The position numbers were made by a program, and so were the translations under genes. From Candidatus Woesearchaeota archaeon (GTDB lineage Archaea; Nanobdellota; Nanobdellia; Pacearchaeales; GW2011-AR1): a stretch of DNA of 53,830 nucleotides. Location of the stretch: positions 1-53,830 of the forward strand of contig CAZQLD010000007.1 of the NCBI GenBank assembly GCA_964594115.1. Direction: 5' to 3'. Below the pieces are notes generated by a model. That model did not search any database. It was given only the letters and a program-made list of their open reading frames with translations, and had not been told where the DNA came from. This document shows, piece after piece, positions 1 through 53,830 of the stretch (position 1 is the first letter of the stretch; the number at the start of each line of letters is the position of its first letter).

Positions 1-327
1 ATTTAAATCAAACTGTTTTTCTTCATTAATCTTAATATTCTTGCTGTCTTTATTTTCTATTTCAATGTCTACAGAATCTTCCCCTATTGATTTTATAGTA
101 ATTTTATTTTTTTCTCCATTCATCTCTAACTGGGCTTTTTGGTTTTCTTTTAGTTCAATTGTAATTCCATTAGAAAGCTCTTCTTCTGATATTTTTTTTG
201 GAAGACTGCTTAAAAATAAGACAAGAAAAACTGCTGCTATCACAAATATTATACATAAGACTAATACAATTATTATGATTCTCTCAAGAGAGCTTTTTTG
301 AGCTTCAAGAGTGTTTTTTTCATCCAT
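1..327 (-). CDS. Partial membrane-anchored surface protein (N-terminal TM plus beta-rich repeat); runs off the window edge
   Basis: Manual translation from ATG 327 gives MDEKNTLEAQKSSLERIIIIVLVLCIIFVIAAVFLVLFLSS...ITIKSIGEDSVDIEIENKDSKNIKINEEKQFDLN, open to base 1. SD-like AAAAAGAGG upstream. Not in the ORF track. Confidence 0.75.
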   Translation of the reverse strand, partial: MDEKNTLEAQKSSLERIIIIVLVLCIIFVIAAVFLVLFLSSLPKKISEEELSNGITIELKENQKAQLEMNGEKNKITIKSIGEDSVDIEIENKDSKNIKINEEKQFDLN

Positions 328-368
328 TTTTCCTCTTTTTTAATATATACTATTTAAAGTTTAAAAAC

Positions 369-1052
369 TTAATTGCGTGGATGCTCCAGCCAGTATTGTG
401 GAGTAGAAATTATTTTTCCTCCTTTTTCATCTAATATAAAAGTTCCTTTTATATTTAATTGCATTTTTACAGCGCAATAAGTAAAAGTTCTTAATATTGG
501 TTTATCATTGGAAAACATATATACTGGTAAATCTTCTGCGTAGATAAGTGCAGTTGCAATAAGCTTGCAGTCTGTGTTCATTTCATTTGTTTTTCCTCTA
601 TTTCTTTTAAAAACACGATTAATTTTTGGAATTAAGAGGGAGTCTCTTTTTTTAATTTGTTCTGCATCTAAATTAATAGTTGCGTTTCTGTGTTCTTCTT
701 TTAATAATATATAAATTTTTTCTCTTGCATCTAGAAGTTCTCCTATGGCACTAATTAATGGGTTAAATTTTCTATAAGCTTCTTGAATTGTTTTTTGTAA
801 ATTTGCATATCTGTCATCTCTCTGTCTAAATTCCCGTATAACTTCTTCAATTGTTGTCCAGTTTTCCATACCTGAAAGCTTTTTTTTAAGAAAACGTAAT
901 CTAATAGCTCCGTCTTTTAAGTCACCCACATCAAGCAGGTCTCTAAGGGTTCCCCTAGCTCTTTTTTCATCAGTACGTAAATCAAAAGCACAAGTATCAA
1001 TAAACACAACGCCTTTATCCGACTCTGGGAAAAAACTAAAATAATCAACCAT
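369..1052 (-). CDS. PIN-domain-like protein
   Basis: N-terminal VVFIDT, later TDCKLIATA and FSNDKPI fit the PIN acidic-residue pattern. Confidence 0.55.
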   Translation of the reverse strand: MVDYFSFFPESDKGVVFIDTCAFDLRTDEKRARGTLRDLLDVGDLKDGAIRLRFLKKKLSGMENWTTIEEVIREFRQRDDRYANLQKTIQEAYRKFNPLISAIGELLDAREKIYILLKEEHRNATINLDAEQIKKRDSLLIPKINRVFKRNRGKTNEMNTDCKLIATALIYAEDLPVYMFSNDKPILRTFTYCAVKMQLNIKGTFILDEKGGKIISTPQYWLEHPRN

Positions 1053-1125
1053 CTTTTCAACTAGAAAAATCCAAAACTTTATAATATTTATTGTACTAAT
1101 ATATAATAATTAAAAGGAGGTTAAA

Positions 1126-1407
1126 ATGCCAAAGAAAAAATCCGGAAATCTTAGAAAACTTAATGCACTTAAGTTTGGTTTAGCTGGCGGAATAGTTGCA
1201 GCAATTTGTGTATTTGTAACTACTGTTTTTGTAATACTAAAACCAGATTATGGGATGCAGCATACAGGGTTTCTTAAAGACATCTACGGATTTTTAGGAT
1301 ATGATGCAACTTTATTAGGAGCAGTTTTAGGAGCTATTTATGGCTTTATTGACTGCTTTATATTCACATGGGTTTTTGCACTGGTTTATAATAAATTAAT
1401 AGGTTAA
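1126..1407 (+). CDS. Small membrane protein (2-3 TM)
   Basis: Hydrophobic Gly-rich helices; GGAGG SD upstream. Confidence 0.7.
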   Translation: MPKKKSGNLRKLNALKFGLAGGIVAAICVFVTTVFVILKPDYGMQHTGFLKDIYGFLGYDATLLGAVLGAIYGFIDCFIFTWVFALVYNKLIG

Positions 1408-3975
1408 TTACTTTAATTTTAATTTAACTATTTCTAGAATAATAAATGTAACTATACACAAACCAATTATCTTTAACCAGTCAAACAATCCTAAAAAGGT
1501 AAATTTAAAGAGGCTGTTTAAGGGAGTGTAGATAACTGCCAGGTGTAGGGCTATTGAGAGTGTGACTGCGTAAATTAGATATTTGTTTATTTTTGATTTA
1601 AAAATACTGCTTTTGGTTTTACAATTAAAAACCAGAAACATTTCAAATAAAACAGAAGTTGTAACAGCCATTGTTCTTGCTTTGCTTATATCCCCTATAT
1701 CCCAGTAAAAAGTAAGAAAGCATATTATAAATGCTAAAAACCCTGCTATAATTATAAAGCTTACTGTGTCTTTTAATATCCCTTCTTTAGCTGGTTTGCG
1801 TTTCATTACATCTTCTTCTGCGTGTTCTGTTGATAAAGCTAGAGCAGGGAAAGAGTCTGTTATGAGATTAAGCCATAAGATTTGTAATGGTAATAGAGGC
1901 AAGAGTGCTGAATCTCGAAATACTATTAGGACAAATAAAATTAAAGTAATTTCATTTGTGTTGGCACTTAACATGTATTTTATAAATTTCTTAATATTGT
2001 CATATACTCTTCTTCCTTCTTTGACTGATTTGACAATAGAGGAAAAGTCATTATCCAATAAGATTATATCACTTGAATCTTTTGCAACATCTGTTCCTCT
2101 TCCTACTGCTATTCCAATATCAGCTTTTTTAAGAGCAGGGGCATCATTTATTCCATCACCTGTTACTGCAACAATCTCTTCATTTTGTTTTAAAATATTA
2201 ACTATTCTTAATTTATCTTCTGGGCTTACTCGCGCAAAAATAGCTGTTTTATAAACTTCCTTGCTAAGTTTGTCATCTGACATTTTTTTTAGTTTTGATG
2301 ATTCTATTGTTTTACCTTTTAGACCAATTTCTTCTCCAACAGCTTTTGCAGTAAGAGCAGAATCTCCTGTAATCATGATAACTTTGATTCCTGCTTCTTC
2401 ACACTTTTCTATAGCTTTTTTGACCTCTTTTCTTGGAGGGTCAATCATTCCCTGCAAGCCTACAAATATAAGATTTCTTTCTGCTTTTTCTTGTGTTACC
2501 TCTTTTGAGGTCACAATTGTTTTATATGCAAAAGCTAATATACGCATTCCTTGAGATGCCATCTTTGCATAGTCCCGTAGAATCTCTCCTCCTCTTTTTT
2601 CATCAATTTTTCTTATTTTTCCATTAATTAGCTCCATATTGCATCTTTTAATGACGATTTCAGGAGCACCTTTAACATAACTTATCAATTCTTTGTTTTG
2701 TCTTATTATAGACATAATTTTTCTTTCTGAAGAAAAAGGGAATTCTTTAATTCTGGATTGTTTTTCTGTTTCTTGTTTTTTATCTAATCCAAAATCCTTT
2801 CCTGCTAATAATAGTGCTTTTTCTGTTGGGTCTCCTATAAGATACTCTTTATTGCCATCTTTTTCTAGTCTTGCATTATTGCATAAAATTCCTATTTCAA
2901 ATAATAACTTTGTTTCTTTATTTTTTTTGAATTTGTCTGTTATTTCATTATTAACATAAATCCTTTTAACCTGCATTTTTTCTTCTGTTATTGTGCCTGT
3001 TTTATCAGTGCAAATAAAAGTTGCTCTTCCCAGGGTTTCTGCTGCAGGAAGTTTTCTTATTAAACTATTTACTTTTAGCATTCTTTGTGTTGCTAATGCC
3101 AAGGTTATTGTTATTACTGCTGGCAGGCCCTCAGGTATAGCAGAAACAGCTAAACTAACTGCTGTCATAAATATTGAAAATTTTTCAAATCCAAGAAGAA
3201 TCCCGAGTGCACTGATGATGACAATTATGCTTATAGCTATAATTCCGATTTTTTTCGCAAAATTATCTAGTTTTTCTTTTAAAGGGTTTTTTTCCTGCTT
3301 GATTTTCTGAACCATCTCTGCTATTTTCCCAAATTCTGTTTTCATTCCAGTGGAAACTACTAAGGCTTCTCCTTTCCCTTTTACAACATCTGTTCCTTGA
3401 TACAGCATGTTTGTTCTGTCTGCAAGTACAACTTCTAGTTTCAGGGTAGAAGGTCTTTTGTCTTCAGCAACACTTTCCCCTGTTAATGCTGCTTCACTAA
3501 CTTGTAAGCTTTCACAGGACAAAATCCTAGCATCTGCCATAATTTTATCTCCTTCAGTCAAAACCAAAATATCTCCAGGAACAATTTCCCTTGCATCTAT
3601 TTCTTTAATTTTTCCATTTCTTAAAACAGCTGCCTTAGGAACGAGTATTTGTTTTAGTTTTTCAATTGCTTTTTCTGCTTTATATTCCTGAAAAAATCCA
3701 AACAAGCTGTTTAATACAATTATAGCTAATATAAGAGAGAAATCAAGCCAGTGTCCAAGCAATACAGAGATTATAGCTGCTATAAATAAAATTATTATAA
3801 GAAAAGAAGTGAACTGCCTGAATAGGATTTTTAAGGCATTCAGTTTTCTTATTTTTTTAAGTTCATTTTTACCGTATTTTTTTAATCTTATTGCAGCCTC
3901 TTTTTCAGCAAGTCCTTTTTCAGTTGTCTTTAATTGCTTTAATAAGTCATCCTCTTTTGGGGTGTGCCATTCCAT
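1408..3975 (-). CDS. Cation (Ca2+)-transporting P-type ATPase, type IIA-like
   Basis: TGES, IPEGLP, DKTGT phosphorylation site, KGAPE, MITGD and TGDGINDAPALKKAD motifs. Confidence 0.95.
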   Translation of the reverse strand: MEWHTPKEDDLLKQLKTTEKGLAEKEAAIRLKKYGKNELKKIRKLNALKILFRQFTSFLIIILFIAAIISVLLGHWLDFSLILAIIVLNSLFGFFQEYKAEKAIEKLKQILVPKAAVLRNGKIKEIDAREIVPGDILVLTEGDKIMADARILSCESLQVSEAALTGESVAEDKRPSTLKLEVVLADRTNMLYQGTDVVKGKGEALVVSTGMKTEFGKIAEMVQKIKQEKNPLKEKLDNFAKKIGIIAISIIVIISALGILLGFEKFSIFMTAVSLAVSAIPEGLPAVITITLALATQRMLKVNSLIRKLPAAETLGRATFICTDKTGTITEEKMQVKRIYVNNEITDKFKKNKETKLLFEIGILCNNARLEKDGNKEYLIGDPTEKALLLAGKDFGLDKKQETEKQSRIKEFPFSSERKIMSIIRQNKELISYVKGAPEIVIKRCNMELINGKIRKIDEKRGGEILRDYAKMASQGMRILAFAYKTIVTSKEVTQEKAERNLIFVGLQGMIDPPRKEVKKAIEKCEEAGIKVIMITGDSALTAKAVGEEIGLKGKTIESSKLKKMSDDKLSKEVYKTAIFARVSPEDKLRIVNILKQNEEIVAVTGDGINDAPALKKADIGIAVGRGTDVAKDSSDIILLDNDFSSIVKSVKEGRRVYDNIKKFIKYMLSANTNEITLILFVLIVFRDSALLPLLPLQILWLNLITDSFPALALSTEHAEEDVMKRKPAKEGILKDTVSFIIIAGFLAFIICFLTFYWDIGDISKARTMAVTTSVLFEMFLVFNCKTKSSIFKSKINKYLIYAVTLSIALHLAVIYTPLNSLFKFTFLGLFDWLKIIGLCIVTFIILEIVKLKLK

Positions 3976-4035
3976 GTGGAAATAAAGGAAGAGAGGTATA
4001 AAAAGGTTATTAAACTCTTCTGAATTTCTTTAGCT

Positions 4036-4839
4036 ATGGCAGGAAAAAGAAAGAAACCCTCTTTAATGTGGAAACTTGTTAAGCTACCTTTTGTTGGATT
4101 AGGAAAGGTTGTTATTTATATTTATGAGACAAGTAAAAAAAATGCAGAAAAAGCTGCAGCGCAGAGAAAACTTAATCAGTCAAGAGTATATACAGCAGAG
4201 CCGAAATTTGACCAGTTTAGTATTATTGAAACAGTTTCAGGAGATTATAATTATACTGAAAAAAGGATTTTTGATGATTCTTTAATTATGCTCATATTTG
4301 GGAAAAGGGGAAGTGGAAAAAGTGCTCTTGGATTTAAATTATTAGAGAATATTCACAGTAAAACAAGAAGAAAGTGCTATGCTCTTGGAATTCAGCAAGA
4401 CAAAATGCCTAAATGGATTGCATCTATTGATGATATAGAGAAAGTTCCAAACGGAGGGGTTATTTTAATTGATGAGGGAGCTATTTCATTTGGCTCACGG
4501 AATAGCATGTCAGCAAAAAATAAAGAATTAAGTAATTTATTAACTATCGCAAGGCATAAAAACCTGACTCTTTTGTTTGTTACCCAAAATACAGGCCTTA
4601 TTGATAAGAATATCCTTGCTTTAACAGACGCGCTTCTTATTAAAGAAGGCAGTCTTTTGCAAATGGAAATGGAAAGAAAAGAAGTTAAGAAGTTTTATGA
4701 TAAAGCTAATGATTTCTTGAAATTTGCTGAAGGTGATAAGAAAAAATATTTTTATTTAATTGATAGTGATTTTGAGGGGGTTTTGTCTCATAATCTTCCG
4801 TCATTTTGGACAAGCGGATTAAGCAAGAATCAGGGTTAA
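4036..4839 (+). CDS. P-loop NTPase, Zot/pI-like
   Basis: Walker A GKRGSGKS, Walker B ILIDEG, and ARHKNLTLLFVTQ. Confidence 0.65.
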   Translation: MAGKRKKPSLMWKLVKLPFVGLGKVVIYIYETSKKNAEKAAAQRKLNQSRVYTAEPKFDQFSIIETVSGDYNYTEKRIFDDSLIMLIFGKRGSGKSALGFKLLENIHSKTRRKCYALGIQQDKMPKWIASIDDIEKVPNGGVILIDEGAISFGSRNSMSAKNKELSNLLTIARHKNLTLLFVTQNTGLIDKNILALTDALLIKEGSLLQMEMERKEVKKFYDKANDFLKFAEGDKKKYFYLIDSDFEGVLSHNLPSFWTSGLSKNQG

Positions 4840-4949
4840 GTTTTAGTTTTCTTCTATTGATAGAAGATTAGAAAACTTTATAAGTTTGAGTTTTCTTTTT
4901 AAAAAAGAAAAGCTCTGAAAGAAAAATAAAAAACAAAAAAAGAGGCAGA

Positions 4950-5939
4950 ATGAAAATAGCTATTAATGGTCTAGGTAGAATTGGCAGACTTGTCTTAAAG
5001 ATTGGTTTAGAAAGAGGACTGAATATAGCAGCTGTAAATGATTTAACAGACGCAGAAACTCTGGCTTATCTTATAAAACATGACTCTGTTTATGGGAATT
5101 ATAGCAAGAGTGTAGAAGCAGGAAAAGATTTTTTGAAAATTGATGGAAAGAGAATACCTATTTTCGCAGAACCAGATCCAAGAAAATTGCCCTGGAAAAA
5201 ACTTAAGGTGAATCGGGTTGTGGAATCAACAGGGGCTTTTACAGACAGAGAAGGGGCTGTAAAACATTTGAAAGCAGGTTGTAAGAAGGTTATTATTTCT
5301 GCTCCAGCGAAAAGTCCTGATATTACAGTAGTTTTAGGAGTAAATCACGAAAAACTAGAAAGAGAACATGAAATTATATCTATGGCATCTTGCACTACAA
5401 ACTGTCTTGCACCAGTAGCTAAGGTTTTAAATGATTATTTTGGAATAAAAAGAGGATTTATGACAACTGTTCATGCGTATACAACAAGCCAAAATATTCT
5501 TGATTTGCCTCACAAGAACCTAAGAAGAGGTAGAGCCGCTGCTGTAAATATTGTGCCAACAACTTCAGGAGCAACAACTGCAGTTTGTGAGGTTATTCCA
5601 GAGTTAAGAGGGAAATTAGATGGACTCGCATTAAGGGTCCCTGTTGCTTGCGGCAGTATAGTAGATTTTGTTGCTGAATTAAAGAAAGAAACAACAAAAG
5701 AACAAGTTAATAATGTTCTGAAAAAGGTAGCTTCTGGGGAATTAAAAGGAATTTTGCAATACACAGAAGATGAACTTGTTTCTTCTGATATTATGGGAAA
5801 CACACATAGTGCTATTGTAGATGGATTGTCAACCCAGGTAATTGGGGGCACAGGAAATTTGGTTAAGGTTTTAGCTTGGTATGATAATGAGTATGGCTAT
5901 AGCTGGAGAATGGTTGATTTACTTAAATTTTTAAAATAA
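4950..5939 (+). CDS. gap: Glyceraldehyde-3-phosphate dehydrogenase, type I (bacterial-type)
   Basis: KIAINGLGRIGR, catalytic ASCTTNCLAP, and WYDNEYGYS. Confidence 0.97.
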   Translation: MKIAINGLGRIGRLVLKIGLERGLNIAAVNDLTDAETLAYLIKHDSVYGNYSKSVEAGKDFLKIDGKRIPIFAEPDPRKLPWKKLKVNRVVESTGAFTDREGAVKHLKAGCKKVIISAPAKSPDITVVLGVNHEKLEREHEIISMASCTTNCLAPVAKVLNDYFGIKRGFMTTVHAYTTSQNILDLPHKNLRRGRAAAVNIVPTTSGATTAVCEVIPELRGKLDGLALRVPVACGSIVDFVAELKKETTKEQVNNVLKKVASGELKGILQYTEDELVSSDIMGNTHSAIVDGLSTQVIGGTGNLVKVLAWYDNEYGYSWRMVDLLKFLK

Positions 5940-5940
5940 G

Positions 5941-6363
5941 TTAAAATACTTCAAATCTTTTGTGAGTTTCTTTGTGGTCATAATAGTTTGCAAAGTTATG
6001 TTCTGGAAGAAAGTGGCCTTTAGTTTCTAAATGACGCTGGATAGATGTAGAATCAACAATAAAACCCAGTGTATAAGGATTACACAAGATTTCTTCTACT
6101 TTTCTAAATGCGCTCTCGCCATAGTCTTGCCCTTTTACATTATCACATTTGATTTCTAGTTGCCCATCATTCTTTAGCGCAAATGAAAAAAAGATCTTTT
6201 CAAGAAAAGCATATACCTTGCCATTGGTTTTGAGATGCCTACTGAAATATTCTAAACATATTTTTCTTTGTAATTCTGCTATAGTCGGGTTACCTTTAGG
6301 GGCTGTGAGGGTCATCCTGTTAATAACATCAAAAGGTTTTTTATAAAGATTTATGTGCTCCAT
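5941..6363 (-). CDS. Hypothetical protein
   Basis: 140-aa ORF filling the gap; no recognisable motif. Confidence 0.55.
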   Translation of the reverse strand: MEHINLYKKPFDVINRMTLTAPKGNPTIAELQRKICLEYFSRHLKTNGKVYAFLEKIFFSFALKNDGQLEIKCDNVKGQDYGESAFRKVEEILCNPYTLGFIVDSTSIQRHLETKGHFLPEHNFANYYDHKETHKRFEVF

Positions 6364-6455
6364 AAGATTTATAATATCTTAAAACTTTCTTTTTTAGAAA
6401 AAAAGAGACATTTAGAAAGAAAAAACTAAGAAAGAATTTTTAAAAAAGAGGAAAA

Positions 6456-7301
6456 ATGAACTTAAGATATATAGATTCAATAAAAGGAGCTAGTTTAGCA
6501 TTTGTAATTTTTGTACTGGCTGTCTTGTATATTCCTGGAGTTGGTCCTTCTCAGGAAGTTGAGAATATCTTAACTATTAGTACTTTTTTGTTTGCGATTT
6601 TAGCTGGTTTTTTTATTTCAAGATTAGGTAAAAGATATGATCAAATGAGGTTGGCGATTGGGGAAGAAGATGCTCTTTTTTTATCTTTTTATAAAAACTG
6701 TCAGATATATGGAAAACAGTTTTCAGATAAAATAAAAGAGCTTATAGATAAATATTATATTATTTGTTATGATTTTGTTGTAGGTAAAGCTTATAAACCA
6801 GGTTCAAAATATTTTTTACAAATGTGGGACGAGGTGATTAATATTAGGAAATATAGAAGAGATGTTTCTTATCAGGTTCTTTTACAGGATTTAGAGGGTT
6901 TAGAGAGAGTGAGAAATCTTTCTTCAGCACTTCATGAAGAAAAATTAAGTGTAGGGCAGTGGGCTATTTTAGTATTTCTTTCTGGTATTATTTTATTTAG
7001 TATATTTTATTTGAAAACAGGTGCCTTGTATTCTCAGATTATAACAGTATTACTTTCAACTGTCTTAGTGCTTGTTTTATTAATAACAAGAGACTTGCAA
7101 AACTATATGTTTGGAGGAAAATCTTTATTAGAAGAATCTGGAGAAGAGGTATTTGAGTTTATAGGAAAGAAAAGATATTATAATCACTATATGCTGAGAA
7201 AAGGGATAAATAAAGTTCCAAAAAATATCAAGGAATACAGGCTTGGCTTGCATAAGCCTGGTGACGAGAAATTTGATATTAAAAATGTGAGAATAGAGTA
7301 A
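6456..7301 (+). CDS. Integral membrane protein (about 4 TM)
   Basis: Two hydrophobic hairpins separated by a helical soluble region; SD AAAAGAGG. Confidence 0.7.
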   Translation: MNLRYIDSIKGASLAFVIFVLAVLYIPGVGPSQEVENILTISTFLFAILAGFFISRLGKRYDQMRLAIGEEDALFLSFYKNCQIYGKQFSDKIKELIDKYYIICYDFVVGKAYKPGSKYFLQMWDEVINIRKYRRDVSYQVLLQDLEGLERVRNLSSALHEEKLSVGQWAILVFLSGIILFSIFYLKTGALYSQIITVLLSTVLVLVLLITRDLQNYMFGGKSLLEESGEEVFEFIGKKRYYNHYMLRKGINKVPKNIKEYRLGLHKPGDEKFDIKNVRIE

Positions 7302-7302
7302 A

Positions 7303-8217
7303 ATGTATGATTTAATTATAATCGGAGCAGGCCCGGCAGGAATGACTGCTGCAATTTATGCTGCCCGAAGAAAAATTAAGTTTGTAATTTTAAGTATAGA
7401 TATTGGAGGACAGATGGGTTGGAGTTCTGAAGTAGATAATTATCCTGGTGTTCCTGATCAAACAGGAATTGCATTAACTAAAAGATTTCAGGAGCATTTG
7501 AGAGATTATAATATTAAGATTAAAACTGAAGAGGTTCTGAAAATCGAAAAAAAAAGAAAAATTTGTGTTATAAAAACAAAGAAGAACCTTTATGAGAGTA
7601 AAGCTGTAATTATCGCTTCTGGTAAAAAACCTAGAAAGCTGGGGGTTTCTGGAGAAGAAGAACTTACAGGAAAAGGAATAAGTTATTGCGCAACCTGCGA
7701 CGCAACTCTTTATGAGGATAAGATTGTAGCAGTTATTGGCGGGGGGAATTCAGGATTAGAAGCTGCTTTATTTTTAAGTAAATATGCAAAAAAAGTTTAT
7801 ATATTAGATATAATGCCAGAACTTGGGGGAGAGCCTTATTTAAAAGATAAAGTAATGGAAGATAGAAAGATTAAAGTTATAACTGGAGCAAAGATAATCA
7901 AACTTTTAGGAGACAATATTGTTTCTGGACTAAAATACGAAAAAGAGGGAAAAACAAAAGGACTAAAAGTAGGGGGAGTTTTTGTTGAAATTGGTTTAAT
8001 AACAGAAGCAAATTTTACAAATGTTAAGAAAAATAAATGGAATGAAATAATGATTTTTAGAAGCACAAAGACGCACGAAGAAAACCTTACTAGCTTGTCT
8101 GGAATTTTTGCTGCGGGTGATTGTACAGACATCCCTACTAAGCAGATAGTTGTTGCAGCAGGAGAAGGAGCAAAAGCAGCTCTCGCAGCATTTGATTATA
8201 TTCATAGGTGGAAATAA
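7303..8217 (+). CDS. trxB: Thioredoxin-disulfide reductase
   Basis: IIGAGPAG, CATCD redox motif, GGGNSG, and FAAGD. Confidence 0.92.
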   Translation: MYDLIIIGAGPAGMTAAIYAARRKIKFVILSIDIGGQMGWSSEVDNYPGVPDQTGIALTKRFQEHLRDYNIKIKTEEVLKIEKKRKICVIKTKKNLYESKAVIIASGKKPRKLGVSGEEELTGKGISYCATCDATLYEDKIVAVIGGGNSGLEAALFLSKYAKKVYILDIMPELGGEPYLKDKVMEDRKIKVITGAKIIKLLGDNIVSGLKYEKEGKTKGLKVGGVFVEIGLITEANFTNVKKNKWNEIMIFRSTKTHEENLTSLSGIFAAGDCTDIPTKQIVVAAGEGAKAALAAFDYIHRWK

Positions 8218-8218
8218 A

Positions 8219-8482
8219 ATGGCTAAAATTACTGTTGGAGGAATTATAAAAACATCTATTGTAACTGCCTTTACAATAGCTACTGCTTTGATATGGAAAG
8301 ATGTCATCGTGGAATCAATAGAACTAATTTTCCCGGCTGAGCAGCTTCTCTATAAGTTTCTTACAGCCATTCTTGCTACTGTAATAACTGTAATTGCTAT
8401 ATATATAATCTTAAAGACACAGAAAGAAACAGAAGTTGTTTTGGGCAAATTTAAAAATGGGAGAAAAATTAAGAAGCAATGA
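8219..8482 (+). CDS. Small 2-TM membrane protein (DUF5654-like)
   Basis: ATG 8219 follows the trxB stop; TAFTIATALIWKDVI pattern. Confidence 0.65.
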   Translation: MAKITVGGIIKTSIVTAFTIATALIWKDVIVESIELIFPAEQLLYKFLTAILATVITVIAIYIILKTQKETEVVLGKFKNGRKIKKQ

Positions 8483-9612
8483 GAACTCTTTCAGATTTTA
8501 ATTTTAAAGATAAAATAGTTTTATTAAGGGCAGATTTGAATTCAGATGTTCATAAAGGGAAGGTTCTTATGTCTGAAAGAATAAGGGAGTCATCTAAAAC
8601 AATTAAGGAGTTGAAGAAGAAAAAGGCAAAAATTGTTGTGATTGCCCATCAAGGAAGACCTGGAAAATCAGATTTTATAAGTTTAGAGCAACACAGTAAA
8701 CTGCTTAATAAATTTGTAAGGATTAAGTTTGTTAAAGATATTGTTGGAAAAAAAGCTCTAAAGGAAATTCAGAGTTTGAAGTCAGGGGAAGCTATTCTTT
8801 TGGAAAATATCAGAAAAGAAAAAGATGAATTTTATCCTGATAAGAAAAATAATAAGCTGATTAAGTTGACAGAAAAGGCGGATATTTATGTTAATGATGC
8901 TTTTTCTGTTTGTCACAGAAAACAGACATCTATTGTTGGATTTCCGCGTCATATGAAGGCGTGTGCAGGCAGATTATTAGAAAAAGAGGCTAGTGCTTTA
9001 AAAAAAATCAAAATTAAAGATTGTCTGTTTATTCTTGGAGGTGCAAAGCCAGAAGAAAATATTAGATTATTGAAAGGCAGGAAAGTTTTAGCCTGCGGAT
9101 TGTTTGGACAGTTATGCTTAATTGCTAAAGGTAAAAATCTAGGAGAACAGAATAAGTATTTAAAAAAAGAAATAAAAAATTATAATAAAATTCTTAAAGA
9201 GTTAAACGGAAAATTAAAGAATGTTGAGACTCCAATTGATTTTGCAGTAAAAATAGGGAATAAAAGAAAGGAGTTAGAGGTTGAGGAGTTTCCAAGTAAG
9301 TATGAGATCTTTGATATAGGAAAGAAAACTATGAAAAGATACACTAAGATTATAAAGAATGCAAGTGCAATTTACATGAAAGGGCCTGCTGGTTATTGTG
9401 CAGATAAAAAATTTTGTAAGGGCACTAAAAAGATTTTGAAGTCTATTGCAAAGAACAGGAATTTTTCTCTTATTGGGGGAGGACATTTGAGTGATGCTGT
9501 TGAGATGTCAGGGATAAATAAGAGAAAGTTTGGCCACATTAGTTTAAGTGGAGGAGCTCTCTTAAGATATATTGCTGGTGAAAAACTACTAGGATTACAG
9601 ATTTTAGAATGA
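8479..9612 (+). CDS. pgk: Phosphoglycerate kinase (archaeal-type)
   Basis: LLRADLNS, AHQGRP, LLENIR, YVNDAFSVCHR, GGAKPE and GGGH motifs. Confidence 0.95.
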   Translation: MRTLSDFNFKDKIVLLRADLNSDVHKGKVLMSERIRESSKTIKELKKKKAKIVVIAHQGRPGKSDFISLEQHSKLLNKFVRIKFVKDIVGKKALKEIQSLKSGEAILLENIRKEKDEFYPDKKNNKLIKLTEKADIYVNDAFSVCHRKQTSIVGFPRHMKACAGRLLEKEASALKKIKIKDCLFILGGAKPEENIRLLKGRKVLACGLFGQLCLIAKGKNLGEQNKYLKKEIKNYNKILKELNGKLKNVETPIDFAVKIGNKRKELEVEEFPSKYEIFDIGKKTMKRYTKIIKNASAIYMKGPAGYCADKKFCKGTKKILKSIAKNRNFSLIGGGHLSDAVEMSGINKRKFGHISLSGGALLRYIAGEKLLGLQILE

Positions 9613-9674
9613 AAACCTTTATAATGGGCTTTTTCTTCTAAAGATTAATGAATTTAAACAAAAAGGAGGGAAAA

Positions 9675-9818
9675 ATGCAAGCACAGGCACAAGGAGTGAA
9701 ACCTGCAGCAGACACACAAGCACAACCTGGAGCTAAGAAATCTAAGTGGTGGATATGGTTGATTGTTGTGGTAGTTATTGTTTTACTGATAGCAATTTAT
9801 TATTGGCTTTTAGGTTAG
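9675..9818 (+). CDS. 47-aa tail-anchored small membrane protein
   Basis: Manual translation MQAQAQGVKPAADTQAQPGAKKSKWWIWLIVVVVIVLLIAIYYWLLG; strong GGAGG SD at 9665-9669 and own TATA. Below the ORF-track cutoff. Confidence 0.75.
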   Translation: MQAQAQGVKPAADTQAQPGAKKSKWWIWLIVVVVIVLLIAIYYWLLG

Positions 9819-9894
9819 AAAACAAAATCTTTATACTGGGATTAAATGATGAGATTTTTGTAGCTTGTTTTTTTTAATTGTTAGTATCTAAAAA

Positions 9895-10827
9895 ATGGAT
9901 GAAATTTATTCCTTAGTAGAAAAATTTCCAGAAAAAATAAAGGATTCTTATGAAACTGAAGTTTTGAGAAGCAATAAGAACTTTGAGGGGATTGTTTTTG
10001 TTGGAATGGGTGGGAATTATATTGCTGGACTTGTTTTAAAAGAGATTTTAAGAAAAGAAATCAGTGTAGAAGTCTGCCAAAGCAGTGAAATTTTACTTGA
10101 TTATAAGACTCTGGTTATTTTAACAAGCTATTCTGGTAACACCAAAGAAGTTGTTGATATTTTTGATAAACTGAAAGACAGAGGAAATATTCTTGTTGTT
10201 ACATCAGGAGGAGAATTATTAAAAAAGGCAAAAAAGAAAAAAGTTAAACTAATAAAAATTCCTTCAGATATTCATCAAAGATTTACATTTGCAGAGTGTT
10301 TCTTTCCTATCTTAAAGTATCTAGAGAATTCTGGAATGATTAAAAGCAAGAAAAAGATAGTTAAGAGGATAGTTATGACACTGAAGAAAAACAAAAAAAT
10401 TATAGAAGAAGATGCAATTCAATTAGCTTTTAGGTTAAAGAATGAGAACCCTTTGTTTTATGCTTCTCAGTATTTTTATCCTGCTGCTTATAGGATGCAG
10501 ACAGCAATAGAAGAAGATGTGAAAATAATTTGTCATGCAAATAAAATTACTGAACTTTTTCATAATGAGTTAGAAGCCTTGCCAGCAAGTTACTTCTTTC
10601 CTGTATTAATTTTAGATAAAAAAGAGATTCAACCTTTTGTAAAACAGGTGAAATTTTTTAAAAAACACATTAAAGATTTTTACGAGATTGGTTATGGAAA
10701 ATATTCTAAGGAAGAAAGGATGTTTTTAATTTTTTATTTTGTTGATTTTCTAGGATATCATCTCTCTAGACTAAAAGATACAGATATTGGAGAGACTCCA
10801 TTATCAGATAAAATTAAAAAGATGTAA
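9895..10827 (+). CDS. Bifunctional phosphoglucose/phosphomannose isomerase (SIS family)
   Basis: VGMGG, SYSGNTKE, TSGG and ELFHNELE motifs. Confidence 0.85.
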   Translation: MDEIYSLVEKFPEKIKDSYETEVLRSNKNFEGIVFVGMGGNYIAGLVLKEILRKEISVEVCQSSEILLDYKTLVILTSYSGNTKEVVDIFDKLKDRGNILVVTSGGELLKKAKKKKVKLIKIPSDIHQRFTFAECFFPILKYLENSGMIKSKKKIVKRIVMTLKKNKKIIEEDAIQLAFRLKNENPLFYASQYFYPAAYRMQTAIEEDVKIICHANKITELFHNELEALPASYFFPVLILDKKEIQPFVKQVKFFKKHIKDFYEIGYGKYSKEERMFLIFYFVDFLGYHLSRLKDTDIGETPLSDKIKKM

Positions 10828-10841
10828 TTATTCGTAAGAGA

Positions 10842-11963
10842 ATGAAAAAAGAGACGCAGATAGATAAGGCTTATAAAGAGGCAATAGAAACAATAAAAGG
10901 GTGTTTTACTCAGTATGGATTGTTTGCTTCTGGTGGAAAAAAAGGATATAGGGGTGTATGGAGCAGAGACAGTTTTATCACATTTCTTGGGGGAAGTTTG
11001 TTAGAAGGAAAGGATAAAGAGCTGTTTAGAAAAGCTTTTAAAAAAAGTTTGGAAATTCTAGGAAGGTATCAGAGCAAGAATGGGCAGATACCAAATGCAG
11101 TTCATAGTTTTGAGAGAAAAAAACCAATAGTAGATTATCTTTCTATTGATTCTAGCTTATGGTTTATAATTGGGCATTATGTTTATAAGAAAAGATATGG
11201 TTCTTCTTTTTTTAAAAAACATAAAGAAAATATTAAAAGAGCAGTTACCTGGCTTTCTTATCAGGATGTTGGAGAAGATCTAATGCTTGAGCAGCTTCCT
11301 ACGACAGACTGGCAAGATGCTTTTCCCCATAAATACGGGCGTGCAATAAACACGCAGGTTCTATATTATAAAGTTTTAAAATTAATCAAAGAAGGGGGAA
11401 AGGCAAGAAAATTAAAATTTTTAGTTAACAAAAGTGAAGAAACAAAATTATGGAACGGAGAGTTTTATATCCCCTACAGGTGGAAGAGTCATGGAAAATA
11501 TATTGAGATTGGAGACTGGTTTGATTCTTTAGGTAATCTCCTTGCTATTGTTTTTGGTTTTGCATCAAAAAAACAGGCAGAGAGTATTATTTCTCATATT
11601 CAGAAAAAGAAAATCAACAAGCCTTATCCTGTTAAGGCAATCTTTCCTCCAATTAAAAAAGGAAGTATGTACTGGAAAAATTATTATCTGGATTGTGAGG
11701 CTGGAAAGCCTTTTCATTATTTAAACGCGGGAATCTGGACTTATATTGGAGGATTTTATGTTCTTGCTTTAATCAAGCTTAAAAAATTTGAAGAAGCTAA
11801 AAAAGAGCTAAAGAAGCTTGCAGAAGCAAACCTAAAAGGTAATAAGTTTCCTGAATGGATAGATCCTATAATAAAGAAAACTCATGGAAAACTGCAAGCA
11901 TGGAGTGCAGGAGTGTACATGCTTGCTTATGAATCATTAAAAAAGAAAAAAGTCTTGGTTTAA
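10842..11963 (+). CDS. GH100-like glycoside hydrolase (alkaline/neutral invertase or amylo-alpha-1,6-glucosidase family)
   Basis: VWSRDSFI, DSSLWFII, DSLGNLLAI, YLNAGIW, FPEW and QAWSAG. Confidence 0.8.
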   Translation: MKKETQIDKAYKEAIETIKGCFTQYGLFASGGKKGYRGVWSRDSFITFLGGSLLEGKDKELFRKAFKKSLEILGRYQSKNGQIPNAVHSFERKKPIVDYLSIDSSLWFIIGHYVYKKRYGSSFFKKHKENIKRAVTWLSYQDVGEDLMLEQLPTTDWQDAFPHKYGRAINTQVLYYKVLKLIKEGGKARKLKFLVNKSEETKLWNGEFYIPYRWKSHGKYIEIGDWFDSLGNLLAIVFGFASKKQAESIISHIQKKKINKPYPVKAIFPPIKKGSMYWKNYYLDCEAGKPFHYLNAGIWTYIGGFYVLALIKLKKFEEAKKELKKLAEANLKGNKFPEWIDPIIKKTHGKLQAWSAGVYMLAYESLKKKKVLV

Positions 11964-12045
11964 TTATTAGTAAAATTTTTAAATACCCTGAAGATTGTCT
12001 TGATGAGGTGGGAGTGCCTCAGACACTTATTCTTAGAAAATTAAG

Positions 12046-12535
12046 ATGATAAAAATAACTAGAAAAGCTATAGATTCTGTTTTAGAAGAAATAGTAAGGG
12101 AATATGAAAGAGAAAGTAGAACAAGAAAAAACTTTTTTATATGACTATATTACTAGTGGAGTTATATGTCTCTAAGAATTTTATGCTGATAAAGGGCAAT
12201 TAATTAGGGCAGGCTATAAAAGTGGAGCATATCTTACTTTTCGAATGATAGAAGCGCAATTAAGTTTAGACAAACAGCAATCTCCAGAGATAATTGAGGA
12301 TGATATAAAAAAAGCAACTGAGGATGTGAAGGTTATTACAAGTATGGAAGTAAGTGATGTTTCTTTGGCAAAAATAGCTCAAGTCAGGGAGGAAAACACT
12401 GAATTTGGAGATTATGTAATTAATTATATAGAACATCAAGCACCTAATGAGATGATATCAAGAGGGTTTGCATTAGGGGTTGTAACAACTTATTCTGTTT
12501 ATGAACAAGCTTTTAAGAGATTGAAAAGTGCTTGA
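12046..12535 (+). pseudogene. Disrupted gene (frameshift plus internal TAA) with two repeats of a small helical domain
   Basis: Frame 1 gives MIKITRKAIDSVLEEIVREYER. Frame 2 continues KVEQEKLFLYDYITSGVICL*EFYADKGQLIRAGYKSGAYLTFRMIEAQL into the 12245-12535 ORF; TAA is at 12173-12175. Confidence 0.55.
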
Positions 12536-12546
12536 AATTAGAATTC

Positions 12547-13686
12547 TTACTTAAGATTAAGTCTTTCTTTAGTTATATCCAACATTTTTTTGGAGATATC
12601 CCTATAGTCGAGATTTTTAAGGACATGCTCTCTTGCCTGCTTTCCCATTTTTTCACACAAATCAGGGTTTGTTAGAAGTTTTAATGTGAGTTTTTTTACG
12701 TCATTAACATCTGCCCTGTATGCAAAAGTCTTTGGAGGATCAAATTTCACCATTTCTTTTTTCTTAAAACCCATCCAGGGATAAACCCACTCTTCATCTA
12801 GCATTATTTCTTCTCCAACCTTAGCCAAGAAACCTGTTTTATTGTGGATTATTGTTTCTCCTGGACCCATTTTATTTATTGATATTACTGGCTTTCCGCA
12901 GGACATAGCCTCAACTTGTATCATGCCAAAGCCCTCAAGTCTAGAGGGTGCTGCATAAATATCTGCAGCGTTTAGAAGATGAACCATAAACTCTTGTGAG
13001 AATTCATCATCCATGAAAATTACTTTATTGCCTATACCAAGTTCTTCAGCGAGCTTTTGTTCTTCTCCTCTCCAGTCCTCTGCACATTCGCTTGGCCAGG
13101 ATTTGCATACATATTTCCAGTCTTTAAATTCTTTATCAACCTCTGCTAGAGCCTCAATCATTTCCTGTGCTCCTTTTGATGTAACATCCCCTCCAACTGT
13201 TAGAATCATTTTTTCATTATCTTTTACTCCAAATACTTTTCTCATGGCTTTGTTATATCTTTTGTTGTTAGTAGGTTTGAATAAGTTTGTGTCAACTCCT
13301 ATGTGCATTGGAACTATCTTGCTTACATCGATGCCATCTCTCTTATAAATGTCCTTGACCCACTGGCTTGTTGTGAACATTAAGTCCAGCTGATCGAATT
13401 CTTTTTGATAATTTGCCACCCAACCATCAGAATTAAACCATGGAACAGGATTGATTTTGTGTTTTAATGGTTCCTGAACAATCTCAGGAACATTGCCCCA
13501 GAATCCTATACCAAAAGAAACATCTGGTTTGTAGTATTTTAGATAGAAATTTTTCTGTAAACTGTCTTTAAAATGACAGGGCAAGGCCTCATGATTAGAA
13601 TCCAATATCCCCCTGTAGAGTAAATCTCCCTGAAGACTTTGGCCATCAGGTTCAGGGGGGTAAGCATAAAGTACTACGCACCTCAT
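12547..13686 (-). CDS. Glycosyltransferase family 4
   Basis: PSRLEGFGMIQVEAMSCGKPVI and ETIIHNKTGFL. Confidence 0.92.
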   Translation of the reverse strand: MRCVVLYAYPPEPDGQSLQGDLLYRGILDSNHEALPCHFKDSLQKNFYLKYYKPDVSFGIGFWGNVPEIVQEPLKHKINPVPWFNSDGWVANYQKEFDQLDLMFTTSQWVKDIYKRDGIDVSKIVPMHIGVDTNLFKPTNNKRYNKAMRKVFGVKDNEKMILTVGGDVTSKGAQEMIEALAEVDKEFKDWKYVCKSWPSECAEDWRGEEQKLAEELGIGNKVIFMDDEFSQEFMVHLLNAADIYAAPSRLEGFGMIQVEAMSCGKPVISINKMGPGETIIHNKTGFLAKVGEEIMLDEEWVYPWMGFKKKEMVKFDPPKTFAYRADVNDVKKLTLKLLTNPDLCEKMGKQAREHVLKNLDYRDISKKMLDITKERLNLK

Positions 13687-14288
13687 ATTTTTTCTTTGAC
13701 TTTAAATGTTTCTTTATTTTTTGAACACATATCTTCAAAGCTGTTTTGTTTAAAGCGATAAATCCCTTTAATCAAATATTTTTTTTTCATAAAACAAACA
13801 TCTTTCAACTTTATAAACTTATCTGAATTTTTGTTCGGACAACAGAAAGCTCCTTTCATAGTGTAAGAGAAGAACAAAACCTCTTTCGCAATCAAATCGC
13901 GTGCGTTCAGCATTTTAACAACTGCTTTATGAACATCAATATGTCTCTTGTGCCCGTACTCTCCATTCAGTCCATGAGTAAAGATATAACCATAGCTTTT
14001 TCCGTCGATAAATTGCTTAATTCTTTTTATAATCTCTTCTGCTTTAATCTCATTTAGCTTTTCATCTTCCAAGTCAGATATGAAACATCTTGCTTTCAAA
14101 ATCCTACACACTCTTGCAAACTTTGGAGCGCGATCTGGATCGTCTTTTCTGCACAGACTGATGATTGTTGTATCCCACTTGTCTTTGTTCATCAGAAGAG
14201 TTCCTCCCATCCAGATTGTCTCATCATCTGGATGAGCGATGATCACCAAGACTTTTTTCTTTCTTACCTTTTTTTTCATAAGCATCAA
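13683..14288 (-). CDS. PIG-L/LmbE family de-N-acetylase
   Basis: AHPDDE and HGLNGEYGHKRH; true start may be ATG 14279 or 14285. Confidence 0.88.
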   Translation of the reverse strand: MMLMKKKVRKKKVLVIIAHPDDETIWMGGTLLMNKDKWDTTIISLCRKDDPDRAPKFARVCRILKARCFISDLEDEKLNEIKAEEIIKRIKQFIDGKSYGYIFTHGLNGEYGHKRHIDVHKAVVKMLNARDLIAKEVLFFSYTMKGAFCCPNKNSDKFIKLKDVCFMKKKYLIKGIYRFKQNSFEDMCSKNKETFKVKEKI

Positions 14289-14374
14289 AAGGTTTTTAAT
14301 TAGATAAATCTTTCTATAATCATAAAATTTAGAAAGAGAAAACTAGGAGAGAGACTGGACAAAAAAGAGGTCAG

Positions 14375-15283
14375 ATGAAATTTGATGTTGTTACTTTTGG
14401 AGGTGCAGTTGTGGATGTTTTTGTAGGCACAGACTTAGCTGAAAGAGGCAAGTTCATCGCATATCCGGTTGGAAGCAAGATTTTGATTAAAGATTTGAGA
14501 TTTGATATTGGGGGAGGAGGGACAAATTCTGCTGTTGCATTCTCCAGACTTGGACTAAAGACAGGATGGATTGGAAAAGTTGGAGATGATAATCCAGGGA
14601 AAAGCATATTGAATTTAATGAAAGAAGAGAATGTAAAGTTTCTTGGAAAGGTCGAAAGAGGAGGTCTAAGTGGTTTTTCAATTGTTTTGGATAGCAAGGA
14701 AAATAACCGGACAGTTTTAACTTATAGGGGGGAGAATAACAATTTCTCTTTGGGGGAGATTAATTTAAGAAAATTAAAAACAAAGTGGGTTTATTACTCT
14801 TCTGCCCTAGGGGAGAGTTTTAAAACACAGAGGAGGCTCGCACCAATTTTAAAAAGAAAAAACATTAAGATAGCTTTTAATCCTGGTTCTTACTTGATTG
14901 AAAAGAAAAACTTGAAACATCTTTTGAAGTTTGTGAATATTCTTACTTTAAACAAAGAAGAAGCTCAAACACTCGCAAAAAAGAAGAAAAAGGTTATTGA
15001 AGCGCTTCATAAAATAATTAGTAAAGAAGGCATAGTAGTTATCACAGACAGAAATAATAAAATTCAGGCGTTTGATGGCAAGAGAAAGTATTCTCTTCAG
15101 CCAAATGAGATAAAGGTGGTGGAAAGAACAGGGGCAGGTGATGCTTTTGCTTCTGGATTTGTTGCCGGAATAATTGTAGGAATGAGTATTGAGCAAGCTC
15201 TTAAATTAGGGCTAAAAGAATCAGAAGCTGTTATTAGGTATCTCGGAGCTAAAAATAATTTATTGAGAATGAGAATTAATTAG
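14375..15283 (+). CDS. PfkB/ribokinase-family carbohydrate kinase
   Basis: GGGGTNSAVAFSRLG, LNKEEA, and RTGAGDAFASG. Confidence 0.93.
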   Translation: MKFDVVTFGGAVVDVFVGTDLAERGKFIAYPVGSKILIKDLRFDIGGGGTNSAVAFSRLGLKTGWIGKVGDDNPGKSILNLMKEENVKFLGKVERGGLSGFSIVLDSKENNRTVLTYRGENNNFSLGEINLRKLKTKWVYYSSALGESFKTQRRLAPILKRKNIKIAFNPGSYLIEKKNLKHLLKFVNILTLNKEEAQTLAKKKKKVIEALHKIISKEGIVVITDRNNKIQAFDGKRKYSLQPNEIKVVERTGAGDAFASGFVAGIIVGMSIEQALKLGLKESEAVIRYLGAKNNLLRMRIN

Positions 15284-15345
15284 AGGGATAGATTTATAAA
15301 ATACAGTTCTCTTTTAAGTTTATAAAAAGAGGCAAAATAAAAAAG

Positions 15346-16095
15346 ATGGTTGGTTTAAATAAGATAGCAAAAAAAGGAAAGGCTCTTTTTTTAGCTTATG
15401 ACCAGGGATTAGAGCATGGGCCTAGTGATTTTAATGATAAGAATGTAGACCCCTTGTATATTTTTGAATTGGCTAAGAAAGGAGGATGTACAGCTATTGT
15501 TCTTCAAAAGGGCATTGTTGAAAAGTACAGGGAAGAATTAAAGAAATTTAAGATTCCTTTAATAATGAAATTAAATGGAAAGACAAATTTATTTAGAGGA
15601 GACCCAATATCCAGACAGTTGTGCACTGTTAAAGAAGCAATTAAACTAGGAGCAAGTGCAGTAGGTTTTACAATCTATATTGGAAGCCAGCATGAAGGGA
15701 ATATGTTATCAGATTTTGAAAATATTCAAAGAGAGGCGCATAAAAGAGGACTTCCTGTTGTTGCATGGGTATATGCAAGAGGAAGTTCTGTTAGAATAAA
15801 GCCTTCTGGGGAATTAATGGCATATGCTGCAAGGACAGGATTAGAGATTGGAGCAGATATTATTAAGATAAAGTATGATGGGAATTTTAAAAGTCTGAAA
15901 TGGGCTGTGGAGTCTGCTGGAAGAACAAAAGTAGTAATTGCCGGAGGTCTTAAAAAAGACCAAAAACTTTTTTTAAAGCAGGTCAAGGACATTATGAATG
16001 CAGGAGCTATTGGATTAGCTGTTGGAAGAAATATCTGGCAGAATAAAGACCCTTATGCTGTTATTAAGCAAGTTAGGAAAATAATGTGGGGATAA
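15346..16095 (+). CDS. fbaB: Class I fructose-bisphosphate aldolase (DhnA-type)
   Basis: LAYDQGLEHGP, KLNGKT, GADIIKIKY Schiff-base Lys, and GLAVGRNIWQ. Confidence 0.9.
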   Translation: MVGLNKIAKKGKALFLAYDQGLEHGPSDFNDKNVDPLYIFELAKKGGCTAIVLQKGIVEKYREELKKFKIPLIMKLNGKTNLFRGDPISRQLCTVKEAIKLGASAVGFTIYIGSQHEGNMLSDFENIQREAHKRGLPVVAWVYARGSSVRIKPSGELMAYAARTGLEIGADIIKIKYDGNFKSLKWAVESAGRTKVVIAGGLKKDQKLFLKQVKDIMNAGAIGLAVGRNIWQNKDPYAVIKQVRKIMWG

Positions 16096-16122
16096 GACCA
16101 TTAATAATTTTACAAATAGAAA

Positions 16123-16749
16123 ATGAAGCCTCTAATTGTTGTTAATTTTAAAACATATAAGCAAGGTAAAGATGCTATTAAATTAGCTAAGGTAATTGAG
16201 AGAGTTGACAGCAAGATAATTGTTGGGGTCCAGGCAAGTGATATTTATGAGATTACTAAGAGAACAAAATTAAAGGTTTATGCACAGCATGTTGATTATT
16301 TTAAACCAGGAAGGCATACTGGTTTTATTATTCCAGAGGCAGTTAAGAGGGATAAGGCTGTTGGAAGTTTTCTTAATCATTCTGAGCATAAATTAAGTTT
16401 AAGAGCAATAAAGAAGACAATCAAGAGATGCAAACAAGTAGGATTAAAGACAATGGTTTTTGCAAGAGACTTGAGAGAAGCAAGAAAAATTCAAAAAATG
16501 AAGCCAGACTATCTTATTGTTGAGCCTCCTGAATTGGTTGCAGGAAAGATTTCAGTAAGTAAAGCTAAGCCAGAATTAATAGAGAAGATTGCCAAGAAGC
16601 TAAAAATGAAATTTTTAGTTGGCGCAGGAATTAAGACAAAAGAAGATATTAAGATTGCCATGAAGCTTGGTGCTTCAGGGATTGCTGTTAGTTCTGCTGT
16701 GACTAAATCAAGAAATCCTAGAAAAAAGCTAAAAAGCCTGTTAAAATAG
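16123..16749 (+). CDS. tpiA: Triosephosphate isomerase (short archaeal type)
   Basis: VNFKTY, LNHSEH, VEPPELVAG and GAGIK; 208 aa. Confidence 0.93.
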   Translation: MKPLIVVNFKTYKQGKDAIKLAKVIERVDSKIIVGVQASDIYEITKRTKLKVYAQHVDYFKPGRHTGFIIPEAVKRDKAVGSFLNHSEHKLSLRAIKKTIKRCKQVGLKTMVFARDLREARKIQKMKPDYLIVEPPELVAGKISVSKAKPELIEKIAKKLKMKFLVGAGIKTKEDIKIAMKLGASGIAVSSAVTKSRNPRKKLKSLLK

Positions 16750-16750
16750 G

Positions 16751-17068
16751 TTAATTTATTCTGTGAACAAGATCTTTTGGATTCACTTTAATCGAGCATA
16801 TTTCTCCAGTTGAGCTATCTCTTATGCCAACAGTGGCTGTATCCTTTGCCCTATCAATAAAAACAGTATCTATACTGACAACTGTTTTATGACCGTATCT
16901 TTGAACAACTCTTCTTTTATCAACAATTACTGCTTGCTTATTTGTCAGTAATTCAGCAAAAGAATCTTTTTCTCTTCCTATTGGAATTATAATAACTTCA
17001 TTAGGAAAATTAAGATAAGTAGCGGAATAAGACGTACATTTTAAATATGGCCTCATAAACATGAACAA
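16751..17068 (-). CDS. Hypothetical protein
   Basis: About 103-105 aa; probable leaderless ATG at 17062, roughly 25 nt from a TATA at 17084-17091. Confidence 0.55.
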   Translation of the reverse strand: MFMFMRPYLKCTSYSATYLNFPNEVIIIPIGREKDSFAELLTNKQAVIVDKRRVVQRYGHKTVVSIDTVFIDRAKDTATVGIRDSSTGEICSIKVNPKDLVHRIN

Positions 17069-17108
17069 CTCATTGTTTTAGGGTTTATAAGAATTGCTAT
17101 TTGCTTTT

Positions 17109-17297
17109 TTACCAGATAAATAATTCGTCAATTGTTGTTTTTAATGCCTTTGCTACGTTGTGGGCAAGTTGAAGAGAAGGATTGTACTTACCTTTTTCTA
17201 AAAAAACAATTGTTTCCCTTCTTACTCCAACTTTTCTTGCCAAATCTTCTTGAGTCAGATTATATCTTGCCCTAAGTTCTTTTATTCGTGTTTTCAT
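17109..17297 (-). CDS. XRE/Cro-family HTH transcriptional regulator
   Basis: [41 protein letters not shown]. Confidence 0.93.
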
Positions 17298-17674
17298 TTT
17301 ACATCAGATTTCCGTATAAAGTATATTCTGAACAGGATTATTGTGATAACCATGGTCCAGAATACTATTGTTATTATGTGGGTTGCTGTTAAACTGATGA
17401 ACTCTAAGTACTCTAACCAGTATATTGATATCACTACAATAAATGTTATGGTCCAAGACCATAAGGTTGCACGACTTCCAAGCTTTTCTAGTCTTTCATC
17501 TGATTTGTATTTCTCAGGGTTCTTGAATCTGAAGAAAGTTATTGCCACAATACCTACTATCATGCCTATTGCCACACCAAAAGACTGTGCGTCTCTTTTT
17601 TTTATTAACAATAGGGCAAGCATTATTACTATAATAACAAACTTTCCAATTAGCCATTTAGTTGCTTTTTCCAT
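17294..17674 (-). CDS. DUF2178-like membrane protein
   Basis: 4 TM with the central DER motif (SDERLEKL); adjacent to the XRE gene. Confidence 0.8.
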
Positions 17675-17675
17675 T

Positions 17676-18113
17676 TTAAATCAGATTCTCTTTTCCTTTC
17701 TTACTAACCCATAGCCAACACAGTCCAAAAATTATTGCCATTCCAAGTATTCCAATACCTAATGCTTGTGAAGGGTCTCTGAATTGTATTAAACTTTCTG
17801 AAGCCCAGCCCAGTATTAAAAGATACCAGATAGATATTAAAAATGTATAATATCCTGCAAGAACCATAATTTTCTTGCTTCTTTCATCCTGATATGGAAA
17901 CCCTTTTTTTACTGCATTGTACTGTCTTTTTAAAATAGATACAGCAAACACCAGCAAGATTATTGCGATGACTATTGAAATAGCTCCTACAACAAGATTG
18001 CCATTTCTTATTATTGTTACTGCAAATAGAATTAAGGTACAGACAACAAGTAAGGCTACAATTCCTGCTGTCCAAACTCTTAGTTTATCTTTATTTTGGT
18101 TTTTTCTTTTCAT
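17676..18113 (-). CDS. DUF2178-like membrane protein
   Basis: 4 TM with QDERSKKI motif; GGAGG SD. Confidence 0.8.
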   Translation of the reverse strand: MKRKNQNKDKLRVWTAGIVALLVVCTLILFAVTIIRNGNLVVGAISIVIAIILLVFAVSILKRQYNAVKKGFPYQDERSKKIMVLAGYYTFLISIWYLLILGWASESLIQFRDPSQALGIGILGMAIIFGLCWLWVSKKGKENLI

Positions 18114-18165
18114 TTATTTAACCTCCTGAATTTATTTCAAGTTTTATTAATTATTTATAACTTTT

Positions 18166-18205
18166 TGTTATATTTAATTAACTTTATGTTAGAACTAGAT
18201 AACAT
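18166..18205. promoter_or_regulatory. Two tandem inverted-repeat operators (TGTTA-N8-TAACW), probably bound by the XRE regulator
   Basis: TGTTA-tatttaat-TAACT (18166-18183) and ATGTTA-gaactaga-TAACAT (18186-18205), 21 bp apart and next to the BRE/TATA at 18153-18165. Confidence 0.6.
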
Positions 18206-18281
18206 TAGTATTTAAATGTTTCGGTTTTTGTGCATTGTTATCAAATAAGTTTTTAAATATAGGCACGTTTATTGAAATAAC

Positions 18282-18851
18282 ATGATTGATGATAAAAAAC
18301 TATTTTCTGCATTTGTTTATGGTGCTTATGCTTCAGGATTTTGTGGAGTGAGATTGGATTCTTCAGAAAAGAATAATGGAATGGCGCTTTATGAGGCATA
18401 TATTAAGACTGGAGAAAATTTTCCAGAGAACCAATTAGGTGTGCTTAGGCCAGAATTAACTCAGGCCTTTAAAGGCGGAAAGCTTAGAAATTATATTTAC
18501 AACCAACATTTTGAGATAGTTTGGAAAGATATTGAGAGAGAAGCAGGAAAAAATCTTCCTCAAGCTCTAAAATCTAACCTTTTTTTAGCTTTAGCTTTGT
18601 CTTGTCCTGTTAATTTTTATACAGTTATTGAAGTGAATAAACCCATAATTACAGTTCAAAATATTTTTTCTTCTCAAAGAAGAAAAATTATAAGATTAGG
18701 AGGTTTAGAAAAGCTATCGCATGGAGACACTGTTTCAGGGCACTGGAATCATATGTTAGAGGTTGTTGATGGACTAGAGGGCATAGGAAAATATAAAGGT
18801 GTCTCAGAACTTTGGTATGATATTATAGGGCAAATTGTTAAAATAAAATGA
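18282..18851 (+). CDS. Hydrogenase-associated protein (DUF6390-like)
   Basis: YGAYASGFCG, LYEAY, and C-terminal VSGHWNHMLEVV; coupled to the maturation protease. Confidence 0.6.
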   Translation: MIDDKKLFSAFVYGAYASGFCGVRLDSSEKNNGMALYEAYIKTGENFPENQLGVLRPELTQAFKGGKLRNYIYNQHFEIVWKDIEREAGKNLPQALKSNLFLALALSCPVNFYTVIEVNKPIITVQNIFSSQRRKIIRLGGLEKLSHGDTVSGHWNHMLEVVDGLEGIGKYKGVSELWYDIIGQIVKIK

Positions 18852-19252
18852 AAATACTTGTTTTTGGAAATCCACTTGTAGAACAGGATAGTTTGGCATT
18901 AAAACTTCTTCCTAAATTAAGGGAAAAATTCTTAAGTATTGAATTTAAAGAGCTTGACCCAAATGAAAATTTAGAAGAGGAGATTGAAGATGGCAAGCTC
19001 AGAATTCTTGATGTTGTTAAAGGAATAGATAATGTTATGATTATTAATGATATTGATAAATTACAAGTTGGGAAAGTTTATAGTATGCATGATTTTGACC
19101 TTGCTTATAACCTAAAGTTACTAAAGAAAATCAATAAACTCAAAGAAGTTGAGATAATCTGCTTGCCTATGTTTATGGATAAAGAAGAGGCTTTTAGTCA
19201 AATCCAGTTAATCTTAAGGAAATGGGTGGCACAAGACATGCAAGGGTCGTAA
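18848..19252 (+). CDS. Hydrogenase maturation protease-like protein (HycI/HybD family)
   Basis: KILVFGNPLVEQDS, ILDVVKG and SMHDFD; next to the large subunit. Confidence 0.75.
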   Translation: MKILVFGNPLVEQDSLALKLLPKLREKFLSIEFKELDPNENLEEEIEDGKLRILDVVKGIDNVMIINDIDKLQVGKVYSMHDFDLAYNLKLLKKINKLKEVEIICLPMFMDKEEAFSQIQLILRKWVAQDMQGS

Positions 19253-20523
19253 GCTCTTATCATTTTTTCTGCTTGCATTGATATTTCTTGTTTTGTTTTA
19301 CCTTCATTTATTAAATGTTCTATATATTTTGCAAGGTCTTTTTGTAGATGAATTATATTTTGCTGTGTTGGAATGCAAAGATCTGCAAAAACTATCTTCC
19401 CTTGGTTATTCATATGCAGATGATAGTATAATGTTCCTCTTGGTGCTTCTACAACCCCCACTCCAGTAGCTTCTCTTGGCTTTACTTTAATTGGCTTTTC
19501 CTGTTTAATGCTGTTTTTCAGCTCTTCTAGAAGTTCTATGGAATTATCTACTTCATGAAGCATTTCAATTGCCTGAGCTGTGTTATTATTAAAAACACAA
19601 TTATTAGGAAAGATTTTTAGATACTCTAAAGCATCTTTTATTGTATATTTATTTAATCTGTGTTTATTGAGATTTACTCTTGCTAAAGCGCCAACCATAA
19701 AATCTTCAGATTCCCATGTAAATGCTGTAGCTGTTGAATACGGTAAGACAACACGTTCTAGATGAGTCCTATATTTTTCTTCAGGTATTGTTGTTCCATA
19801 AGCTGTTCTAATAACTCCTTTTATAAAATTATAATCATCATTAACCAATCCAACATAATTTGTTTTTCTTTTGAATGTTGTTTGGTCGTTATAGAAAATA
19901 TAAATGATTTTTAAAATTCTTTGCCTGCAGTCATATAATTTTTCTATTGCTTTTTCTATGTCTTGTTTTTTTGGAAGCTGGGTAAATCCTCCGATTACTG
20001 CATTTGGCGGATGAACAGCCCTTCCTCCGATAATTGTAGTGAGAAAGTTTCCTGCTTCTTTTACATGTAGTCCATCATGAATATACTCCTGCTGTTCTTT
20101 GTTGAAATCAAGAACAGAGTCTTTGTTAAATATGTCCGGAAGACAGAAAAAATAAAGATGCATTGCATGGTCTCTTAGATGGCTTCCGTTTCCTAATAAT
20201 TTTCTGAGTTTATATGTTTGTTCTGTAATATTCAATCCAAGAGCTTTTTCAATTGTTTCAATAGAGCAGAGAGTGTGAGCTGAAGAACATGTTCCGCAGA
20301 TTCTTGACATTGTTGTCGGAACTAAATTAAAGTCTAATCCAGTAACAGCCTGTGTGAAAAATCTCTTATTCTCGCTTATCTTTAACTTGCATGACTCTAC
20401 TTTTCCTTGCTTTACTTTAACATCCAAGTGAGTATGCCCTTCTATTTTTGAAATATTCTTTATTGTTATGTCAAAATCTTCGTGCTTATGCATTTTTCCT
20501 CTTTTGCGTCTACTAATAAACAT
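19198..20523 (-). CDS. hydA: [NiFe] hydrogenase large subunit, group 3 (sulfhydrogenase alpha-like)
   Basis: SKIEGH, L1 RICGTCSSAH, VEAPRGTLYYH, and L2 DPCMSCATH plus a short cleavable tail. Confidence 0.92.
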   Translation of the reverse strand: MFISRRKRGKMHKHEDFDITIKNISKIEGHTHLDVKVKQGKVESCKLKISENKRFFTQAVTGLDFNLVPTTMSRICGTCSSAHTLCSIETIEKALGLNITEQTYKLRKLLGNGSHLRDHAMHLYFFCLPDIFNKDSVLDFNKEQQEYIHDGLHVKEAGNFLTTIIGGRAVHPPNAVIGGFTQLPKKQDIEKAIEKLYDCRQRILKIIYIFYNDQTTFKRKTNYVGLVNDDYNFIKGVIRTAYGTTIPEEKYRTHLERVVLPYSTATAFTWESEDFMVGALARVNLNKHRLNKYTIKDALEYLKIFPNNCVFNNNTAQAIEMLHEVDNSIELLEELKNSIKQEKPIKVKPREATGVGVVEAPRGTLYYHLHMNNQGKIVFADLCIPTQQNIIHLQKDLAKYIEHLINEGKTKQEISMQAEKMIRAYDPCMSCATHFLKINWI

Positions 20524-20592
20524 AATGCTTGTTGTTTATAAATATATTTCTTAAGATAATAATTCTTTTAAACCCCTTAACTATCCAAATTT

Positions 20593-22380
20593 ATGAGTGA
20601 AACACTTGTTTCTCTTTTAGACAATGCTGTTGAAAAATATGGTGTAAGAATTGCTATAAAAAGTCAGATAACTGGAGAAAGCTGGACTTATTCTCAACTT
20701 AGACAGCAAGCTTTGAGAGTAAGCAAGACCCTCTGGCAGAAAGGAGTTGGAAAAGGAGACTATGTGGCTATTATCTCTGATAATACCCCTGCTTTTTTAG
20801 CAGCAGATTATGGTGTTTTATATACAGGAGCTGCTTCTGTTCCAATAGATCAGGCTTTAAGGCCAGAAAATCTTTTAAAAGATTATTTAGACCTTGTTAA
20901 ACCTAAATTCATTTTAGCAGAGGAAAAGTATATTGGTAGAGTTAATAATTATGCCAATAATACTCCTTTATTATCTTTTGAAGAAGCATTTGAAAATAAA
21001 CCATGTAGGCCAGATGTGGAAATTGCAGAGAAGAATATATCCACAATTATTTTTTCTTCTGGAACAAGTGCTCAATCAGAGAGAGCATTTAAAGCTGTTG
21101 AACTTTCTCATGGCAATATAGCTTCAAATATTATTGCAACAGAGCATCTCACAACAAGAGCAGAAAGAATTGATGGATATTCCCAAGGGGTTTATTTGAC
21201 AGGAATTGGGAAACAATGGCATTCTTTTGAGTATATGGTGCAAAAAGCATTTTTGAATGCAGGCTGTTTGTTACATTTTACAAATATCCCTAGTTTTAGA
21301 AAAGGCAGTGCAGCAGAAATAAATCCTAACTATAGCCTAATAATCCCTAAAATGGCTAATTGGATGAAAAGAGAGATTGAGAGAGGAATTGAAAAACCAA
21401 AGGGCAGTAAGAAAAAAAGAAATATGCTCTATGCATTTTTTAAATACTTTTTAAAAAATTCAAACCAATTTAATTTTGATAAAGTTAATGAATTACATTC
21501 TAGATTAGACAAGCAGTTACTTGACCAAATAGCAGAACAGATGTTTTATAAGAGGATTAGGAAGAAGTTAGGGGGAAAATTAGGAAAAAATAGGCCTTAC
21601 TTTATTGGTGGATCTGCCCCCTTACCTCTGGAAACCCAGTTATTTTTTTATAGTGTTGGCTTACCTATATATCAGGGTTATGGACTTACAGAGACCTCTC
21701 CTGTTATTTCTGTAAATGTTCCAGAAGATTATAGATTTGGCTCTTCTGGAAGACTTATTTCAGGAGTAGAAGTTATGATTGCAGATGAAGACTATTTAAA
21801 AAAATCAGCAATAAGAGGGGTAGGTGATGGTGAAGAAGGGCTTATTTTAGTTAAAGGGCCTAATGTGTTCCCAGGATATTTAAAAGATTCTGAAAGAACC
21901 AGAAAAGTTTTTATTGAAGGTTGGTTTAATACAGGAGACATAGGCCACCTTGAAAGAGGATTTATTCATGTTACAGGAAGAGATAAAGATATTATTTGCA
22001 CACTTGATGGGGAAAAAGTTTTTTCTACTCTTGTAGAAACCTATTATGCTGCCAAAGGTTTAAATCTGGTCTTAATTGGGAATAACCAAAAGAATGTTGG
22101 GGCTTTGATTATCGCAGATGAAGAAATCAAAGAACAAATAGATTTAGAAGGACAGGAAATAGTTATTGAAAGAATATATAATCAATTATCTAATGCTAAG
22201 GAGAAGTTTAATGTAGATTTTGGTCGGACGTTAGGAAATATAGGATTGATTTTTGATTTTGATGAACATCCAGAATTAATGACAAATACTATGAAGATTC
22301 GAAGGAGGTTGTTTGAGGAAGTTTACGCAGAACAAATAAAGAAAGTTTGCAGTAAAGGGAAAGACTCTAAGTCAAGTTAA
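20593..22380 (+). CDS. Long-chain fatty acid-CoA ligase / AMP-dependent synthetase
   Basis: IIFSSGTS...ELSHGN, QGYGLTETSP, and WFNTGDIG...VTGRDKD. Confidence 0.88.
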   Translation: MSETLVSLLDNAVEKYGVRIAIKSQITGESWTYSQLRQQALRVSKTLWQKGVGKGDYVAIISDNTPAFLAADYGVLYTGAASVPIDQALRPENLLKDYLDLVKPKFILAEEKYIGRVNNYANNTPLLSFEEAFENKPCRPDVEIAEKNISTIIFSSGTSAQSERAFKAVELSHGNIASNIIATEHLTTRAERIDGYSQGVYLTGIGKQWHSFEYMVQKAFLNAGCLLHFTNIPSFRKGSAAEINPNYSLIIPKMANWMKREIERGIEKPKGSKKKRNMLYAFFKYFLKNSNQFNFDKVNELHSRLDKQLLDQIAEQMFYKRIRKKLGGKLGKNRPYFIGGSAPLPLETQLFFYSVGLPIYQGYGLTETSPVISVNVPEDYRFGSSGRLISGVEVMIADEDYLKKSAIRGVGDGEEGLILVKGPNVFPGYLKDSERTRKVFIEGWFNTGDIGHLERGFIHVTGRDKDIICTLDGEKVFSTLVETYYAAKGLNLVLIGNNQKNVGALIIADEEIKEQIDLEGQEIVIERIYNQLSNAKEKFNVDFGRTLGNIGLIFDFDEHPELMTNTMKIRRRLFEEVYAEQIKKVCSKGKDSKSS

Positions 22381-22830
22381 GTATTCATCTATTTTTTTAA
22401 TTAAAAAAGCCTCTTCAACAGGGCAGCCTGGGATGTTGTCATCAACTTTAACAAATTTATTTAATGGAGAGATTTCTTTTATCTGCCTGAATCTGACTAT
22501 CAAGGGAAGGATTTCCCGCTTTTTTTCTTCTGGAAACTTGTTTCTTTGATTTGAAGGGTAGCCATCAACAGCTCCAGAACCTAAAGCAACTAATATCTTG
22601 GTTTTTTTTCTAATCTCTTGCAGCTTTCTTATCTCACTTTCTGTGGATATAGCACCTTCAACAAGTGCAATATCCATCTTTTTTACTTTTTTATCTGTTT
22701 TTAATGCTCTGAAATTAACAATTTTCATTTTTTTCATGTATTCTTCAAACTTTGTATTAAAAGTTTCTATAAATGAGACAGTGCAACCTTCACAGCATGT
22801 AAACGAAAAAACACCTATTTTTTTCTTCAT
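22372..22830 (-). CDS. [NiFe] hydrogenase small subunit (delta-like), truncated
   Basis: FTCCEGC, LVEGAI and IPGCP; likely start MKKKIG at 22830; no C-terminal Fe-S domain. Confidence 0.85.
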   Translation of the reverse strand: MKKKIGVFSFTCCEGCTVSFIETFNTKFEEYMKKMKIVNFRALKTDKKVKKMDIALVEGAISTESEIRKLQEIRKKTKILVALGSGAVDGYPSNQRNKFPEEKKREILPLIVRFRQIKEISPLNKFVKVDDNIPGCPVEEAFLIKKIDEYLT

Positions 22831-22863
22831 GTATATTTTAAACATAAACTATTTAAATAGATT

Positions 22864-23211
22864 ATGTTTTTCCAATTCATGAAAGAGGTGAAAGAACCCT
22901 GGGGTAAGGAGAAGCAATTTTTTTATAATAAAAAATGTACTGTTAAGATATTAGAGGTTAGACCCCATCAAAAATTGAGTCTTCAGTACCATAAAAAAAG
23001 AAGAGAAATGTGGTATTTCTTAACAGATGGATATGTTCAAATGGGATTGAAAAAGAGAAGAGCAAAAAAAGGTGAATTTTTGAATGTCAAGAAAGGACAA
23101 GCCCATAGACTCATGGCAAAAAATAAAACAGTTCAGGTTTTAGAAATCTCTCTAGGAAAATATAAAAAATCCGATGTTATAAGAATGGAGGATAAGTATG
23201 GGCGGGCTTAG
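22864..23211 (+). CDS. Cupin, mannose-6-phosphate isomerase type II C-terminal-like
   Basis: KPWG-like EPWG, LSLQYHKKRREMW, AHRL, and DVIRMEDKYGR. Confidence 0.85.
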   Translation: MFFQFMKEVKEPWGKEKQFFYNKKCTVKILEVRPHQKLSLQYHKKRREMWYFLTDGYVQMGLKKRRAKKGEFLNVKKGQAHRLMAKNKTVQVLEISLGKYKKSDVIRMEDKYGRA

Positions 23212-24055
23212 AGATCTTGAAAAGAAAATAGAGAGAAAAATAAAGAAAAATGAGGTTATAGCTGTTGATCTTGGAGGTACAAATTTAAGGGTTGCAAGGG
23301 TAAGGAATAATAAAATCTTGCAGTATGTTAAGAGGAGAACCCCAAAACAAAGGAATAAGCTGATTATGGCGCTTTATGATACTATAGCTTCTTTAATGAC
23401 TCTAAATGTTAAGGCTATAGGAGTTTCTTCTGCAGGGCCTTTGGAAGCTGGAATTATTAAAAATCCCCCTAATATGCCGCTTCATAATTTTAATATGAAA
23501 GAAAAACTAAAGAAGGTTTTTAATAAAAGGGTAGAGGTTGAGAATGATGCTAATTGTGTTGCAATTGCTGAAGCTAAACTTGGGTGCAAGAAGAAAAATT
23601 TTGTTGTTTTGACTTTAGGAACAGGCATTGGAGGAGGAGTTATAATCAATGGAGATTTGTATATAGGAGAGGGTTATGCTTCTGAGCCAGGGCATATTAT
23701 ACTAGATAGGGGGATGTCATTTGAACAGCTATGGCAGGAAAACAGGAGATTTTGCAAAAAGTGTTTTGGAAGAATGGTATTGTTTAAGGACTTAGTAAAG
23801 AGAAAAGACAGAAAAGCTAAAAAAGTTCTTCAACAAGCTTCAGTAATACTTGGAAAAGGAATTGGAAGTTTAATAGATGTTTTTGACCCTGAGGTTATTA
23901 TTCTTGCCGGAGGGGTAAGAGAGGCAGGTGGCAAGTTCCTTGATCTTATCAAGGAACAAGCTAAAAAATACACTCTTATCCCAAGAACTACTAAGATTGA
24001 GTGGAGCAAACTAGAGCATCCAGGCACGTTAGGGGCGAGTTTGCTGGTGAGTTAA
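23198..24055 (+). CDS. ROK-family sugar kinase (glucokinase-like)
   Basis: AVDLGGT, ENDANC, LGTGIGGG and EPGH. Confidence 0.92.
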   Translation: MGGLRDLEKKIERKIKKNEVIAVDLGGTNLRVARVRNNKILQYVKRRTPKQRNKLIMALYDTIASLMTLNVKAIGVSSAGPLEAGIIKNPPNMPLHNFNMKEKLKKVFNKRVEVENDANCVAIAEAKLGCKKKNFVVLTLGTGIGGGVIINGDLYIGEGYASEPGHIILDRGMSFEQLWQENRRFCKKCFGRMVLFKDLVKRKDRKAKKVLQQASVILGKGIGSLIDVFDPEVIILAGGVREAGGKFLDLIKEQAKKYTLIPRTTKIEWSKLEHPGTLGASLLVS

Positions 24056-24061
24056 GAGTTT

Positions 24062-24778
24062 TTAATTATCAACATATCTATCTAATATTTTATCCAAACC
24101 TCTTTCTTTTATCCAATTTTCATTTAAAGCAGGATCATCAAAACTTCCATCTAAATGGAGATAATTAAAACCTCCTTCTCCAAAACTAGCTGGTCCTTTA
24201 TCATCTACTACTCCAATTTCATTTATTGTTTGCCTTGTGCTCCATCCACTAACACCCTTTTCACATACTCCTCTAAAAATATATTTTAATCCTAAATCAG
24301 TTCCAGGCCAGAAATAGTTCTTAGAAAATAGCTTATCTTTAATCTTACTTAACCACGATTTGCCCCTTAAATCTTCAACTACTTTCCAAAACCAAAAAGT
24401 ATTTCTTCGCCCACGCTGATTTTCTGCTGTATAAGAAACAGGAATTGTGGAAAACCCTCTTCTCTCACAATTATATGCTCCAGCATGCTTATTAAAATAT
24501 TCTCTTTGAAATATAAGTGCTATTTTATCTTTTTCTAATACAGTTACAATACAATCCTTTCTTCCTCTCTCTTTAGGATCCTCTATTCTTATTCTTTCAG
24601 AGTACTTTTTGTCTTCTTCTGATAAGATTACTGTTCCATCTTGTAAAATTTTATTTAATATAATTTCTAATTTAATTCCCTTGTAAGTAACATTTTGGAA
24701 ATCTCCTTTGTCAATTTTAACCTGCCTCTTTAAATCTTTATCTTCTCCCATTTTAACATCTTTCATCAAAAGAACCAC
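24062..24778 (-). CDS. Hypothetical protein (last gene of beta-barrel operon A)
   Basis: 238-aa ORF overlapping the upstream gene; no motif recognised. Confidence 0.65.
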   Translation of the reverse strand: MVLLMKDVKMGEDKDLKRQVKIDKGDFQNVTYKGIKLEIILNKILQDGTVILSEEDKKYSERIRIEDPKERGRKDCIVTVLEKDKIALIFQREYFNKHAGAYNCERRGFSTIPVSYTAENQRGRRNTFWFWKVVEDLRGKSWLSKIKDKLFSKNYFWPGTDLGLKYIFRGVCEKGVSGWSTRQTINEIGVVDDKGPASFGEGGFNYLHLDGSFDDPALNENWIKERGLDKILDRYVDN

Positions 24779-25115
24779 AAAGTCTCCAAAAGTCTTCTAA
24801 CCAAGAAGTTTTTGAAAATTTCTTTCTCCTTTTTTCAATTTCTGCTAATAGATATTCTCTTGCAGATTCCACTTCTAAAGGGCTGAATTGTTTACCAATA
24901 TAATTTCCAACATCATAAAAACCCTTAAATATTTTTTCTATTTTAGATAAATTTTCTCTGTCAAAACTAAATCTATCAGGATAAGATTCGCTAAGAGATA
25001 ATTTTAAACCTATTTCATATGCAGATAATGCCTCAATTCTTGCTTTCTTTGCTACTCCCTTTAAATTTCTATCTAGCTCTTCTAAAACTCTTTTAAGATA
25101 GGGTGTTGTTTTCAT
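24753..25115 (-). CDS. Uncharacterised helical protein, paralog of 38948-39298
   Basis: ATG 25115 follows a GGAGG SD; shares NYxGxQFxPLEVxSARExLLxEIEKR with its paralog. Confidence 0.8.
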   Translation of the reverse strand: MKTTPYLKRVLEELDRNLKGVAKKARIEALSAYEIGLKLSLSESYPDRFSFDRENLSKIEKIFKGFYDVGNYIGKQFSPLEVESAREYLLAEIEKRRKKFSKTSWLEDFWRLCGSFDERC

Positions 25116-25116
25116 C

Positions 25117-25743
25117 TTACTTTCCTCCAAATTTATATTGCAAACTAATAAAAATCATATCATCCTTGTTGTTTCTAAGAACATCTGTATCATAAGACAA
25201 CAATGCACTAAGGTTTTTCGTTATATTTACTGTAAGAGAAGGTCCTATATAGAAAAAAGGCTTTTTCCCATCATCTTTTTTTGCATAACCTAATAAGCCT
25301 GCTTTAAATGTATCATTAAGCTTATAATCTATTGTTGGAATAAAATAAAAATGATTTGCTGACAGGTCATTTAGCCCCCAAAAATATCTTAACTGAGAGT
25401 TTATTGTTAATTTATCATCTAAAGCTTTTATTTGATAATCTGTCCTTATTCCCATCCAGCTTCTATCTTTATTATCAGACTTAAAGTAAAAATAAGGGGT
25501 AAAATTGCCAAACTTCCTTCCTAACATTAAATCAGTTCTCTGAGTTCCTGAAGGTGCAGTATGAATAAAGGGCTTAAATTTAAAAACATCATTTCCTTTA
25601 GTATAACTTAATTCTGTTGAAAATAATTTTATTGTTTCATTTTCAGAGGCTCTTACATTTTTAACACCAGCAAAAAGTACCAAAGGTACTAAAATAGGAG
25701 CTACTATTTTTCTTACAAAGCTTTTAATTCTTGAGCTTTTCAT
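25117..25743 (-). CDS. Secreted predicted beta-barrel protein (small, roughly 8-12 strands)
   Basis: Signal peptide ending VRA; alternating amphipathic strands with aromatic girdle residues; ends FISLQYKF-GGK. Confidence 0.65.
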   Translation of the reverse strand: MKSSRIKSFVRKIVAPILVPLVLFAGVKNVRASENETIKLFSTELSYTKGNDVFKFKPFIHTAPSGTQRTDLMLGRKFGNFTPYFYFKSDNKDRSWMGIRTDYQIKALDDKLTINSQLRYFWGLNDLSANHFYFIPTIDYKLNDTFKAGLLGYAKKDDGKKPFFYIGPSLTVNITKNLSALLSYDTDVLRNNKDDMIFISLQYKFGGK

Positions 25744-26927
25744 TTTTTACCCCCTAAAGGAATATACAAACTAACACTAACATAACTCCTGTCTTTTCTG
25801 TCTTCAAAGAACTGATGTCCTGCTTCTAATTTTACTGGACCTTTCCCTAGAACGCCATGAACTCCATAAGAGTCACTTACTCCTCCAATTCCATTTGTAT
25901 AAGTTCCATAAATTCCTAGATTTCCAAACTGATAGCCTAAATCTCCTTCAATGTATCCTTTTCTTTTTCCAGTTGTATTAATATTCCCTGATACTCTAAA
26001 AGCTAGTCCTTTTTTGCTTCTTTCAACAACAGTTGGTGGCTCAATTGTTGTAACAGGAGAGTTTATTACATGAGGGCTAAGTATGTAGCCCTGATTTCTT
26101 CCTACAAACGCAGGTCCGCTTCCGTTTTTGCTAAAAGTAGGGTTTTCAGCTGTAGTGGATTTAAAAGCAATATTTTCAGAACCATGTTTCCAATCATAAA
26201 TTAATATAGTCCTGTTTCCCCATTTAACATCTCCATGCCTCATAAAATATGCTCCAAGTTTCTTTGTTCTAATGTCATTATCTGGAAGCAATAAACCAAC
26301 TCCTAACTGATGGTTTTTGTCCATGTTCCAAATAGTTTTTCCACTAAAATAATTAATATCCCCTTCAGGAGTGTCAACTTTATCAATTCCAGCTCCAAAA
26401 TTCCATGTTTCTCCAAATCCGTGCTCAAATCCTGCTCCAACCCTTCTGCTGTCGCTTGAAAAACTATCTTCTATGTTTAGAAATAAGTCTAAATCTCCAA
26501 AACTAGTAATTCCCTCCATACCTATTCCTTGCTTGTCTCCTGATTCTCCAAAAACACTAGCAGAATATTCTAAATCTCCAGTTTTAAATCTTGGTATAAT
26601 TAAACCATAAGAATTCCAGTCAGTATCTTTTCCACCTACTTCTCCGTTAAAATGATAACTTCTGAAAATTTCATTAAACCTGCTATACTTGCCGTCAACA
26701 GGAGCAATTCCAATTGTACCTTTAGTCAGATGCTCATCCTTACTTTCAGTATGTTCTAATCTTGTTCTAACAGAATAATTATTTTTTAGAAAATTATTAA
26801 AAGTTACAGGGTTACTTAATGTTCCTGAGTTAGCTGCATTTGCATTTCCAATAATTCCAGCTAAAGTTGTCACAATACCTACCGCAAGTTTTTTCCATAA
26901 TGGCATTTTTTTAGGTTTCATTTTCAC
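25740..26927 (-). CDS. Secreted predicted large beta-barrel (porin-like) protein
   Basis: Signal peptide ending ANA; many Gly/aromatic amphipathic strands; ends YVSVSLYIPL-GGKK. Confidence 0.6.
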   Translation of the reverse strand: MKMKPKKMPLWKKLAVGIVTTLAGIIGNANAANSGTLSNPVTFNNFLKNNYSVRTRLEHTESKDEHLTKGTIGIAPVDGKYSRFNEIFRSYHFNGEVGGKDTDWNSYGLIIPRFKTGDLEYSASVFGESGDKQGIGMEGITSFGDLDLFLNIEDSFSSDSRRVGAGFEHGFGETWNFGAGIDKVDTPEGDINYFSGKTIWNMDKNHQLGVGLLLPDNDIRTKKLGAYFMRHGDVKWGNRTILIYDWKHGSENIAFKSTTAENPTFSKNGSGPAFVGRNQGYILSPHVINSPVTTIEPPTVVERSKKGLAFRVSGNINTTGKRKGYIEGDLGYQFGNLGIYGTYTNGIGGVSDSYGVHGVLGKGPVKLEAGHQFFEDRKDRSYVSVSLYIPLGGKK

Positions 26928-26933
26928 TTAGAA

Positions 26934-27689
26934 TTAAAATCCATAACCTATCCCTACTCCTCCATAGGTGAATTGTTCTGTTGTGTCATCATTTAGAGAA
27001 AGTTGTCTTCTTACAAATCCGTTTATATTCCAGCTTCCTTTTCCTATTCTCACTGAAATTCCAGGAGAAACATGTCTAAATCCATCAATCCCATACATAT
27101 CCCTTGTATAACCCATAGATATTTCAGGAGCTACTGAGACTTCTGCTCCTGCAATTTTCCCTATTGGGAATGCTTTTGAGATTTTTCCTGAAATTGATTC
27201 ACCGTCTGGAGCACCATCTTTAGCAAACATATGAAGCCCGCCAAAACGGGCATCAATAAATCCATTATAAGAAAGTTCTCCTCCGACAAGATAATCAGAT
27301 CTCCACTTATCAGAAACAGGAAAAGTCCAGTTCATAAAAGTTCCACTTAAAGATAATTTATTTGTCAAAGAATGTGTGTAAGTAATCCATGAATCTATTT
27401 CTTGCTTCCCACTATCTTCTCCTCCTCCAATAGCATTAGAATGAAAAAGATTTCCTGAAATAGGGCCCTTGTTGATGCTAAGAAAACTCTGGCTAGATCT
27501 TCTAGCAATTCTGTCCCCAGAAGGAATAACCCAGTCACTTACTATGCTTGTTTCAGCATAACCTCTAATTGGTTCATCTTTAACTTTTTCTAAAGAACCA
27601 CACCCGATAGGCAGGAAAGTTAAAAGAGTGACTAGACCTCCAGCCACAGCATTTCTTATTCTTGATTTAAATGATTTTTCTACTTTCAT
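26934..27689 (-). CDS. Secreted predicted beta-barrel protein resembling TIGR02001/TorF-like putative porins
   Basis: Signal with LPIGC; VSDWV, EIDSWITY and WTFP; C-terminal GGVGIGYGF. Likely start ATG 27689. Confidence 0.7.
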   Translation of the reverse strand: MKVEKSFKSRIRNAVAGGLVTLLTFLPIGCGSLEKVKDEPIRGYAETSIVSDWVIPSGDRIARRSSQSFLSINKGPISGNLFHSNAIGGGEDSGKQEIDSWITYTHSLTNKLSLSGTFMNWTFPVSDKWRSDYLVGGELSYNGFIDARFGGLHMFAKDGAPDGESISGKISKAFPIGKIAGAEVSVAPEISMGYTRDMYGIDGFRHVSPGISVRIGKGSWNINGFVRRQLSLNDDTTEQFTYGGVGIGYGF

Positions 27690-27691
27690 TT

Positions 27692-27710
27692 TATACATAT
27701 ATTATGTGTT
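27692..27710. promoter_or_regulatory. Imperfect inverted-repeat operator TATACATA-N3-TATGTGTT
   Basis: Matches the perfect palindrome at 31415-31433 with the same spacing; lies between the TATA (about 27728-27737) and the start. Confidence 0.45.
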
Positions 27711-27835
27711 TACTACTCATAAGTAATGTATAAACTTTTGAAAGGAATATAAATATTTTTATTAAACTATATAAACTAGTATAAATATATATACATTTTA
27801 GAAAAGCTTTTAAAGGCTGGTTTCTTAGTTGTTTT

Positions 27836-28519
27836 ATGAGAAAACCATCCTTGCATATTGAAATAGAAAATTTAATAAGAAAAAGGCATGAAATTCTTTT
27901 AAGAGAGCATATAAAACTTAAAAAAAAGAAAATTTACAAGATTGATAACTATAAGTTAGTTGTTTATCCTGATGTTTTCCCCCCTTTTGATGACTCTTTA
28001 TTTTTTTACAGATTCCTTAAAAATTTAAAAAATCCTGGCAGTGTATTAGATATGGGAACAGGGTCTGGCGTTCTTTCTTTGGCTGTAAATAAAACAGCTA
28101 AGGAAATCATAGCTGTGGATATTAATAAAGAGGCGATAAAGTCGCTTAAAGAAACAATAAAAGCCAATAAATTAGAAAAGATAAAAGCAAAATTTAGCAA
28201 CATATTTTCTAATATAAACAAAAAATTTGATACAATCACTTTTAATCCTCCATTTATGTATTTTAAACCAAAAAACAACCTAGAAAAAGCAATTTGCAAT
28301 CAAAACTATAAAGATTTAGAGAGATTTTTCAAACAAGTAAGAAAGTATCTAAAGAAAAAAGGCAAAATTTATATGATTTTTTCAGACATTGGGGATATAA
28401 ATTATTTAAAAAGATTGATTGAAAAAAATAAATTTAAATATAAAATTCTAAAAGAGAAAAAAGCCATCCCTTTAGTAGGAAATGAAAGGTTTTATTACTA
28501 TATTTTTGAGATAAAATGA
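27836..28519 (+). CDS. HemK/PrmC-family SAM-dependent methyltransferase
   Basis: VFPPFDDS, LDMGTGSG and FNPPF. Confidence 0.88.
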   Translation: MRKPSLHIEIENLIRKRHEILLREHIKLKKKKIYKIDNYKLVVYPDVFPPFDDSLFFYRFLKNLKNPGSVLDMGTGSGVLSLAVNKTAKEIIAVDINKEAIKSLKETIKANKLEKIKAKFSNIFSNINKKFDTITFNPPFMYFKPKNNLEKAICNQNYKDLERFFKQVRKYLKKKGKIYMIFSDIGDINYLKRLIEKNKFKYKILKEKKAIPLVGNERFYYYIFEIK

Positions 28520-29406
28520 AAAGAAAACTTGTAAAGCAAGGAGCAGCAACAATGATGATTAGCCTGCCCAGCAAATGGATTAAGGCTAATGAGCTTAATA
28601 AGGGAGATGAAATAGAGATAGATGAAAAGCAAAATTCTATTATTATTGGTTTAGGAGGGAAAAAATCTAAAAGACAGACAGAGATGACTCTTGCTTCATC
28701 AACAGAATCTTCAGTAAGAACTATTTTAACTAATGCCTATAGACTTGGTTATGATAAAATAAATCTAAATTTTCAAGATAAAAAAGCATTAAAAATAATA
28801 CAAAATACAGTAAATCATAATTTAATAGGTTTTGAAATAATTAAAAAAACAAATAAAAACTGTGAAATAGAGAATATAACAGAACCTTCTAAAGAGCAAT
28901 TTGATAATATTTTTTCTAAAATATTTCTTAATATAGATGAGTTATTTATAATAGCAGAAAACATGCTGCATGGTAGGAAAAAAGAATTTGAAGAAATAGA
29001 GCAAAAAATACAGCAGTATGATAATTTTTGCAGAAGAGTCATAGCTAAAAATGAGCTTTATGGAATATATCAGCTAAAATGGGCTTTTCATGCTGAACTT
29101 ATACATGCACAAAGAGAGCTTTATTTGTTATTAAAATACTTAGAAAAAAATAAAACAAAAGCAGATAAACTTGTTTTCCAGTTATTAGAAGATTGTAAGA
29201 AAGTATTCAAGATATTGAAACAAGCATATAAAGAGAAAAGCATTGAAAAATTAGAGAAAATTCATGATTTGGAAAAAGAAATGATTTATAAAAAAGGTTA
29301 TTCTTCATTAAAAAAATCAGTGGGCAGGATAGAGGCTCATCATATCCTTGCTGCTATCAGAAACTTCTACCTTGCTTCCTCTCCTTTGATTGGGACTTTT
29401 ATCTAA
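28516..29406 (+). CDS. AbrB-domain/PhoU-like regulator (archaeal phosphate uptake regulator family), copy 1
   Basis: N-terminal RKLVKQGAATMMISLPSKW...GDEIEI swapped hairpin, AYRLGYD, and helical PhoU-like repeats. Confidence 0.85.
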   Translation: MKRKLVKQGAATMMISLPSKWIKANELNKGDEIEIDEKQNSIIIGLGGKKSKRQTEMTLASSTESSVRTILTNAYRLGYDKINLNFQDKKALKIIQNTVNHNLIGFEIIKKTNKNCEIENITEPSKEQFDNIFSKIFLNIDELFIIAENMLHGRKKEFEEIEQKIQQYDNFCRRVIAKNELYGIYQLKWAFHAELIHAQRELYLLLKYLEKNKTKADKLVFQLLEDCKKVFKILKQAYKEKSIEKLEKIHDLEKEMIYKKGYSSLKKSVGRIEAHHILAAIRNFYLASSPLIGTFI

Positions 29407-31239
29407 GTTTTCATTTCCTTGAACTTCCCAGCCAGTACCCCAGTTATTTTTTTTAGGTATTTTATTAAAATCAACATTTCCTTCTTCATCAGTTATCATG
29501 TATAAAGCTAAAGCTGTGTTGATTAATTTCTGTTGATGATAAGGCAAGTAACTTCCATAGCCTGATTCTTTATATCCTCCTGCCCTTTCAACAATTTTCC
29601 ACTTTGGAAAATAATTTATACTTCCTGTTTTTACTTTTGCTGTATTTATTTCTTCAAGGGAAGAAAAATAATTTGTAAAAACATCTGCAATAGTCCCTTG
29701 AGGAACAAAACACTGTTTTAGATACGTTACACCATGAACTACTTTAGCAGTATTATGTGCTATATCTGAATCAGAATTTTCATTTCTTAAAAGGAAGTAT
29801 TTTGGAACAAAACTTGGAAAAAGTCTTTCTTCTTTATCTGCCTTATATGTTTTTATAAGCTCTTTGTTCAGATAGCAAGCTCTTAACCAAGATGAAATAA
29901 GTCTTTTAGGCATTAAATGAATATCTCTTGAAAATCTGGTAAGCTCTTTTATATCTAGCTCTCTTTTTCCAAATTTAACTTCTGGAAGATTTTCTTTTGC
30001 TTTTTCCATATAAGGGACCAGTATTTCAAAAGCAAGATCCTTATTAGAGCTGTCAAGATTATCTAAACTAAAATTTCTATAATCTTCTCTCATTAGAATG
30101 TCCCTTAATCTTGGTCTTGTTTCGCTATTCCTAGCAGTGATTATTCCTCCAGTTACAGCTCCAGCCAGTACTGCTCCTGTGCAAATAGGAACTGAGTATT
30201 TTAGAAATTTAGCAAAAGCTTCTTTTAGTTTTCCAGCTAAACCAGAATTTATTTTTTCAATGTATCTTTTAACATCATACATGTTTCTGATTTCTTTTTT
30301 AGGGTTAATTGTTAAACATCTATAAATTAATTTTTTCCATTCTTTAGGAACTTTATTAAGAGCTTTTTTTAAATTTTTTTCATGTATTTCTTCTGTAATT
30401 TCTTCTAAAAATTTTTCTCCTTCATTTAACTGAACTCTATATAATTTTCCATTAATTCTAATTGACTTTCCAGCAATATCAGAGCAAATCTTGTATTGAA
30501 GGGGGGTTTTTCCTGTTAATGAATATAAGAAGGTTCCGCCAAGAGCATAAACTTCTGTTCTACAGGTTGCCTTAGATGGATGTCCTGAAACTAGGGCATT
30601 AAGCAAGCTAGGATGTGTATATGGTGTTCCTCCTCTTGTAGGCATGATATTTTCATGAATCTCGGTTCTTCTAGCTGCATTTTGTAAGTCAGAGATTTTA
30701 ACATTTCCTGACCTTGTTATAATTATATTTGAAGGTTTAATATCTCTATGCAAAATAAATTGTTCATCATTAAGATACTGTAATGCTCTTACAACTTGTC
30801 CGAATATTTTAATGACTCTCTTTTTATCTTTGAGAGGGCCTGTTGTTTGAATATGAGCTTCTAAGTCTGTTCCTTCATAATAAGCTTCTGCATTTACTGT
30901 CTTTCCGTCTAATCTAAAATTATCAACAACTTCTACAATATTTGGATGCTGTATTTCATTAGAAACATTTACTTCTGCTATATCTCCATCTCTCTTACTT
31001 TTATTTATTAAAGTGCATATTGAATCTGGGTCAATTTCTGTTTTTGGAATTTTTAATACCCTTAGCTTACTAACTTCTCCTGCAGAGTATCTTGCAAGAT
31101 AAGCTTCTCTTGTTTGCCCTTCTCCTAATTTATGCAGGATTTCATAGCCTCTTTCTTTTAATATTCTTGTTTCTTCTTCTGTTAAGCCATTTTCCTGTTC
31201 AATAAGAGTTTCTGCTTTTAATGTATCTGCAAGAATCAT
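29317..31239 (-). CDS. Membrane-anchored Ser/Thr protein kinase 1 with C-terminal ectodomain
   Basis: LGEGQT, VLK, HPNIV, HRDIKPSN, DLQ in place of DFG, GGTPY; TM at about aa 349-369. Confidence 0.9.
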   Translation of the reverse strand: MILADTLKAETLIEQENGLTEEETRILKERGYEILHKLGEGQTREAYLARYSAGEVSKLRVLKIPKTEIDPDSICTLINKSKRDGDIAEVNVSNEIQHPNIVEVVDNFRLDGKTVNAEAYYEGTDLEAHIQTTGPLKDKKRVIKIFGQVVRALQYLNDEQFILHRDIKPSNIIITRSGNVKISDLQNAARRTEIHENIMPTRGGTPYTHPSLLNALVSGHPSKATCRTEVYALGGTFLYSLTGKTPLQYKICSDIAGKSIRINGKLYRVQLNEGEKFLEEITEEIHEKNLKKALNKVPKEWKKLIYRCLTINPKKEIRNMYDVKRYIEKINSGLAGKLKEAFAKFLKYSVPICTGAVLAGAVTGGIITARNSETRPRLRDILMREDYRNFSLDNLDSSNKDLAFEILVPYMEKAKENLPEVKFGKRELDIKELTRFSRDIHLMPKRLISSWLRACYLNKELIKTYKADKEERLFPSFVPKYFLLRNENSDSDIAHNTAKVVHGVTYLKQCFVPQGTIADVFTNYFSSLEEINTAKVKTGSINYFPKWKIVERAGGYKESGYGSYLPYHQQKLINTALALYMITDEEGNVDFNKIPKKNNWGTGWEVQGNENLDKSPNQRRGSKVEVSDSSKDMMSLYPAH

Positions 31240-31403
31240 TTTTCTTCCTCCAATATATCTATTGTAAGTTTAGTTATAGTGCCTGGGCTCAATTGTTTTT
31301 CTAGAATTCTTGGTATGACTATAATTGCCTGGCTACCATGTTTAGCAATTTTCTTTGTTATGATGAACTGCTTTTTATTCTGTTTTACTTTTTCCTTAGT
31401 CAT
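31236..31403 (-). CDS. Small AbrB/SpoVT-type (DUF2080-like) DNA-binding protein
   Basis: IITKKIAKHGSQAIIVIPR...TKLTIDILEE; ATGA overlap with the kinase. Start is 31403 or 31421. Confidence 0.8.
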   Translation of the reverse strand: MTKEKVKQNKKQFIITKKIAKHGSQAIIVIPRILEKQLSPGTITKLTIDILEEEK

Positions 31404-31414
31404 CTTACTGTAGC

Positions 31415-31433
31415 TATACATAAGGTATGTATA
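31415..31433. promoter_or_regulatory. Perfect 8-bp inverted repeat TATACATA-agg-TATGTATA (operator)
   Basis: Directly read; lies between the TATA and the start of the AbrB-kinase unit. Confidence 0.6.
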
Positions 31434-31460
31434 AACTATACAGTAACAACATAAATCACT

Positions 31461-31502
31461 CTTTATAAACCTTTCTATTTGTAATTACTATAAAGTGATA
31501 GT
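31461..31502 (-). promoter_or_regulatory. Conserved extended promoter (upstream element, BRE, TATA), copy 1
   Basis: 38/42 identical to 43301-43342; coding strand reads TATCACTTTATAGTAATTAC-AAATAGAAAGG-TTTATAAA. Confidence 0.8.
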
Positions 31503-31534
31503 GGATAAGAATTATGCCTCTTTTTTGCCAGGTA

Positions 31535-31948
31535 TTATTCCAAAGCTTTTTCTAAGAAACTTCTTGCTTCTGGTGAGAGTTCTTTTAAAATAGCATCCTT
31601 AACTTCTGGATTTATTTTTTTTAATCTATCCCTTGTATATGTTATTTCAGGAGATTGCATCACCTTTCCCCATGGATCTTTGTTTTTTCTTACATTTTTA
31701 ATCCAGATATAAAGACTAATTGGATAATGCTCTTCTATTTTATCTCTATGCAGGTGCATTTTTCCAATATTTTGATCTCTAAAATATATTGTCATATATC
31801 TTATAGTCATTGGAGGTTCTAATCCACTAGAAGGATTCCAACCATAAAAACATGTTTTCTCATAATCTATTGACTCTATTTCTGAGTTTCCTCTTATAGG
31901 ATAATCTTCTTTAATTGTAGCATTTCTTTGAACTTCAATTTCTGGCAT
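31535..31948 (-). CDS. Hypothetical protein (last gene of operon C)
   Basis: 137-aa ORF directly after the vWA gene. Confidence 0.65.
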   Translation of the reverse strand: MPEIEVQRNATIKEDYPIRGNSEIESIDYEKTCFYGWNPSSGLEPPMTIRYMTIYFRDQNIGKMHLHRDKIEEHYPISLYIWIKNVRKNKDPWGKVMQSPEITYTRDRLKKINPEVKDAILKELSPEARSFLEKALE

Positions 31949-31968
31949 TTTTATCTTCTTCTTTCATT

Positions 31969-33501
31969 TTACTTTATTGACTTTCTAAGCTCCCCCATTG
32001 TAATATCTCTTATATGGCTTGCTGACCATAAAGGCAAAATTCCTACGTTTTCTTTTGATATTAAAGATGCTGGGATATCGGAATATCCGTGTGGATTTGT
32101 ATAAAATAAATGAACTCTATGGAGATTTGGTATCTTAGAAACATAATTATGAAATTCTTCTAAATTGTTAATTACCATATCAGAGATTACACTTATATCC
32201 ATATACTCTTCATTTCTAATTATTTTTTCTATAATTGAAGGATTAAAAGTTGTTCCTCCATTTTGATATGTTCTTATTTTTTGATGGATTTTTTCTTTAT
32301 TTCTAGAAGGTTTTAGAACAATGTCTGAAGCTGAAAAATTGTAAACAGCAACACTAGAATTATTATCAATATAAGCATTAGCAATAACAGTTCCTCCTAA
32401 AACCGAGGCTGAGATATTCTCATCTGGATTTATCATACTTTCTGAAGAATCTATAACAATCAAACTATTTGGAGTCCCAAAATTTTCTTCCATAACTTCT
32501 CCTTGTTTCTTAACCCATTTTTGAGTTACTCCTGGTAAAATTCCTGGACTTGAAAAACAATCTAAATCATCTATAGTATCTCCCATACTAAATTCTTTAT
32601 GAGAATAAGGGTATAATCCTCCATTTTTTCTCATTTTCCTTTGTCTTATTGGTATAGAATAATTCTCAGCTAAAGCAGAGTAAAAATTTCCTGCAATAAT
32701 CAAATTTCCTTTTTCTGTTCCTGCCCCCAAAACTTCTTTTACTGTTTTTTCAAATTTTCCTGGTTGAGACTCTCTTGCAAATTGTTTAACTCCTTCTCTT
32801 ATCTGGTTTTCAGAAAAAATTGATGCTAGATTAGGATCTGCCCCTTCTCTGATTCCCCCTTCTCCATTTCCTCCTTCCTCTTGCCCTTCTAAATCCTCTA
32901 AATATTCCCTTGTATTTTTAATAAACTTTCTTAAATTTTGCTCTTGTTTTTCTTTATTTAAGTAATTTAGTTTAGATAATTTTCGTATTAAACATTTTTC
33001 TTTGAAATTTAATTTTATTTCCAAATCCTGATTCCATAATTTCTGATAAATTCCAAAAGCAAGTTTCTCTAGACCCTCTACTTCTTTACTTGTAGCCCTT
33101 AAACTAGGAATAAGTGTGTTATATCCCCTATTTGCAAGAAGATTAAGATTATTTTGAATATTAGTAAAAGTTCCTCTTGCTACCTGGGCTTGCTGTTTAT
33201 TTAAACTTTCCCTTGCAACTTTATGTAATTTAAGTAAATTTAGGATACTCCCAGGATAATCTGCAAAATGCCCTACTTCATGACCTAGCATGGCATTTAA
33301 AATAACCTTCTCCTCACAACCTTCTTGTGCAAGTTTTTTAACATAATCTGGATTAATGTCAATTTGTAAATTATTAAAGCTAAATCTTCCATTTGCAATT
33401 TCTTTTGTTAGTCTTGGAGGGGGTAGTTGGGGATAATAAAAGTCCTCTCTAATTTTCCCCCATTCTTTTTTCATTATTTCGTGCAATTTTCCACTTTCCA
33501 T
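31969..33501 (-). CDS. HExxH metallopeptidase-like plus vWA domain protein
   Basis: LGHEVGH, acidic Gly linker, MIDAS IDSSES...GGTT...VISD. Confidence 0.85.
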   Translation of the reverse strand: MESGKLHEIMKKEWGKIREDFYYPQLPPPRLTKEIANGRFSFNNLQIDINPDYVKKLAQEGCEEKVILNAMLGHEVGHFADYPGSILNLLKLHKVARESLNKQQAQVARGTFTNIQNNLNLLANRGYNTLIPSLRATSKEVEGLEKLAFGIYQKLWNQDLEIKLNFKEKCLIRKLSKLNYLNKEKQEQNLRKFIKNTREYLEDLEGQEEGGNGEGGIREGADPNLASIFSENQIREGVKQFARESQPGKFEKTVKEVLGAGTEKGNLIIAGNFYSALAENYSIPIRQRKMRKNGGLYPYSHKEFSMGDTIDDLDCFSSPGILPGVTQKWVKKQGEVMEENFGTPNSLIVIDSSESMINPDENISASVLGGTVIANAYIDNNSSVAVYNFSASDIVLKPSRNKEKIHQKIRTYQNGGTTFNPSIIEKIIRNEEYMDISVISDMVINNLEEFHNYVSKIPNLHRVHLFYTNPHGYSDIPASLISKENVGILPLWSASHIRDITMGELRKSIK

Positions 33502-33502
33502 T

Positions 33503-34537
33503 TTAAGCAGTTATTTTTTCTAAAATCCCTCCAATATATTTTTTAGAATTTCCAAGAAGTTTTGCAAGAGCAAAGAGGTTGTCTCGAGCATTAGAACCTT
33601 TTAAAGATTCTACATAACTAATTGCATTATCTCTATACTTTTCTATTAAATCCGCTGTGGCATTCATTGCTCCAGATTCTACTAATAATTCTGTAAGTCT
33701 AGAAAAATCTCCTTCACCTATCGCACTTCTTACTTTTTCTCCACAACCATTATTAAAAGCATAAACTATAGGATAAGTTAAAATCCCTTTTCTAATATCT
33801 TCATAAGAATTTCTTGATAAGCTTTGTGACCTGCTTCCAATAACTTCTTGAGGAATTAAATCCATTAAGTCATTTCTTATCTGGCATGCAATGCCATAAT
33901 TTCTGCCAAAATTTTTAAGAGCATCTTTGTCACTTTCTGAAGATTTTCCGAATATAGAACAAATTTCAGAAATTTTTTCAGCAGCTACGCCAGCAATAAA
34001 ATAACATCTTTCTAAATAAGAATTCTCACTAAAATCTCCTGTATTTTCATTTTCATCCTGGCCCAAATAAATAGTTTTTAATGTTTCATTCCATAGCCTA
34101 CATACGTCTTCTTTATCTTTTCCTTCTAACTCTGAATTTAATAATATTTCATTAGAAAGTGTATATTGGATAAGGCCTGCAATAATAGCTTTATTTAACC
34201 CATATTTTCTTACAGTACTTGAATCTCCTTCTCTTACTTCTTGATTATCTAAGATATCGTCAATAACATAACAAGAACTTGTTCCTAACTCAAAAGCACT
34301 AAGAACAGGAACTATCTCTTCCCAATTTTTCCCACCTACTGCTTCAAATGCTAGTCTTCCTAAAGTTGGTAAAAGCTTAGGTTTTCCTCTTTTCATTCCG
34401 CACCTTAATGTTGGGAGATGCTTAACAACTTCTCCAAAACCCTGAACATACTCTAAAGTATAAGAATCTACTTTTCTTGCTGTTTCTTTCATATAAGCAA
34501 AAATATCTACTTTTTTCTCAAGGTTTTTTTGTGCCAT
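33503..34537 (-). CDS. Polyprenyl diphosphate synthase family protein (non-canonical motifs)
   Basis: FARM YVIDDILD, GQDE, and second motif QIRNDLMD; GILTYPI. Confidence 0.85.
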   Translation of the reverse strand: MAQKNLEKKVDIFAYMKETARKVDSYTLEYVQGFGEVVKHLPTLRCGMKRGKPKLLPTLGRLAFEAVGGKNWEEIVPVLSAFELGTSSCYVIDDILDNQEVREGDSSTVRKYGLNKAIIAGLIQYTLSNEILLNSELEGKDKEDVCRLWNETLKTIYLGQDENENTGDFSENSYLERCYFIAGVAAEKISEICSIFGKSSESDKDALKNFGRNYGIACQIRNDLMDLIPQEVIGSRSQSLSRNSYEDIRKGILTYPIVYAFNNGCGEKVRSAIGEGDFSRLTELLVESGAMNATADLIEKYRDNAISYVESLKGSNARDNLFALAKLLGNSKKYIGGILEKITA

Positions 34538-35561
34538 TTTTCAAAAAATCTAAATTTTTACATGCAGGGTCTTCTGCTAGAAAATTTCCTGAACGATAAT
34601 AAGCTCTAGATCTACATCCCCCACAATTTTCTTTAACTTGACAGGATCCACAATATCCTTCTAAATTGCTTCTATCTCTAAGCTGGTGTAAAACAGAAGA
34701 ATTTGCAATAATATCTTTAAATCTTTCTTCTCTGACATTTCCCACTTTTAAATCTGGCAAAAAAGTACAAGGAGTAACATCTCCATTTGGTTGTATAGCA
34801 TACATGTCAAATCCTGCCTGACATCCAATAATAATTTCTTTTTTATTTTTCTTACTTAGGCCTTTAGAATTATTTTGTGAGCTTCTATAAAGGGAATATT
34901 TTGCATCAAAGCACCATACTCTTGGGTTGGTATTAGAATTTTCGTAAGCAACTTGAAATATCTCTGTTCTTTGTTCATGAGTAAGATCTTCATGGGGCAT
35001 ACTCTTAGCTCTCCCAATAAGCCTAAAATCAATTAATTCTATTTCATTAACTTTCAGGCTTTTACCAAATTTAATTAGATCTTCTAATTCACCAAAGTTT
35101 CTTTGTGAGAGAGGTATGCTTAACTCAGCTTTTATTTTCTTTTTTCTGAGATTTTTTATTCCTTCTACTACTTTTTCAAAACTTCCTTTTCTCCCCCGAA
35201 CTTTGTCATGTAACTCTGACTTTGTACTATAAAGGCTCACATTAACAATTCCCACTCCTAAATCAGATAATTTTTCAACATTTTCCTCATTAAGAAGAAA
35301 TCCATTTGTTCCCACACAAATAGGTATCTTTTGAGTAGCGTATTTTAAGACCTCCCAGAAATCATCTGCCATCATTGGCTCTCCTCCACTAATTCCAACC
35401 ATTCTTGGTTCAACTTCTTCTAATTGATCTACTAAAACTATTTTCTCATAAGTAGTTAACTCATCTTCTTGTTTAGAGCCAGCATCCTGAGAACAATAAT
35501 CACAATGTAGATTACATTCATTAGTAAAATGCCATACAAGAAAAGGAAATTTGCTTTCCAT
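34518..35561 (-). CDS. Radical SAM/SPASM protein (NirJ/AhbCD/PqqE-like clade)
   Basis: CNLHCDYC, SGGEP, GCQAG...NGDVTPC, and CGSCQVKENCGGCRSRAY. Confidence 0.92.
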   Translation of the reverse strand: MESKFPFLVWHFTNECNLHCDYCSQDAGSKQEDELTTYEKIVLVDQLEEVEPRMVGISGGEPMMADDFWEVLKYATQKIPICVGTNGFLLNEENVEKLSDLGVGIVNVSLYSTKSELHDKVRGRKGSFEKVVEGIKNLRKKKIKAELSIPLSQRNFGELEDLIKFGKSLKVNEIELIDFRLIGRAKSMPHEDLTHEQRTEIFQVAYENSNTNPRVWCFDAKYSLYRSSQNNSKGLSKKNKKEIIIGCQAGFDMYAIQPNGDVTPCTFLPDLKVGNVREERFKDIIANSSVLHQLRDRSNLEGYCGSCQVKENCGGCRSRAYYRSGNFLAEDPACKNLDFLKNGTKKP

Positions 35562-35563
35562 TT

Positions 35564-35968
35564 TTAGAACCCCCTATCTACCTTCACTTCAGATACTACT
35601 TTTTCTAAATCTTTTTTCTTTGCTTTAATATCTTTCTCTCTTCTTTCCCTTGAACCAAATTCATTCTTATAATGAAAGCCTCTTCCATCAGCTGTTTTTC
35701 CATCAATATTAATTGTGTAATAAGTAGAACCCCCACTACAACCAGAAGTTTCATATGACCCTAATTGAATTACTGATTTATTTTTTTCTATAGCATTGCT
35801 ATGCTCAGTAAAATAATCAGGAAGTTTAACAGATTTCCTTGATGTATCAGCTTTTTTTGATTTATTTTGCTTCTTAATTTTTCTTGATATTTCTTCATCT
35901 AGCTCAGCACCAGAATTATAAGTTAACTCAGCTAACTTCAATAAGTTTGAATTAATTTCTTTTGCCAT
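35564..35968 (-). CDS. Hypothetical protein with Ser/Gly/Cys/Tyr-rich core
   Basis: 134 aa, coupled to both neighbours; GSYETSGCSGGSTYY segment. Confidence 0.7.
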   Translation of the reverse strand: MAKEINSNLLKLAELTYNSGAELDEEISRKIKKQNKSKKADTSRKSVKLPDYFTEHSNAIEKNKSVIQLGSYETSGCSGGSTYYTINIDGKTADGRGFHYKNEFGSRERREKDIKAKKKDLEKVVSEVKVDRGF

Positions 35969-35969
35969 T

Positions 35970-37319
35970 TTATTTTAATTCTCCTTGCAAATCTAGAAAT
36001 ATTGGGTGCCCTTTTCCACTAGAAGCATATGTTTCAGCTGCTTTTCTAGCTTTTTCTAACTTTCCTTTTTGTATAAAACTCATAACTGTTTGATAGTTTT
36101 TACTGCTTTCTAAAACTCTTTTTTTAACTCCAGAGATTTCGTCAGTTCCCTCCCTAAGAAGTGTTTTAACTGCATGCAAGGCCAAAGGATCTTCTCTAGT
36201 ATCATCTTTAAATTTATTGATGGTCTCTTCAGTTAATCTTATTCTGTGCCATAAAGCATAAGGTGCAACTGTTAAAACATGCTCTAAATTAGCCTGCTTT
36301 TTACCTTGCAACCATGCTAAAGCTTTAGAATATCTAACTATGCTTTTATCTAATCTTCTACTCCCACTCCCTTTAACTAAATTATATAAATAATGGCCTT
36401 CCTCTGAGCTTATTGGGTCATTACTTCTTTTTTGACCATATTTTGGGTGTTGATTAAGTTCTGAAATTAAAAATCCTAAATAAGTAACAGCATCTCCATC
36501 TAAACCAGTAGATTCAATCTCTTTATCCACAGCAACTAATTCCTGTTCTGTCAAGGTATCCAAATTCCTCTTTTTTAATTCAGCTCCAAAACTATCAGAA
36601 AGTTTTTTTAAACCAGGTGAAATTTCTTCATAAGGTTTTTTAGAATTTAATAAATCTAAAATTTCTCTAGATATTTTAGGATCTTTTAAAATCCCCTCTT
36701 TCCCATTATTCCAACTATTGCTAATAGCAATAGCATTTGATACTCCTGGAAACTTGCTTTCAGTTGCTACATCAAATCTATCTAACAATGGAGGAATTAG
36801 AGTATTGCTTCCTCTATCTTCATAGTTACAAGTTGCAAAAAAAGGCTGTCTTCCTTGGGCAATATGGCTATTCAAATAACCCCACTCTCCCCTATCTACA
36901 CCATCTAATAACATTGATTGATTTGATTCTGGAATTCTATTAAACTCATCAACAAGTTTTGGTTGGATTAAAACAAAATTCTGCCAAATAACTTCTTCTT
37001 GACCTTGATGCATTCTACCATAATCAGGTCTTCCAACTGTCTTCTCCTGAGTTAATTGCGGATTCCCCCTAATAACAGATCTTCTAACAATATCTATAGG
37101 AATATTATGAAAAACGCTATGTAAGTATTCAGCAGAAGTTGTCTTTCCTCCACCATATTCTCCAAATAAAATCTGGTTTCCTTTATTAAGCTCTGTTAAT
37201 ACTCCAAAAAGAAGAGATGAACTAAACTTCTCTCCACCAACAGATAAATCATCCCTACATAGGTAAAAATCATTTTTTATTACCCCATACAAACATAGAA
37301 CTTTATTTTGCAATGCCAT
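35970..37319 (-). CDS. MoxR/RavA-type AAA+ ATPase
   Basis: GEYGGGKTT, LVDEFNR, FATCN and PPLLDRF; likely start MALQNK at 37319. Confidence 0.88.
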   Translation of the reverse strand: MALQNKVLCLYGVIKNDFYLCRDDLSVGGEKFSSSLLFGVLTELNKGNQILFGEYGGGKTTSAEYLHSVFHNIPIDIVRRSVIRGNPQLTQEKTVGRPDYGRMHQGQEEVIWQNFVLIQPKLVDEFNRIPESNQSMLLDGVDRGEWGYLNSHIAQGRQPFFATCNYEDRGSNTLIPPLLDRFDVATESKFPGVSNAIAISNSWNNGKEGILKDPKISREILDLLNSKKPYEEISPGLKKLSDSFGAELKKRNLDTLTEQELVAVDKEIESTGLDGDAVTYLGFLISELNQHPKYGQKRSNDPISSEEGHYLYNLVKGSGSRRLDKSIVRYSKALAWLQGKKQANLEHVLTVAPYALWHRIRLTEETINKFKDDTREDPLALHAVKTLLREGTDEISGVKKRVLESSKNYQTVMSFIQKGKLEKARKAAETYASSGKGHPIFLDLQGELK

Positions 37320-37323
37320 TTTC

Positions 37324-37926
37324 CTACTCCTTCTTAGCTGATTTTTGGGAAGCAATGTAATCAGTTAGGTCTTGACATTTTGTTGCAGCATACAGGAGCT
37401 CGGCGTTTACTTCTGGACGAACTTTACCAAGATTTTCTTTATCCAAATCTACCAATGTTTCACATTTAGAATCTATTTCTGCCACAAGTTCTTTAATTCT
37501 TTCTTCTAATGTTTCGTCTAAACTTACGTAAGCTGCTCGTAGAGATGCCATAGTTGCTACAGAAAGTTGTCCTTCATGATACGCTTTTGCTTTAATTGCT
37601 TGGATGTTTTGTCTTGGTATTTTCCCCTTATATTTAATTATATCAAAATTAGTGAATAATGTTCTCACATCTGGATTAATAGGTTCTCCTAGCTCTGATG
37701 AAGTTTGTAATACATAACCAATTGCACCTTCTTTTGGTAATTCTGAAGCACGATCTGTAATTGTCTTTTTTATTCCGGCAAGGTCAACACCATCCTTATA
37801 TGCATCACGATTTTTTGTTCGTGTTTGGATATTAGCTATTCCACCAATGATCTCAATGGGTTCTCCTGAATCTTCAATGACAAAACCCTTATCTGGGGTT
37901 AAAATAATTTTTTTCAAATTTTCCAT
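37324..37926 (-). CDS. Hypothetical protein
   Basis: 200 aa, tightly coupled in the operon. Confidence 0.7.
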   Translation of the reverse strand: MENLKKIILTPDKGFVIEDSGEPIEIIGGIANIQTRTKNRDAYKDGVDLAGIKKTITDRASELPKEGAIGYVLQTSSELGEPINPDVRTLFTNFDIIKYKGKIPRQNIQAIKAKAYHEGQLSVATMASLRAAYVSLDETLEERIKELVAEIDSKCETLVDLDKENLGKVRPEVNAELLYAATKCQDLTDYIASQKSAKKE

Positions 37927-37928
37927 TT

Positions 37929-38267
37929 TTACAATCCAGCCTCCTTGGCTTTTCTATTATATTTTTCATATTTATCTGAAAAATTTCTAATTAAGGGTCG
38001 CTTACTTGTACGGACATAAACATTTCCTACAGGATTTCCAAGATTCATTGCAACATAACTAGAAATGTAAAGTGTTTGAACTTCAAATCTTCCAAGAGTC
38101 TTAAAATGACGGGATGCTATGGTGTCCTTATAAATAACAAGTTCTTCTCTTCCATCAAAATTTAAAATATCTCTTACCTTAGAAGAACTTGGAAATTTGA
38201 CAACACAATCTAAGGTTTTTGCTTGTCGTATCTTTGATTCTGCTATTTTTTTAGTTTTTTTTGCCAT
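37929..38267 (-). CDS. Hypothetical basic protein
   Basis: 112 aa, in the operon. Confidence 0.65.
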   Translation of the reverse strand: MAKKTKKIAESKIRQAKTLDCVVKFPSSSKVRDILNFDGREELVIYKDTIASRHFKTLGRFEVQTLYISSYVAMNLGNPVGNVYVRTSKRPLIRNFSDKYEKYNRKAKEAGL

Positions 38268-38281
38268 TTTACTTTCTTATT

Positions 38282-38575
38282 TTAGAATATCCCTGCTTTT
38301 TCTTGCAAAGATTGTGGTGTTCCTTTTTTTCTGAATAATTTTACTAATTTGCCTATTTTTTGTGGAAGGTTATATCCAGGGCATTGTTTAGCCAATCTTT
38401 CATTATAAATCTTAGAACCGAAACTAACACTATGTCCACTTATATTCTCTCCATCAAGTTCAAAAGGTTCATTATCTTTAATTTCTGGCGCTGCTACACA
38501 AGGATTTTTAGTCAAAGTACAATACCAACTATTTTTCCTTGGACTTGTATATGCGCAACCTGGTGTTCGACACAT
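38282..38575 (-). CDS. Cys-rich hypothetical protein (possible metal binding)
   Basis: CRTPGC...CTLTKNPC...QCPGY. Confidence 0.65.
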   Translation of the reverse strand: MCRTPGCAYTSPRKNSWYCTLTKNPCVAAPEIKDNEPFELDGENISGHSVSFGSKIYNERLAKQCPGYNLPQKIGKLVKLFRKKGTPQSLQEKAGIF

Positions 38576-38576
38576 T

Positions 38577-38945
38577 TTACTCCTCTCTTGCAGGCTTTAG
38601 ATGTACAATATATTTATTTTCTTCAATCCATACATGATGTAAAGGTTTATTTTCAAAATAAGTAACAGAGAAATGGGGAGTTACTCCTGCAGCGTATTCT
38701 TCAAAGGAAGCAGAAGAATCATATTTTAAAGAAGGCATTTTTTGAACTATGGGAGAAATTTCAGTTACATTTTGGTTGTTAGAGGAATAGCTTACTAAGA
38801 CCTCAAGAAAAGTGTTCATTCTAATAGGTTCTCCTGTTGAATCTACAACCTGGCAATGCTCACTAAATAATTCTAGTCTTTCAGTTAAATCTTTCAATTC
38901 ATTTTCATTATTTACTTTAAAAATTCCTTTAAATTTCACTGTCAT
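38577..38945 (-). CDS. Hypothetical protein
   Basis: 122 aa, TAA-AA-ATG coupled. Confidence 0.65.
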   Translation of the reverse strand: MTVKFKGIFKVNNENELKDLTERLELFSEHCQVVDSTGEPIRMNTFLEVLVSYSSNNQNVTEISPIVQKMPSLKYDSSASFEEYAAGVTPHFSVTYFENKPLHHVWIEENKYIVHLKPAREE

Positions 38946-38947
38946 TT

Positions 38948-39298
38948 TTATCTCTTCAAATATTTACGCAAATTTTCCCAAAAAGAAGGTTTAGAATATT
39001 TTCTTTTTCTTTTTTCTATTTCTGATAATAAAAATTCTCTTGCAGAATCTACTTCTAAAGGACCAAATTGAAAACCAACATAATTTGCTTTGCTAAAATA
39101 ATGTTCATGATACACTTCAAAAGCTTCTTGAGGTTTAGGAAATTTATTACCATAATTATTCCAAAAAGAGTAATCTAAACCAAGTTTATATTTTCTTAAA
39201 GATTCTAGTTTTTCTTCTCTAGATAATTTTCTTAGGTCTCTATCAAGACTTCTCAAAGCATATTCAAGATAAGGTGCTGGTTTCAATTTTTTCGCCAT
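38948..39298 (-). CDS. Uncharacterised helical protein, paralog of 24753-25115
   Basis: PYLEYALRSLDRDL...NYVGFQFGPLEVDSAREFLLSEIEKR. Confidence 0.8.
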   Translation of the reverse strand: MAKKLKPAPYLEYALRSLDRDLRKLSREEKLESLRKYKLGLDYSFWNNYGNKFPKPQEAFEVYHEHYFSKANYVGFQFGPLEVDSAREFLLSEIEKRKRKYSKPSFWENLRKYLKR

Positions 39299-39299
39299 T

Positions 39300-39602
39300 T
39301 TATTTTCCTTCTTCTAATTTATTTACTTCAGCCTGTCTCTTTAATAACTCATAAACATAAACCCCTGCGAGATAAGTCGCAAATCTATCACTACAATATT
39401 CATCTGCAAATCTGTCTAATGCTTTTGTAACTTGGGGATTTGTTGAGGAAAGGTGTCCTGTTAACCTTTCTATATTCTTTAGGACTGATTCGAAACCCTC
39501 TCTGTCAAACTGTTCATTATCTCTAAAAAATAAGTCAATTGTGTCCTGTGCCAGTACAGGCAAGCCCTCTGGTGTGTATCTTTCATTTTTCATTTTCCTC
39601 AC
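39300..39602 (-). CDS. Small helical protein of unknown function
   Basis: GLPVLAQDTI...TNPQV...AGVYVYELLKRQAE; start GTG 39602 or ATG 39593. Confidence 0.75.
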   Translation of the reverse strand: MRKMKNERYTPEGLPVLAQDTIDLFFRDNEQFDREGFESVLKNIERLTGHLSSTNPQVTKALDRFADEYCSDRFATYLAGVYVYELLKRQAEVNKLEEGK

Positions 39603-40331
39603 CTAAAATTTATAGCCAAGACTAACGCCACCCCATGTTTTATCTTTGATAAAATCTTCTTGGCTGTATTGTTTATTTACAGAAATATTCAGATTCCAGT
39701 TTCCTTTATTGAGTCCAAGAGAAACTCCAGGAGTAACCTGGGTATGGCCTGTTTTTCCATAGTAATTCTCTATGACCGAAGTGCTTAGACTAGGGGTTAA
39801 TGAAATATCGGTTTTTCCTAGTTTTCCTATTGGAAATTTTTTTGAAATTCTCCAGTAATATCTATTTCCACTTTTAGGGGTTGTTTTAGTTGGGAGTAAA
39901 TGTGTTAATTCAAAGTCTAAATCAAATTTTCCAGAATAATGGGCTCCAGCTTTCAAAACACTATCATAATCTCCAAAAGTTCCAGAAGGGTAGCCCCAAT
40001 ATTCATATCCTCCTCTTATAGAAAATCTATCTGTTATAGGCAAAGAATGGCTTATTCCAAAATCCCTCTCATTAAAAGCACTTTCTTCATATGAATAATT
40101 CTGCCATACAAATCCAGAGAACATATCATTAAAATTTACATTAATTAAGTCTTGTCTAACCTGTCCTTCAACCATTACACCATGTTTTGCAACATAATCT
40201 GAAACAAGGGCGGTTTCAACATAAATATCTGGCTTTTTCATATTATTAAAACAGCCAGAAACTGCTCCTAATAAAGCAGCTAGTCCGGTTATAGCTGCTT
40301 GTTTTATTCTTGAACTCCATTGGTTTTTCAT
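39603..40331 (-). CDS. Secreted predicted beta-barrel protein (TIGR02001/TorF-like), paralog of 26934-27689
   Basis: Signal with VSGC; VSDYV, NERDF and YWGYP; C-terminal WGGVSLGYKF. Confidence 0.75.
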   Translation of the reverse strand: MKNQWSSRIKQAAITGLAALLGAVSGCFNNMKKPDIYVETALVSDYVAKHGVMVEGQVRQDLINVNFNDMFSGFVWQNYSYEESAFNERDFGISHSLPITDRFSIRGGYEYWGYPSGTFGDYDSVLKAGAHYSGKFDLDFELTHLLPTKTTPKSGNRYYWRISKKFPIGKLGKTDISLTPSLSTSVIENYYGKTGHTQVTPGVSLGLNKGNWNLNISVNKQYSQEDFIKDKTWGGVSLGYKF

Positions 40332-40474
40332 TTTCCTTCCTCTAAAATATCTATTTTGATTTTCACAAGCATCTGGGGTTTGAGATGTCCTGCCAGCACA
40401 CTTGGAATGACGATTACTGCCTGCTTTCCGTGCTTTGCAATTTTCTTTGTTATTATGTATGAGTTTTGTACCAT
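40328..40474 (-). CDS. Small AbrB/SpoVT-type (DUF2080-like) protein, paralog of 31236-31403
   Basis: Manual translation MVQNSYIITKKIAKHGKQAVIVIPSVLAGHLKPQMLVKIKIDILEEGK; ATGA overlap with the barrel gene. Not in the ORF track. Confidence 0.85.
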   Translation of the reverse strand: MVQNSYIITKKIAKHGKQAVIVIPSVLAGHLKPQMLVKIKIDILEEGK

Positions 40475-40534
40475 TTTCCCATAGTCTTTGATTTATTATT
40501 CAAAAGTGACAAAAGAAAGAAATTAATATCTTTC

Positions 40535-40558
40535 TGATATTATTGATATCACTGATAT
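40535..40558. repeat. Three TGATAT direct repeats with 9-bp period in the divergent promoter
   Basis: TGATAT at 40535, 40544 and 40553, just upstream of the BRE/TATA GAAAACCTTAAAAA. Confidence 0.55.
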
Positions 40559-40601
40559 TAAAAATAGAAAACCTTAAAAACCCCTAAATCTTCCATACAG
40601 T

Positions 40602-41510
40602 ATGGAAAGAAGACTCATAAAACAAGGAGGAGGAGGCTTTACTATCTACCTTCCAAAAAAATGGGTAGATAAAAAAGGCCTGCATGAAGGAGACATCGTA
40701 GATGTGAAAGAAATAGATAGTTCTTTGATAATTGGAAGTGAAATTAAAGGGAGAGAAGAGATTATAATAGAGATTAATGAAGAAAATAAAGAAGATATAG
40801 GAGCTATTCTTACACATGCGTATAGAAGAGGATTTAACAGAGTAATATTGAAGGGAGTGGATAGTGGGCTGGCAAGAAAAGCGAGGCAGGTAACAAAAGA
40901 TCTGCTTTTAGGTTTTGAAATAACAGGAAAATCTGAAAAAGAAGTAAAAATAGAAAATATTTCAGAGCCAACAGAACAAAAATATGATGTTATGTTAAGA
41001 AAGATTTTTTTGATAATAAAAGAGACTCAAAATATGATTATTGAAGATTTTCAGCATATTTATGAAAACTGGGATGAAATTGAAGAAATGAGAAAAAATC
41101 AGGATAAGTTTATATTATTTTGCAGAAGATTGCTAATAAAGGAAAAATATGAAAAAGAACCTGTTTTAGAGTGGGAGCTTCTAACTTTTTTAATGCATAT
41201 AGAGCATGCTTATTTTTATTTATATAAATATGCTAAAGAAAATAAAGTTAAGATAGATAAAAATGCTGTGGAGTTATTAAAAAAACTTGAAGAGCAATTT
41301 TCTCTGTATCAGGATGCGTATTTTCATAAAAACATAGAGAATTTGTATAAAATAATGAAGCAAAAGACAAAGTTCCAGTTTGGCAAGTGTTTAGAATTAA
41401 TTGAAAAATCAAAAGGTAAAAATGCAGTTATATCCTCTTATATTAGAGAATTATTCAGGTTGCAACAAATAGGATGCAGCCCTATTTTATCAAAGAATCT
41501 TTCATACTAG
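40602..41510 (+). CDS. AbrB-domain/PhoU-like regulator, copy 2
   Basis: RRLIKQGGGGFTIYLPKKW...GDIVDV, AYRRGF, and QDKFILFCRR. Confidence 0.85.
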   Translation: MERRLIKQGGGGFTIYLPKKWVDKKGLHEGDIVDVKEIDSSLIIGSEIKGREEIIIEINEENKEDIGAILTHAYRRGFNRVILKGVDSGLARKARQVTKDLLLGFEITGKSEKEVKIENISEPTEQKYDVMLRKIFLIIKETQNMIIEDFQHIYENWDEIEEMRKNQDKFILFCRRLLIKEKYEKEPVLEWELLTFLMHIEHAYFYLYKYAKENKVKIDKNAVELLKKLEEQFSLYQDAYFHKNIENLYKIMKQKTKFQFGKCLELIEKSKGKNAVISSYIRELFRLQQIGCSPILSKNLSY

Positions 41511-43121
41511 CTATTTTTTAATTATCTCAAGAGTTTCTTTTATATTTTTTTGGTTTTCTATAAATCTCTGTTCTTGTTCTTTCCTTTTTTCTGCTTCTAT
41601 TCTTTCTTTCTGTTTTTTTGCTTCATATGATTCTCTTGCATTTTTCCAGTCATTTTCAAACTCTCTATATTTATCTGTTCTCATCCGTATCATAATCATA
41701 TCATGATAATTATGAGCTATTTGCCAAATTTCCCAATAAGCTTTAGAGCCCTTTTCTTCTAAAAATGGCTCTATTGTTTTATAATTGAAATCTGTATCAT
41801 TTTTATCCAGTTTAGCATCCATCATTGCTTCAAAAACACCATTGGGGTCAAAATAAGCAGCTAACCCGACTTTTCTGTCCTTGAATTTAAATAAAGCTGC
41901 TTCAAGTTTGCCATCTTCTGTAAAAATATCATAAGGATGGCTAAAAGCTATTCCTAAATCTTCTTTTCCTCTTCTCTGAAGATATAAATTAACTACCTCT
42001 CTTTTCTTTTTAGCTTCTGCATTTTCGTTAAGTTGCTCAACTTTATCTTCCAAAACACCAGTTGCTTTTTGAGTACTAATGAGGCCAGCTGTTGCACCTG
42101 CAAGTATAGTTGCAGCAGCTGCTATGCTTCCATATCTTTTTAGTCTTGAACGTAATGATGTTTTTTTATATTTTTTAATTGCTTTTTCTAAGCCATTTTT
42201 CATTTCTAAACCATTTTTATATCTTCTTACTGGATTTAGGGATAAGGATTTTTCCAAAAAACTTCTAAAAGCTCTTGGAACATTTTTTATTTTTTGGGAA
42301 AGTTCTCTTTGGTTTGTTTTAAACCCTTGATAAACTCTTTTTTTAGTGAGCATTTCATAGAATATAGAGCCTAGACTCCAAACATCTGCTCTTGAACTGG
42401 GCTCAGCATTTTCTTCAAAAACTTCAGGAGCTCTATAGTTTTTATCTCCATGAGGCCCCCTTTTACTTCCATTTCCTCCAATTGAAATGCAGGTAGTAGA
42501 ACCAAAATCACCTAAATAAGCTCTCCCATCGTTAATAAGGATGTTTGAAGGCTTGACATCGCTATGAGCCTCTCTATGTTCGTGTATGTAAGCAAGCGCC
42601 TCTGTAATATCTTTTATTATTTTTATATTTTCATCCAAGCTTAAACTATGCAACCTACTAGAAAGGTCTCCTTCTTCATAAACAGGCATAGCAATATACA
42701 TTTTTCCTTTTCTATCTCTTTCTATAATTCTTGGAACAACATGGCTATGAGCAGCATAAAGAGGAATCGCTTCTCTCCTCATAACATCTTCTTCTGTCCA
42801 TTTTCTGTCCTCCATTTGTTTTTTTGCTGTTTCATTAGGACTAAATATTTTTATAGCCCATTTTTGATCTCCCGCATCTATATATTCATCTACAATCCCC
42901 CAACAACCATACCCTAATTCTTTCCCAGTTGGCTTAAATGTATCGCTATCTATATACTCTGTAACTGCTCTTTCTCTTTGTTCCTTTATCGCGAAAAGAT
43001 TTTCTCTATTTTGAGTAAAAAATTTCCTTTTATATTCTCTATTCTTCTCTTTCATACCTCTTATAGCTGCATCTACAACAACTTCAGAACTTGCACCTAC
43101 TAAATATTTAAGATTACTCAT
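41511..43121 (-). CDS. Membrane-anchored Ser/Thr protein kinase 2 with C-terminal ectodomain
   Basis: LGYGCWG, AIK, HSDVKPSN, DFG, YRAPE and DVWSLG; TM at about aa 331-349. Confidence 0.92.
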   Translation of the reverse strand: MSNLKYLVGASSEVVVDAAIRGMKEKNREYKRKFFTQNRENLFAIKEQRERAVTEYIDSDTFKPTGKELGYGCWGIVDEYIDAGDQKWAIKIFSPNETAKKQMEDRKWTEEDVMRREAIPLYAAHSHVVPRIIERDRKGKMYIAMPVYEEGDLSSRLHSLSLDENIKIIKDITEALAYIHEHREAHSDVKPSNILINDGRAYLGDFGSTTCISIGGNGSKRGPHGDKNYRAPEVFEENAEPSSRADVWSLGSIFYEMLTKKRVYQGFKTNQRELSQKIKNVPRAFRSFLEKSLSLNPVRRYKNGLEMKNGLEKAIKKYKKTSLRSRLKRYGSIAAAATILAGATAGLISTQKATGVLEDKVEQLNENAEAKKKREVVNLYLQRRGKEDLGIAFSHPYDIFTEDGKLEAALFKFKDRKVGLAAYFDPNGVFEAMMDAKLDKNDTDFNYKTIEPFLEEKGSKAYWEIWQIAHNYHDMIMIRMRTDKYREFENDWKNARESYEAKKQKERIEAEKRKEQEQRFIENQKNIKETLEIIKK

Positions 43122-43261
43122 TTTCTATCCTCCAGAATTTCATTTAATGCAAATTCAAATGCATGACTTCTGTTTCTAAATTTTCTTTTTAAAATAGATT
43201 CATCTACCTTTGCTAGAGTTTCTTCATCAACTGAAACACTAATCTTGGATTTTTTTGCCAT
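43118..43261 (-). CDS. Ribbon-helix-helix (CopG/Arc/MetJ-like) regulator, 47 aa
   Basis: Manual translation MAKKSKISVSVDEETLAKVDESILKRKFRNRSHAFEFALNEILEDRK; ATGA overlap with kinase 2. Not in the ORF track. Confidence 0.85.
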   Translation of the reverse strand: MAKKSKISVSVDEETLAKVDESILKRKFRNRSHAFEFALNEILEDRK

Positions 43262-43300
43262 TTTTGTAATATTTTTACTTGGTAGCACTTAGTATGACTG

Positions 43301-43342
43301 CTTTATAAATCTTTCTATTTGTAGTTACTTTAGAGTGATAGT
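43301..43342 (-). promoter_or_regulatory. Conserved extended promoter, copy 2
   Basis: ctttataaatctttctatttgtagttactttagagtgatagt; 38/42 identical to 31461-31502. Confidence 0.8.
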
Positions 43343-43400
43343 ATAATTAAGAAAATAATTTAAATGATTAAAAATTATTTATTTGAGAAAAAGCGGTAAA

Positions 43401-44255
43401 ATGAAAATAATAAAACAAGTGAGAGCTCCTGTTAGGATTGATTTTGCAGGAGGCACAACAGATATTTATCCATTTACTCACTTATATGGCGGAGCTATTT
43501 TAAATGCAGCAATTAGTAGGTATGTTGTTGGAAGAATAGTTAAAACAGACCAAGAGGTGGGATTAGAGTATCATGGGGCTATACCAACATCTTCTGGATT
43601 GGGCACTTCAGGAGTAATGAATCTCGTCTGGCTGGCTTTGATTTCTGAAAAAAATAAATTCAACAGAAGAGACAAGCTGGAATTGGCTGAAAAAGTCTAT
43701 AAATTAGAGCAGAGTCTTGGTGGTGTTGGAGGAAAACAAGACCAGTATGCCTCTGCTCTTGGAGGAATTAATTTTTTAGAATTTAAAAATGATAAAGTAG
43801 AAATAACTCAGTTAAAATTACCAAAAAGTTTTATAAAAGAACTTGAAAGCAATTTAGTTTTAGTTTATACTGGAAAACCACATCTAGCTACAAATTCTAA
43901 CAGAAATATGATGGATAATCTGAAACAAGGTAAAAACAATGAGAATCTCATAAAAATAAAAAATATCGCTATAGAGATGAAAGAGGCTCTTGTTAAAAAG
44001 AACTTACAGAGATTTGCTGAGCTATTAAATCATGAAACAGAAGAAAGAAAAAAACTGCATAGCTCAACTGTTCCTGCTTTTGTAAGAAGAATTATCACAA
44101 AAGGTTTGAAAAATGGGGCTTTTGCTGCTAAGGTTTGCGGCTCTGGAAACGGGGGAAGCATTTTGTTTTTTGGAGATAAAGAAAAGTTAAAACAGATTTT
44201 TAAAAGAAAAGTAATTGATTTTAAGTTTGATTTTAAAGGATTGCATAAATTATAA
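43401..44255 (+). CDS. GHMP-family sugar kinase (HddA/galactokinase-like)
   Basis: APVRIDFAGG-TD, PTSSGLGTSG, GKQDQY and KVCGSGNGG; ATG at 43401. Confidence 0.88.
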   Translation: MKIIKQVRAPVRIDFAGGTTDIYPFTHLYGGAILNAAISRYVVGRIVKTDQEVGLEYHGAIPTSSGLGTSGVMNLVWLALISEKNKFNRRDKLELAEKVYKLEQSLGGVGGKQDQYASALGGINFLEFKNDKVEITQLKLPKSFIKELESNLVLVYTGKPHLATNSNRNMMDNLKQGKNNENLIKIKNIAIEMKEALVKKNLQRFAELLNHETEERKKLHSSTVPAFVRRIITKGLKNGAFAAKVCGSGNGGSILFFGDKEKLKQIFKRKVIDFKFDFKGLHKL

Positions 44256-44266
44256 ATTTTATAATA

Positions 44267-44830
44267 TCAACAATTAACAAAAATAGGAGATTTCTCAAGC
44301 TCTTTGAACTTCTTGACATTGCCAGCTTTTGCAAAGCATGTTTCAATTAATATATTTACTACCTTTTCTAAATTTTTCGCATCTTTCTTAAAACTGTCAA
44401 AATCCCTGAATGTTCTTGATATTGCTCCAAAAGAGCCTAAGCTAATTAATCTTTCTCTTATATTTGAATCTGGTTCAAAGATAGATATATACTTTTGATT
44501 GTTGCCATCTAAAATATATGCTTCTCCATCTGGTCCCAGTTCAGACCATTTATCTCCAAATTTTTCTCTTAATGGTTCAGAAAGATTTTCAAAAATATAA
44601 GCTTCTTTTGCTAATAATGAAAAATGAACTGAGTAAACAGTTCTCCTTCTTTTGAAATTAAGTTCTCCTTGTTTTAAAGGCAAAGAAAGTGGAGCTGAAG
44701 GGTATTCAATAAATCTTTCAGAAGCTTCTGGGCAATTTTCTATTGATGTTTCACAATCGTATAACCCTGTTTCACAAGGAAAGAGTAAATCAGCATAAGC
44801 GATATTTAAATGTCCAAATATGACACCCAT
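44267..44830 (-). CDS. Hypothetical protein
   Basis: 187 aa; leaderless with TATA at 44853-44860. Confidence 0.6.
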   Translation of the reverse strand: MGVIFGHLNIAYADLLFPCETGLYDCETSIENCPEASERFIEYPSAPLSLPLKQGELNFKRRRTVYSVHFSLLAKEAYIFENLSEPLREKFGDKWSELGPDGEAYILDGNNQKYISIFEPDSNIRERLISLGSFGAISRTFRDFDSFKKDAKNLEKVVNILIETCFAKAGNVKKFKELEKSPIFVNC

Positions 44831-44875
44831 AAATAGCTTAGAGTTAGGATATTTATAAATATTTATGTAATGAAT

Positions 44876-46012
44876 TCACCAGAACTCTTCATAGATTTTA
44901 AATGTTTTTTTTGCTATAATGCTCCAGCCACTGGTTTTTTTAACATAGTTTAAAGCATTTTTAGAGTATTTTTCTCTGAGCTTTTTGTTTTTTAGGAGTT
45001 TTATTATTGCTTTATAAAACTTCTTTTTGTCTTTAACAGCAATTCCTGCTTTGCTGTTTCTTATTTCTGCTCCTAACCCCTCAATATCTGTGACTATTGA
45101 AGGAGCACCAACAGAAAATCCGTGAGCTAAAACACCTGATTGGCTTTCTTGCTTATAAGGCAGAATATGGACATCAAAACTTTTTAATCTTCTGTAAAAT
45201 TCCATTCCACTATAATTTCTTACAGCAAACTCTATATTCTGGCTGACCGGACTTTTCATGATTTCTTCTAAAACCTTATCTATATAGTCTCTTGTCTCCA
45301 TAACTACTTCTGGTTTTAGTTCAAGGGCAAGGATAGCATTTGGAACTTTTCTAACTACTTTAGGCCATTGCCTTATTAATGTCCTGAACCCTTTTCTTTC
45401 GCTTGCTAATCCAGCAGTGCCCACAACTAAGTCCTCATCTGTATAGCCGAATCCGTTTCTTACTTCTTTTCTGTTTAATTTTATATCTTCTCTTGAGCCG
45501 TGTGGTAAAACATAAACGTTTTGTGGCTCCCATCCTATATTCTTTTTTAAAGCTTTTTTTTGATAGTCTTCATGCAAAATTCCTGCATCAAGCTTTTTTA
45601 GAGTTTTACTAACAAAATTAGCGAAATTAGGACTTAATTTTTCATAAACACTATGATATGTCATCACAACAGGAAATTTCTCTTTTTTTATCATTTTGAT
45701 TAATTCAATAACTCTTTTGTTATTATCTCCATAAGTCTCGTATAAGCCGTATTCATGCTGGATGTGAACAATATCTGGTTTTATTTTTTTTATTGCTCTT
45801 AGGACTTTATAATGCCATCTTTTATCTTTTTTATTGTCAATTATTGGATAGTCTGCTTTTTTTGCATCAGTATGAGCTATAATTTTAAAAGAAACTTTTT
45901 TCCTGGTTTTTTTAGCATATTCTTTTAAAGCAGAAATATAATGTGAAGAATAGTAAGCTATCCCGCATGAGCGGGGCAAGTAACTGCTTATCCACACCAC
46001 TTTTTTTACCAT
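44876..46012 (-). CDS. Glycosyltransferase family 4
   Basis: SYLPRSCGIA, HIQHEYG and SQSGVLAH; paralogous to the N-terminal half of 46060-48303. Confidence 0.88.
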   Translation of the reverse strand: MVKKVVWISSYLPRSCGIAYYSSHYISALKEYAKKTRKKVSFKIIAHTDAKKADYPIIDNKKDKRWHYKVLRAIKKIKPDIVHIQHEYGLYETYGDNNKRVIELIKMIKKEKFPVVMTYHSVYEKLSPNFANFVSKTLKKLDAGILHEDYQKKALKKNIGWEPQNVYVLPHGSREDIKLNRKEVRNGFGYTDEDLVVGTAGLASERKGFRTLIRQWPKVVRKVPNAILALELKPEVVMETRDYIDKVLEEIMKSPVSQNIEFAVRNYSGMEFYRRLKSFDVHILPYKQESQSGVLAHGFSVGAPSIVTDIEGLGAEIRNSKAGIAVKDKKKFYKAIIKLLKNKKLREKYSKNALNYVKKTSGWSIIAKKTFKIYEEFW

Positions 46013-46059
46013 TTTAAAAATAGAAAAACCTTATTTAAATATTTTAGGGTTTTAAGAAT

Positions 46060-48303
46060 TTACTTGTTTTTGTTTCTTTTAGTCTCTTCCAACATTAATC
46101 TTGCTATAAGGTATGATGCTGTTGATTCTGCTCCTTTATTTAAATTTAAGGTATTCTCTGATAACCCGTCATAACATCCACCTGTTGCTTCATCATAAAC
46201 CATTTGTTTTAAATGGTTTTTTCCTAAAAACCAATTAAATGCTAAAACTGCTTTATTGTAATATTCTTTATCTTTTGTAATAGAATAAGCAGTCAAAAGG
46301 GTCTGAACCATACAAGAAGTATCTAGTGGTTGCTGGTCAAAAAAAGACCTTTTGCCTTTTCTATTATACCATCCATTTTGCCCTACTGGCGATAGCTGAT
46401 TATCAATAAAAACAAGCTCTGATAAGAATTTTAAGGTTTTTTGAGCAATCTTCAGATATTTTTCATTTTTTGTTATTTCATATGCTAAAAAAAGTGCTTC
46501 TGGAAGTTTTGAATTTGAGTAAGTTAGATAACTTTCAAACCAATGCCACTCTTTTGACGATTCAGCGTCATATGAATCAAGTAAAAAATTTGCCAGTTTT
46601 CTTATTTTTAAAAAACTTTTTTTATCTTGGTACCTTGTATAGTGATGATAAAGGCCAATTATCGAAAATGCCTTTGCTCTAGGTGACTCTAATTTTCCAA
46701 TTAAGTTATAAGCGCAATTAAAGATTTTTTCTGCTTGTTCTAGAATCTTTGGACTATCTTGTTTAGCAATGGCGTATCCCAAAGACCATATTGCTCTTCC
46801 AAAAGCATCTTCACTGCAAGGGTCTAGAACTGCATTTTCATTGTGGTGATTATTTGTAAAGTTTCCATCTTTTCCTTGCGTATGCTCTAGGAAATTCAAG
46901 TAAATCCTGATCAGATTTAAAGAGTATTTTGACTTAAAGAGGTTATGATGGAGTGTAGCTGCGATTAATGCTCTTGCGTTATCATCTACTGTATAACCTG
47001 AGCTTTTGTCAGGTCCAGAAAATTTTGAGAACTGTATACATCCAAAATCATCTGTTAGGGTCCTTAAATAATCTAATTTTATAGCTGGGAATTTATCAGT
47101 AGTATCTGCTCTTAATTTAGTCACTTTGTTGAAAATATTTAGGTAGCGAGAGGCTACATTAGGCCAGGTCATTGATCTTCCTAAAAAATAAGCATTTTTT
47201 TCTATTTGACTTCTTAGTTCATCATCAGACAGTATTTTGTCTATAGCTTTAGTAAAAGAATCAGGATTTCTGAAATTAGCTAAGAGCCCTCTTTCTTGAG
47301 ATAAGATTTCTTTTGCATATGTACTTGAGGTAGAGACTATTGCTTTCCCACATCCTAAAGCATAAGAAAGAGTTCCAGAAACTATCTGATGCTTGTCAAG
47401 GTTAGTGCATATATAGATATCTGTTGCAAGAAGGTAGTGTATTATTTCCTGTAAGCTTAAATATTTATTATAAAATTTAACATTATTTTTTAATTTAAGT
47501 TCTGCAACAAGTTTGATAAGCTCTTTTCTGTATTCTTCTCCTTCTCTTTCTCTTACTACTGGATGGGTCTCTCCTATAACTAAGTAAAGAAGATTTGGAT
47601 ATTTTTTAACTAGTGAAGGAAGAGCTTTAATCATATACTCTATTCCCTTGCCCCTACTTAATAAACCAAAAGTGGATAGAACTATTTTATTATCTAATTT
47701 TAATTTCTTTTTATAGAAGTTAGGTGAACGAAAAGACGTATTAGGTATTCCATGAGGTATAACATGAATTTTATCCTTGTTTACTCCATAATCTTTATGA
47801 AGTATGTCAACTGCAATATTTGCCATTACTATTACTGCTGAACACTTGGAACAGATAAATCTTACTACTTTTCTTCTTATGTCGTCGGGTTTTGATAAAA
47901 CACTATGAAAAGTGACTACAACTGGTTTTTTAATTGTTTCTAAAAAAGGAATTAAGTAACTTCCATAATTTCCTCCAAATAATCCAAATTCATGCTGTAT
48001 GCAGACTAGTTTAATACTTTTTGAATTGTTTATTTTTTTTGCAATATTTATGTATTCTTCAATATCCTGCTTGTTAAGCTGTGTAAGCACCTTATTACCG
48101 TAATTATAGAAATCTGTTTCATCATTTAGGGCTATCACCCTGCTTTTTAATTTTGGATTCCATTTCTTATCCATGGCAAAGACTAGGTCTTTTGTAAAAG
48201 TGGCTATTCCACACTCTTTTGGAGGGAAATTGCTGAGAAAACATATTTTAGAATGATTAAGACTCTCGCTCAGATCCCCTTCTTCTCCATCTTCTTTTTC
48301 CAT
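46060..48303 (-). CDS. GT4 glycosyltransferase fused to a C-terminal six-hairpin glycosidase-like domain
   Basis: FPPKECGIATF, QHEFG and SGTLSY; C-terminal QFSKF...GYTVDDNARAL, EDAFGRAIWSLG, DQQPLD and NKGAEST. Confidence 0.88.
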   Translation of the reverse strand: MEKEDGEEGDLSESLNHSKICFLSNFPPKECGIATFTKDLVFAMDKKWNPKLKSRVIALNDETDFYNYGNKVLTQLNKQDIEEYINIAKKINNSKSIKLVCIQHEFGLFGGNYGSYLIPFLETIKKPVVVTFHSVLSKPDDIRRKVVRFICSKCSAVIVMANIAVDILHKDYGVNKDKIHVIPHGIPNTSFRSPNFYKKKLKLDNKIVLSTFGLLSRGKGIEYMIKALPSLVKKYPNLLYLVIGETHPVVREREGEEYRKELIKLVAELKLKNNVKFYNKYLSLQEIIHYLLATDIYICTNLDKHQIVSGTLSYALGCGKAIVSTSSTYAKEILSQERGLLANFRNPDSFTKAIDKILSDDELRSQIEKNAYFLGRSMTWPNVASRYLNIFNKVTKLRADTTDKFPAIKLDYLRTLTDDFGCIQFSKFSGPDKSSGYTVDDNARALIAATLHHNLFKSKYSLNLIRIYLNFLEHTQGKDGNFTNNHHNENAVLDPCSEDAFGRAIWSLGYAIAKQDSPKILEQAEKIFNCAYNLIGKLESPRAKAFSIIGLYHHYTRYQDKKSFLKIRKLANFLLDSYDAESSKEWHWFESYLTYSNSKLPEALFLAYEITKNEKYLKIAQKTLKFLSELVFIDNQLSPVGQNGWYNRKGKRSFFDQQPLDTSCMVQTLLTAYSITKDKEYYNKAVLAFNWFLGKNHLKQMVYDEATGGCYDGLSENTLNLNKGAESTASYLIARLMLEETKRNKNK

Positions 48304-48381
48304 TTTTTTGTTACCAAAATAAGAAAATATTGATTTAAAAACTCTTCTTTTTTTTGTCTATTTTTGGAGTAGTAAAAAAAA

Positions 48382-49530
48382 TTAATCAACTTCTACATTG
48401 ATTTTGATTAAATCCCCTTTGATTGAGCTGATTATTTCATTCAAATTTCCCTTAATTTTAACAGCTTTTTTTTCTTCAAGAAGTTTTTTTGAGTTTAAGA
48501 TATTGAGTTCTAATTTTATCTTTTTTATCATATTTTCTAATTCTGCAATTCCTGTTTCTTCAATTGCAATACTGTTAATCTCTTTCTCATTTTTAGTTAT
48601 ATCCTGTATCTTATTCAGTATCTCAGGATTTTGTAGTTTAGACTCTTTAAGTAAAGAGAGAATATCCTCTCCTTTTGTTTTTTGAAAAGTTTGTTTGAAA
48701 TTCCCTTTATAGGCTTTTATTATGCTCATTTCTTTTTCAAAACTGTGGAAAAAATTAGCAAGAGCCTTGAAATCCAGCATTTCTCTTAATCTTTCAGTAT
48801 CCTTATCTATTTCTTGTTTTTTTTCAATAAGAATCTGTTTTTTCTTATTTTCAGCAAGAAATTTCTCAGAGCTCTGGATTTTTTCAATTTCTTTTTTTTG
48901 GAGTTTAATACTATTGTTTAAATTTAGTATTTTTTCATTATATTCCCCGACAACCTGTTCAATATTTGATTTTGTTTTTTCAACTTCAGAAAATTTTTCC
49001 ATTTTTTCTCCAACCAGGGAGATTATTTTTGATTTTTCAATCAGTTCTTTGTTGTCTTTGAGGATTTTTTCCAGGGCTTTGAAAAAAGCCCTTATGCTCT
49101 CTTTAGTATTTCCCAGTTCCTTGCCAATAAGAAAAGTTGCTTTTTCAAAACTTATTGAGGATTTTTTTTCAAATTCAGCAAAAACAGAGTTTATTTTCTC
49201 GATAGTCTGTTCAGATTTTTCATTTATTTCTTTTAATTTGCCTAGTAGCTTATTGAGATAGTAAATGTAATTATCTAGATTTTCTTTTACTATTAGCTTG
49301 ATTTTGTCTTCAGCTTTTTTTTCATTTATATTTATTTTCTTAAGTGCAAGAGTTTTTTCTTCAAGTTCCTGGATAAGCTGGGAAATTCTTGTCTGGATAG
49401 TTTTTAAGAAATTATCTTCTTGCTCTTTAATTTCTGTTTTTTTATTTTTTAGCCATGGCTGAAGCTCAGAAAATTTTATCCTTTCAGCTTCAATAGGTTC
49501 TTTTTTTTTAAAAAAGTTCCAAAATCCCAT
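48382..49530 (-). CDS. Long coiled-coil protein
   Basis: K/E/I/L heptad-rich over about 380 aa. Confidence 0.75.
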   Translation of the reverse strand: MGFWNFFKKKEPIEAERIKFSELQPWLKNKKTEIKEQEDNFLKTIQTRISQLIQELEEKTLALKKININEKKAEDKIKLIVKENLDNYIYYLNKLLGKLKEINEKSEQTIEKINSVFAEFEKKSSISFEKATFLIGKELGNTKESIRAFFKALEKILKDNKELIEKSKIISLVGEKMEKFSEVEKTKSNIEQVVGEYNEKILNLNNSIKLQKKEIEKIQSSEKFLAENKKKQILIEKKQEIDKDTERLREMLDFKALANFFHSFEKEMSIIKAYKGNFKQTFQKTKGEDILSLLKESKLQNPEILNKIQDITKNEKEINSIAIEETGIAELENMIKKIKLELNILNSKKLLEEKKAVKIKGNLNEIISSIKGDLIKINVEVD

Positions 49531-49552
49531 TTTTTTGTTAAGAAAAATGCTA

Positions 49553-49672
49553 TTATAAATTTAATTGAGAAAATCTTTTTGCCAAGTTCTCTTCTTTTTC
49601 AGGTTCTCTAAATACAGGAGTTGCTACGTAAACAGTATCTCCTTGTCCTATTCTAAACTCTTTTTTTGCCAT
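49553..49672 (-). CDS. Putative 39-aa small protein
   Basis: Manual translation MAKKEFRIGQGDTVYVATPVFREPEKEENLAKRFSQLNL; TATA-like TTTAAAAA upstream. Confidence 0.4.
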   Translation of the reverse strand: MAKKEFRIGQGDTVYVATPVFREPEKEENLAKRFSQLNL

Positions 49673-49713
49673 GTGAAAATATAGTTTTATGATTTTTAAA
49701 GATTTATATTCTA

Positions 49714-50949
49714 TTAAGCAACTTTCTTAACCTTCTCTTTATTCTTGATTATTTGCCTTCTTAATTTTCTGAATTCTGATAAAAATTCTTGTTTTGGGGT
49801 ATCTGAATGCTTGGAGATGATTTTATCATAAATATCTTCAGCTGATGAACAATAAATCAAAGCAGTTCCTGTATGCTGGCTGTTTTCAACAGCCAATTTT
49901 CTTGAAACCTCATATTTCCTGCTTATTAAATAGTTAACTCTTGTTTGAAAATCTCTTGCTCTTCCTGCTCCTTTTTTGTTTCTTATTCTTGTTTTTATTG
50001 AAGCGTATTTTTCATATTCTTCATGACTTCTAAAATCCCCTCTCCTGGATTTTCCATAAAATGGTTTTGGAGGATGATACTCTATAAAACTCCTATTTAC
50101 TAAAAAATCTATTATTCCTGTTTTTATATCAATTTGCCATGTTTTTCCTTTTTCTATTTTCCATCTAGGAATATATTTTTCAAATAGTGAAGCAAGAGCA
50201 GCTTCTGATGCTGAGTGGTAGTTATTTTTGTTGTGGGAGATATTCATATTTCTTTCTGCAAGTATTCTAGCATTTTTCTTGCTAAGCTTAGATTTTTGTT
50301 CAAAAGTCCAACTATGGATTCCTTTTCCAGAGTTATAGACTGCTAAGCCTATATTCCTTTTTTCCTGAGCACTCAGGGCATGAACTCCTTTTTTTAATTT
50401 AGTAGCTCTTCTTCCTCCTTTTTTAGCTATAGTTATTTTTTCTTTTTCTGTTAAACCATGAATTCCTGTTCCTTGCTCATATGCGTTTAATCCAATTTTT
50501 CTTTTTTCTTTTGTGCTTAAACTGCAAAATCCGGTTTTATTCTTTGCATTAGATTGTCCTCCTTTTTTAGCATTTGCAGTTGTTTGACCTTTGCTTAATC
50601 CATGTATTCCTAATCTTTCTCTGAGTATCTTTCTTCCACCTTTTTTTCCTGCTTCTGATAATTGTTTAGAACTTAACCCAAAAATACCTTTTCCTAATCT
50701 TATATTTTCTTTTGCATTTTCCTTAGAATTAGCACTAATGATTTTGCGCGTCCTGTAGTTTCTTTCATTTTCAGGAAGCTCCCTTAAATATCTTGTAACA
50801 GAAGTTTTAGAAATTCTTAATCTTTCGGCTAGTTTTTGATTAGTTGCAAAAGACTCAAGATCCCCTAACTGGTGCATTTCAATTTCCCGTAGGACTAACT
50901 CAATTAGTGCAGTTTTGTTATCTATTAATATGTTATTGGGCGATATCAT
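49714..50949 (-). CDS. HTH plus tandem KGG-like repeats plus putative PD-(D/E)XK nuclease domain
   Basis: N-terminal NQKLAERLRISKTSVTRYL; six GI(H/F)xL...KGG-type repeats; C-terminal HSASE...IIDFLV...FIEYHPP. Confidence 0.7.
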   Translation of the reverse strand: MISPNNILIDNKTALIELVLREIEMHQLGDLESFATNQKLAERLRISKTSVTRYLRELPENERNYRTRKIISANSKENAKENIRLGKGIFGLSSKQLSEAGKKGGRKILRERLGIHGLSKGQTTANAKKGGQSNAKNKTGFCSLSTKEKRKIGLNAYEQGTGIHGLTEKEKITIAKKGGRRATKLKKGVHALSAQEKRNIGLAVYNSGKGIHSWTFEQKSKLSKKNARILAERNMNISHNKNNYHSASEAALASLFEKYIPRWKIEKGKTWQIDIKTGIIDFLVNRSFIEYHPPKPFYGKSRRGDFRSHEEYEKYASIKTRIRNKKGAGRARDFQTRVNYLISRKYEVSRKLAVENSQHTGTALIYCSSAEDIYDKIISKHSDTPKQEFLSEFRKLRRQIIKNKEKVKKVA

Positions 50950-50970
50950 AGAAATTGAGGTAAATAGAAA

Positions 50971-51010
50971 CTTAAAAATCTTTTGTTTTTGTAATTATTA
51001 TAAAGTGATA
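50971..51010 (-). promoter_or_regulatory. Conserved extended promoter, copy 3
   Basis: 33/40 identical to 31461-31500, including gtaattattataaagtgata. Confidence 0.65.
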
Positions 51011-51016
51011 AAAATA

Positions 51017-52297
51017 TTATCTCCTAGATCTTGGTCTTCTAGGTCTGTTATTTCTGGATTCTCTTCTTGTTCCCCTATTACTATGCCTAGAGTCTCCTCT
51101 TGAATCTCTTCTTGGTCCTTGATTGTTATTTCCAAAATTTCTTCTTATTCTTAGTTGCTTTCTTTCAGGTATCCATTTTATCATTACTTTTTTGATAAAG
51201 GGGGTTTTTTCCAGAATCATATTAAAGTCTCCTTGCATTAAGGCCTGAAAATTCTCATAATCTCTGCTTGCAAGAACATTTATTACTTTTCCTTCTTTTC
51301 CTGCTCTTGCAGTTCTTCCTATTCTGTGAATATACTCTTTTTTTGTTGGAGGGATATCATAATTGTAAATATGGCTTACTCCTTTGATATCTAAGCCACG
51401 TGCTGCGACATCTGTTGCTACAAGAACATGCACTTTCCTAGAATGAAAATGCTCCATAATACGATTTCTTTTATCTTGTGAATATCCTCCATGTATTGGA
51501 AGAGACTCAATTCCATTGAGTTTAAGGTTTTTTGCAATAAAATCAACATTTCTCCTTGTATTGCAGAAAATCATGACAAGTTTGGATTTCTCGTTTTCTA
51601 AAAGGTATACTAATAAGGAGTATTTTATATTATCAGGAACATCATAGTATGTCTGTTTTAGTTTTTTTGGGTCAACATTAGGAGTAGCAGAAATCTCTAG
51701 AGGATTATTCATGTATCTTTGAGCTAGTGTGACAATATCATATGAGATTGTTGCAGAAAAAAGCAAAGTTTGACGGTTTTTTGGACAATTTTTAACTATT
51801 TTTCCGACGTCTTCTATAAATCCCATATCTAACATACGGTCTGCTTCATCTAAAACCAGTGTGTTTACTCTTGTAAGATTAATTGAGTTTCTGGTGATAT
51901 GATCAAGTATTCTTCCAGGAGTTCCTACAACAATATCTGCTGTATTAAAGCCCCTTATCTGATTGTGCAGAGATACTCCTCCATAAACTGGAATAACTTC
52001 TAAGTTACTGTATTTTGAAGAAATTGAGAGGTGTTTAGCTATTTGTTCTGCTAATTCACGGGTAGGAGTAAGAACAAGCCCTTGGATTCCATACCCTTTT
52101 TTTATATTATGAATTAAGCCTGCTGCAAATGCAAGAGTCTTTCCTGAGCCAGTTGAAGCTCCTGCTATAACATCTCTACCTTTCAGAATCATAGGCATTG
52201 ATTTTTCCTGTATTTCTGAAGGAGTTTTAAATCCCATATCTTTAATAGATTTGAATAAGGGATTGTCTTTTCCTAATAACTTTTCAAATTGTTCCAT
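51017..52297 (-). CDS. DEAD-box RNA helicase
   Basis: Q motif, STGSGKT, PTRELA, DEAD, SAT, ATDVAARGLD and HRIGRTAR; Arg-rich tail. Confidence 0.97.
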   Translation of the reverse strand: MEQFEKLLGKDNPLFKSIKDMGFKTPSEIQEKSMPMILKGRDVIAGASTGSGKTLAFAAGLIHNIKKGYGIQGLVLTPTRELAEQIAKHLSISSKYSNLEVIPVYGGVSLHNQIRGFNTADIVVGTPGRILDHITRNSINLTRVNTLVLDEADRMLDMGFIEDVGKIVKNCPKNRQTLLFSATISYDIVTLAQRYMNNPLEISATPNVDPKKLKQTYYDVPDNIKYSLLVYLLENEKSKLVMIFCNTRRNVDFIAKNLKLNGIESLPIHGGYSQDKRNRIMEHFHSRKVHVLVATDVAARGLDIKGVSHIYNYDIPPTKKEYIHRIGRTARAGKEGKVINVLASRDYENFQALMQGDFNMILEKTPFIKKVMIKWIPERKQLRIRRNFGNNNQGPRRDSRGDSRHSNRGTRRESRNNRPRRPRSRR

Positions 52298-52448
52298 ATT
52301 TAAACAAGTAAAGTCAAGAAATAGCTAAATGTATTTCTTTAACAATTAAATAATTTAATATATTATTTATTTACTACCAATTAATCAAAAAAACATGGTT
52401 TATAAATGTATGCTCCAAAAATTATTTAAATAGAACTTTCTTATATTA

Positions 52449-52784
52449 ATGATGAAAAATTCAGGTGTGAGAAAATCAGGTATAAAAAAAGAGGGCAAAT
52501 ATATACTCCTTATGCTCTTTACAGCTCTGATAGTGAGTAATGTGCTTTTATGGAGTTTTTTTGATAAATTAAAAGATACTGTTATTGATGTGGAAAATGA
52601 GCTTGCAAGAGAGAAGAGAGTCCATTTCAGAGAGTCGCAAACAACAACCTCACAAAGAGATGTAAATGATTTTTGCGCGGATTTATGTAGAGATAGAAAT
52701 TATGATGGTTGGAATAGTGGAACGCCAGTCCATAATGGTTCTGTTTTTATCTATGAGTGCGAGTGTTATATGGTTGTGAGATAG
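52449..52784 (+). CDS. Single-pass membrane protein with Cys-containing C-terminus
   Basis: One TM; CADLC...ECECY. Confidence 0.65.
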   Translation: MMKNSGVRKSGIKKEGKYILLMLFTALIVSNVLLWSFFDKLKDTVIDVENELAREKRVHFRESQTTTSQRDVNDFCADLCRDRNYDGWNSGTPVHNGSVFIYECECYMVVR

Positions 52785-52789
52785 AGAAA

Positions 52790-53029
52790 TTAAGCTACTA
52801 ATCTTTCAGTGTTATTAGAATAAACTTCTAAGGTAAATTTTGTTCCCTCTGTAAAAGTCCCTTCCCAGCCAAGTCTGGTTAAATACTCTGTAAAACCATC
52901 TAGTGGTTGGGTGCTATGAATAAACCTATCACACTGGGTTGCAGGGCAGTATCCTGCATCTTCTTCTAAGGTTATTTTATCTCCTTTGATAGATAAAACA
53001 GTGCATTCTATAGTAAGTTCAGGTTTCAT
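52790..53029 (-). CDS. Hypothetical protein
   Basis: 79 aa; TATA about 26 nt upstream. Confidence 0.55.
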   Translation of the reverse strand: MKPELTIECTVLSIKGDKITLEEDAGYCPATQCDRFIHSTQPLDGFTEYLTRLGWEGTFTEGTKFTLEVYSNNTERLVA

Positions 53030-53076
53030 ATATATTGTAAGAATTAATTTAATTTAAATCTTACTATATTTCAGTT

Positions 53077-53829
53077 TTATCTCATCACACTCCAGATAAC
53101 AACTATAAAACCAAGAATCAAATTATAGATTCCAAACAGATAAAACTTATTGCTTTTTATTATTTTTATTAAAAAGCTGATTGTTAACAGGCTCGTTAAG
53201 AGGGTTATTGTGAAGGCAGTTAAAAAAGTGATTATAGGCATGCTTGACAGAGCAATTTCTTTAGCTTCTATTAAACTTGCTCCAAATATAATTGGTATGG
53301 CTAAAAGAAAAGAGAATTTTATAGCTTCTTCTTTTTTTAATCCTAAAATTAATCCAGAGCCCATGGTCATCCCGCTCCTTGAAACTCCTGGAAATAATGA
53401 AAATATTTGGGAGATTCCTATGAATATAGAATCTGAAAAAGAGGGTTTTTTCTTTATTACTTTTGCGTATTTAGTGGAGTAAGTGAAAACTCCAAAGATA
53501 ATGAAAAATATTCCTATAAAAATTAAACTAGAGAAAGCGTTTATCACATGCTCTAAAAGCCAGATTCCTGCTATTGCAGCAGGGATTATAGCTATTGCAA
53601 GTTTTAACATATACTTGTATTCTTTTTTTGCTACAAGGTTTATAATATCTTTCCAGAACAATATTACCACTCCAAGAACACTTGCAAAATGAAGATAAAC
53701 TGTAAATCCAAAATCCTGCACTCCAATCAGTTCTTGGGCAATGGCAAGATGCCCTGAACTGCTTATTGGAAACCATTCTGTGATTCCTTGAACAAGACTC
53801 AATATAATTGCTTGGATAAATGAAACCAT
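53077..53829 (-). CDS. uppP: Undecaprenyl-diphosphate phosphatase (BacA/UppP)
   Basis: QGITEWFPISSSGH, PGVSRSG and FSFLLAIP. Confidence 0.95.
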   Translation of the reverse strand: MVSFIQAIILSLVQGITEWFPISSSGHLAIAQELIGVQDFGFTVYLHFASVLGVVILFWKDIINLVAKKEYKYMLKLAIAIIPAAIAGIWLLEHVINAFSSLIFIGIFFIIFGVFTYSTKYAKVIKKKPSFSDSIFIGISQIFSLFPGVSRSGMTMGSGLILGLKKEEAIKFSFLLAIPIIFGASLIEAKEIALSSMPIITFLTAFTITLLTSLLTISFLIKIIKSNKFYLFGIYNLILGFIVVIWSVMR

Positions 53830-53830
53830 T

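Follow-up and report, generated by a model that had tools for sequence, protein, structure and literature searches.

In Bacillus subtilis, the Hanks-type kinases PrkC, PrkD and YabT phosphorylate AbrB. The genes described here, at 24062–43342 of the 53,830-nt window (the whole stretch of DNA that was analysed), recall that system in combining a membrane-anchored eukaryote-like kinase with an AbrB/SpoVT-fold regulator, both domain memberships having been tested in the window proteins. They differ from it in that kinase and regulator form a fixed convergent, duplicated gene pair, a type that is confined to DPANN archaea among the loci retrieved. The window regulator is ~300 aa long with two extra domains, and the kinase ectodomain is a new family rather than PASTA. 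Archaeal AbrB-PhoU fusions (COG0704-type) share with the window regulators a similar size, an AbrB-type N terminus and an all-helical C-terminal half; the window regulators, however, have no detected Pfam PhoU domain, contain an alpha/beta middle domain, and lie in a region without pst genes nearby.

The open reading frames described in an earlier note were found at their positions in 24062–43342, and the region consists of two diverged copies of one layout, side by side. In each copy, the minus strand carries an operon headed by a barrel gene, the plus strand encodes a regulator of AbrB type, and a membrane Ser/Thr kinase gene, led by a tiny DNA-binding gene, converges on the regulator gene. 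The note's picture of the same four-part layout occurring twice held for the two diverged copies but was overstated, the conserved core being a kinase-regulator pair with a variable divergent operon. Of the five paralog pairs it counted, four are secure, those of the barrel, the PLEVxSARE protein, the ~300-aa regulator and the small AbrB protein, but the kinases align over the kinase domain alone (22% identity, E 3e-6, blastp), their ectodomains being unrelated. The small AbrB gene leads the kinase operon in module 1 and the barrel operon in module 2, where kinase 2 is led by an RHH gene unrelated to it; module 1 has three putative barrels versus one in module 2, which carries ~9 extra cargo genes. 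The same two-module tandem order was found in Pacearchaeota RBG_13_36_9 (locus L018) and in a Woesearchaeota MAG (L007/L010), with orthologs 45–85% identical as compared with ~30% for paralogs. The presence of both modules' orthologs in tandem in these genomes bears out the earlier view of an old, maintained architecture. We lean modestly towards reading the region as two ancient paralogous signalling cassettes, specific to the Woesearchaeota/Pacearchaeota, in which kinase and regulator would control a divergent envelope/uptake operon. The cassette is found widely among the tiny, symbiotic DPANN archaea; here two old copies adjoin.

To our knowledge, archaea are not expected to make bacterial-type outer-membrane pores, and the unexpected presence of such barrels would fit an artefact, either a collapsed or duplicated repeat or an archaeal contig joined to a bacterial one from which the barrels came. 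The labels of related contigs, one of them Coatesbacteria and several Methanosarcinales, would fit it as well. However, the paralogs are only ~30–40% identical, in agreement with the claim that this is not an assembly repeat, and three genomes share the arrangement. Operon A, with its barrels, was contiguous with the regulator and the kinase in independent assemblies from several samples, the junction from the end of operon C through small AbrB1 to kinase 1 was confirmed in 6 assemblies, and overall the junctions were crossed by independent assemblies from at least 6 samples. There are, moreover, overlaps between the barrel genes and genes of archaeal context, and remote members of the family lie beside RFC, TrmB and TYW2 genes. 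Because independent assemblies span the joins and base composition (GC content) is uniform over the region, an assembly repeat or a bacterial chimera, the latter a danger that the note itself had raised, is effectively refuted. Archaeal-type genes flank the region, supporting its archaeal origin in the Woesearchaeota/Pacearchaeota group.

Kinase 1 (29317–31239, minus strand) is a 640-aa Hanks-type Ser/Thr kinase (Pkinase, 101 bits) with a single membrane-spanning helix near residue 349 and an extracytoplasmic domain of 270 aa. Its gene and that of regulator 1 converge and overlap by 90 bp at their 3' ends; over 584 aa, kinase 1 shares 50% identity with its L007 ortholog. Kinase 2 (41511–43121, minus strand), a Hanks-type kinase of 536 aa (Pkinase, 124 bits), has a membrane-spanning stretch near residue 335 and a C-terminal region of 190 aa, the tail of which resembles a coiled coil. 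Kinase 2 directly abuts regulator 2, tail to tail, and has orthologs in L018 (E 3e-119) and L007 (49.5% identical). Both kinases, as read off the sequence, retain their catalytic and Mg-binding Asp residues. A 14-member profile of the kinase 1 ectodomain matched nothing in Pfam or PDB, and the former description of this domain as transglycosylase-like is not supported; judged by this profile, the ectodomain is a novel family.

Both kinases follow tiny DNA-binding genes on the same strand. Small AbrB-type protein 1 (31236–31421, 61 aa) overlaps the start of kinase 1 and is clearly homologous to small AbrB-type protein 2 (40329–40474, minus strand, 47 aa), whose gene opens operon C and overlaps the barrel start; a 72-nt DNA repeat, D2, is common to the two genes. 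The leader of kinase 2 is a gene for a small RHH (CopG-like) protein (43118–43288; likely start, the ATG at 43261), whose counterpart ahead of the L007 ortholog of kinase 2 is 85% identical. Among paired kinases, a small AbrB or RHH gene is the leader in 42/54 cases (an RHH gene in 13/54). A small AbrB or RHH gene directly upstream of, and overlapping, a kinase gene would also fit toxin-antitoxin-like modules in a defence island, with the AbrB/RHH protein as antitoxin and the kinase as toxin (HipBA-type or kinase-based). Both kinases match PADLOC kinase models, e.g. mad6 and PD-T4-6, and MoxR/VWA pairs, a candidate for which lies in operon C, occur in conflict systems. The PADLOC matches, however, were limited to the generic kinase domain, with no further defence component found, and single-pass membrane kinases with large ectodomains have the architecture of receptors, not of HipA. 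The window contains no integrase genes or flanking repeats, viral contigs gave no relatives, and the position of the genes is stable and syntenic across genomes. We therefore regard a toxin-antitoxin or defence function as very improbable and retain the signalling cassette as the preferred reading.

Regulator 1 (28516–29406, plus strand, 296 aa) matched PF04014 with 27.2 bits (cutoff 24.7), and its AF2 model predicts an AbrB/SpoVT (MazE) DNA-binding N terminus, a small alpha/beta middle and a C-terminal bundle of 6–7 helices; 264 relatives were found in DPANN genomes. Regulator 2 (40602–41510, plus strand, 302 aa; PF04014, 22.1 bits) is its paralog (31% identity, E 8e-39, blastp) and is 72% identical to its ortholog in L007. 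The name PhoU, which both proteins had been given, was not upheld. Neither has a Pfam PhoU domain, which was matched in 1/40 relatives, weakly, and the regulator model (pLDDT 63) gave non-significant Foldseek matches to PhoU structures (E 0.3 or worse). A HemK2/MTQ2-like methyltransferase gene (27836–28519, plus strand; Pfam MTS, E 1.8e-21; NCBIfam PRK14968, 135 bits, with a match to TIGR00537 too) is co-directional with regulator 1 and overlaps its start, an arrangement repeated in L018.

Among 78 DPANN loci surveyed, 71 regulator genes had room for a convergent kinase. The earlier note had proposed a search for linked homologs in relatives as a check; linkage proved to be conserved, 56 of these 71 testable regulators having a tail-to-tail kinase at -91 to +116 bp from their 3' end. 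Regulator subtype (R) and kinase subtype (K) went together, with 30 R1-K1 pairs, 24 R2-K2 pairs and 0 mixed, a co-variation that can arise when linked genes are inherited vertically and needs no functional coupling. The first divergent gene encoded a signal-peptide-like product in 34/62 cases as compared with 97/794 in the background (p 4e-14), and a product ending in F or W in 20/62 as compared with 55/794 (p 3e-8). The divergent neighbour is thus enriched for secreted proteins. Its operon carries barrels, LivJ-type binding proteins and others, and since three barrel-like families together are detectable in just 16/78 loci, barrels are one cargo among several.

Shared DNA elements accompany these genes. 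A 42-nt promoter/operator-like element containing a BRE/TATA-like AGAAAGGTTTATAAAG lies upstream of the small AbrB1-kinase 1 operon (31461–31502, minus strand), and a second copy, repeat D8, lies upstream of the RHH-kinase 2 operon (43301–43342, minus strand). The two are 90% identical, so the assertion that the modules share cis-elements proved correct. The element has two copies only in the window, both before kinase operons (0 expected by chance). L018 and L047 have comparable elements ahead of kinase operons, whereas L010, L031, L073 and L055 have similar matches elsewhere. The divergent intergenic region of module 2 contains an operator-like triple repeat, GATATTATTGATATCACTGATAT (40536–40558, plus strand), shortly before the BRE/TATA-like AGAAAACCTTAAAAA that belongs to regulator 2. 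This repeat occurs once in the window (0 expected) and is kept in the orthologous regions of L018, L007, L065 and L052 while the flanks diverge. Its general form, GATAT-N4-RATAT-N4-RATAT, was found at a fixed distance upstream of 30/79 regulators as compared with ~1 expected.

Gene order and the shared DNA elements suggest a regulatory link from kinase and regulator to the divergent operon. Conversely, the kinase-regulator unit might act elsewhere or on itself, the barrel and uptake genes being its neighbours by inherited gene order. The wide variation of cargo between loci would agree with this, as would the occurrence of barrel-family members far from any cassette and the absence of the GATAT operator upstream of the methyltransferase-regulator 1 unit of module 1. 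Nevertheless, the operator is placed inside the shared divergent intergenic region, and in genomes that have diverged widely the neighbour on the divergent side still shows a strong excess of secreted proteins, a bias that gene-order drift would not preserve. We consider this alternative unlikely.

The signalling cassette that we prefer would have three parts: a single-pass Hanks-type Ser/Thr kinase with a putative extracytoplasmic sensor domain, probably co-transcribed with a tiny AbrB or RHH protein; a convergent gene for a ~300-aa regulator with a predicted AbrB/SpoVT DNA-binding N terminus; and a variable divergent envelope/uptake operon. In the window, this operon would supply secreted predicted barrels, some of them bearing a lipobox, and small cytoplasmic partners, to which a MoxR-like/VWA/radical-SAM/prenyl-synthase block is added in module 2. 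The kinase ectodomain may sense an external cue, e.g. host contact or a nutrient, whereupon the kinase would phosphorylate the AbrB-type regulator. The regulator could then bind the GATAT repeats that stand in tandem within the divergent promoter region and so set its own expression and that of the pore/uptake operon. The analysis establishes which genes are present, that they are duplicated, that both the pair and the operator are conserved, and that the barrel protein has a barrel-like model; we infer the phosphotransfer, the DNA binding by the regulator, the signal and the insertion of the barrels into a membrane. The proposal in the note of a sense-and-respond unit survives as the best reading of the gene order and is kept here as an interpretation.

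Operon A of module 1 lies on the minus strand and begins with a 254-aa predicted lipoprotein (26934–27698) with the lipobox ...PIGC and the C terminus ...GVGIGYGF. Its AF2 model (pLDDT 73), built on a 3-sequence alignment, has 12–13 long antiparallel strands, and its top Foldseek matches in the PDB were all bacterial outer-membrane barrels (OmpG, KdgM, Tsx, PcoB and LpxR; E ~1e-7). The module 2 paralog (39603–40331, minus strand) is a 242-aa predicted lipoprotein ending in ...GGVSLGYKF; the two are 30% identical over their full length (E 4.6e-32, blastp), and the ortholog P0005/L007 of the latter is 48% identical. The 12–13-stranded model supports the earlier assignment of this pair as beta-barrels. 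The family comprises ~250 clusters, so far in DPANN-type contexts only, and its distant members occur away from any cassette; signal-like N termini were found in 120/138 members and a terminal Phe in 93/138. It resembles the small monomeric outer-membrane barrels of bacteria (OmpG, KdgM/NanC, Tsx, PcoB and LpxR) in its predicted fold of 12–13 antiparallel strands, for which TMt reaches 0.80 against KdgM, and in combining an N-terminal signal or lipobox with a C-terminal aromatic-x-Phe motif like a beta-signal, but it differs from them in sequence-family membership, no Pfam family being matched, and in its archaeal host. We know of no outer membrane in these archaea and of no BamA-type insertase or BAM machinery. 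A precedent for an outer-membrane-barrel-like protein in a DPANN-grouped archaeon is the distant PopA-like porin relative reported in Altiarchaeales (PMC12228718), although that protein belongs to another superfamily, its lineage is known to be double-membraned, and no regulatory cassette was described with it.

The next two genes of operon A encode secreted proteins that may represent further barrel families, although profile-profile comparison gave no link from either to the modelled 254-aa family. The first (25740–26927, 395 aa) has a signal-peptide-like N terminus and a weak match to Pfam OMP_b-brl under the cutoff (E 0.0026); its orthologs are the first gene divergent from regulators in L022, L018, L010, L061, L049 and others. 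The second (25117–25743, 208 aa) has a signal peptide, ends in ...QYKFGGK and gave weak sub-cutoff Pfam matches to Phenol_MetA_deg (E 4e-4) and DUF2490 (E 1e-3), with orthologs in L010, L018 and L065. They are followed by the 125-aa PLEVxSARE protein (24753–25130), cytoplasmic and probably helical, which had no match in Pfam, PHROG or NCBIfam and is 41% identical (E 6e-27, blastp) to its 116-aa paralog in operon C (38948–39298, minus strand). Relatives of these two are confined to barrel operons (two copies in L018, and L016 and L013). The last gene (24062–24778) encodes a 238-aa orphan with no family match and no relatives within the 78 loci.

In operon C, also on the minus strand, the barrel gene is followed by a 100-aa cytoplasmic protein (39300–39602), which trails barrel genes in several genomes, its orthologs adjoining barrels in L010, L018 and L065. 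Beyond the PLEVxSARE gene lie four tightly packed orphans (37324–38945; 122 aa, 97 aa and Cys-rich, 112 aa and 200 aa; spacing from a 32-nt overlap to a 14-nt gap), with no family match and no relatives within the 78 loci. Then come a 461-aa MoxR-like AAA+ ATPase (35970–37355; AAA_lid_2, 32.5 bits; AAA_5, weak), an orphan of 134 aa (35564–35968; no match) and a radical SAM/SPASM enzyme (34518–35561; Radical_SAM and SPASM domains). The last resembles NirJ/AhbD and peptide maturases, with NCBIfam NirJ2 and AhbD at ~1e-64, all under their cutoffs, and PDB matches that include SkfB and PqqE. A short-chain trans-isoprenyl diphosphate synthase-like protein (33503–34537; polyprenyl_synt, E 1e-24; best PDB match, the Pyrococcus GGPP synthase 1wy0) precedes a 510-aa protein (31969–33501) with a weak VWA domain (VWA_2, E 0.0017, sub-cutoff) and an N-terminal HEVGH motif, an HExxH motif read off the sequence; a 137-aa orphan (31535–31948; no match) closes the operon. 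The MoxR/VWA/radical-SAM/prenyl block is missing from both syntenic genomes (L018 and L007/L010) and is cargo.

The 510-aa protein is likely the partner of the MoxR-like ATPase. As in known MoxR AAA+/VWA pairs, an AAA_lid_2 ATPase is encoded three genes upstream of a VWA-like HExxH protein in one operon; in contrast to them, the window proteins are highly diverged, matching nothing in PDB or NCBIfam, with the VWA domain under its cutoff, and the pair shares an operon headed by a barrel gene with a prenyl synthase and a radical SAM/SPASM enzyme. Relatives of the ATPase with 54–72% identity were found in 4 metagenome contigs. The pair recurs in L083, where a 34% identical MoxR-like relative and its VWA partner, a homolog of the 510-aa protein adjoining the AAA+ gene, are divergent from another AbrB-type regulator.

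The region at 24062–43342 is dense in coding sequence, and its ORFs coincide with those placed there by an earlier note, a reading of the sequence alone. Module 1 includes operon A, five genes on the minus strand that encode, in order, a predicted lipoprotein of 254 aa (26934–27698), secreted proteins of 395 aa (25740–26927) and 208 aa (25117–25743), a 125-aa PLEVxSARE protein (24753–25130), and a 238-aa orphan (24062–24778). A HemK2/MTQ2-like methyltransferase gene (27836–28519) is paired with the gene for the 296-aa regulator 1 (28516–29406) on the plus strand, and a 61-aa small AbrB-type protein (31236–31421) is paired with the 640-aa Ser/Thr kinase 1 (29317–31239) on the minus strand. In module 2, the 14-gene operon C (40474–31535, minus strand) starts with a 47-aa AbrB-type gene followed by that of a 242-aa lipoprotein; the 302-aa regulator 2 is encoded on the plus strand (40602–41510), and an RHH gene (43118–43288) leads the gene of the 536-aa kinase 2 (41511–43121), both on the minus strand. 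Within each operon, neighboring genes overlap or lie at most ~20 nt apart. Kinase 1 and regulator 1 are convergent, with coding 3′ ends that overlap by 90 bp (29317–29406); in relatives, the kinase/regulator overlap is usually 3–40 bp. The 90-bp overlap could couple the two genes through antisense or transcriptional interference.

The blastp comparisons inside the region aligned the 254- and 242-aa proteins over their full length (30% identity, E = 4.6e-32), the two PLEVxSARE proteins (41%, E = 6e-27), the regulators (31%, E = 8e-39), and the kinases in the kinase domain only (22%, E = 3e-6). The 61- and 47-aa AbrB proteins are plainly homologous, and a 72-nt DNA repeat (D2) is still common to both. 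The duplicates in the region are real. The same layout had been said to occur twice, and the plan of the two modules is indeed similar; however, the small AbrB gene is placed differently, the putative barrels number three in module 1 and one in module 2, and the latter carries some nine additional genes. Likewise, the barrel, PLEVxSARE, regulator, and small AbrB proteins form paralog pairs as the earlier note had proposed, whereas the kinases qualify over the kinase domain alone.

GC content is 0.28–0.34 throughout the region, equal to that of the flanks. Some of the contigs assembled independently from several samples cover the stretch from the first hydrogenase gene into operon A, others run from operon A across the methyltransferase and regulator 1 genes to kinase 1, and six more cover a VWA gene, a 137-aa gene, the small AbrB gene of module 1, and kinase 1. 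The uniform GC and the independent contigs over the junctions rule out an assembly artefact or a chimeric join with a bacterial contig, a danger that the earlier note had itself raised, and the view of the region as an artefact is refuted. A virus or mobile-element origin was also considered and rejected. The window holds no tRNA, rRNA, or Rfam features, and ten orphan proteins gave no PHROGs match.

When genomes, one per GTDB species, were scanned with the regulator alignment, 264 relatives were recovered. The best 78 of the 264 loci are nearly all titled Woesearchaeota, Pacearchaeota, Nanoarchaeota, or Nanoarchaeia and include one complete Woesearchaeota chromosome, so that the taxonomic guess of the earlier note was correct. 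Several cassette contigs, among them L020 (JAFGND010000082.1), L023, L027, L033, L035, L039, and L045, were deposited as “Coatesbacteria bacterium” or “uncultured Methanosarcinales archaeon” MAGs, labels that probably reflect mis-binning or mislabelling rather than true occurrence. Downstream sequence of at least 1.5 kb was available for 71 regulator genes, and 56 of them have a tail-to-tail kinase gene within −91 to +116 bp. The regulator and kinase subtypes are paired without exception (R1-K1, 30; R2-K2, 24; mixed, 0; Fisher p = 7e-16, with related genomes not being independent observations), and a small gene leads 42 of the 54 paired kinases, encoding an AbrB protein in 29 cases and an RHH protein in 13.

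The closest barrel relative on a long contig, P0005, lies in a Woesearchaeota MAG (L007/L010) that holds orthologs of both regulatory pairs. There, the RHH protein, kinase 2, and convergent regulator 2 are 85, 49.5, and 72% identical to their orthologs in the window; a small AbrB gene accompanies kinase 1 (50% over 584 aa, ectodomain included), which is convergent with regulator 1 (71%), and each regulator has a divergent barrel-led operon. In Pacearchaeota RBG_13_36_9 (L018), both modules stand in tandem in the same order as in the window, together with the fusion of methyltransferase and regulator 1 into one transcription unit, two PLEVxSARE genes, and a 100-aa gene. Since the orthologs are far closer to each other than the paralogs are, the duplication is older than these lineages. 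An old, diverged architecture had been suspected from the single contig, and the tandem kept in both genomes, together with the convergent kinases of most relatives, bears out both its age and the conserved linkage that a search of relatives was meant to reveal.

The N-terminal domain of the regulators matched PF04014 (MazE_antitoxin) with 27.2 bits in regulator 1 (cutoff, 24.7) and 22.1 bits, just under the cutoff, in regulator 2, and all 40 regulator relatives matched it at E ≤ 0.01. The assignment of a predicted AbrB/SpoVT domain is solid on this evidence. As to the PhoU-like part named in the earlier note, Pfam PhoU (PF01895) gave no match in regulators 1 and 2 and a weak one (E = 0.0019) in 1 of the 40 relatives, and a regulator profile found no PhoU among PDB sequences. 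In an AF2 model from a two-sequence alignment (pLDDT 63), an alpha/beta domain in the middle is joined by a bundle of six to seven long helices, for which Foldseek returned the PhoU structures 4q25, 1t72, 1t8b, 1xwm, and 2iiu at TMt 0.32–0.47 and non-significant E values of 0.3–0.9. Because PhoU is without sequence support and the structure matches are non-significant, the name “AbrB-PhoU” is better replaced by AbrB-N-terminal regulator with a modelled helical C-domain that is possibly PhoU-like.

Both kinases matched Pkinase well above the gathering cutoff of 31.7 bits (kinase 1, 101.1 bits; kinase 2, 124.1 bits). In translation, kinase 1 reads HRDIKPSN, SDLQ (with the Asp retained and the FG lost), and VLKIPK, and kinase 2 reads HSDVKPSN (non-RD type), GDFG, and WAIKIF. 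As judged from these motifs, the two are Hanks-type kinases with the catalytic-loop Asp, the Mg-binding Asp, and the ATP-binding Lys. A hydropathy scan at a strict threshold placed one transmembrane segment within residues 283–426 in 34 of 60 long kinase ORFs, with C-terminal domains of 180–530 aa beyond it; in kinase 2, the segment GSIAAAATILAGATAGLI was identified by eye. A kinase domain followed by a transmembrane helix and a predicted extracytoplasmic domain is the layout of a receptor-type kinase. The ectodomain had been called transglycosylase-like. This description is unsupported, because the kinase 1 ectodomain family has no such similarity: its 14-member alignment (A10) gave no Pfam match at E ≤ 0.1 except one irrelevant match, and its profile found nothing below E 0.2 among PDB sequences.

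The small AbrB or RHH gene that overlaps each kinase gene could be taken as the antitoxin half of a toxin-antitoxin module, or the cassette as a defence module. However, the downstream gene encodes a membrane receptor kinase of 536–640 aa, no toxin family was detected, and PADLOC gave generic kinase and radical-SAM matches only, so that this reading is poorly supported.

When the divergent intergenic region of module 2 was aligned with its orthologs, a conserved block, AATATCTTTCTGATATTATTGATATCACTGATATTAAAAATAGAAAACCTTAAAAA, was found directly 5′ of a BRE/TATA-like sequence. The block consists of three GATAT repeats with a 9-nt period and occurs once in the window. With up to two mismatches permitted, the pattern GATAT-N4-GATAT-N4-GATAT lies ~60–75 bp 5′ of the start codon in 30 of 79 regulator genes, as compared with ~1 expected from background; in module 1, no such repeat was seen 5′ of the methyltransferase-regulator 1 unit. 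The block is the strongest sign of sequence-specific control that would act on the regulator gene and, by its position, on the divergent operon as well, and autoregulation would be the simplest reading of the repeats.

A different element of 42 nt lies 5′ of both kinase operons in copies that are 90% identical; it is otherwise absent from the window apart from one weaker copy, and none is expected by chance. The element confirms that the modules have cis-elements in common, as had been claimed. The lead genes of the two kinase operons are unrelated (AbrB versus RHH) despite the common element. Its right half resembles an ordinary strong archaeal BRE/TATA, and the left half alone may be an operator. 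The weaker copy, with nine mismatches, is at 50971–51012 (minus strand), just 5′ of a 411-aa gene (49714–50949) whose product has a weak HTH_24 match. This gene may answer to the common regulator; alternatively, the element's right half is just a generic strong BRE/TATA.

The AF2 model of the 254-aa protein, made from a three-sequence alignment (pLDDT 73), shows 12–13 antiparallel strands of 6–15 residues after a signal/lipobox segment. In Foldseek comparisons of this model with the PDB, the top 50 matches were mostly bacterial outer-membrane barrels, with OmpG at E = 2e-7 and KdgM at TMt 0.80, then Tsx, PcoB, LpxR, and autotransporter beta-domains. Neither the 254-aa nor the 242-aa protein matched Pfam. 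Word-indexed searches were nearly blind here, returning the barrel itself plus one match and the PLEVxSARE protein itself only; an exhaustive HMMER search of 1.84 billion representatives recovered a putative barrel family of 250 clusters, 140 of them at E ≤ 1e-10 and nearly all 225–300 aa in length. Among 138 full-length representatives, 120 have a signal-like N terminus, 93 end in Phe, and 99 end in Phe, Trp, or Tyr; the recurring C-terminal motif, G-G-[VI]-S-[LV]-G-Y-x-F, resembles the bacterial beta-signal. The distant members examined lie in archaeal contexts with RFC, TrmB, TYW2, and HerA genes. The 208- and 395-aa secreted proteins gave only sub-threshold matches to outer-membrane barrel families (Phenol_MetA_deg, DUF2490, and OMP_b-brl) and are plausible barrels by these matches, and further cassette-linked secreted proteins gave single weak matches to Autotransporter and DUF481. 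No profile-profile link was found between the 254-aa barrel family and the 208-aa protein, the 395-aa family, or another cassette-linked secreted family; we therefore claim neither homology among them nor a barrel nature for all. The 54-kb window holds no Omp85/POTRA gene.

We compared the divergent neighbors of the regulators with background genes. Signal-peptide-like N termini were found in 34 of 62 neighbors versus 97 of 794 background genes (p = 4e-14), and a terminal Phe or Trp in 20 of 62 versus 55 of 794 (p = 3e-8). Of the 78 loci, 16 have barrel-like families and about nine have LivJ-type amino-acid-binding proteins. Because the neighbors are enriched in these features, the cassette cargo is an envelope/uptake theme and not a fixed gene set. 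In several genomes (L025, L055, L073, and L081), two tandem LivJ-type substrate-binding genes are divergent from the regulator, and L073 has two separate cassettes with a LivJ-type protein at each.

The extra block of module 2 encodes a MoxR-like AAA+ ATPase (AAA_lid_2, 32.5 bits, over the cutoff; AAA_5, 18.1, under it), a 510-aa HExxH/VWA-like protein (VWA_2, 19.4 bits; cutoff, 27), a NirJ/AhbD-like radical SAM/SPASM enzyme that scores under every equivalog cutoff, a short-chain prenyl diphosphate synthase-like protein, and six orphans. The syntenic operons of L018 and L010 lack all of these genes, and we treat the MoxR/VWA/radical-SAM/prenyl block as cargo. The MoxR-like ATPase was rejected as a conserved part of the cassette: both genomes lack it, and the metagenomic relative closest to it (L091) has an RHH lead gene and another context. 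Elsewhere (L083, 3765–10909), diverged MoxR-like AAA+ (34% identical) and VWA/HExxH (28%) genes are divergent from an AbrB-type regulator that has no convergent kinase, and such pairs may recur as cargo of the regulator family. MoxR/VWA pairs generally act as assembly chaperones, and a role for the block in maturing envelope proteins is therefore possible but unsupported. The operon of the radical SAM/SPASM gene also encodes a Cys-rich 97-aa protein (38282–38575) with six Cys, four of them in the first 26 residues, and a 134-aa protein gene (35564–35968) lies directly 5′ of the radical SAM gene; both proteins are candidate substrates of a peptide-modifying maturase.

Our best reading is that the receptor kinase would control the AbrB-type regulator, which in turn would act on its own promoter as well as on the divergent operon for envelope/uptake proteins, with the small AbrB and RHH proteins perhaps autoregulating the kinase operons via the common 42-nt promoter module. 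In Bacillus subtilis, Hanks kinases phosphorylate AbrB, a precedent for such a scheme. That the kinase-regulator linkage is simply inherited, without regulation of the neighboring operon, seems to us less probable. A bolder proposal is that Woesearchaeota and Pacearchaeota make genuine outer-membrane-type barrels that carry a lipobox or signal peptide, end in a Phe beta-signal, and are switched by the receptor kinase/AbrB cassette on sensing host contact or nutrients. We hold this proposal tentatively, as somewhat doubtful. The barrels would sit either in the host-cell membrane, as a conduit for metabolite uptake, or in an outer layer of the symbiont envelope that has gone unrecognised. If true, the proposal would describe the first regulated porin-like system of archaea and a candidate molecular basis of DPANN-host exchange.

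DPANN archaea are abundant, mostly uncultured symbionts, and to our knowledge their host sensing and metabolite acquisition are largely obscure. For Pacearchaeota, strong attachment to the host has been reported (PMC7906910), and a role in host sensing or uptake is appealing for this reason. A full-text literature search found no description of the kinase/AbrB-regulator cassette and none of outer-membrane-type barrels in Woesearchaeota or Pacearchaeota; the nearest item (PMC12228718) mentions in passing that Altiarchaeales may have a PopA-like relative. Kinase-to-transcription-factor signalling as a kind is already known; new here are the candidate operator, the porin-like cargo, the invariable convergent arrangement of the pair, and an occurrence that, among the loci retrieved, is restricted to DPANN genomes. 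The receptor Ser/Thr kinase, AbrB-type regulator, and GATAT-repeat operator make up a lineage-wide cassette recognisable by sequence, and, since gene order links it with genes for surface and uptake proteins, it offers handles in the operator sequence, the putative kinase-substrate pair, and the candidate pores. Archaeal outer-membrane-type barrels would be a real surprise if confirmed and, as real membrane pores, would challenge the view that only bacteria and organelles have such barrels. Should they prove not to be pores, the cassette is still of use in annotating several hundred hypothetical genes of Woesearchaeota and Pacearchaeota.

The genes flanking the region include those for a short triosephosphate isomerase of 208 aa, a DeoC-family aldolase, a PGI-type SIS-domain protein, and sulfhydrogenase-like [NiFe] hydrogenase subunits. 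The hydrogenase large subunit (19198–20523) and a small-subunit-like gene (22372–22845), both on the minus strand, are split by an AMP-binding, acyl-CoA synthetase-like gene on the plus strand (20593–22380), an unusual arrangement. The isomerase, aldolase, and SIS-domain genes belong to a sugar/glycolysis cluster at 4950–16749 that also encodes a type I (bacterial-type) GAPDH, PGK, and a PfkB kinase; such a mixture of bacterial-type and short or atypical forms is perhaps usual in DPANN genomes. An isolated gene (4036–4839), with a P-type ATPase gene on one side and the glycolysis genes on the other, encodes a 267-aa P-loop protein with a Zot-like match (E = 4e-7) and weak STAND/archaeal-ATPase matches.

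Follow-up and report, generated by a model that had tools for sequence, protein, structure and literature searches.

The window, by which we mean the whole 53,830-nt stretch of DNA analysed here, carries a run of 14 verified open reading frames (g01 to g14) at 31535-40474, all on the minus strand (Table 1). They are spaced by -20 to +20 nt (successively -4, 0, 1, 2, 1, 14, 2, 4, 1, 2, -20, 1, and 20 nt), in agreement with the initial annotation, which had described one continuous minus-strand run with small gaps. Gene calls for the locus were identical on an independent Logan contig, and the junctions among g13, g12, g11, g10, and g09 were found to be collinear, with few SNPs, in contigs of four other salt-marsh runs. 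A search for RNA runs carrying the locus found none. The host is a tiny salt-marsh DPANN archaeon. The genes around the run form an ordinary chromosomal setting that includes glycolysis genes and a hydrogenase, and a GHMP kinase gene lies 3 kb from the locus.

Table 1. Genes and motifs of the locus, with positions in the window
Feature	Positions	Strand	Basis
g01, 48-aa basic protein, head of run	40328..40474	-	identity to regulator-position proteins
g02-g08 block	37324..40331	-	insert between regulator and AAA+ gene
g09, MoxR-class AAA+ ATPase, 449 aa	35970..37319	-	Pfam, motifs, homologues
g09 Walker A GEYGGGKTT	37137-37163	-	
g09 Walker B/DEFNR	36927-36959	-	
g10, candidate tagged client/precursor, 134 aa	35564..35968	-	leader match, conserved core
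g10 N-terminal tag INSNLLKLAELTYNS	35912-35956	-	
g10 SGCSG with sole invariant Cys	35732-35746	-	
g11, radical SAM/SPASM enzyme, 347 aa	34518..35561	-	Pfam
g11 CxxxCxxC (CNLHCDYC)	35493-35516	-	
g12, polyprenyl-synthase-fold enzyme, 344 aa	33503..34537	-	Pfam
g12 first aspartate-rich motif DDILD, intact	34247-34261	-	
g12 pseudo-SARM NDLMD	33860-33874	-	
g13, zincin-like HExxH domain fused to vWA, 510 aa	31969..33501	-	motifs
g13 HEVGH	33268-33282	-	
g13 MIDAS DSSES	32437-32451	-	
g14, 137-aa protein, untagged	31535..31948	-	not found at related loci

Comparison with related loci revealed that only five of these genes, g09 to g13, constitute the conserved unit; catalytic motifs are intact in all five of their proteins. 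The protein at the head of the run, g01, is 63% identical to the 61-aa protein encoded first in the adjacent kinase operon and 60% identical to the one encoded immediately next to the AAA+ gene of archaeon AR20 (L034), and a ribbon-helix-helix protein occupies its position at 19 other loci. We consider it probably a small DNA-binding regulator; its earlier designation as AbrB found no support in Pfam, even at E<=5. At other loci the small regulator directly abuts the AAA+ gene, where the window has g02, a lipobox-bearing, beta-rich protein of 242 aa, and six small proteins, g03 to g08, of 100 (97-100 depending on the start codon), 116, 122, 97, 112, and 200 aa. Paralogues of g02 and g04 lie in a second cluster at 24062-27698. 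The description of g02 as a barrel could draw on its lipobox (LLGAVSGC), beta-leaning composition, and C-terminal YKF; searches of Pfam, NCBIfam, and the PDB gave no match, and the label was not confirmed. None of g02-g08 matched Pfam, NCBIfam, PADLOC, or PHROGs, and tblastn found them neither at the 37 genome loci nor at L047 and L048, which carry enzymes like those of the window. Genes g02-g08 and g14 are lineage-specific and lie outside the conserved core; therefore, the proposed 14-gene system, with a barrel linked to MoxR, is not a conserved entity. The remainder of the original gene list, namely MoxR, radical SAM-SPASM, polyprenyl synthase, and HExxH-vWA, stands on the evidence given below.

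The g09 product matches Pfam AAA_lid_2 at 32.5 bits (cut-off 22.7), with AAA_5 falling under its cut-off at 18.1 bits, and K59/T60, E125, N165, and R181 are invariant across 18 homologues. Its profile matches the solved structures of MoxR 2r44 and BchI, and Foldseek returned 2r44, ChlI, and RavA as best hits for a query model of mediocre quality (pLDDT 67). Together with the Walker motifs, these matches support its assignment as a MoxR AAA+ ATPase. A TTG start at 37355 was considered and rejected; the ATG at 37319 matches the homologues and the gene call at L001 (6183-7532, 449 aa). Homologues numbered 236, and every named one belongs to a DPANN archaeon.

In the g13 family, residues H74, E75, H78, P83-G84-S85, D351, S353, S355, T417, and D441 are invariant among 16 homologues, so that the HExxH motif never varies and the MIDAS metal-binding site (DxSxS..T..D) is complete. 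Pfam VWA_2 is matched weakly by 16 of 16 members (best 1.4e-5), and faint SprT-like and M48 signals were also detected. PDB sequences yielded no match, a third zinc ligand was not found, and the single-sequence AF2 model (pLDDT 34.5) was unusable. The HExxH-vWA label is thus sound, and the HExxH motif and faint Pfam hints point to a putative peptidase. At 23 of the 37 genome loci the AAA+ gene is followed by a vWA gene; at the remaining 14, the AAA+ gene is itself cut short or the contig stops within 2.5 kb. The AAA+ ATPase is a genuine partner of the HExxH-vWA protein, as had been suspected from the window.

What the pair flanks elsewhere differs from what it flanks here. Neither the radical SAM enzyme nor the synthase accompanies it at any of 45 other loci, comprising the 37 genome loci and 8 contigs with the closest AAA+ relatives (72% identity), so the two enzymes are not general clients. 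Instead, the pair flanks arrays of proteins with a common N-terminal motif (INPNLLKLAE.. / PNPRFL.TAERW.N). A leader HMM gave 73 matches (E<0.01) in about 50 loci. All share the strand of the AAA+ gene, 62 of them fall downstream of it, and 71 start 1-5 residues past a Met. A tagged ORF directly follows the AAA+ stop in 33 of the 42 loci with enough sequence. The cargo classes behind the tag are unrelated (CLec types c1/c6/c10, LRR c7, c8, c13, c70, and g10), and client content changes fast between close relatives. In two genomes (L032 and L037), the AAA+ ORF continues into a homologue of a protein that is tagged and stand-alone at L020, with the tag retained at the junction. Diversity-generating retroelements (DGRs) demonstrably act on most of the tagged array proteins: in template/variable-repeat (TR/VR) pairs from L004, L036, and L018, 96 of 97 mismatches fall at TR adenines, and a reverse transcriptase gene adjoins 13 loci. 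The slot between the MoxR and vWA genes, to which the initial annotation had drawn attention, is indeed significant, carrying the client genes of the system at related loci.

In the window, the gene occupying this slot directly after the AAA+ gene is g10, whose product consists of an N-terminal tag, a K/E-rich linker, and a conserved core. Its tag aligns with leader-bearing proteins of L002 at 68% over 19 aa (E 0.004) and 52% over 25 aa (E 0.001), and with a leader HMM built without g10, its N-terminus was the only match in the window (E 0.012). The core elements LPxY, SGCSG, GxTxxGxGFxY, and DLEKxV are kept in L048, L047, and P0209, and only three true relatives were found among 1.84 billion representative proteins. 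The tag is of the INxNLLKLAELTYN type, also seen on the tagged proteins at the loci with the closest AAA+ relatives (L002, L003, and L044); the L048 homologue, 56% identical to g10, bears a tag of the VNKRFIELAKRQMN type, matching its own neighbour proteins. The tag therefore follows the locus, not the cargo. In the leader of the L047 g10-like protein, the leader HMM did not recognise the shared motif. Of the earlier suggestion that the genes between MoxR and vWA encode clients or partners, the part concerning the small protein has gained support, whereas the radical SAM enzyme and synthase are untagged.

The radical SAM-SPASM label for g11 was confirmed by Pfam (Radical_SAM, 91.5 bits; SPASM, 45.1 bits, at 247-308) and by CNLHCDYC, and its C-terminal half holds seven more Cys at 247-334. 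Among solved structures it comes closest to the peptide maturases SkfB, CteB, PqqE, and SuiB; like them it has a CxxxCxxC core and a Cys-rich SPASM domain, and its gene adjoins a small one that resembles a precursor gene and encodes a single invariant Cys. Unlike them, it has no N-terminal RRE/leader-binding domain: the SkfB, CteB, and SuiB matches begin at chain residue ~100-130, indicating that g11 is without their N-terminal extension. Because the leader is common to many proteins without a radical SAM partner, it is probably there for the AAA+/vWA engine and not for the radical SAM enzyme. The best NCBIfam scores of g11, higher than those to the maturases, are to NirJ2/AhbD (219/212 bits, far under the cut-offs of 500), tetrapyrrole-modifying families that count against peptide maturation.

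By Pfam, the g12 product has the polyprenyl-synthase fold (polyprenyl_synt, 87.6 bits), in line with its first label, with all NCBIfam equivalogs far under their cut-offs and archaeal GGPP synthases as best structural relatives. Aligned to the GGPP synthase 1wy0, it has NDLxD in place of DDVLD and is missing the GKT lysine; in its three-member family, NDxxD is invariant and DDxxD is kept. A first aspartate-rich motif (FARM) plus an altered second one (pseudo-SARM), 'NDXXX', is the hallmark of ComQ/StheQ peptide prenyltransferases (PMC10853753), and g12 resembles ComQ/PalQ/StheQ in its intact DDxxD and Asn-first pseudo-SARM (StheQ N215/D216/D219; PMC10853753, bioRxiv 10.64898/2026.08.29.745113). 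As with ComQ/ComX, a small ribosomal precursor is encoded nearby and presumably loses its N-terminal part. Unlike ComQ/ComX, this system is archaeal, its precursor (126-134 aa) has a folded-looking core, a radical SAM/SPASM gene lies between precursor and transferase, and there is no ComP/ComA sensor pair. ComQ-type enzymes prenylate Trp, and g10 has none, nor is any Trp conserved in its family, which counts against prenylation.

Genes for a g10-like protein, a radical SAM enzyme, and a synthase stand side by side in the window, L047, and L048/L049, and probably form the same cassette on the P0209 contig. In every lineage the g10-like gene lies directly upstream of the enzymes, with 2-8 nt gaps or overlaps, and g11 has only two close relatives (68% and 48% identity), each beside g10-like and synthase genes. 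The expectation that MoxR-vWA pairs elsewhere would co-occur with these enzymes was borne out by L047, where the order from AAA+ through g10-like, radical SAM, and synthase to HExxH-vWA is that of the window, its AAA+ and vWA proteins being linked to those of the window only by profile comparison (E 3e-4 and 2e-3), and by L048/L049, where the trio sits within a tagged-protein array. Two JGI metagenome scans revealed no further cassettes; the cassette is patchy and rare, known from only 3-4 lineages in all.

We give about an even chance to the reading that g09-g13 form a DPANN-specific module in which an AAA+/HExxH-vWA engine handles tagged clients, with g10, here modified by the radical SAM enzyme and prenylated, as the only client in this lineage. 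What would mark a client is a short amphipathic tag at its N-terminus with a flexible linker behind it; most lineages would have arrays of C-type-lectin-fold clients diversified by DGRs, alongside LRR and other domains. If Midasin and bacterial MoxR-vWA ternary systems are a guide, the tag may be captured by the vWA/AAA+ pair, the client remodelled or handed over through ATP hydrolysis, and the tag then cut off by the HExxH domain. The tag's acidic residue (LAE) varies, with LAQ, LAK, and LAN also found, which makes it doubtful that the MIDAS site simply captures a Glu. The enzymes g11 and g12 would most likely modify the conserved g10 core around its SGCSG loop: the RRE-less g11 may install a Cys-centred cross-link or oxidation, and the ComQ-like synthase fold of g12 may transfer a prenyl group. 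Such cross-linking and prenylation are likely, and the end product would be a lipidated and processed g10. The binding, cleavage, and modification steps are all ones that we infer. Midasin(Rea1)-Rsa4/Ytm1, RavA-ViaA, and ATV p618/p892 are MoxR-vWA remodellers (summarised in PMC7159879). They share the AAA+ clade and a MIDAS domain gripping a short client element, with release on ATP hydrolysis (PMC7159879); here, by contrast, hypervariable clients would be set by a linear N-terminal tag, and a putative peptidase domain lies within the vWA partner.

The closest likeness in parts is to the bacterial MoxR-vWA 'ternary' conflict systems, with their VMAP and FtsH subtypes (Kaur, Burroughs, Iyer & Aravind 2020, PMC7159879) and DGR-linked forms (Dore et al. 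2024, PMC10907252). Both pair a MoxR AAA+ with a MIDAS-bearing vWA protein, are associated with DGR-diversified C-type-lectin/FGS domains and accessory zincin and small-protein modules, and share a proposed logic in which vWA takes the peptide and MoxR remodels; one bacterial subtype also couples a radical SAM enzyme to a free-standing peptide effector (PMC7159879; PMC10907252). The module could thus be the DPANN counterpart, with the same mechanics and a different role: the lectin-fold proteins would be tag-docked invader sensors, the peptidase the trigger, and g10 an effector (toxin or signal) matured by the radical SAM enzyme and prenyltransferase. Quick client turnover and the patchy, rare cassette fit this proposal. 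Nevertheless, we regard it as unlikely, because the VMAP or FtsH third component, known effector domains, and any PADLOC match are absent, the chromosomal setting is ordinary, and viral contigs gave no match; moreover, such systems are reported to be enriched in multicellular bacteria, and DPANN DGRs to be untied to conflict domains (PMC10907252). The architecture differs as well: in the archaea the vWA protein has the zincin domain built in, lectin-fold proteins (fused to vWA in bacteria) stand alone under a common tag, up to 8 or more interchangeable clients share one engine, and a ComQ-like synthase-fold enzyme joins the cassette.

The enzymes might instead make an isoprenoid, a tetrapyrrole-like metabolite, or a lipid, with g10 as carrier, scaffold, or immunity protein rather than substrate, or be housekeeping enzymes with no tie to the other genes beyond a common operon. 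The NirJ2/AhbD scores, the GGPP synthase structures, the nearby GHMP kinase, and the resemblance of g09 to chelatase motors favour such a pathway, which we find distinctly improbable: the trio is inherited together with g10 directly upstream, the pseudo-SARM and missing GKT lysine argue against chain elongation, the window has no CobN/BchH-like subunit or tetrapyrrole genes, and the enzyme family is far too rare for housekeeping. The model first put forward, in which a MoxR/vWA chaperone acts on the radical SAM enzyme and/or synthase, maturing or inserting their metal cofactors, has precedent in metal-centre maturation (CoxD/E, NorQ/D, and chelatases, summarised in PMC7159879), and g11 needs three Fe-S clusters, with both enzyme genes lying between those for AAA+ and vWA. 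However, 45 related loci have the pair and tagged proteins with neither enzyme, the enzymes are without a tag, the L048 cassette lies outside the AAA+/vWA interval, and the invariant HExxH points to proteolysis; nothing was found to support cofactor insertion, and we judge it very improbable.

The tag-handling module thus remains the reading we prefer. The AAA+/HExxH-vWA pair is widespread among DPANN archaea, and its biological role could lie in surface or host interaction, or in conflict and defence.

The initial annotation had described 14 ORFs (g01-g14) running without interruption along the minus strand at 31535-40474, and this run was borne out, with intergenic gaps of -20 to +20 nt. Gene calls from an independent Logan contig were identical, and the junctions of the central genes are collinear, with few SNPs, in contigs from four further samples, which excludes an assembly chimera as the source of the arrangement. 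The window comes from salt-marsh metagenomes, has a G+C content of ~30%, and also encodes glycolytic enzymes, a NiFe hydrogenase subunit, and glycosyltransferases; searches across it returned no tRNA and no Rfam element. At 4036-4839 (+), adjoining the genes for GAPDH, PGK, and PGI, a 267-aa protein with a match to the Zot-family (PF05707) P-loop ATPases is encoded.

The assignment of g09 to the MoxR-class AAA+ ATPases was confirmed by its AAA_lid_2 domain, Walker A motif, and DEFNR signature, and by its closest relatives of known structure (2r44, BchI, ChlI, and RavA). AAA_lid_2 scored 32.5 bits against a Pfam cut-off of 22.7, and AAA_5 fell below its own (18.1 against 22). The marks of the helix-2-insert clade, namely Walker A, Walker B with the DExNR signature, a sensor-1 Asn, and an Arg finger, are all present, and GEYGGGKTT, VDEFNRIPE, N165, and R181 are near-invariant or invariant across 18 g09 homologues. 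Profile comparison with solved structures retrieved 2r44 (MoxR, 2e-7) and BchI (1e-4). Foldseek placed 2r44, ChlI, and RavA best for the AF2 model of g09; because the core of this model is badly predicted (pLDDT 67), the TM-scores are low and the ranking alone is informative. The reading of g13 as an HExxH protein with a vWA domain held at the level of motifs: the HExxH and a downstream PGS are invariant, and the MIDAS site is complete, with D351, S353, S355, T417, and D441 invariant in 16 sequences. Matches to Pfam VWA_2 stayed below threshold (19.4 against 27 for g13; best among the 16 members, 1.4e-5), and those to the SprT-like, M48, and M76 families were faint. No third zinc ligand was identified in g13, and Pfam gave no DUF2201-type relationship.

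Other readings of the locus were weighed against these assignments. Prompted partly by weak NCBIfam matches, gas-vesicle (GvpN), chelatase (CobS/T, BchI/D), and encapsulin-cargo functions were considered; the corresponding Gvp, CobN/BchH, and encapsulin genes are missing, and the neighbourhood evidence points elsewhere. A mobile element or virus was likewise set aside, since PHROGs gave nothing beyond a generic clamp-loader hit for the AAA+ protein, g08 and the AAA+ protein have no relatives in viral contigs, and g02-g08 are without flanking repeats.

Detectable homologues of the AAA+ protein number 236 (44-78% identity), and all those named come from Woesearchaeota, Pacearchaeota, or Nanoarchaeota. 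We compared 37 genome loci and 8 metagenome contigs, the latter bearing the closest relatives. In 23 of the 37 genome loci, the AAA+ gene is followed by an HExxH-vWA gene; the remaining 14 end less than 2.5 kb from the AAA+ gene or carry a truncated copy of it. ORF clustering across all loci revealed a common plan: a ~48-aa ribbon-helix-helix (RHH) protein, the AAA+ protein, one to eight genes for proteins of 150-380 aa, the HExxH-vWA protein, and then more such genes. In archaeon AR20, a homologue of g01 takes the place of the RHH protein. Thirteen loci have a reverse transcriptase alongside. Neither the radical SAM (rSAM) enzyme nor the synthase was found in any of the 45 related loci, and the same holds for g02-g08 and g14. 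Pfam and PADLOC returned no match on any neighbour that would indicate the third protein of a VMAP ternary conflict system, with its peptidase, cyclase, or adaptor domain, and the gene maps contain no conserved third large protein.

The proteins encoded between the AAA+ and vWA genes come from families that are not related to one another (three lectin-fold-like classes, one LRR class, and several unknown). Nearly all of them start with a short tag, either M-(P/V)-N-(P/K)-R-F-L-x-(T/L)-A-E-R-W-x-N or (K)-I-N-P-N-L-(I/L)-K-L-A-E-(L/Q)-T-(H/Y)-N-P, in which the Glu is not invariant. An HMM of the tag gave 73 matches, all on the AAA+ strand, 62 of them downstream of the AAA+ gene and 71 no more than 5 residues from Met; a tagged ORF directly follows the AAA+ stop in 33 of the 42 loci with sufficient sequence. 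At locus L004, a 63-nt tag-coding repeat is 100% identical in two genes. Contigs often break directly after the AAA+ gene: of twelve contigs from different assemblies that bear one AAA+ cluster (P0011), the four inspected (L040-L043) all stop 60-170 nt past this gene, inside the tag of the next gene. This fragmentation is attributed to the repeated tags and paralogue arrays, and a systematic assembly break after the AAA+ gene means that such systems are hidden in MAG surveys. The largest client array seen (L044:1895-7402) comprises at least eight tandem tagged paralogues (225-264 aa) after the AAA+ gene, with near-identical N-terminal tags and hypervariable C-terminal ends.

Beside the reverse transcriptase of L004, L036, and L018 lies an inverted template repeat with which the tagged genes pair at their 3' ends; of the 97 mismatches between template and variable repeats, 96 fall on template adenines. 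Such adenine-specific mismatches are the defining signature of mutagenic retrohoming by a diversity-generating retroelement (DGR). Neither a reverse transcriptase nor a lectin-fold target is present in the window. The gene upstream of the g10-like gene on L048 (2-274) belongs to a small tagged family with a YECGxWxW motif, a client class for which no DGR signature was seen; the family also occurs in L026 and, as five tandem copies, in L027.

In two independent MAGs, the AAA+ ORF extends to ~700 aa (L032, 4059-6161; L037, 10001-12082). Its final 250 residues are homologous (E 2e-19 and 5e-25) to a stand-alone tagged protein that sits after the AAA+ gene in L020 (1941-2690), and a tag-like stretch is retained at the fusion junction. 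This Rosetta-stone fusion argues that the AAA+ protein and the tagged clients act together. Loci with a fused or atypical client also carry a divergently encoded family of 113-133 aa (L020:127-528, L032:3635-3976, L037:9515-9862 (-)), whose conserved C-terminus, (S/T)(L/I)T(D/S)LF, could serve as a C-terminal tag or for processing; beside this gene, L032 and L037 share a ~530-aa protein.

The tagged protein of the window is g10, which starts 1 nt after the AAA+ stop with the N-terminus MAKEINSNLLKLAELTYNSG. Its tag aligns with those of lectin-fold-like proteins at locus L002, with 68% identity across 19 residues and 52% across 25; the rest of these proteins has no match in the window. The tag HMM, from whose construction g10 was left out, matches nothing else in the window. 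After the tag come a K/E-rich linker and a conserved core of ~85 residues with a single invariant Cys in SGCSG; conserved candidate acceptors are Cys77 and Tyr52/84/100. An exhaustive phmmer search of 1.84 billion representative proteins recovered three true relatives, together with a BspA-type LRR protein that proved spurious. The relative beyond L047 and L048 is on a 1.4-kb contig, with a cut gene on either side. A word-index search with g10 returned g10 itself only, and scans of JGI metagenomes with the family patterns of g10 and of the synthase gave no matches. The g10 homologue of L048 has a tag of the VNKRFIELAKRQMN type, as do its L048 neighbours, and the g10 of the window has the type found with the AAA+ clade to which g09 belongs. 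The tag therefore goes with the local AAA+/HExxH-vWA engine, and the core with a cassette of g10, rSAM, and synthase.

Pfam bore out the proposal that g11 is a radical SAM/SPASM enzyme (Radical_SAM 91.5 bits against 29.5; SPASM 45.1 against 21.5) and that g12 has a polyprenyl-synthase fold (87.6 bits). In g11, Cys residues at 16/20/23 form the CxxxCxxC motif, seven more lie at 247-334, and the SPASM match covers 247-308. The best family scores, to the heme-pathway equivalogs NirJ2 (219 bits) and AhbD (212 bits), are less than half of the respective cut-offs of 500. In the PDB, the top matches are the peptide maturases SkfB, CteB, and SuiB; these matches begin at residue ~100-130 of those chains, g11 being without an N-terminal extension.

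For g12, all NCBIfam equivalogs scored far below their cut-offs. [quoted passage not shown] In the alignment with 1wy0, (I)AG replaces GKT, whose lysine the three have lost. Chain-elongating trans-isoprenyl diphosphate synthases have two DDxxD motifs and the GKT lysine, and g12 departs from them at both SARM and GKT. The peptide prenyltransferases ComQ, PalQ, and StheQ are set apart from chain-elongating synthases by a FARM with an Asn-first pseudo-SARM, whose Asn is reportedly important for acceptor prenylation (PMC10853753). DDILD and NDLMD in g12 match this ComQ-family pattern of FARM plus pseudo-SARM (NDxxx). The ComQ acceptor is a Trp, a residue that g10 lacks and that is not conserved in its family; a ComQ-type precursor with an acceptor Trp near the C-terminus is absent at g12.

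Among 5.8 billion proteins, the rSAM enzyme has two close relatives, both in the same gene arrangement. In L047, the order is an AAA_5 protein (434 aa), a g10-like protein (134 aa), rSAM (48% identity), synthase (39%), and a 582-aa protein carrying FEHEAGH and MDRSGSM. The AAA+ and vWA proteins of L047 can be linked to those of the window by profile comparison only (E 3e-4 and 2e-3), indicating that the five-gene order survived very deep divergence. L048/L049 shows the order tagged protein, g10-like protein (56% core identity), rSAM (68%), synthase (64%), and tagged protein. A kinase-like fragment lies upstream of the AAA+ gene in L047.

The label AbrB given to g01 was not verified, as no curated domain matched at E<=5; the large neighbours at 28516-29406 and 40602-41510 do match MazE_antitoxin/AbrB. 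The reading of g02 as a barrel found no backing beyond hints in its sequence: the product has a lipobox and a C-terminal YKF, was barely beta-leaning in a crude beta-moment analysis, and found no match in Pfam, NCBIfam, or the PDB. No family matches were obtained for g02-g08 and g14, which are lacking from L047 and L048 as well. The AAA+ gene and a small regulator are immediate neighbours at 19 other loci, where the regulator is an RHH protein, and in AR20, where it is the g01 homologue; g02-g08 therefore look like a lineage-specific insertion, and they are probably co-transcribed. Paralogues of g02 and g04 occur in a second cluster of the window (see the table), the rest of which encodes two signal-peptide-bearing beta-rich proteins (395 and 208 aa) and one 238-aa protein. 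Such OMP-like lipoproteins are unexpected for a DPANN archaeon.

Features of the window related to g02 and g04
Feature	Position	Strand	Description
Second five-gene cluster	24062-27698	-	Signal-peptide/lipobox, beta-rich proteins; includes the g02 and g04 paralogues
g02 paralogue	26934-27698		30% identity, lipobox, ends GYGF
g04 paralogue	24753-25130		41% identity

A module repeated at 28516-31421 and 40602-43261 consists of a large AbrB/MazE-domain protein (296 or 302 aa), a neighbouring small regulator, and, after the regulator, a Ser/Thr kinase (640 or 536 aa). The AbrB/MazE gene is divergent or convergent relative to the regulator, which is an AbrB-like 61-aa protein at 31236-31421 and an RHH protein at 43118-43261. 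The intergenic region upstream of g01 (40520-40570, -), shared with the divergent AbrB-domain gene, holds A/T-rich TATA-like boxes and, as a candidate operator, the repeat aatatcagtgatatcaataatatcagaaagatatt. A 24-nt element (minus strand, AGTTTATACAT...) occurs at 27713-27736, close upstream of the g02-paralogue cluster, and at 31414-31437, close upstream of the small-regulator/kinase operon. Its two copies are 83% identical, and it probably represents a common archaeal promoter box.

By analogy with Midasin and bacterial MoxR-vWA systems (PMC7159879), the vWA/AAA+ pair would grip the tag, ATP hydrolysis would remodel or release the client, and the built-in HExxH domain of g13 would remove the tag. 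In the lineage of the window, g11 may modify g10 around SGCSG, and the ComQ-like g12 may prenylate it. Weak points are the inconstant tag Glu, the failure to identify a third zinc ligand in g13, and the lack in g10 of Trp, the ComQ acceptor residue.

DPANN archaea are abundant, mostly uncultured, and thought to be host-dependent, and DGR-diversified proteins are among their striking features. We know of no function assigned to their DGR-hypervariable lectin-fold proteins since these were discovered, nor of any account of how DGR-diversified proteins are deployed. Protein isoprenylation has been observed in archaea; to our knowledge, the enzymes have not been genetically assigned. The DGR literature regards DPANN DGR targets as host- or surface-binding, and bacterial conflict systems combine MoxR, vWA, DGR-diversified FGS (CLec-type) proteins, zincin and small-peptide modules, and radical SAM enzymes with peptide effectors. 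The role of the present system could be the deployment of host- or surface-binding proteins or a conflict system of the bacterial kind. A tentative and, in our estimation, rather doubtful combined proposal is that DPANN archaea possess an "address-tag" system, in which one MoxR-vWA-peptidase engine would serve interchangeable N-terminally tagged proteins, DGR-hypervariable lectin-fold proteins among them, and that in the window this engine is joined to an archaeal route of protein prenylation, the first to be defined genetically. Along this route, a ComQ-like transferase and a radical SAM maturase would act on the tagged 134-aa protein to give a lipid-anchored or secreted product.

MoxR-vWA systems tied to DGRs and peptide-modifying modules are already known from bacteria. 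In the literature consulted, we found no description of the DPANN zincin-vWA fusion, the shared client tag, the interchangeable arrays, the AAA+-client fusions, or the g10/rSAM/ComQ-like cassette; an earlier mention in Paul et al. (2017) is possible. The shared tag, the dedicated ATPase/vWA/peptidase pair beside tagged genes, and the AAA+-client fusion together provide a concrete hypothesis that is testable in E. coli. The five-gene set of the window could reveal new chemistry, with ComQ-like prenylation of a non-Trp residue alongside a radical-SAM step, as well as the enzymes behind archaeal protein isoprenylation. With these findings, the "ternary system" theme of MoxR-vWA proteins reaches beyond multicellular bacteria to the smallest archaea.

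What the first reader, a model, noticed from the sequence alone, without database searches (positions are those of the whole stretch)
33503..35561. Overlapping radical SAM-SPASM and non-canonical polyprenyl synthase: possible new isoprenoid or prenylation chemistry
Seen: the genes overlap by 20 nt. The synthase has FARM DDILD, but NDLMD in the second motif and VREG instead of the usual RRG. The rSAM has a full SPASM Cys set, no obvious N-terminal RRE, and no heme, PQQ or mycofactocin genes nearby. Established: IDS-fold proteins with altered motifs can act as cyclases or prenyltransferases, and radical SAM enzymes (Tes, Grs) couple or cyclise archaeal isoprenoid chains. Inference: a two-enzyme route to a modified isoprenoid or prenylated peptide.
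Basis: partly seen in the sequence, partly recalled or inferred. Interest (0 to 1): 0.65.

Follow-up and report, generated by a model that had tools for sequence, protein, structure and literature searches.

The report
Radical-SAM/prenyl-enzyme pair with client protein
A tiny symbiotic (DPANN) archaeon carries a very rare gene set: a lipid-crosslinker-like radical enzyme, a crippled prenyl-chain synthase and a small cysteine-loop protein, all sitting in the variable middle position of an ATPase/protease module. They probably build a lipid-modified protein, not heme or ordinary membrane-lipid precursors.

Summary
Two minus-strand genes, a radical SAM/SPASM enzyme (34518-35561) and a polyprenyl-synthase-fold protein (33503-34537), overlap by 20 nt. 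The motifs are as quoted.

- A 134-aa protein (35564-35968) with an invariant S-G-C-S-G loop always accompanies the pair. Only 4 such proteins exist among about 15 billion.
- The three genes lie between a MoxR ATPase and an HExxH+vWA protein. In related genomes this position is empty or holds other genes.

The synthase keeps its first Asp-rich motif. It has lost the second-motif Asp and at least four basic residues that canonical synthases use to bind diphosphate, so plain GGPP synthesis is unlikely. A more canonical paralog exists elsewhere in the genome.

The rSAM fails every AhbC/AhbD/NirJ cut-off, and the genome lacks ALAD. Its nearest large family looks like GMGT synthase (Gms, an isoprenoid C-C crosslinker), but it lacks the Gms N-terminal domain.

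Best reading (about 40%): the small protein is prenylated in a ComQ-like way and then radical-crosslinked, under control of the MoxR/vWA-zincin module. Rivals are a free irregular isoprenoid, or a non-catalytic synthase fold. Nothing here is experimentally shown.

The parts
35970..37355 (-). MoxR-like AAA+ ATPase (461 aa); upstream edge of the frame
   Evidence: Pfam AAA_lid_2 32.5 bits and AAA_5 weak. Walker A GEYGGGKTT and Walker B LVDEF can be read in the sequence. Orthologs at 32-57% identity occur in 34 of 401 genomes of the class. In those genomes the gene is followed, directly or after a variable insert, by the zincin-vWA gene.
35564..35968 (-). Small 134-aa protein with an N-terminal helix, a disordered linker and a beta-beta-beta-alpha-beta domain; an invariant S-G-C-S-G loop sits at the hairpin tip. 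Proposed client/substrate.
   Evidence: Conserved next to the rSAM in L001 and L002. An exhaustive profile search found only 4 members in 1.84 billion representatives. It is absent from 400 other genomes of the class. AF2 gives pLDDT above 90 for about residues 60-130, with Cys77 in the loop between strands 64-74 and 81-91. There is no significant fold match. The L001 ortholog carries the N-terminal tag shared by other cargo proteins of MoxR/zincin-vWA loci (E 8.6e-6).
34518..35561 (-). Radical SAM/SPASM enzyme (347 aa), short form without an N-terminal domain
   Evidence: Pfam Radical_SAM plus SPASM. NCBIfam best hits are NirJ2 219, AhbD 212 and TIGR04053 202 bits, all far below cut-offs of 395-500. 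It forms its own clade (100/100) beside the long-form archaeal family. One member of that family is operonic with a B12-rSAM and Tes.
33503..34537 (-). Isoprenyl-diphosphate-synthase-fold protein (344 aa) with an intact first Asp-rich motif and degenerate substrate-binding motifs
   Evidence: Pfam PF00348 87.6 bits. NCBIfam best hit is 82 bits against cut-offs of about 450-500. Alignment to GGPPS 1wy0 and OPPS 5ze6 shows GGKRxRP changed to GKPKLLP, RRG to REG, KT to IA, DDxxD to NDLMD, and GKxT to GILT. The cassette trio is monophyletic at 99/99. Trio-specific residues are C46, L56 (Arg in 16 of 18 others), C89 and C218.
34518..34537 (-). 20-nt overlap of the rSAM stop and the synthase start (translational coupling)
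   Evidence: Sequence read. The same overlap occurs in L002 (20 nt) and L001 (23 nt), with conserved junction nucleotides.
31969..33501 (-). HExxH (zincin-like) helical N-domain plus C-terminal vWA domain with a complete MIDAS (510 aa); downstream edge of the frame
   Evidence: Seven-sequence alignment A7 has invariant H74-E75-x-x-H78, D351-x-S353-x-S355, G416-T417 and D441. VWA_2 is weak but hits 6 of 7 members. Homologs at 24-44% identity follow MoxR in related genomes. The AF2 model failed (pLDDT 33), so the peptidase fold is inferred from the motif only.

Best explanation
The finding is the enzymatic core of a rare five-gene module: MoxR ATPase, small Cys-loop protein, rSAM/SPASM, IDS-fold protein, zincin-vWA protein.

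Proposed mechanism (inferred):
1. The IDS-fold protein no longer elongates chains with IPP. It uses its intact first Asp-rich motif to bind an allylic polyprenyl diphosphate.
2. It transfers the prenyl group to a non-IPP acceptor. This is the way ComQ, an IDS-fold enzyme without a true second motif, prenylates the ComX peptide. The acceptor is most likely the invariant Cys (or a neighbouring Tyr) in the exposed S-G-C-S-G hairpin loop of the co-encoded small protein.
3. The rSAM, made in 1:1 coupling with the IDS-fold protein and related to the isoprenoid C-C crosslinker Gms but lacking its lipid-cap domain, then carries out a radical C-C or C-S bond formation on the attached chain or loop.
4. 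The MoxR ATPase and the zincin-vWA protein recognise the client's N-terminal helix and linker, and unfold, cleave or release the modified protein. In related genomes the same frame handles other tagged cargo proteins.

Shown: the gene content, conservation, motif losses, rarity and modular frame. Inferred: every chemical step.
For: - The trio of small protein, rSAM and IDS is co-conserved in all three contigs with readable context. The overlap junction is conserved.
- The small protein has only 4 members in an exhaustive search. It has an invariant SGCSG loop at the tip of a confidently modelled hairpin.
- The IDS keeps the FARM motif and D223, but loses the SARM first Asp, the second Arg of RRG, the motif-I Arg (trio-specific), the KT Lys and the GKxT Lys.
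- There is a ComQ precedent: FARM kept, SARM lost, FARM binds the prenyl donor and the pseudo-SARM binds the peptide (PMC10853753).
- The rSAM's nearest large family is the long-form archaeal rSAM/SPASM. Its member P0018 lies in a P0018 / B12-rSAM / Tes cluster, with Tes at 664 bits over a cut-off of 450. This matches the published gms-gmm clustering and the Gms architecture (PMC11214058; PMC11186832).
- A variable slot lies between MoxR and the zincin-vWA gene in related genomes. It is empty in some, and holds a 300-aa tagged protein or an LRR protein in others.
- The L001 small protein shares the cargo N-terminal tag.
- The heme and lipid alternatives are weakened by the absence of ALAD, UbiA, HMG-CoA reductase and Tes.
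Against:
- The small protein is a well-folded 134-aa protein with a conserved domain and a variable N-terminus. This is the reverse of a typical RiPP precursor. The rSAM has no RRE.
- The small protein has no Trp, so the ComQ chemistry cannot be copied exactly.
- So many diphosphate-binding residues are lost that the IDS fold may not bind prenyl diphosphate at all.
- The tag HMM does not detect the window's own small protein.
- The MoxR and vWA proteins of the window and L002 are barely alignable.
- L001's flanks are not MoxR or vWA.
- The Gms identity of the long-form family rests on context and architecture. It was not tested by comparison with a verified Gms sequence.
- The MAG is only 84% complete, so the absences are provisional.
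Confidence: 0.4

Rival explanations
1. Free-isoprenoid pathway. The IDS-fold enzyme condenses or rearranges prenyl diphosphates irregularly, as the NDxxD-bearing chrysanthemyl diphosphate synthase does. The Gms-like rSAM then couples or cyclises the chain into a small lipid product. The small protein is a carrier, chaperone or regulatory partner, and MoxR/vWA matures the enzyme complex.
For: The rSAM's nearest family appears to be lipid-modifying. IDS-fold enzymes normally act on small molecules. NDxxD is known from chrysanthemyl diphosphate synthase. Other members of this IDS clade sit in biosynthetic-looking contexts, namely B12-rSAM plus methyltransferase in L003 and AurF plus GATase in L013. 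MoxR/vWA pairs are known maturation chaperones of enzymes (general knowledge).
Against: The genome shows no HMG-CoA reductase, UbiA or Tes, so the supply and use of isoprenoids are unclear. This reading does not explain the strict co-inheritance of a protein with an invariant exposed Cys, or its cargo-type N-terminal tag. The cassette rSAM lacks the Gms cap domain, which together with the RS domain frames Gms's hydrophobic substrate pocket.
Confidence: 0.25
2. No prenyl chemistry. The IDS fold is catalytically dead or only a structural or substrate-presenting subunit that replaces the missing N-terminal domain of the rSAM. The rSAM alone modifies the small protein, for example with a thioether or sactionine-type crosslink, or a formylglycine-type oxidation of the loop Cys.
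For: Most basic diphosphate-binding residues are lost in the cassette IDS. SPASM enzymes commonly act on Cys-containing peptides and proteins; the best PDB sequence match is SkfB. The tight 1:1 coupling of the two genes fits a two-subunit enzyme.
Against: FARM DDxxD, R102, N222/D223, D247, G251 and T254 remain invariant or nearly so across the whole clade. This argues for a retained Mg-diphosphate site. Non-catalytic IDS subunits usually lose the FARM motif (general knowledge).
Confidence: 0.2
3. Ordinary housekeeping pair: an AhbD/NirJ-type tetrapyrrole rSAM next to a plain GGPP synthase, adjacent by chance.
For: The top NCBIfam profile names are NirJ2 and AhbD. The top PDB profile hit for the IDS clade is a GGPP synthase.
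Against: Scores are 212-219 bits against a cut-off of 500. No ALAD is found in the genome. A more canonical IdsA-like paralog lies at C23 (152 bits over half the model). The pair and its overlap are conserved together with the small protein. The IDS clade and the small protein are absent from 400 sister genomes, so they are not housekeeping genes.
Confidence: 0.03

Closest known systems
GMGT synthase Gms (radical SAM/SPASM that links two biphytanyl chains; PMC11186832, PMC11214058)
   Same: Both have a radical SAM core, bridging region and SPASM domain, with enough Cys for two fully ligated auxiliary clusters. Identity to the long-form family is 37-39%. A member of that family lies in a cluster that looks like gms-gmm-tes.
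   Different: The window protein lacks the N-terminal helical (COG4001) domain and falls below the length criterion of at least 400-420 aa used to define Gms. It forms its own long-branch clade. The host genome has no Tes, so no GDGT substrate of its own. No verified Gms sequence could be compared.
ComQ/PalQ: isoprene-synthase-superfamily enzymes that prenylate a small ribosomal peptide (ComQ is IDS-like)
   Same: The window protein has the IDS fold with FARM kept and the second motif degenerate. It is encoded beside a small protein in one operon.
   Different: ComQ prenylates a Trp in a short peptide. Here the candidate acceptor is a folded 134-aa protein with no Trp and an invariant Cys. An rSAM gene lies in between. 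There is no detectable specific sequence relationship to ComQ.
AhbD / AhbC / NirJ heme-pathway rSAM/SPASM enzymes
   Same: They share the broad sequence neighbourhood (RadicalSAM.org mega-1-1 per PMC11186832), and their names are the best NCBIfam profile hits.
   Different: All scores are less than half of the equivalog cut-offs. There is no ALAD in the genome and no heme genes nearby.
MoxR-vWA ternary conflict systems (Kaur et al. 2020, PMC7159879), especially the simple type with a helical-N-domain vWA protein and a standalone radical SAM acting on a peptide effector
   Same: Both have a MoxR ATPase, a vWA protein with an N-terminal helical domain, a variable third component and an rSAM with a small co-encoded protein.
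   Different: No FtsH-type, VMAP or iSTAND component is present. The N-domain carries HExxH. The host is a DPANN archaeon and not a multicellular bacterium. An IDS-fold enzyme is part of the cargo, and that paper does not mention prenyl chemistry.
Chrysanthemyl diphosphate synthase (IDS-fold enzyme with NDxxD)
   Same: Asn replaces the first Asp of the second motif.
   Different: It is a plant enzyme that otherwise resembles FPP synthase closely. The cassette protein has additionally lost several basic residues.

Membership tests
Chain-elongating trans-isoprenyl diphosphate synthase (GGPPS/IdsA type) | Polyprenyl_synt fold (PF00348) | tested here: met
   87.6 bits against a cut-off of 27.
Chain-elongating trans-isoprenyl diphosphate synthase (GGPPS/IdsA type) | First Asp-rich motif DDxx(xx)D | tested here: met
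   DDILD at residues 93-97, invariant in the clade.
Chain-elongating trans-isoprenyl diphosphate synthase (GGPPS/IdsA type) | Second Asp-rich motif DDxxD | tested here: not met
   NDLMD in the window protein. The clade-wide pattern is N-D-x-x-(D/N).
Chain-elongating trans-isoprenyl diphosphate synthase (GGPPS/IdsA type) | Basic residues for IPP/diphosphate binding (GKRxR, RRG, KT, GKxT) | tested here: not met
   GKPKLLP, REG, IA and GILT in alignment to 1wy0/5ze6. L56 replaces an Arg kept by 16 of 18 other clade members.
Chain-elongating trans-isoprenyl diphosphate synthase (GGPPS/IdsA type) | Reaches an NCBIfam equivalog cut-off | tested here: not met
   Best hit is 82 bits against cut-offs of 450-500.
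AhbD/AhbC/NirJ | Reaches an equivalog cut-off | tested here: not met
   NirJ2 219/500, AhbD 212/500, NirJ1 185/650, AhbC 147/650.
AhbD/AhbC/NirJ | Tetrapyrrole pathway present in the genome | tested here: not met
   No ALAD (PF00490) in G000, which is 84% complete.
Gms (GMGT synthase) | Radical SAM core plus SPASM with two auxiliary clusters | tested here: met
   Pfam hits. Eight Cys lie after the CxxxCxxC motif.
Gms (GMGT synthase) | N-terminal helical COG4001 domain and length of at least 400-420 aa | tested here: not met
   The protein is 347 aa and CxxxCxxC starts at residue 16. The criteria are taken from PMC11214058 and PMC11186832.
Gms (GMGT synthase) | Falls inside the Gms clade or SSN cluster with verified members | not testable with these tools
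   No verified Gms sequence could be obtained. Only a tree against unlabelled homologs was made.
Gms (GMGT synthase) | GDGT substrate available (Tes in the genome) | tested here: not met
   The best Tes-model hit is 47 bits against a cut-off of 450, and that hit is the cassette rSAM itself.
ComQ-type peptide prenyltransferase | IDS fold with FARM retained and SARM lost | tested here: met
   The criterion is from PMC10853753.
ComQ-type peptide prenyltransferase | Trp acceptor in a short adjacent precursor peptide | tested here: not met
   The window's small protein has no Trp, and there is no invariant Trp among the four homologs.
rSAM-dependent RiPP system | Precursor gene adjacent to the maturase | tested here: met
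   The small protein's gene ends 2 nt before the rSAM start. This arrangement is conserved in L001 and L002.
rSAM-dependent RiPP system | RRE/PqqD-like recognition domain, and a conserved leader with a variable core | tested here: not met
   The rSAM has no N-terminal domain. In the small protein the C-terminal domain is conserved and the N-terminus varies.
MoxR-vWA ternary system | MoxR-type AAA+ with Walker A/B, plus a vWA protein with MIDAS, in one operon | tested here: met
MoxR-vWA ternary system | Variable third component or effector between or beside the pair | tested here: met
   The slot is empty in L046 and L047, holds a 300-aa tagged protein in L041 and L042, an LRR protein in L043, and the trio in the window and L002.
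MoxR-vWA ternary system | One of the described third components (VMAP, iSTAND, FtsH-type) | tested here: not met
   Pfam and PADLOC scans of the neighbouring genes examined showed none.

The most novel reading that the evidence does not exclude
A ribosomally made archaeal protein is S- (or O-) prenylated on an exposed loop by an IDS-fold transferase. Its isoprenoid is then radical-crosslinked by a cap-less Gms relative. The resulting lipid-cyclised protein effector is released by a MoxR/zincin-vWA machine. This would be a new class of protein lipidation, and the first enzyme pairing of IDS-fold and Gms-type chemistry on a protein.
Probability: 0.2. Interest if true: 0.85.

Novelty: new variant of a known kind. 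Interest (0 to 1): 0.62.

Why it matters
If the mechanism holds, it would extend two chemistries to a folded protein client. These are IDS-fold peptide prenylation, known essentially from ComQ/PalQ in Firmicutes, and Gms/Tes-type radical coupling of isoprenoid sp3 carbons, known only on membrane lipids. It would do so in a DPANN archaeon that apparently cannot make its own lipids.

Independently of the chemistry, the work defines a modular MoxR / cargo / zincin-vWA system in DPANN archaea. The cargo is interchangeable, and some cargo proteins share an N-terminal tag. This gives a handle on what MoxR-vWA pairs do with their clients. The trio is small enough (about 2.5 kb) to test directly by co-expression and mass spectrometry.

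Tried and rejected
- PADLOC and PHROGs scans of the cassette proteins gave only generic rSAM (viperin-like), kinase or AAA hits.
- Foldseek of the small-protein model against the PDB gave no significant match; the best was E 0.07 with TM about 0.35.
- AF2 of the 510-aa zincin-vWA protein failed (pLDDT 33), so no fold search was done on it. Sequence and profile searches against the PDB also found nothing.
- Scans of JGI metagenome contigs (two) and IMG/VR viral contigs (two) for the small protein or the cassette IDS found no further loci.
- The idea that the small protein is a split-off Gms N-terminal domain was rejected (hhalign probability 0.2%).
- The idea that NDxxD-clade synthases are generally rSAM-linked was rejected. 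Only L003 has a nearby rSAM, and it is a B12-type.
- The idea that the NDxxD clade is housekeeping in this class was rejected (0 of 400 genomes).
- A tag HMM does not detect the window's own small protein. The tag argument therefore rests on the L001 ortholog and on positional homology.
- I tried to obtain a verified Gms sequence from the paper's supplements. Only atom-level PDB text was held, which could not be used.
- Grs was considered as a relative and rejected. It is a B12-binding rSAM without auxiliary clusters.
Full report
**Observation.** On the minus strand of the window lie two ORFs, 34518-35561 (347 aa) and 33503-34537 (344 aa). They overlap by 20 nt. Pfam assigns Radical_SAM plus SPASM to the first and polyprenyl_synt to the second. 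The quoted motifs are present: DDILD at residues 93-97, VREG at 101-104 and NDLMD at 222-226. The rSAM's CxxxCxxC starts at residue 16, so there is no RRE-sized N-domain. Eight Cys follow the core.

The arrangement is more than chance. The same gene order and overlap recur in two metagenomic contigs. L001 has the rSAM at 68% identity, the synthase at 64% and a 23-nt overlap. L002 has them at 48% and 39% with a 20-nt overlap. The junction nucleotides AAAAATGGCACAAAAAA are conserved between the window and L002.

**Organism and metabolic background.** The window is contig C7 of a 0.96-Mb, 84%-complete genome with about 31% GC. Relatives of the synthase come from Pace-, Woese- and Micrarchaeota and a few CPR bacteria, so this is a DPANN archaeon. 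Whole-genome searches gave the following:
- No ALAD, no UbiA-type prenyltransferase, no HMG-CoA reductase and no Tes.
- Three PF00348 paralogs.
- Only one SPASM match over the Pfam cut-off.
- A paralog at the end of contig C23 that scores 152 bits on the IdsA model over only half its length and has QIQDDILN and GKDFGEDITEGK motifs. It is the better candidate for the ordinary short-chain synthase.

These absences are provisional because the genome is incomplete.

**The synthase is not a canonical chain elongator.** Its best NCBIfam score is 82 bits against equivalog cut-offs of 450-500. Alignment to Pyrococcus GGPPS (1wy0) and E. coli OPPS (5ze6) shows these changes:

| Canonical motif | Window protein |
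|---|---|
| GGKRxRP | GKPKLLP |
| RRG | REG |
| Lys of the KT motif | Ile |
| DDxxD | NDLMD |
| GKxT | GILT |

FARM, R102, D223, D247, G251 and T254 stay invariant, and N222 is nearly so. The N-D-x-x-(D/N) second motif and R-x-x in place of RRG are shared by a small clade. That clade is itself sporadic: 9 loci in a scan of 185,579 species genomes and 0 of 400 other genomes of this class at E of 1e-30 or better. Within the clade, the three cassette-linked proteins form one group (99/99). They carry extra specific changes: L56 where 16 of 18 others keep Arg, and Cys at positions 46, 89 and 218. Plain GGPP synthesis is therefore unlikely.

Two precedents exist for this pattern. ComQ keeps FARM and lacks SARM; it uses FARM for the prenyl donor and the pseudo-SARM for the peptide acceptor (PMC10853753). 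Chrysanthemyl diphosphate synthase has NDxxD.

**The rSAM is not AhbC/D or NirJ.** Its best profile names are NirJ2 (219 bits), AhbD (212) and TIGR04053 (202), all far below cut-offs of 395-650. None of its homologs reaches a cut-off either. Its nearest large family, at 37-39% identity over 95% of its length, is a long-form archaeal rSAM/SPASM of 437-531 aa with an N-terminal extension of about 110-150 aa. One member, P0018, lies directly upstream of a B12-binding rSAM and a bona fide Tes (664 bits, cut-off 450).

The published description of GMGT synthase (Gms) fits this family. Gms has an N-terminal six-helix (COG4001) domain, a radical SAM core, a bridge and a SPASM domain. It is at least 400-420 aa long, is a neighbour of AhbC/AhbD in sequence space, and often clusters with the B12-rSAM methylase Gmm (PMC11186832; PMC11214058). 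I could not obtain a verified Gms sequence, so this identification is inferred.

In a tree, the cassette rSAMs form their own clade (100/100). It sits in a polytomy with the long-form clade, apart from the group that JGI annotates as heme synthase. The cassette enzyme lacks the cap domain and so fails the published Gms criteria. It resembles a Gms core, not a Gms.

**The missed third partner.** Directly upstream of the rSAM lies a 134-aa ORF (35564-35968) with no family hit. Homologs sit in the same position in L001 and L002. A profile search that read all 1.84 billion representative proteins found only four members. None occurs in 400 other genomes of the class.

All four share L-P-x-Y, S-G-C-S-G, T-x-Y, G-x-T, G-x-G-F-x-Y and D-L-E-K-x-V. 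AF2 predicts an N-terminal helix, a disordered linker and a confident beta-beta-beta-alpha-beta domain, with the SGCSG motif at a hairpin tip. The fold matches nothing significantly. It is unrelated to the Gms N-domain. The protein contains no Trp.

**The frame.** The trio lies between a MoxR-type AAA+ ATPase (35970-37355; Walker A/B intact) and a 510-aa protein (31969-33501). A seven-sequence alignment of the latter has an invariant HExxH and a complete vWA MIDAS motif, DxSxS...GT...D. L002 has the same order, although its MoxR and vWA proteins are barely alignable with the window's.

MoxR orthologs at 32-57% identity occur in 34 of 401 genomes of the class. In those genomes the zincin-vWA gene follows in one of three ways:
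- directly (L046, L047);
- after an uncharacterised gene of about 300 aa (L041, L042);
- after a leucine-rich-repeat protein (L043).

The position between the two frame genes is therefore a variable cargo slot. In the window and L002 it holds the trio.

Several cargo and downstream proteins of L041 and L042 begin with a shared N-terminal motif, M(P/V)N.RF(L/I).LA.R..N. So does the protein downstream of the synthase in L001. An HMM of this tag, built without any small protein, finds the L001 small Cys-loop protein at E 8.6e-6. The window's own copy (INSNLLKLAELTYN) is only positionally similar and is not detected.

A related precedent exists. [quoted passage not shown]

**Interpretation.** The data best fit a protein-modification module, at about 40% confidence.
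1. The small protein is the client.
2. The IDS-fold protein binds an allylic prenyl diphosphate through FARM and transfers it ComQ-style, probably to the loop Cys.
3. The co-translated Gms-like rSAM performs a radical bond formation on the chain or loop.
4. The MoxR/zincin-vWA frame recognises the N-terminal helix and linker and processes or releases the product.

Every chemical step is inference.

The main rivals are:
- a free irregular isoprenoid made by the two enzymes, with the small protein as an accessory (25%);
- a catalytically silent IDS fold that merely partners the rSAM, which alone modifies the Cys loop (20%);
- the housekeeping heme-plus-GGPPS reading, which is essentially excluded (3%).

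**Limits.**
- Only three loci have readable context. L001's flanks are not MoxR or vWA. The fourth small protein lies on a 1.4-kb contig without DNA.
- The zincin assignment rests on the motif only, because AF2 failed.
- The Gms link rests on context and architecture.

**Novelty.** Each component belongs to a known superfamily. The new elements are the combination (cap-less Gms-like rSAM, IDS-fold protein stripped of IPP-binding residues, orphan Cys-loop protein), its extreme rarity, and its placement as cargo of a DPANN MoxR/zincin-vWA frame. I rate it a new variant of a known kind, with interest 0.62.

Noticed in passing
L041:1523-6443, L042:5168-9400, L001:264-644 and 2718-2909: A shared N-terminal motif, M(P/V)N.RF(L/I).LA.R..N followed by a charged or Pro-rich linker, heads several otherwise different proteins in MoxR/zincin-vWA loci of related DPANN genomes. 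It also heads the L001 small Cys-loop protein. It looks like a common client or cargo tag.
   Followed up: partly
L043:1641-2771: In one related genome the slot between MoxR and the zincin-vWA gene holds a 376-aa leucine-rich-repeat protein (LRR_14, 191 bits). This suggests a sensor or binding cargo and a conflict-system flavour for the frame.
   Followed up: no
L029:4262-8763: A JGI metagenome contig carries long-form rSAM/SPASM (P0018), a B12-binding rSAM and Tes (664 bits) in a row. This looks like a gms-gmm-tes tetraether-lipid modification cluster.
   Followed up: partly
window 33503-34537 (residues C46, C89, C178, C218): The three cassette-linked synthase-fold proteins share invariant cysteines at positions that replace conserved active-site residues. 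These are position -4 from FARM, the KT Lys position and position -4 from the second motif. C46, C89 and C218 are trio-specific. A metal or cluster site or a redox role is conceivable, but no model was available to check the geometry.
   Followed up: no
genome contigs C23:1-387 and C4:64518-65237: The genome has two further PF00348 paralogs. It shows no HMG-CoA reductase, UbiA, Tes or ALAD, so the source and use of prenyl diphosphates in this organism are unclear.
   Followed up: partly
L003:304-3628; L013:369-5229; L009:414-1814: Other members of the NDxxD synthase clade sit in biosynthetic-looking contexts. One lies beside a B12-rSAM and a methyltransferase in a Patescibacteria-like contig. 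Another lies beside AurF-like and GATase genes. A third is fused to a NUDIX domain.
   Followed up: no
window 37324-40331 and 31535-31948: The same tightly packed minus-strand operon also holds a 242-aa exported protein, six small ORFs (97-200 aa) and a 137-aa ORF with no family hits. None is conserved in L001 or L002, so I did not count them as part of the cassette.
   Followed up: partly
L002:6664-7251: A 195-aa MutS domain V (ABC ATPase-like) protein is encoded immediately upstream of the MoxR gene in L002. The window has an unrelated 200-aa ORF at that position.
   Followed up: no

What the first reader, a model, noticed from the sequence alone, without database searches (positions are those of the whole stretch)
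39603..40331. Barrel paralog pair carries a textbook BAM beta-signal and a lipobox-like cysteine
Seen: this protein and 26934-27689 align end to end (YVETALVSDYV/YAETSIVSDWV, ISKKFPIGK/ISKAFPIGK, VTPGVS/VSPGIS, KGNWNLN/KGSWNIN). They end GGVSLGYKF and GGVGIGYGF and have a Cys at the end of the signal (VSGC, PIGC). Established: terminal Phe with aromatic at -3 and alternating hydrophobics is the motif recognised by BamA, and the SDYV...E-D...YP pattern recalls TIGR02001/TorF-like putative porins. Inference: keeping the beta-signal in two diverged archaeal copies suggests continued use of a bacterial-type insertase, possibly the host's.
Basis: partly seen in the sequence, partly recalled or inferred. 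Interest (0 to 1): 0.8.

Follow-up and report, generated by a model that had tools for sequence, protein, structure and literature searches.

The report
Porin-like beta-barrels in a DPANN archaeon
A tiny symbiotic archaeon, from a group not known to have an outer membrane, encodes several proteins predicted to fold like the barrel-shaped pores of bacterial outer membranes and ending in the bacterial-style tail motif, so where and how they insert is an open question.

Summary
Window 39603-40331(-) (242 aa) and 26934-27698(-) (254 aa) are end-to-end paralogs (30% identity, E 2e-33). Both have a signal peptide ending in a conserved Cys and a C-terminal Y-x-F.

An AlphaFold2 model (pLDDT 90.6) gives a barrel of about 12 strands. 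Its Foldseek matches are all bacterial outer-membrane barrels, with the best TM-scores to PcoB and NanC.

An exhaustive profile search finds 347 representative clusters. 129 of the 174 family sequences end in F, W or Y. Most of the 11 contexts sampled carry archaeal-type marker genes; one looks bacterial.

The TorF/TIGR02001 resemblance is real but below threshold. The window proteins do not hit the model, while 15 of 150 relatives do (best 33 bits against a cutoff of 47).

The pair is part of a duplicated module: a membrane Ser/Thr kinase, an AbrB-type regulator, a 48-aa mini-ORF, barrel(s) and a ~120-aa partner. Copy B adds two unrelated barrel-like proteins.

No Omp85/BamA gene lies in the window. 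The "host BAM" idea is unsupported and topologically awkward. My best reading is a regulated, lipid-anchored, porin-like surface barrel whose membrane and insertion route are unknown. I found no prior report.

The parts
39603..40331 (-). Barrel A, the finding: a 242-aa secreted protein predicted to be an OM-type beta-barrel of about 12 strands
   Evidence: ORF. AF2 pLDDT 90.6, pTM 0.79. Foldseek hits to PcoB, NanC, FapF, OmpG and LpxR. 25 close homologs; 347 representative clusters by profile search.
40251..40331 (-). Signal peptide with lipobox-like end (residues 1-27, ...LLGAVSG-C27)
   Evidence: Sequence read directly. Model helix 3-25. Cys27 invariant in A1. Lipobox proteins and AliA are reported as prevalent in DPANN (PMC12462473).
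39606..39635 (-). C-terminal strand TWGGVSLGYKF with the beta-signal-like Y-x-F end
   Evidence: Last model strand is 231-241. Family C-terminus statistics.
26934..27698 (-). Barrel B, a 254-aa paralog of barrel A
   Evidence: 30% identity, E 2e-33, end to end. It has its own orthologs, P0046 (51%), P0038 (50%) and P0039 (40%), so the split is old.
25740..26927 (-). 395-aa secreted protein, predicted barrel of about 20 strands with an internal loop; OprD/Occ-like fold
   Evidence: Weak Pfam OMP_b-brl hit, E 0.0026. AF2 pLDDT 75.3. Foldseek top hits are Occ/OprD porins, TM about 0.45-0.5. No detectable homology to barrel A. Conserved next to the module in L005.
25117..25743 (-). 208-aa secreted barrel-like protein ending ...SLQYKFGGK
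   Evidence: Weak Pfam hits to Phenol_MetA_deg (4e-4) and DUF2490 (1e-3). Orthologs in L001 and L005. Not homologous to barrel A by hhalign. No structure was predicted.
24753..25130 (-). 125-aa cytoplasmic partner protein of module B
   Evidence: 41% identical to the 116-aa protein of module A, E 1e-28. Two copies also in L005.
38948..39298 (-). 116-aa cytoplasmic partner protein of module A
39300..39602 (-). 100-aa protein that starts at the base next to the barrel A stop; conserved with the module
   Evidence: Orthologs in L001 and L005. No family hit.
40328..40474 (-). 48-aa mini-ORF whose TGA overlaps the barrel A ATG (ATGA); looks like a single AbrB/SpoVT domain by eye
   Evidence: Conserved copies in the window and in L001, L005 and L006.
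31236..31421 (-). Second copy of the mini-ORF, overlapping the start of kinase B in the same ATGA way
40602..41510 (+). Regulator A: AbrB/SpoVT-type N-terminal domain plus a ~250-aa helical C-terminal part, divergent from barrel A
   Evidence: Pfam MazE_antitoxin, E 1.5e-4. 31% identical to regulator B, E 4e-38. 72-74% identical orthologs in the same position in L001 and L005.
28516..29406 (+). Regulator B, a paralog of regulator A
41511..43121 (-). Membrane-spanning Ser/Thr protein kinase A
   Evidence: Pfam Pkinase, E 9e-36. A hydrophobic segment follows the kinase domain. Syntenic in L001, L005 and L006.
29317..31239 (-). Membrane-spanning Ser/Thr protein kinase B
   Evidence: Pfam Pkinase, E 9e-29..

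Best explanation
Barrel A and barrel B are Sec-exported proteins of an archaeal, mainly DPANN, family. The family folds like a small bacterial outer-membrane barrel of about 12 strands and is distantly related to the bacterial TorF/TIGR02001 putative porins.

In the Pacearchaeota clade the signal peptide ends in a lipobox-like Cys. The mature protein is therefore probably lipid-anchored by the archaeal lipoprotein pathway, with only about 8 residues between the anchor and the first strand.

I propose that it forms a regulated, porin-like solute channel in a lipid layer at the cell surface or at the host contact. The conserved C-terminal hydrophobic-x-aromatic-x-Phe strand would then be kept as a determinant of barrel closure and membrane insertion that works without a known BAM.

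The genes belong to a duplicated envelope module. It comprises a membrane Ser/Thr kinase, an AbrB-type regulator, a 48-aa AbrB-like mini-protein, one or more barrels and a ~120-aa cytoplasmic partner. This suggests that expression responds to an external signal.

Shown: paralogy, family size, conservation of the Cys and the C-terminus, archaeal context, module duplication.
Predicted: the barrel fold.
Inferred: lipidation, membrane embedding, channel function, BAM independence.
For: - Paralogy: E 2e-33. Both subfamilies have their own orthologs.
- Fold: AF2 pLDDT 90.6 with about 12 strands. 197 PDB matches at E<=1e-3; all 50 listed are bacterial OM barrels or a model or engineered variant of one, best TM to the 12-stranded PcoB and NanC.
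- Alternating hydrophobic and polar faces on most strands.
- C-terminus: 129 of 174 end aromatic, with a hydrophobic -3/-5 pattern.
- Cys27 is invariant in 26 of 26 sequences.
- Lipobox proteins and AliA are reported in DPANN (PMC12462473).
- Archaeal marker genes next to homologs. Pacearchaeota naming and synteny. Archaeal-type TIM in the window.
- TorF link: 15 of 150 relatives hit TIGR02001 and no other model is hit more than once.
- Dedicated regulators sit directly upstream and divergent: AbrB-type in L001, L005 and L006; TrmB-type in L007, L008 and L009.
- Two further barrel-like proteins in module B.
- Pacearchaeota are reported as strongly host-attached with minimal metabolism (PMC7906910), which fits a need for uptake pores.
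Against: - No outer membrane is known for Pacearchaeota. The earlier proposal of two membrane systems in Micrarchaeota was reinterpreted as an S-layer, at least for the one cultivated strain (bioRxiv 10.1101/2021.04.28.441871, abstract).
- No Omp85-like insertase was found in the window.
- Localisation, lipidation and conductance are all untested.
- The fold is a prediction, and TM-scores to solved barrels are moderate (0.54-0.66).
- The dyad hydrophobicity pattern is weak in the first two strands.
- Invariant polar residues (E88, D90, Q221 and others) could mark an enzyme or binding site rather than a pore. LpxR, a barrel lipid hydrolase, is among the structural matches.
- An open pore tethered to a cytoplasmic membrane would be harmful unless gated.
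Confidence: 0.5

Rival explanations
1. One reading: the barrels are delivered to a Gram-negative bacterial host and assembled into its outer membrane by the host BAM. This would explain why the beta-signal is kept.
For: The C-terminal motif is conserved across the family. Pacearchaeota are reported as strongly host-attached (PMC7906910). No insertase gene lies in the window.
Against: BAM receives substrates from the periplasm, so an external protein would first have to cross the host outer membrane (established knowledge). The lipobox Cys with an 8-residue linker keeps the barrel at the archaeon's own membrane. All cultivated DPANN have archaeal hosts (PMC11291902 abstract). The family also occurs in archaea with contigs of 273-399 kb and 47-60% GC, whose lifestyles are unknown.
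Confidence: 0.06
2. These archaea have an outer lipid membrane of their own (a diderm-like envelope). The four barrels are its resident porins, inserted by an unrecognised archaeal insertase that reads the C-terminal motif.
For: Three mutually unrelated barrel-like families with signal peptides lie in one 54-kb window. The short anchor-to-barrel linker matches bacterial OM lipoprotein barrels, where anchor and barrel share one membrane. The family is widespread in archaeal contexts.
Against: No imaging evidence exists for Pacearchaeota, and other DPANN show an S-layer over a single membrane. No insertase, lipoprotein-sorting or lipid-transport candidates were seen here. Many DPANN lack lipid synthesis.
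Confidence: 0.18
3. The barrel is not a channel. It is a membrane-surface enzyme or lipid-handling protein, like the OM barrel enzymes LpxR, PagP and OMPLA, used to process or capture host lipids.
For: LpxR is among the structural matches, TMq 0.54. E88, D90, G51 and Q221 are nearly invariant across 150 distant representatives. DPANN depend on host lipids (PMC6349945).
Against: No sequence match to any enzyme family. The closest sequence family, TorF, is annotated as a putative porin. No catalytic motif was identified.
Confidence: 0.12
4. An ordinary bacterial OMP gene on a mis-binned or chimeric contig, or a recent dead-end transfer from bacteria with no function in the archaeon.
For: The fold and motif are typically bacterial. 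At least one distant family member sits on a 2.3-Mb contig with bacterial-looking genes. GAPDH and other genes in the window are of a bacterial-like type.
Against: The window GC is a uniform 28-35%. There is synteny of about ten genes with a Pacearchaeota contig. Archaea/eukaryote-specific genes flank homologs in five independent contexts. There are two old paralogs, each with orthologs, and 170 representative clusters at E<=1e-10. All of this indicates long-term retention under selection.
Confidence: 0.03

Closest known systems
TorF family putative porins (NCBIfam TIGR02001 gcw_chp; Pfam PF09694 Gcw_chp)
   Same: Similar size (about 230-250 aa). Signal peptide. An N-terminal ...SDY... strand, an E-x-D motif and a terminal aromatic. 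Fifteen of 150 family representatives match TIGR02001 almost end to end; the best covers model positions 8-214 of 244 at E 4.2e-8. Two match PF09694.
   Different: The window proteins do not match the model at all, and no relative reaches the curated cutoff (33 vs 47.15 bits). TorF is a bacterial family with no proven function, whereas this family sits mainly in archaeal contexts. The Pacearchaeota clade adds a lipobox Cys.
12-stranded specific channels of the bacterial outer membrane: KdgM/NanC family and PcoB
   Same: Best structural superpositions: PcoB 7pge TMq 0.56/TMt 0.66; NanC 2wjq 0.54/0.62; VhGalP 8xua 0.50/0.56. Same strand number and size.
   Different: 7-11% sequence identity and no profile match. 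The resemblance is in fold only.
Bacterial outer-membrane beta-barrels assembled by BAM (the class)
   Same: Signal peptide, antiparallel barrel with an even strand count, dyad hydrophobicity and a C-terminal aromatic-x-Phe beta-signal core.
   Different: The organism is an archaeon with no known outer membrane. No Omp85/BamA was found in the window. The Gly of the canonical beta-signal is shifted: it lies three residues before the terminal Phe rather than five.
Archaeal lipobox lipoproteins (AliA/AliB pathway, Haloferax volcanii)
   Same: A signal peptide ending V-S-G-C fits the lipobox. Lipoproteins are predicted to be prevalent in DPANN, and AliA is present there (PMC12462473).
   Different: I am not aware of any archaeal lipoprotein with a transmembrane-type beta-barrel as its passenger (own knowledge, not checked). 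Lipidation was not tested here, and barrel B has a non-canonical P-I-G-C.
OprD/Occ substrate-specific porins (for the 395-aa neighbour only)
   Same: Foldseek top hits, TM about 0.45-0.51. A large barrel with an internal loop.
   Different: The model has about 20 strands against 18. Identity is 8-11%, with only a weak OMP_b-brl Pfam hit. Model confidence is lower (pLDDT 75).

Membership tests
TorF family / TIGR02001 (gcw_chp) | HMM score at or above the curated cutoff (47.15 bits) | tested here: not met
   Barrel A and barrel B give no hit at E<=1. The best relative, P0059, scores 33 bits. 15 of 150 relatives hit below the cutoff.
TorF family / Pfam PF09694 Gcw_chp | Pfam gathering-threshold match | tested here: not met
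   No hit for the window proteins. Two of 150 relatives hit, best E 3.4e-4.
TorF family / TIGR02001 | Bacterial (proteobacterial) distribution | tested here: not met
   Most of the 11 contexts sampled (8 by my count) carry archaeal-type marker genes. One looks bacterial.
Bacterial-type outer-membrane beta-barrel (OMBB class) | N-terminal signal peptide | tested here: met
   Basic n-region plus a hydrophobic helix at residues 3-25. 126 of 149 representatives have an N-terminal hydrophobic stretch. No dedicated predictor such as SignalP was available.
Bacterial-type outer-membrane beta-barrel (OMBB class) | Closed antiparallel barrel with an even strand number and a lipid-facing hydrophobic belt | tested here: inconclusive
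   The AF2 model has 13 DSSP elements, about 12 strands, at pLDDT 90.6. PDB matches are all OM barrels. The dyad pattern is clear on strands 3-12 and weak on strands 1-2.
Bacterial-type outer-membrane beta-barrel (OMBB class) | C-terminal beta-signal (hydrophobic-x-aromatic-x-Phe/Trp at the very end) | tested here: met
   ...SLGYKF and ...GIGYGF. 129 of 174 family sequences end aromatic, with the -3/-5 pattern.
Bacterial-type outer-membrane beta-barrel (OMBB class) | Resides in an outer membrane and is assembled by Omp85/BamA | not testable with these tools
   No Omp85/POTRA hit among the window ORFs scanned.
Lipobox lipoproteins | [LVI][ASTVI][GAS]C at the end of the signal peptide, with the Cys conserved | tested here: met
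   Barrel A has V-S-G-C. The Cys is invariant in 26 of 26 sequences. Barrel B has P-I-G-C, a deviation at -3.
Lipobox lipoproteins | Actual lipid modification and a processing pathway in the organism | not testable with these tools
   Only literature: AliA is present in DPANN, with gaps (PMC12462473). No AliA model was available to scan.
KdgM/NanC porin family | Sequence-profile membership | tested here: not met
   No Pfam or PDB sequence hit. Fold similarity only.
Omp85/BamA (considered for the 395-aa neighbour) | 16-stranded Omp85 barrel with POTRA domains | tested here: not met
   No POTRA or Bac_surface_Ag hit. The model has about 20 strands, and its best matches are Occ/OprD porins.

The most novel reading that the evidence does not exclude
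DPANN archaea (Pacearchaeota and several other lineages) carry a repertoire of genuine membrane-embedded, OM-type beta-barrels. At least three unrelated barrel-like families lie in this one window. That would mean either a lipid-containing outer layer not yet recognised in these archaea, or a BAM-independent route that inserts beta-barrels into archaeal membranes, their own or the host's. Either would break the rule that transmembrane beta-barrels belong only to bacterial, mitochondrial and plastid outer membranes.
Probability: 0.35. Interest if true: 0.9.

Novelty: new variant of a known kind. Interest (0 to 1): 0.7.

Why it matters
Transmembrane beta-barrels and their C-terminal sorting signal are regarded as a hallmark of bacterial, mitochondrial and plastid outer membranes, made by Omp85 machines that are thought to be absent from archaea.

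This family has 347 representative clusters, sits in contexts that are mostly archaeal where they could be checked, keeps the terminal motif and is under dedicated regulators. It gives a concrete handle on three questions:
- What does the envelope of uncultured DPANN archaea look like?
- How do these metabolically minimal symbionts exchange solutes or lipids with their hosts?
- Can beta-barrels be inserted without BAM, or into ether-lipid membranes?

The proteins are small and could be expressed, refolded and tested directly.

Tried and rejected
- Direct HMM tests of barrel A and barrel B against Pfam and NCBIfam gave nothing. The TorF link appeared only when 150 relatives were scanned. My first guess of ten likely members missed them all; the second set found P0059.
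- Sequence searches of PDB with profiles A3 and A1 found nothing significant.
- The genome-contig scan failed with the broad alignment A2. With A1 it returned only the Pacearchaeota RBG_13_36_9 contig, so no organism names were obtained for distant members.
- The second word-index search, with profile A2, added only two proteins.
- Cluster look-ups gave no organism names.
- P0059, the relative most like TorF, sits on a 1.1-kb contig, so its domain of origin is unknown.
- I considered the tightly packed downstream genes part of the system: AAA/MoxR-like, VWA+HExxH, radical SAM-SPASM, polyprenyl synthase. I rejected this because they are not conserved with the barrel in related loci.
- I considered the 395-aa neighbour as a possible Omp85-like insertase. 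I rejected this because it models as an OprD-like porin with no POTRA domain.
- I tested whether the 208-aa and 395-aa proteins are distant paralogs of barrel A. hhalign gave probabilities of 18% and 8%, so they are not.
- I had assumed the 300-aa regulators were AbrB-PhoU fusions. No PhoU evidence was found, so I call them AbrB-type only.
- Literature searches for OM-type barrels in Pacearchaeota or other DPANN found no report. The nearest is a passing mention of a possible PopA relative in Altiarchaeales (PMC12228718).
- The TorF literature search returned only unrelated matches.
Full report
**1. The observation**

Window 39603-40331(-) encodes a 242-aa protein and 26934-27698(-) a 254-aa protein. 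All the quoted strings are present.

BLASTP aligns the two proteins almost end to end at 30% identity, E 2e-33. No ORF of at least 60 aa lies on the opposite strand within the finding.

**2. The fold**

Neither protein matches any Pfam or NCBIfam model. The first homolog search returned 25 relatives, aligned with barrel B as A1.

With A1, AlphaFold2 gives a confident model: mean pLDDT 90.6, pTM 0.79.
- It has an N-terminal helix at residues 3-25, which is the signal peptide.
- Thirteen DSSP strand elements follow, which amount to about 12 antiparallel strands.

Foldseek against the PDB returns 197 matches at E<=1e-3. All 50 listed are bacterial outer-membrane barrels, or a model or engineered variant of one.
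- The best superpositions are onto 12-stranded channels: PcoB 7pge (TMq 0.56/TMt 0.66) and NanC 2wjq (0.54/0.62).
- FapF, OmpG and LpxR follow.

Most strands show one hydrophobic and one polar face across the alignment. The pattern is weak on the first two strands. I could not inspect coordinates, so barrel closure and the hydrophobic belt remain predicted.

**3. The family and where it lives**

An exhaustive profile search with A1 finds 347 representative clusters (50% identity level) at E<=1e-3 and 170 at E<=1e-10.

The closest named homolog is from Candidatus Pacearchaeota archaeon RBG_13_36_9. That contig shares about ten syntenic genes with the window at 41-74% identity.

I sampled 11 genomic contexts across the family. 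Archaeal or eukaryote-type markers are nearby in these:
- P0011: Ribosomal_L35Ae.
- P0053: TrmB and Trm5/Tyw2.
- P0143, on a 273-kb contig: RLI/ABCE1, GCD14 and TrmB.
- P0153: Sec61_beta, NAC and TrmB.
- P0134, on a 399-kb contig: Orc1/Cdc6.
- P0019, P0029 and P0050 share the Pacearchaeota-type module or its neighbours.

P0098 and P0086 are ambiguous. P0168 lies on a 2.3-Mb contig that looks bacterial.

The window itself is archaeal by content:
- An archaeal-type TIM: NF003302 at 224 bits against a cutoff of 132, with the general TIGR00419 model below its cutoff.
- An archaeal class I aldolase type.
- A sulfhydrogenase-like NiFe hydrogenase.
- A uniform GC of 28-35%.

No tRNA or Rfam feature is present. 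The family is therefore mainly archaeal, with a bacterial fringe.

**4. The two motifs**

C-terminus. Of 174 family sequences, 119 end in F, 7 in W and 3 in Y.
- The third-last residue is mostly Y, V, F, I or W.
- The fifth-last is L, I, V or A.
- This is the aromatic-x-aromatic core of the bacterial beta-signal (established knowledge), though in barrel A the Gly lies three residues before the terminal Phe rather than five.
- A subset of distant members instead carries a basic, probably helical, C-terminal extension (...LLRK).

N-terminus. Cys27 is invariant in A1, and V-S-G-C fits the lipobox.
- Barrel B's P-I-G-C deviates at -3.
- In the wider family only about 29 of 149 representatives have such a Cys, so lipid anchoring is a clade feature.
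- Lipobox proteins are predicted to be prevalent in DPANN, and the archaeal lipidation enzyme AliA occurs there (PMC12462473). No bacterial machinery needs to be invoked.
- The first strand starts about 8 residues after the Cys. If the Cys is lipidated, the barrel must sit at the same membrane as the anchor.

**5. The TorF/TIGR02001 lead**

The window proteins fail the model outright. When 150 relatives were scanned, 15 hit TIGR02001, and every other NCBIfam model was hit by at most one member.

The best hit is P0059.
- It matches the A1 profile at E 6.7e-36.
- It covers TIGR02001 positions 8-214 of 244 at E 4.2e-8, scoring 33 bits against a cutoff of 47.15.

Pfam Gcw_chp is hit by two members. 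This is a specific but sub-threshold, superfamily-level relationship. The proteins are not members of the TorF family as curated.

**6. The surroundings: a duplicated module**

The window holds two copies of a larger module.

| Component | Copy A | Copy B |
|---|---|---|
| Ser/Thr kinase | 41511-43121(-) | 29317-31239(-) |
| AbrB-type regulator | 40602-41510(+) | 28516-29406(+) |
| 48-aa-type mini-ORF | 40328-40474(-) | 31236-31421(-) |
| Barrel | 39603-40331(-) | 26934-27698(-) |
| ~120-aa partner | 116 aa, 38948-39298(-) | 125 aa, 24753-25130(-) |
| Other | 100 aa, 39300-39602(-) | methyltransferase 27836-28519(+); 395 aa, 25740-26927(-); 208 aa, 25117-25743(-) |

Pairwise comparisons confirm the paralogy:
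- Regulators: 31% identity, E 4e-38.
- Partner proteins: 41% identity, E 1e-28.
- Kinases: 22% identity, E 2e-10. Each has a hydrophobic segment after the kinase domain.

The mini-ORF's stop overlaps the next gene's ATG, that of barrel A in copy A and of kinase B in copy B.

The same module recurs in L001, L005 and L006. Barrel B has its own orthologs at 40-51% identity, so the A/B split is old.

In three other archaeal lineages the barrel instead has a divergent, mutually homologous TrmB-type regulator directly upstream. A dedicated regulator next to the barrel is thus a recurring theme. This argues for regulated expression rather than a constitutive wall component.

**7. More barrels in module B**

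- The 395-aa protein models as a barrel of about 20 strands with an internal loop (pLDDT 75.3). Its best matches are OprD/Occ porins. It has no POTRA or Omp85 signature.
- The 208-aa protein has weak hits to two OM barrel families, Phenol_MetA_deg and DUF2490, and ends ...YKFGGK. Its structure was not predicted.
- Neither is detectably homologous to barrel A.

One 54-kb archaeal window therefore carries two modelled barrel families plus a third barrel-like family, all with signal peptides.

**8. How it most likely works**

Shown: the paralogy, the conservation, the archaeal context and the module.
Predicted: a bacterial-type barrel of about 12 strands.
Inferred: Sec export, lipidation at Cys27 by the archaeal pathway, embedding in a lipid layer at the surface, a small solute channel, and a C-terminal strand kept for barrel closure and insertion.

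I put about 0.5 on this package. I am much more confident about the fold and family (about 0.85) than about channel function (about 0.4).

Which membrane holds the barrel is unresolved. The candidates are an unrecognised outer layer, the host contact zone, or, unusually, the cytoplasmic membrane.

- BAM acts from the periplasm.
- The anchor is short.
- All cultivated DPANN have archaeal hosts (PMC11291902 abstract).

An enzyme or lipid-handling role cannot be excluded. The grounds for it are the invariant E88, D90 and Q221 and the LpxR-like fold.

**9. Novelty**

Full-text searches found no description of OM-type barrels in Pacearchaeota or other DPANN. The nearest is a passing note of a possible PopA relative in Altiarchaeales (PMC12228718).

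The fold and motif are well known. The setting is the new element: an archaeal, regulated, partly lipobox-bearing family without a known insertase. I therefore rate it a new variant of a known kind, with interest 0.7.

The strongest reading not excluded is that genuine archaeal transmembrane beta-barrels exist, implying a new envelope layer or a BAM-independent insertion route. I give that about 0.35.

Noticed in passing
window 40328-40474 (-) and 31236-31421 (-); L005 11930-12073, 13711-13848, 19427-19561; L001 12486-12623, 17732-17866; L006 6555-6677: A conserved ~48-aa mini-protein (...ITKKIAKHG.QA.I.IP..L...L.P.....I.IDILEE), which by eye looks like a single AbrB/SpoVT swapped-hairpin domain. 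Its stop codon overlaps the ATG of the next gene (ATGA): barrel A in one case, the Ser/Thr kinase in most others.
   Followed up: partly
window 24753-31421 and 38948-43121: The whole neighbourhood is duplicated as a module, not just the barrels: membrane Ser/Thr kinase, AbrB-type regulator, mini-ORF, barrel and a ~120-aa partner. The same module occurs in three related contigs.
   Followed up: yes
window 25740-26927 (-): A 395-aa secreted protein that models as a barrel of about 20 strands with an internal, low-confidence loop (residues 270-300). It resembles OprD/Occ porins. The family ends ...YIPLGGK(K).
   Followed up: yes
window 25117-25743 (-): A 208-aa secreted protein with weak hits to the OM barrel families Phenol_MetA_deg and DUF2490, ending ...YKFGGK. 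The GGK tail after the last strand is shared with the unrelated 395-aa neighbour. Its meaning is unknown.
   Followed up: partly
window 31535-38575 (-): Tightly packed genes downstream of module A: a Cys-rich 97-aa protein, an AAA+ (AAA_5/AAA_lid_2, MoxR-like) 461-aa protein, a radical SAM-SPASM enzyme, a polyprenyl synthase, and a 510-aa protein with an HEVGH motif and a weak VWA hit. They are not conserved with the barrel module. This may be a peptide-modification or MoxR-VWA system. A radical SAM-SPASM gene also lies near a distant barrel in L014.
   Followed up: partly
L007 1258-2001, L008 6401-7204, L009 7056-7802: In three non-Pacearchaeota archaeal contexts (GC 45-60%), a mutually homologous ~245-aa TrmB-type regulator sits directly upstream of the barrel gene and divergent from it.
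   Followed up: partly
family representatives such as P0058, P0083, P0094, P0108, P0128, P0137: A subset of the family does not end in Phe. Instead it carries a short basic C-terminal extension (...GKLLRK...LMGKRK...IGNRIRGR), possibly an amphipathic helix after the last strand.
   Followed up: no
window 27836-28519 (+); L005 16745-17425; L007 2870-3748: An MTS/HemK-like methyltransferase with an NPPF motif lies next to a barrel gene in the window and in L005. L007 has a more distant MTase in the same position. This may be coincidental housekeeping.
   Followed up: no
window 4036-4839 (+): A 267-aa P-loop protein with a Zot-like hit (E 4e-7) sits between a P-type ATPase gene and a glycolysis gene cluster. 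It may be a remnant of a mobile element or virus.
   Followed up: no
window 4950-16749 and 19198-22845: A compact sugar-metabolism set: bacterial-type GAPDH, PGK, archaeal PGI/PMI, PfkB kinase, class I aldolase and a short archaeal TIM. A group-3-like NiFe (sulf)hydrogenase large subunit and a small-subunit-like protein lie nearby. This is typical of fermentative DPANN.
   Followed up: partly
L006 9424-9993 and 10001-10807: Two members of the barrel family lie side by side, a 189-aa copy directly before the 268-aa copy. This suggests local tandem duplication in another DPANN genome.
   Followed up: no
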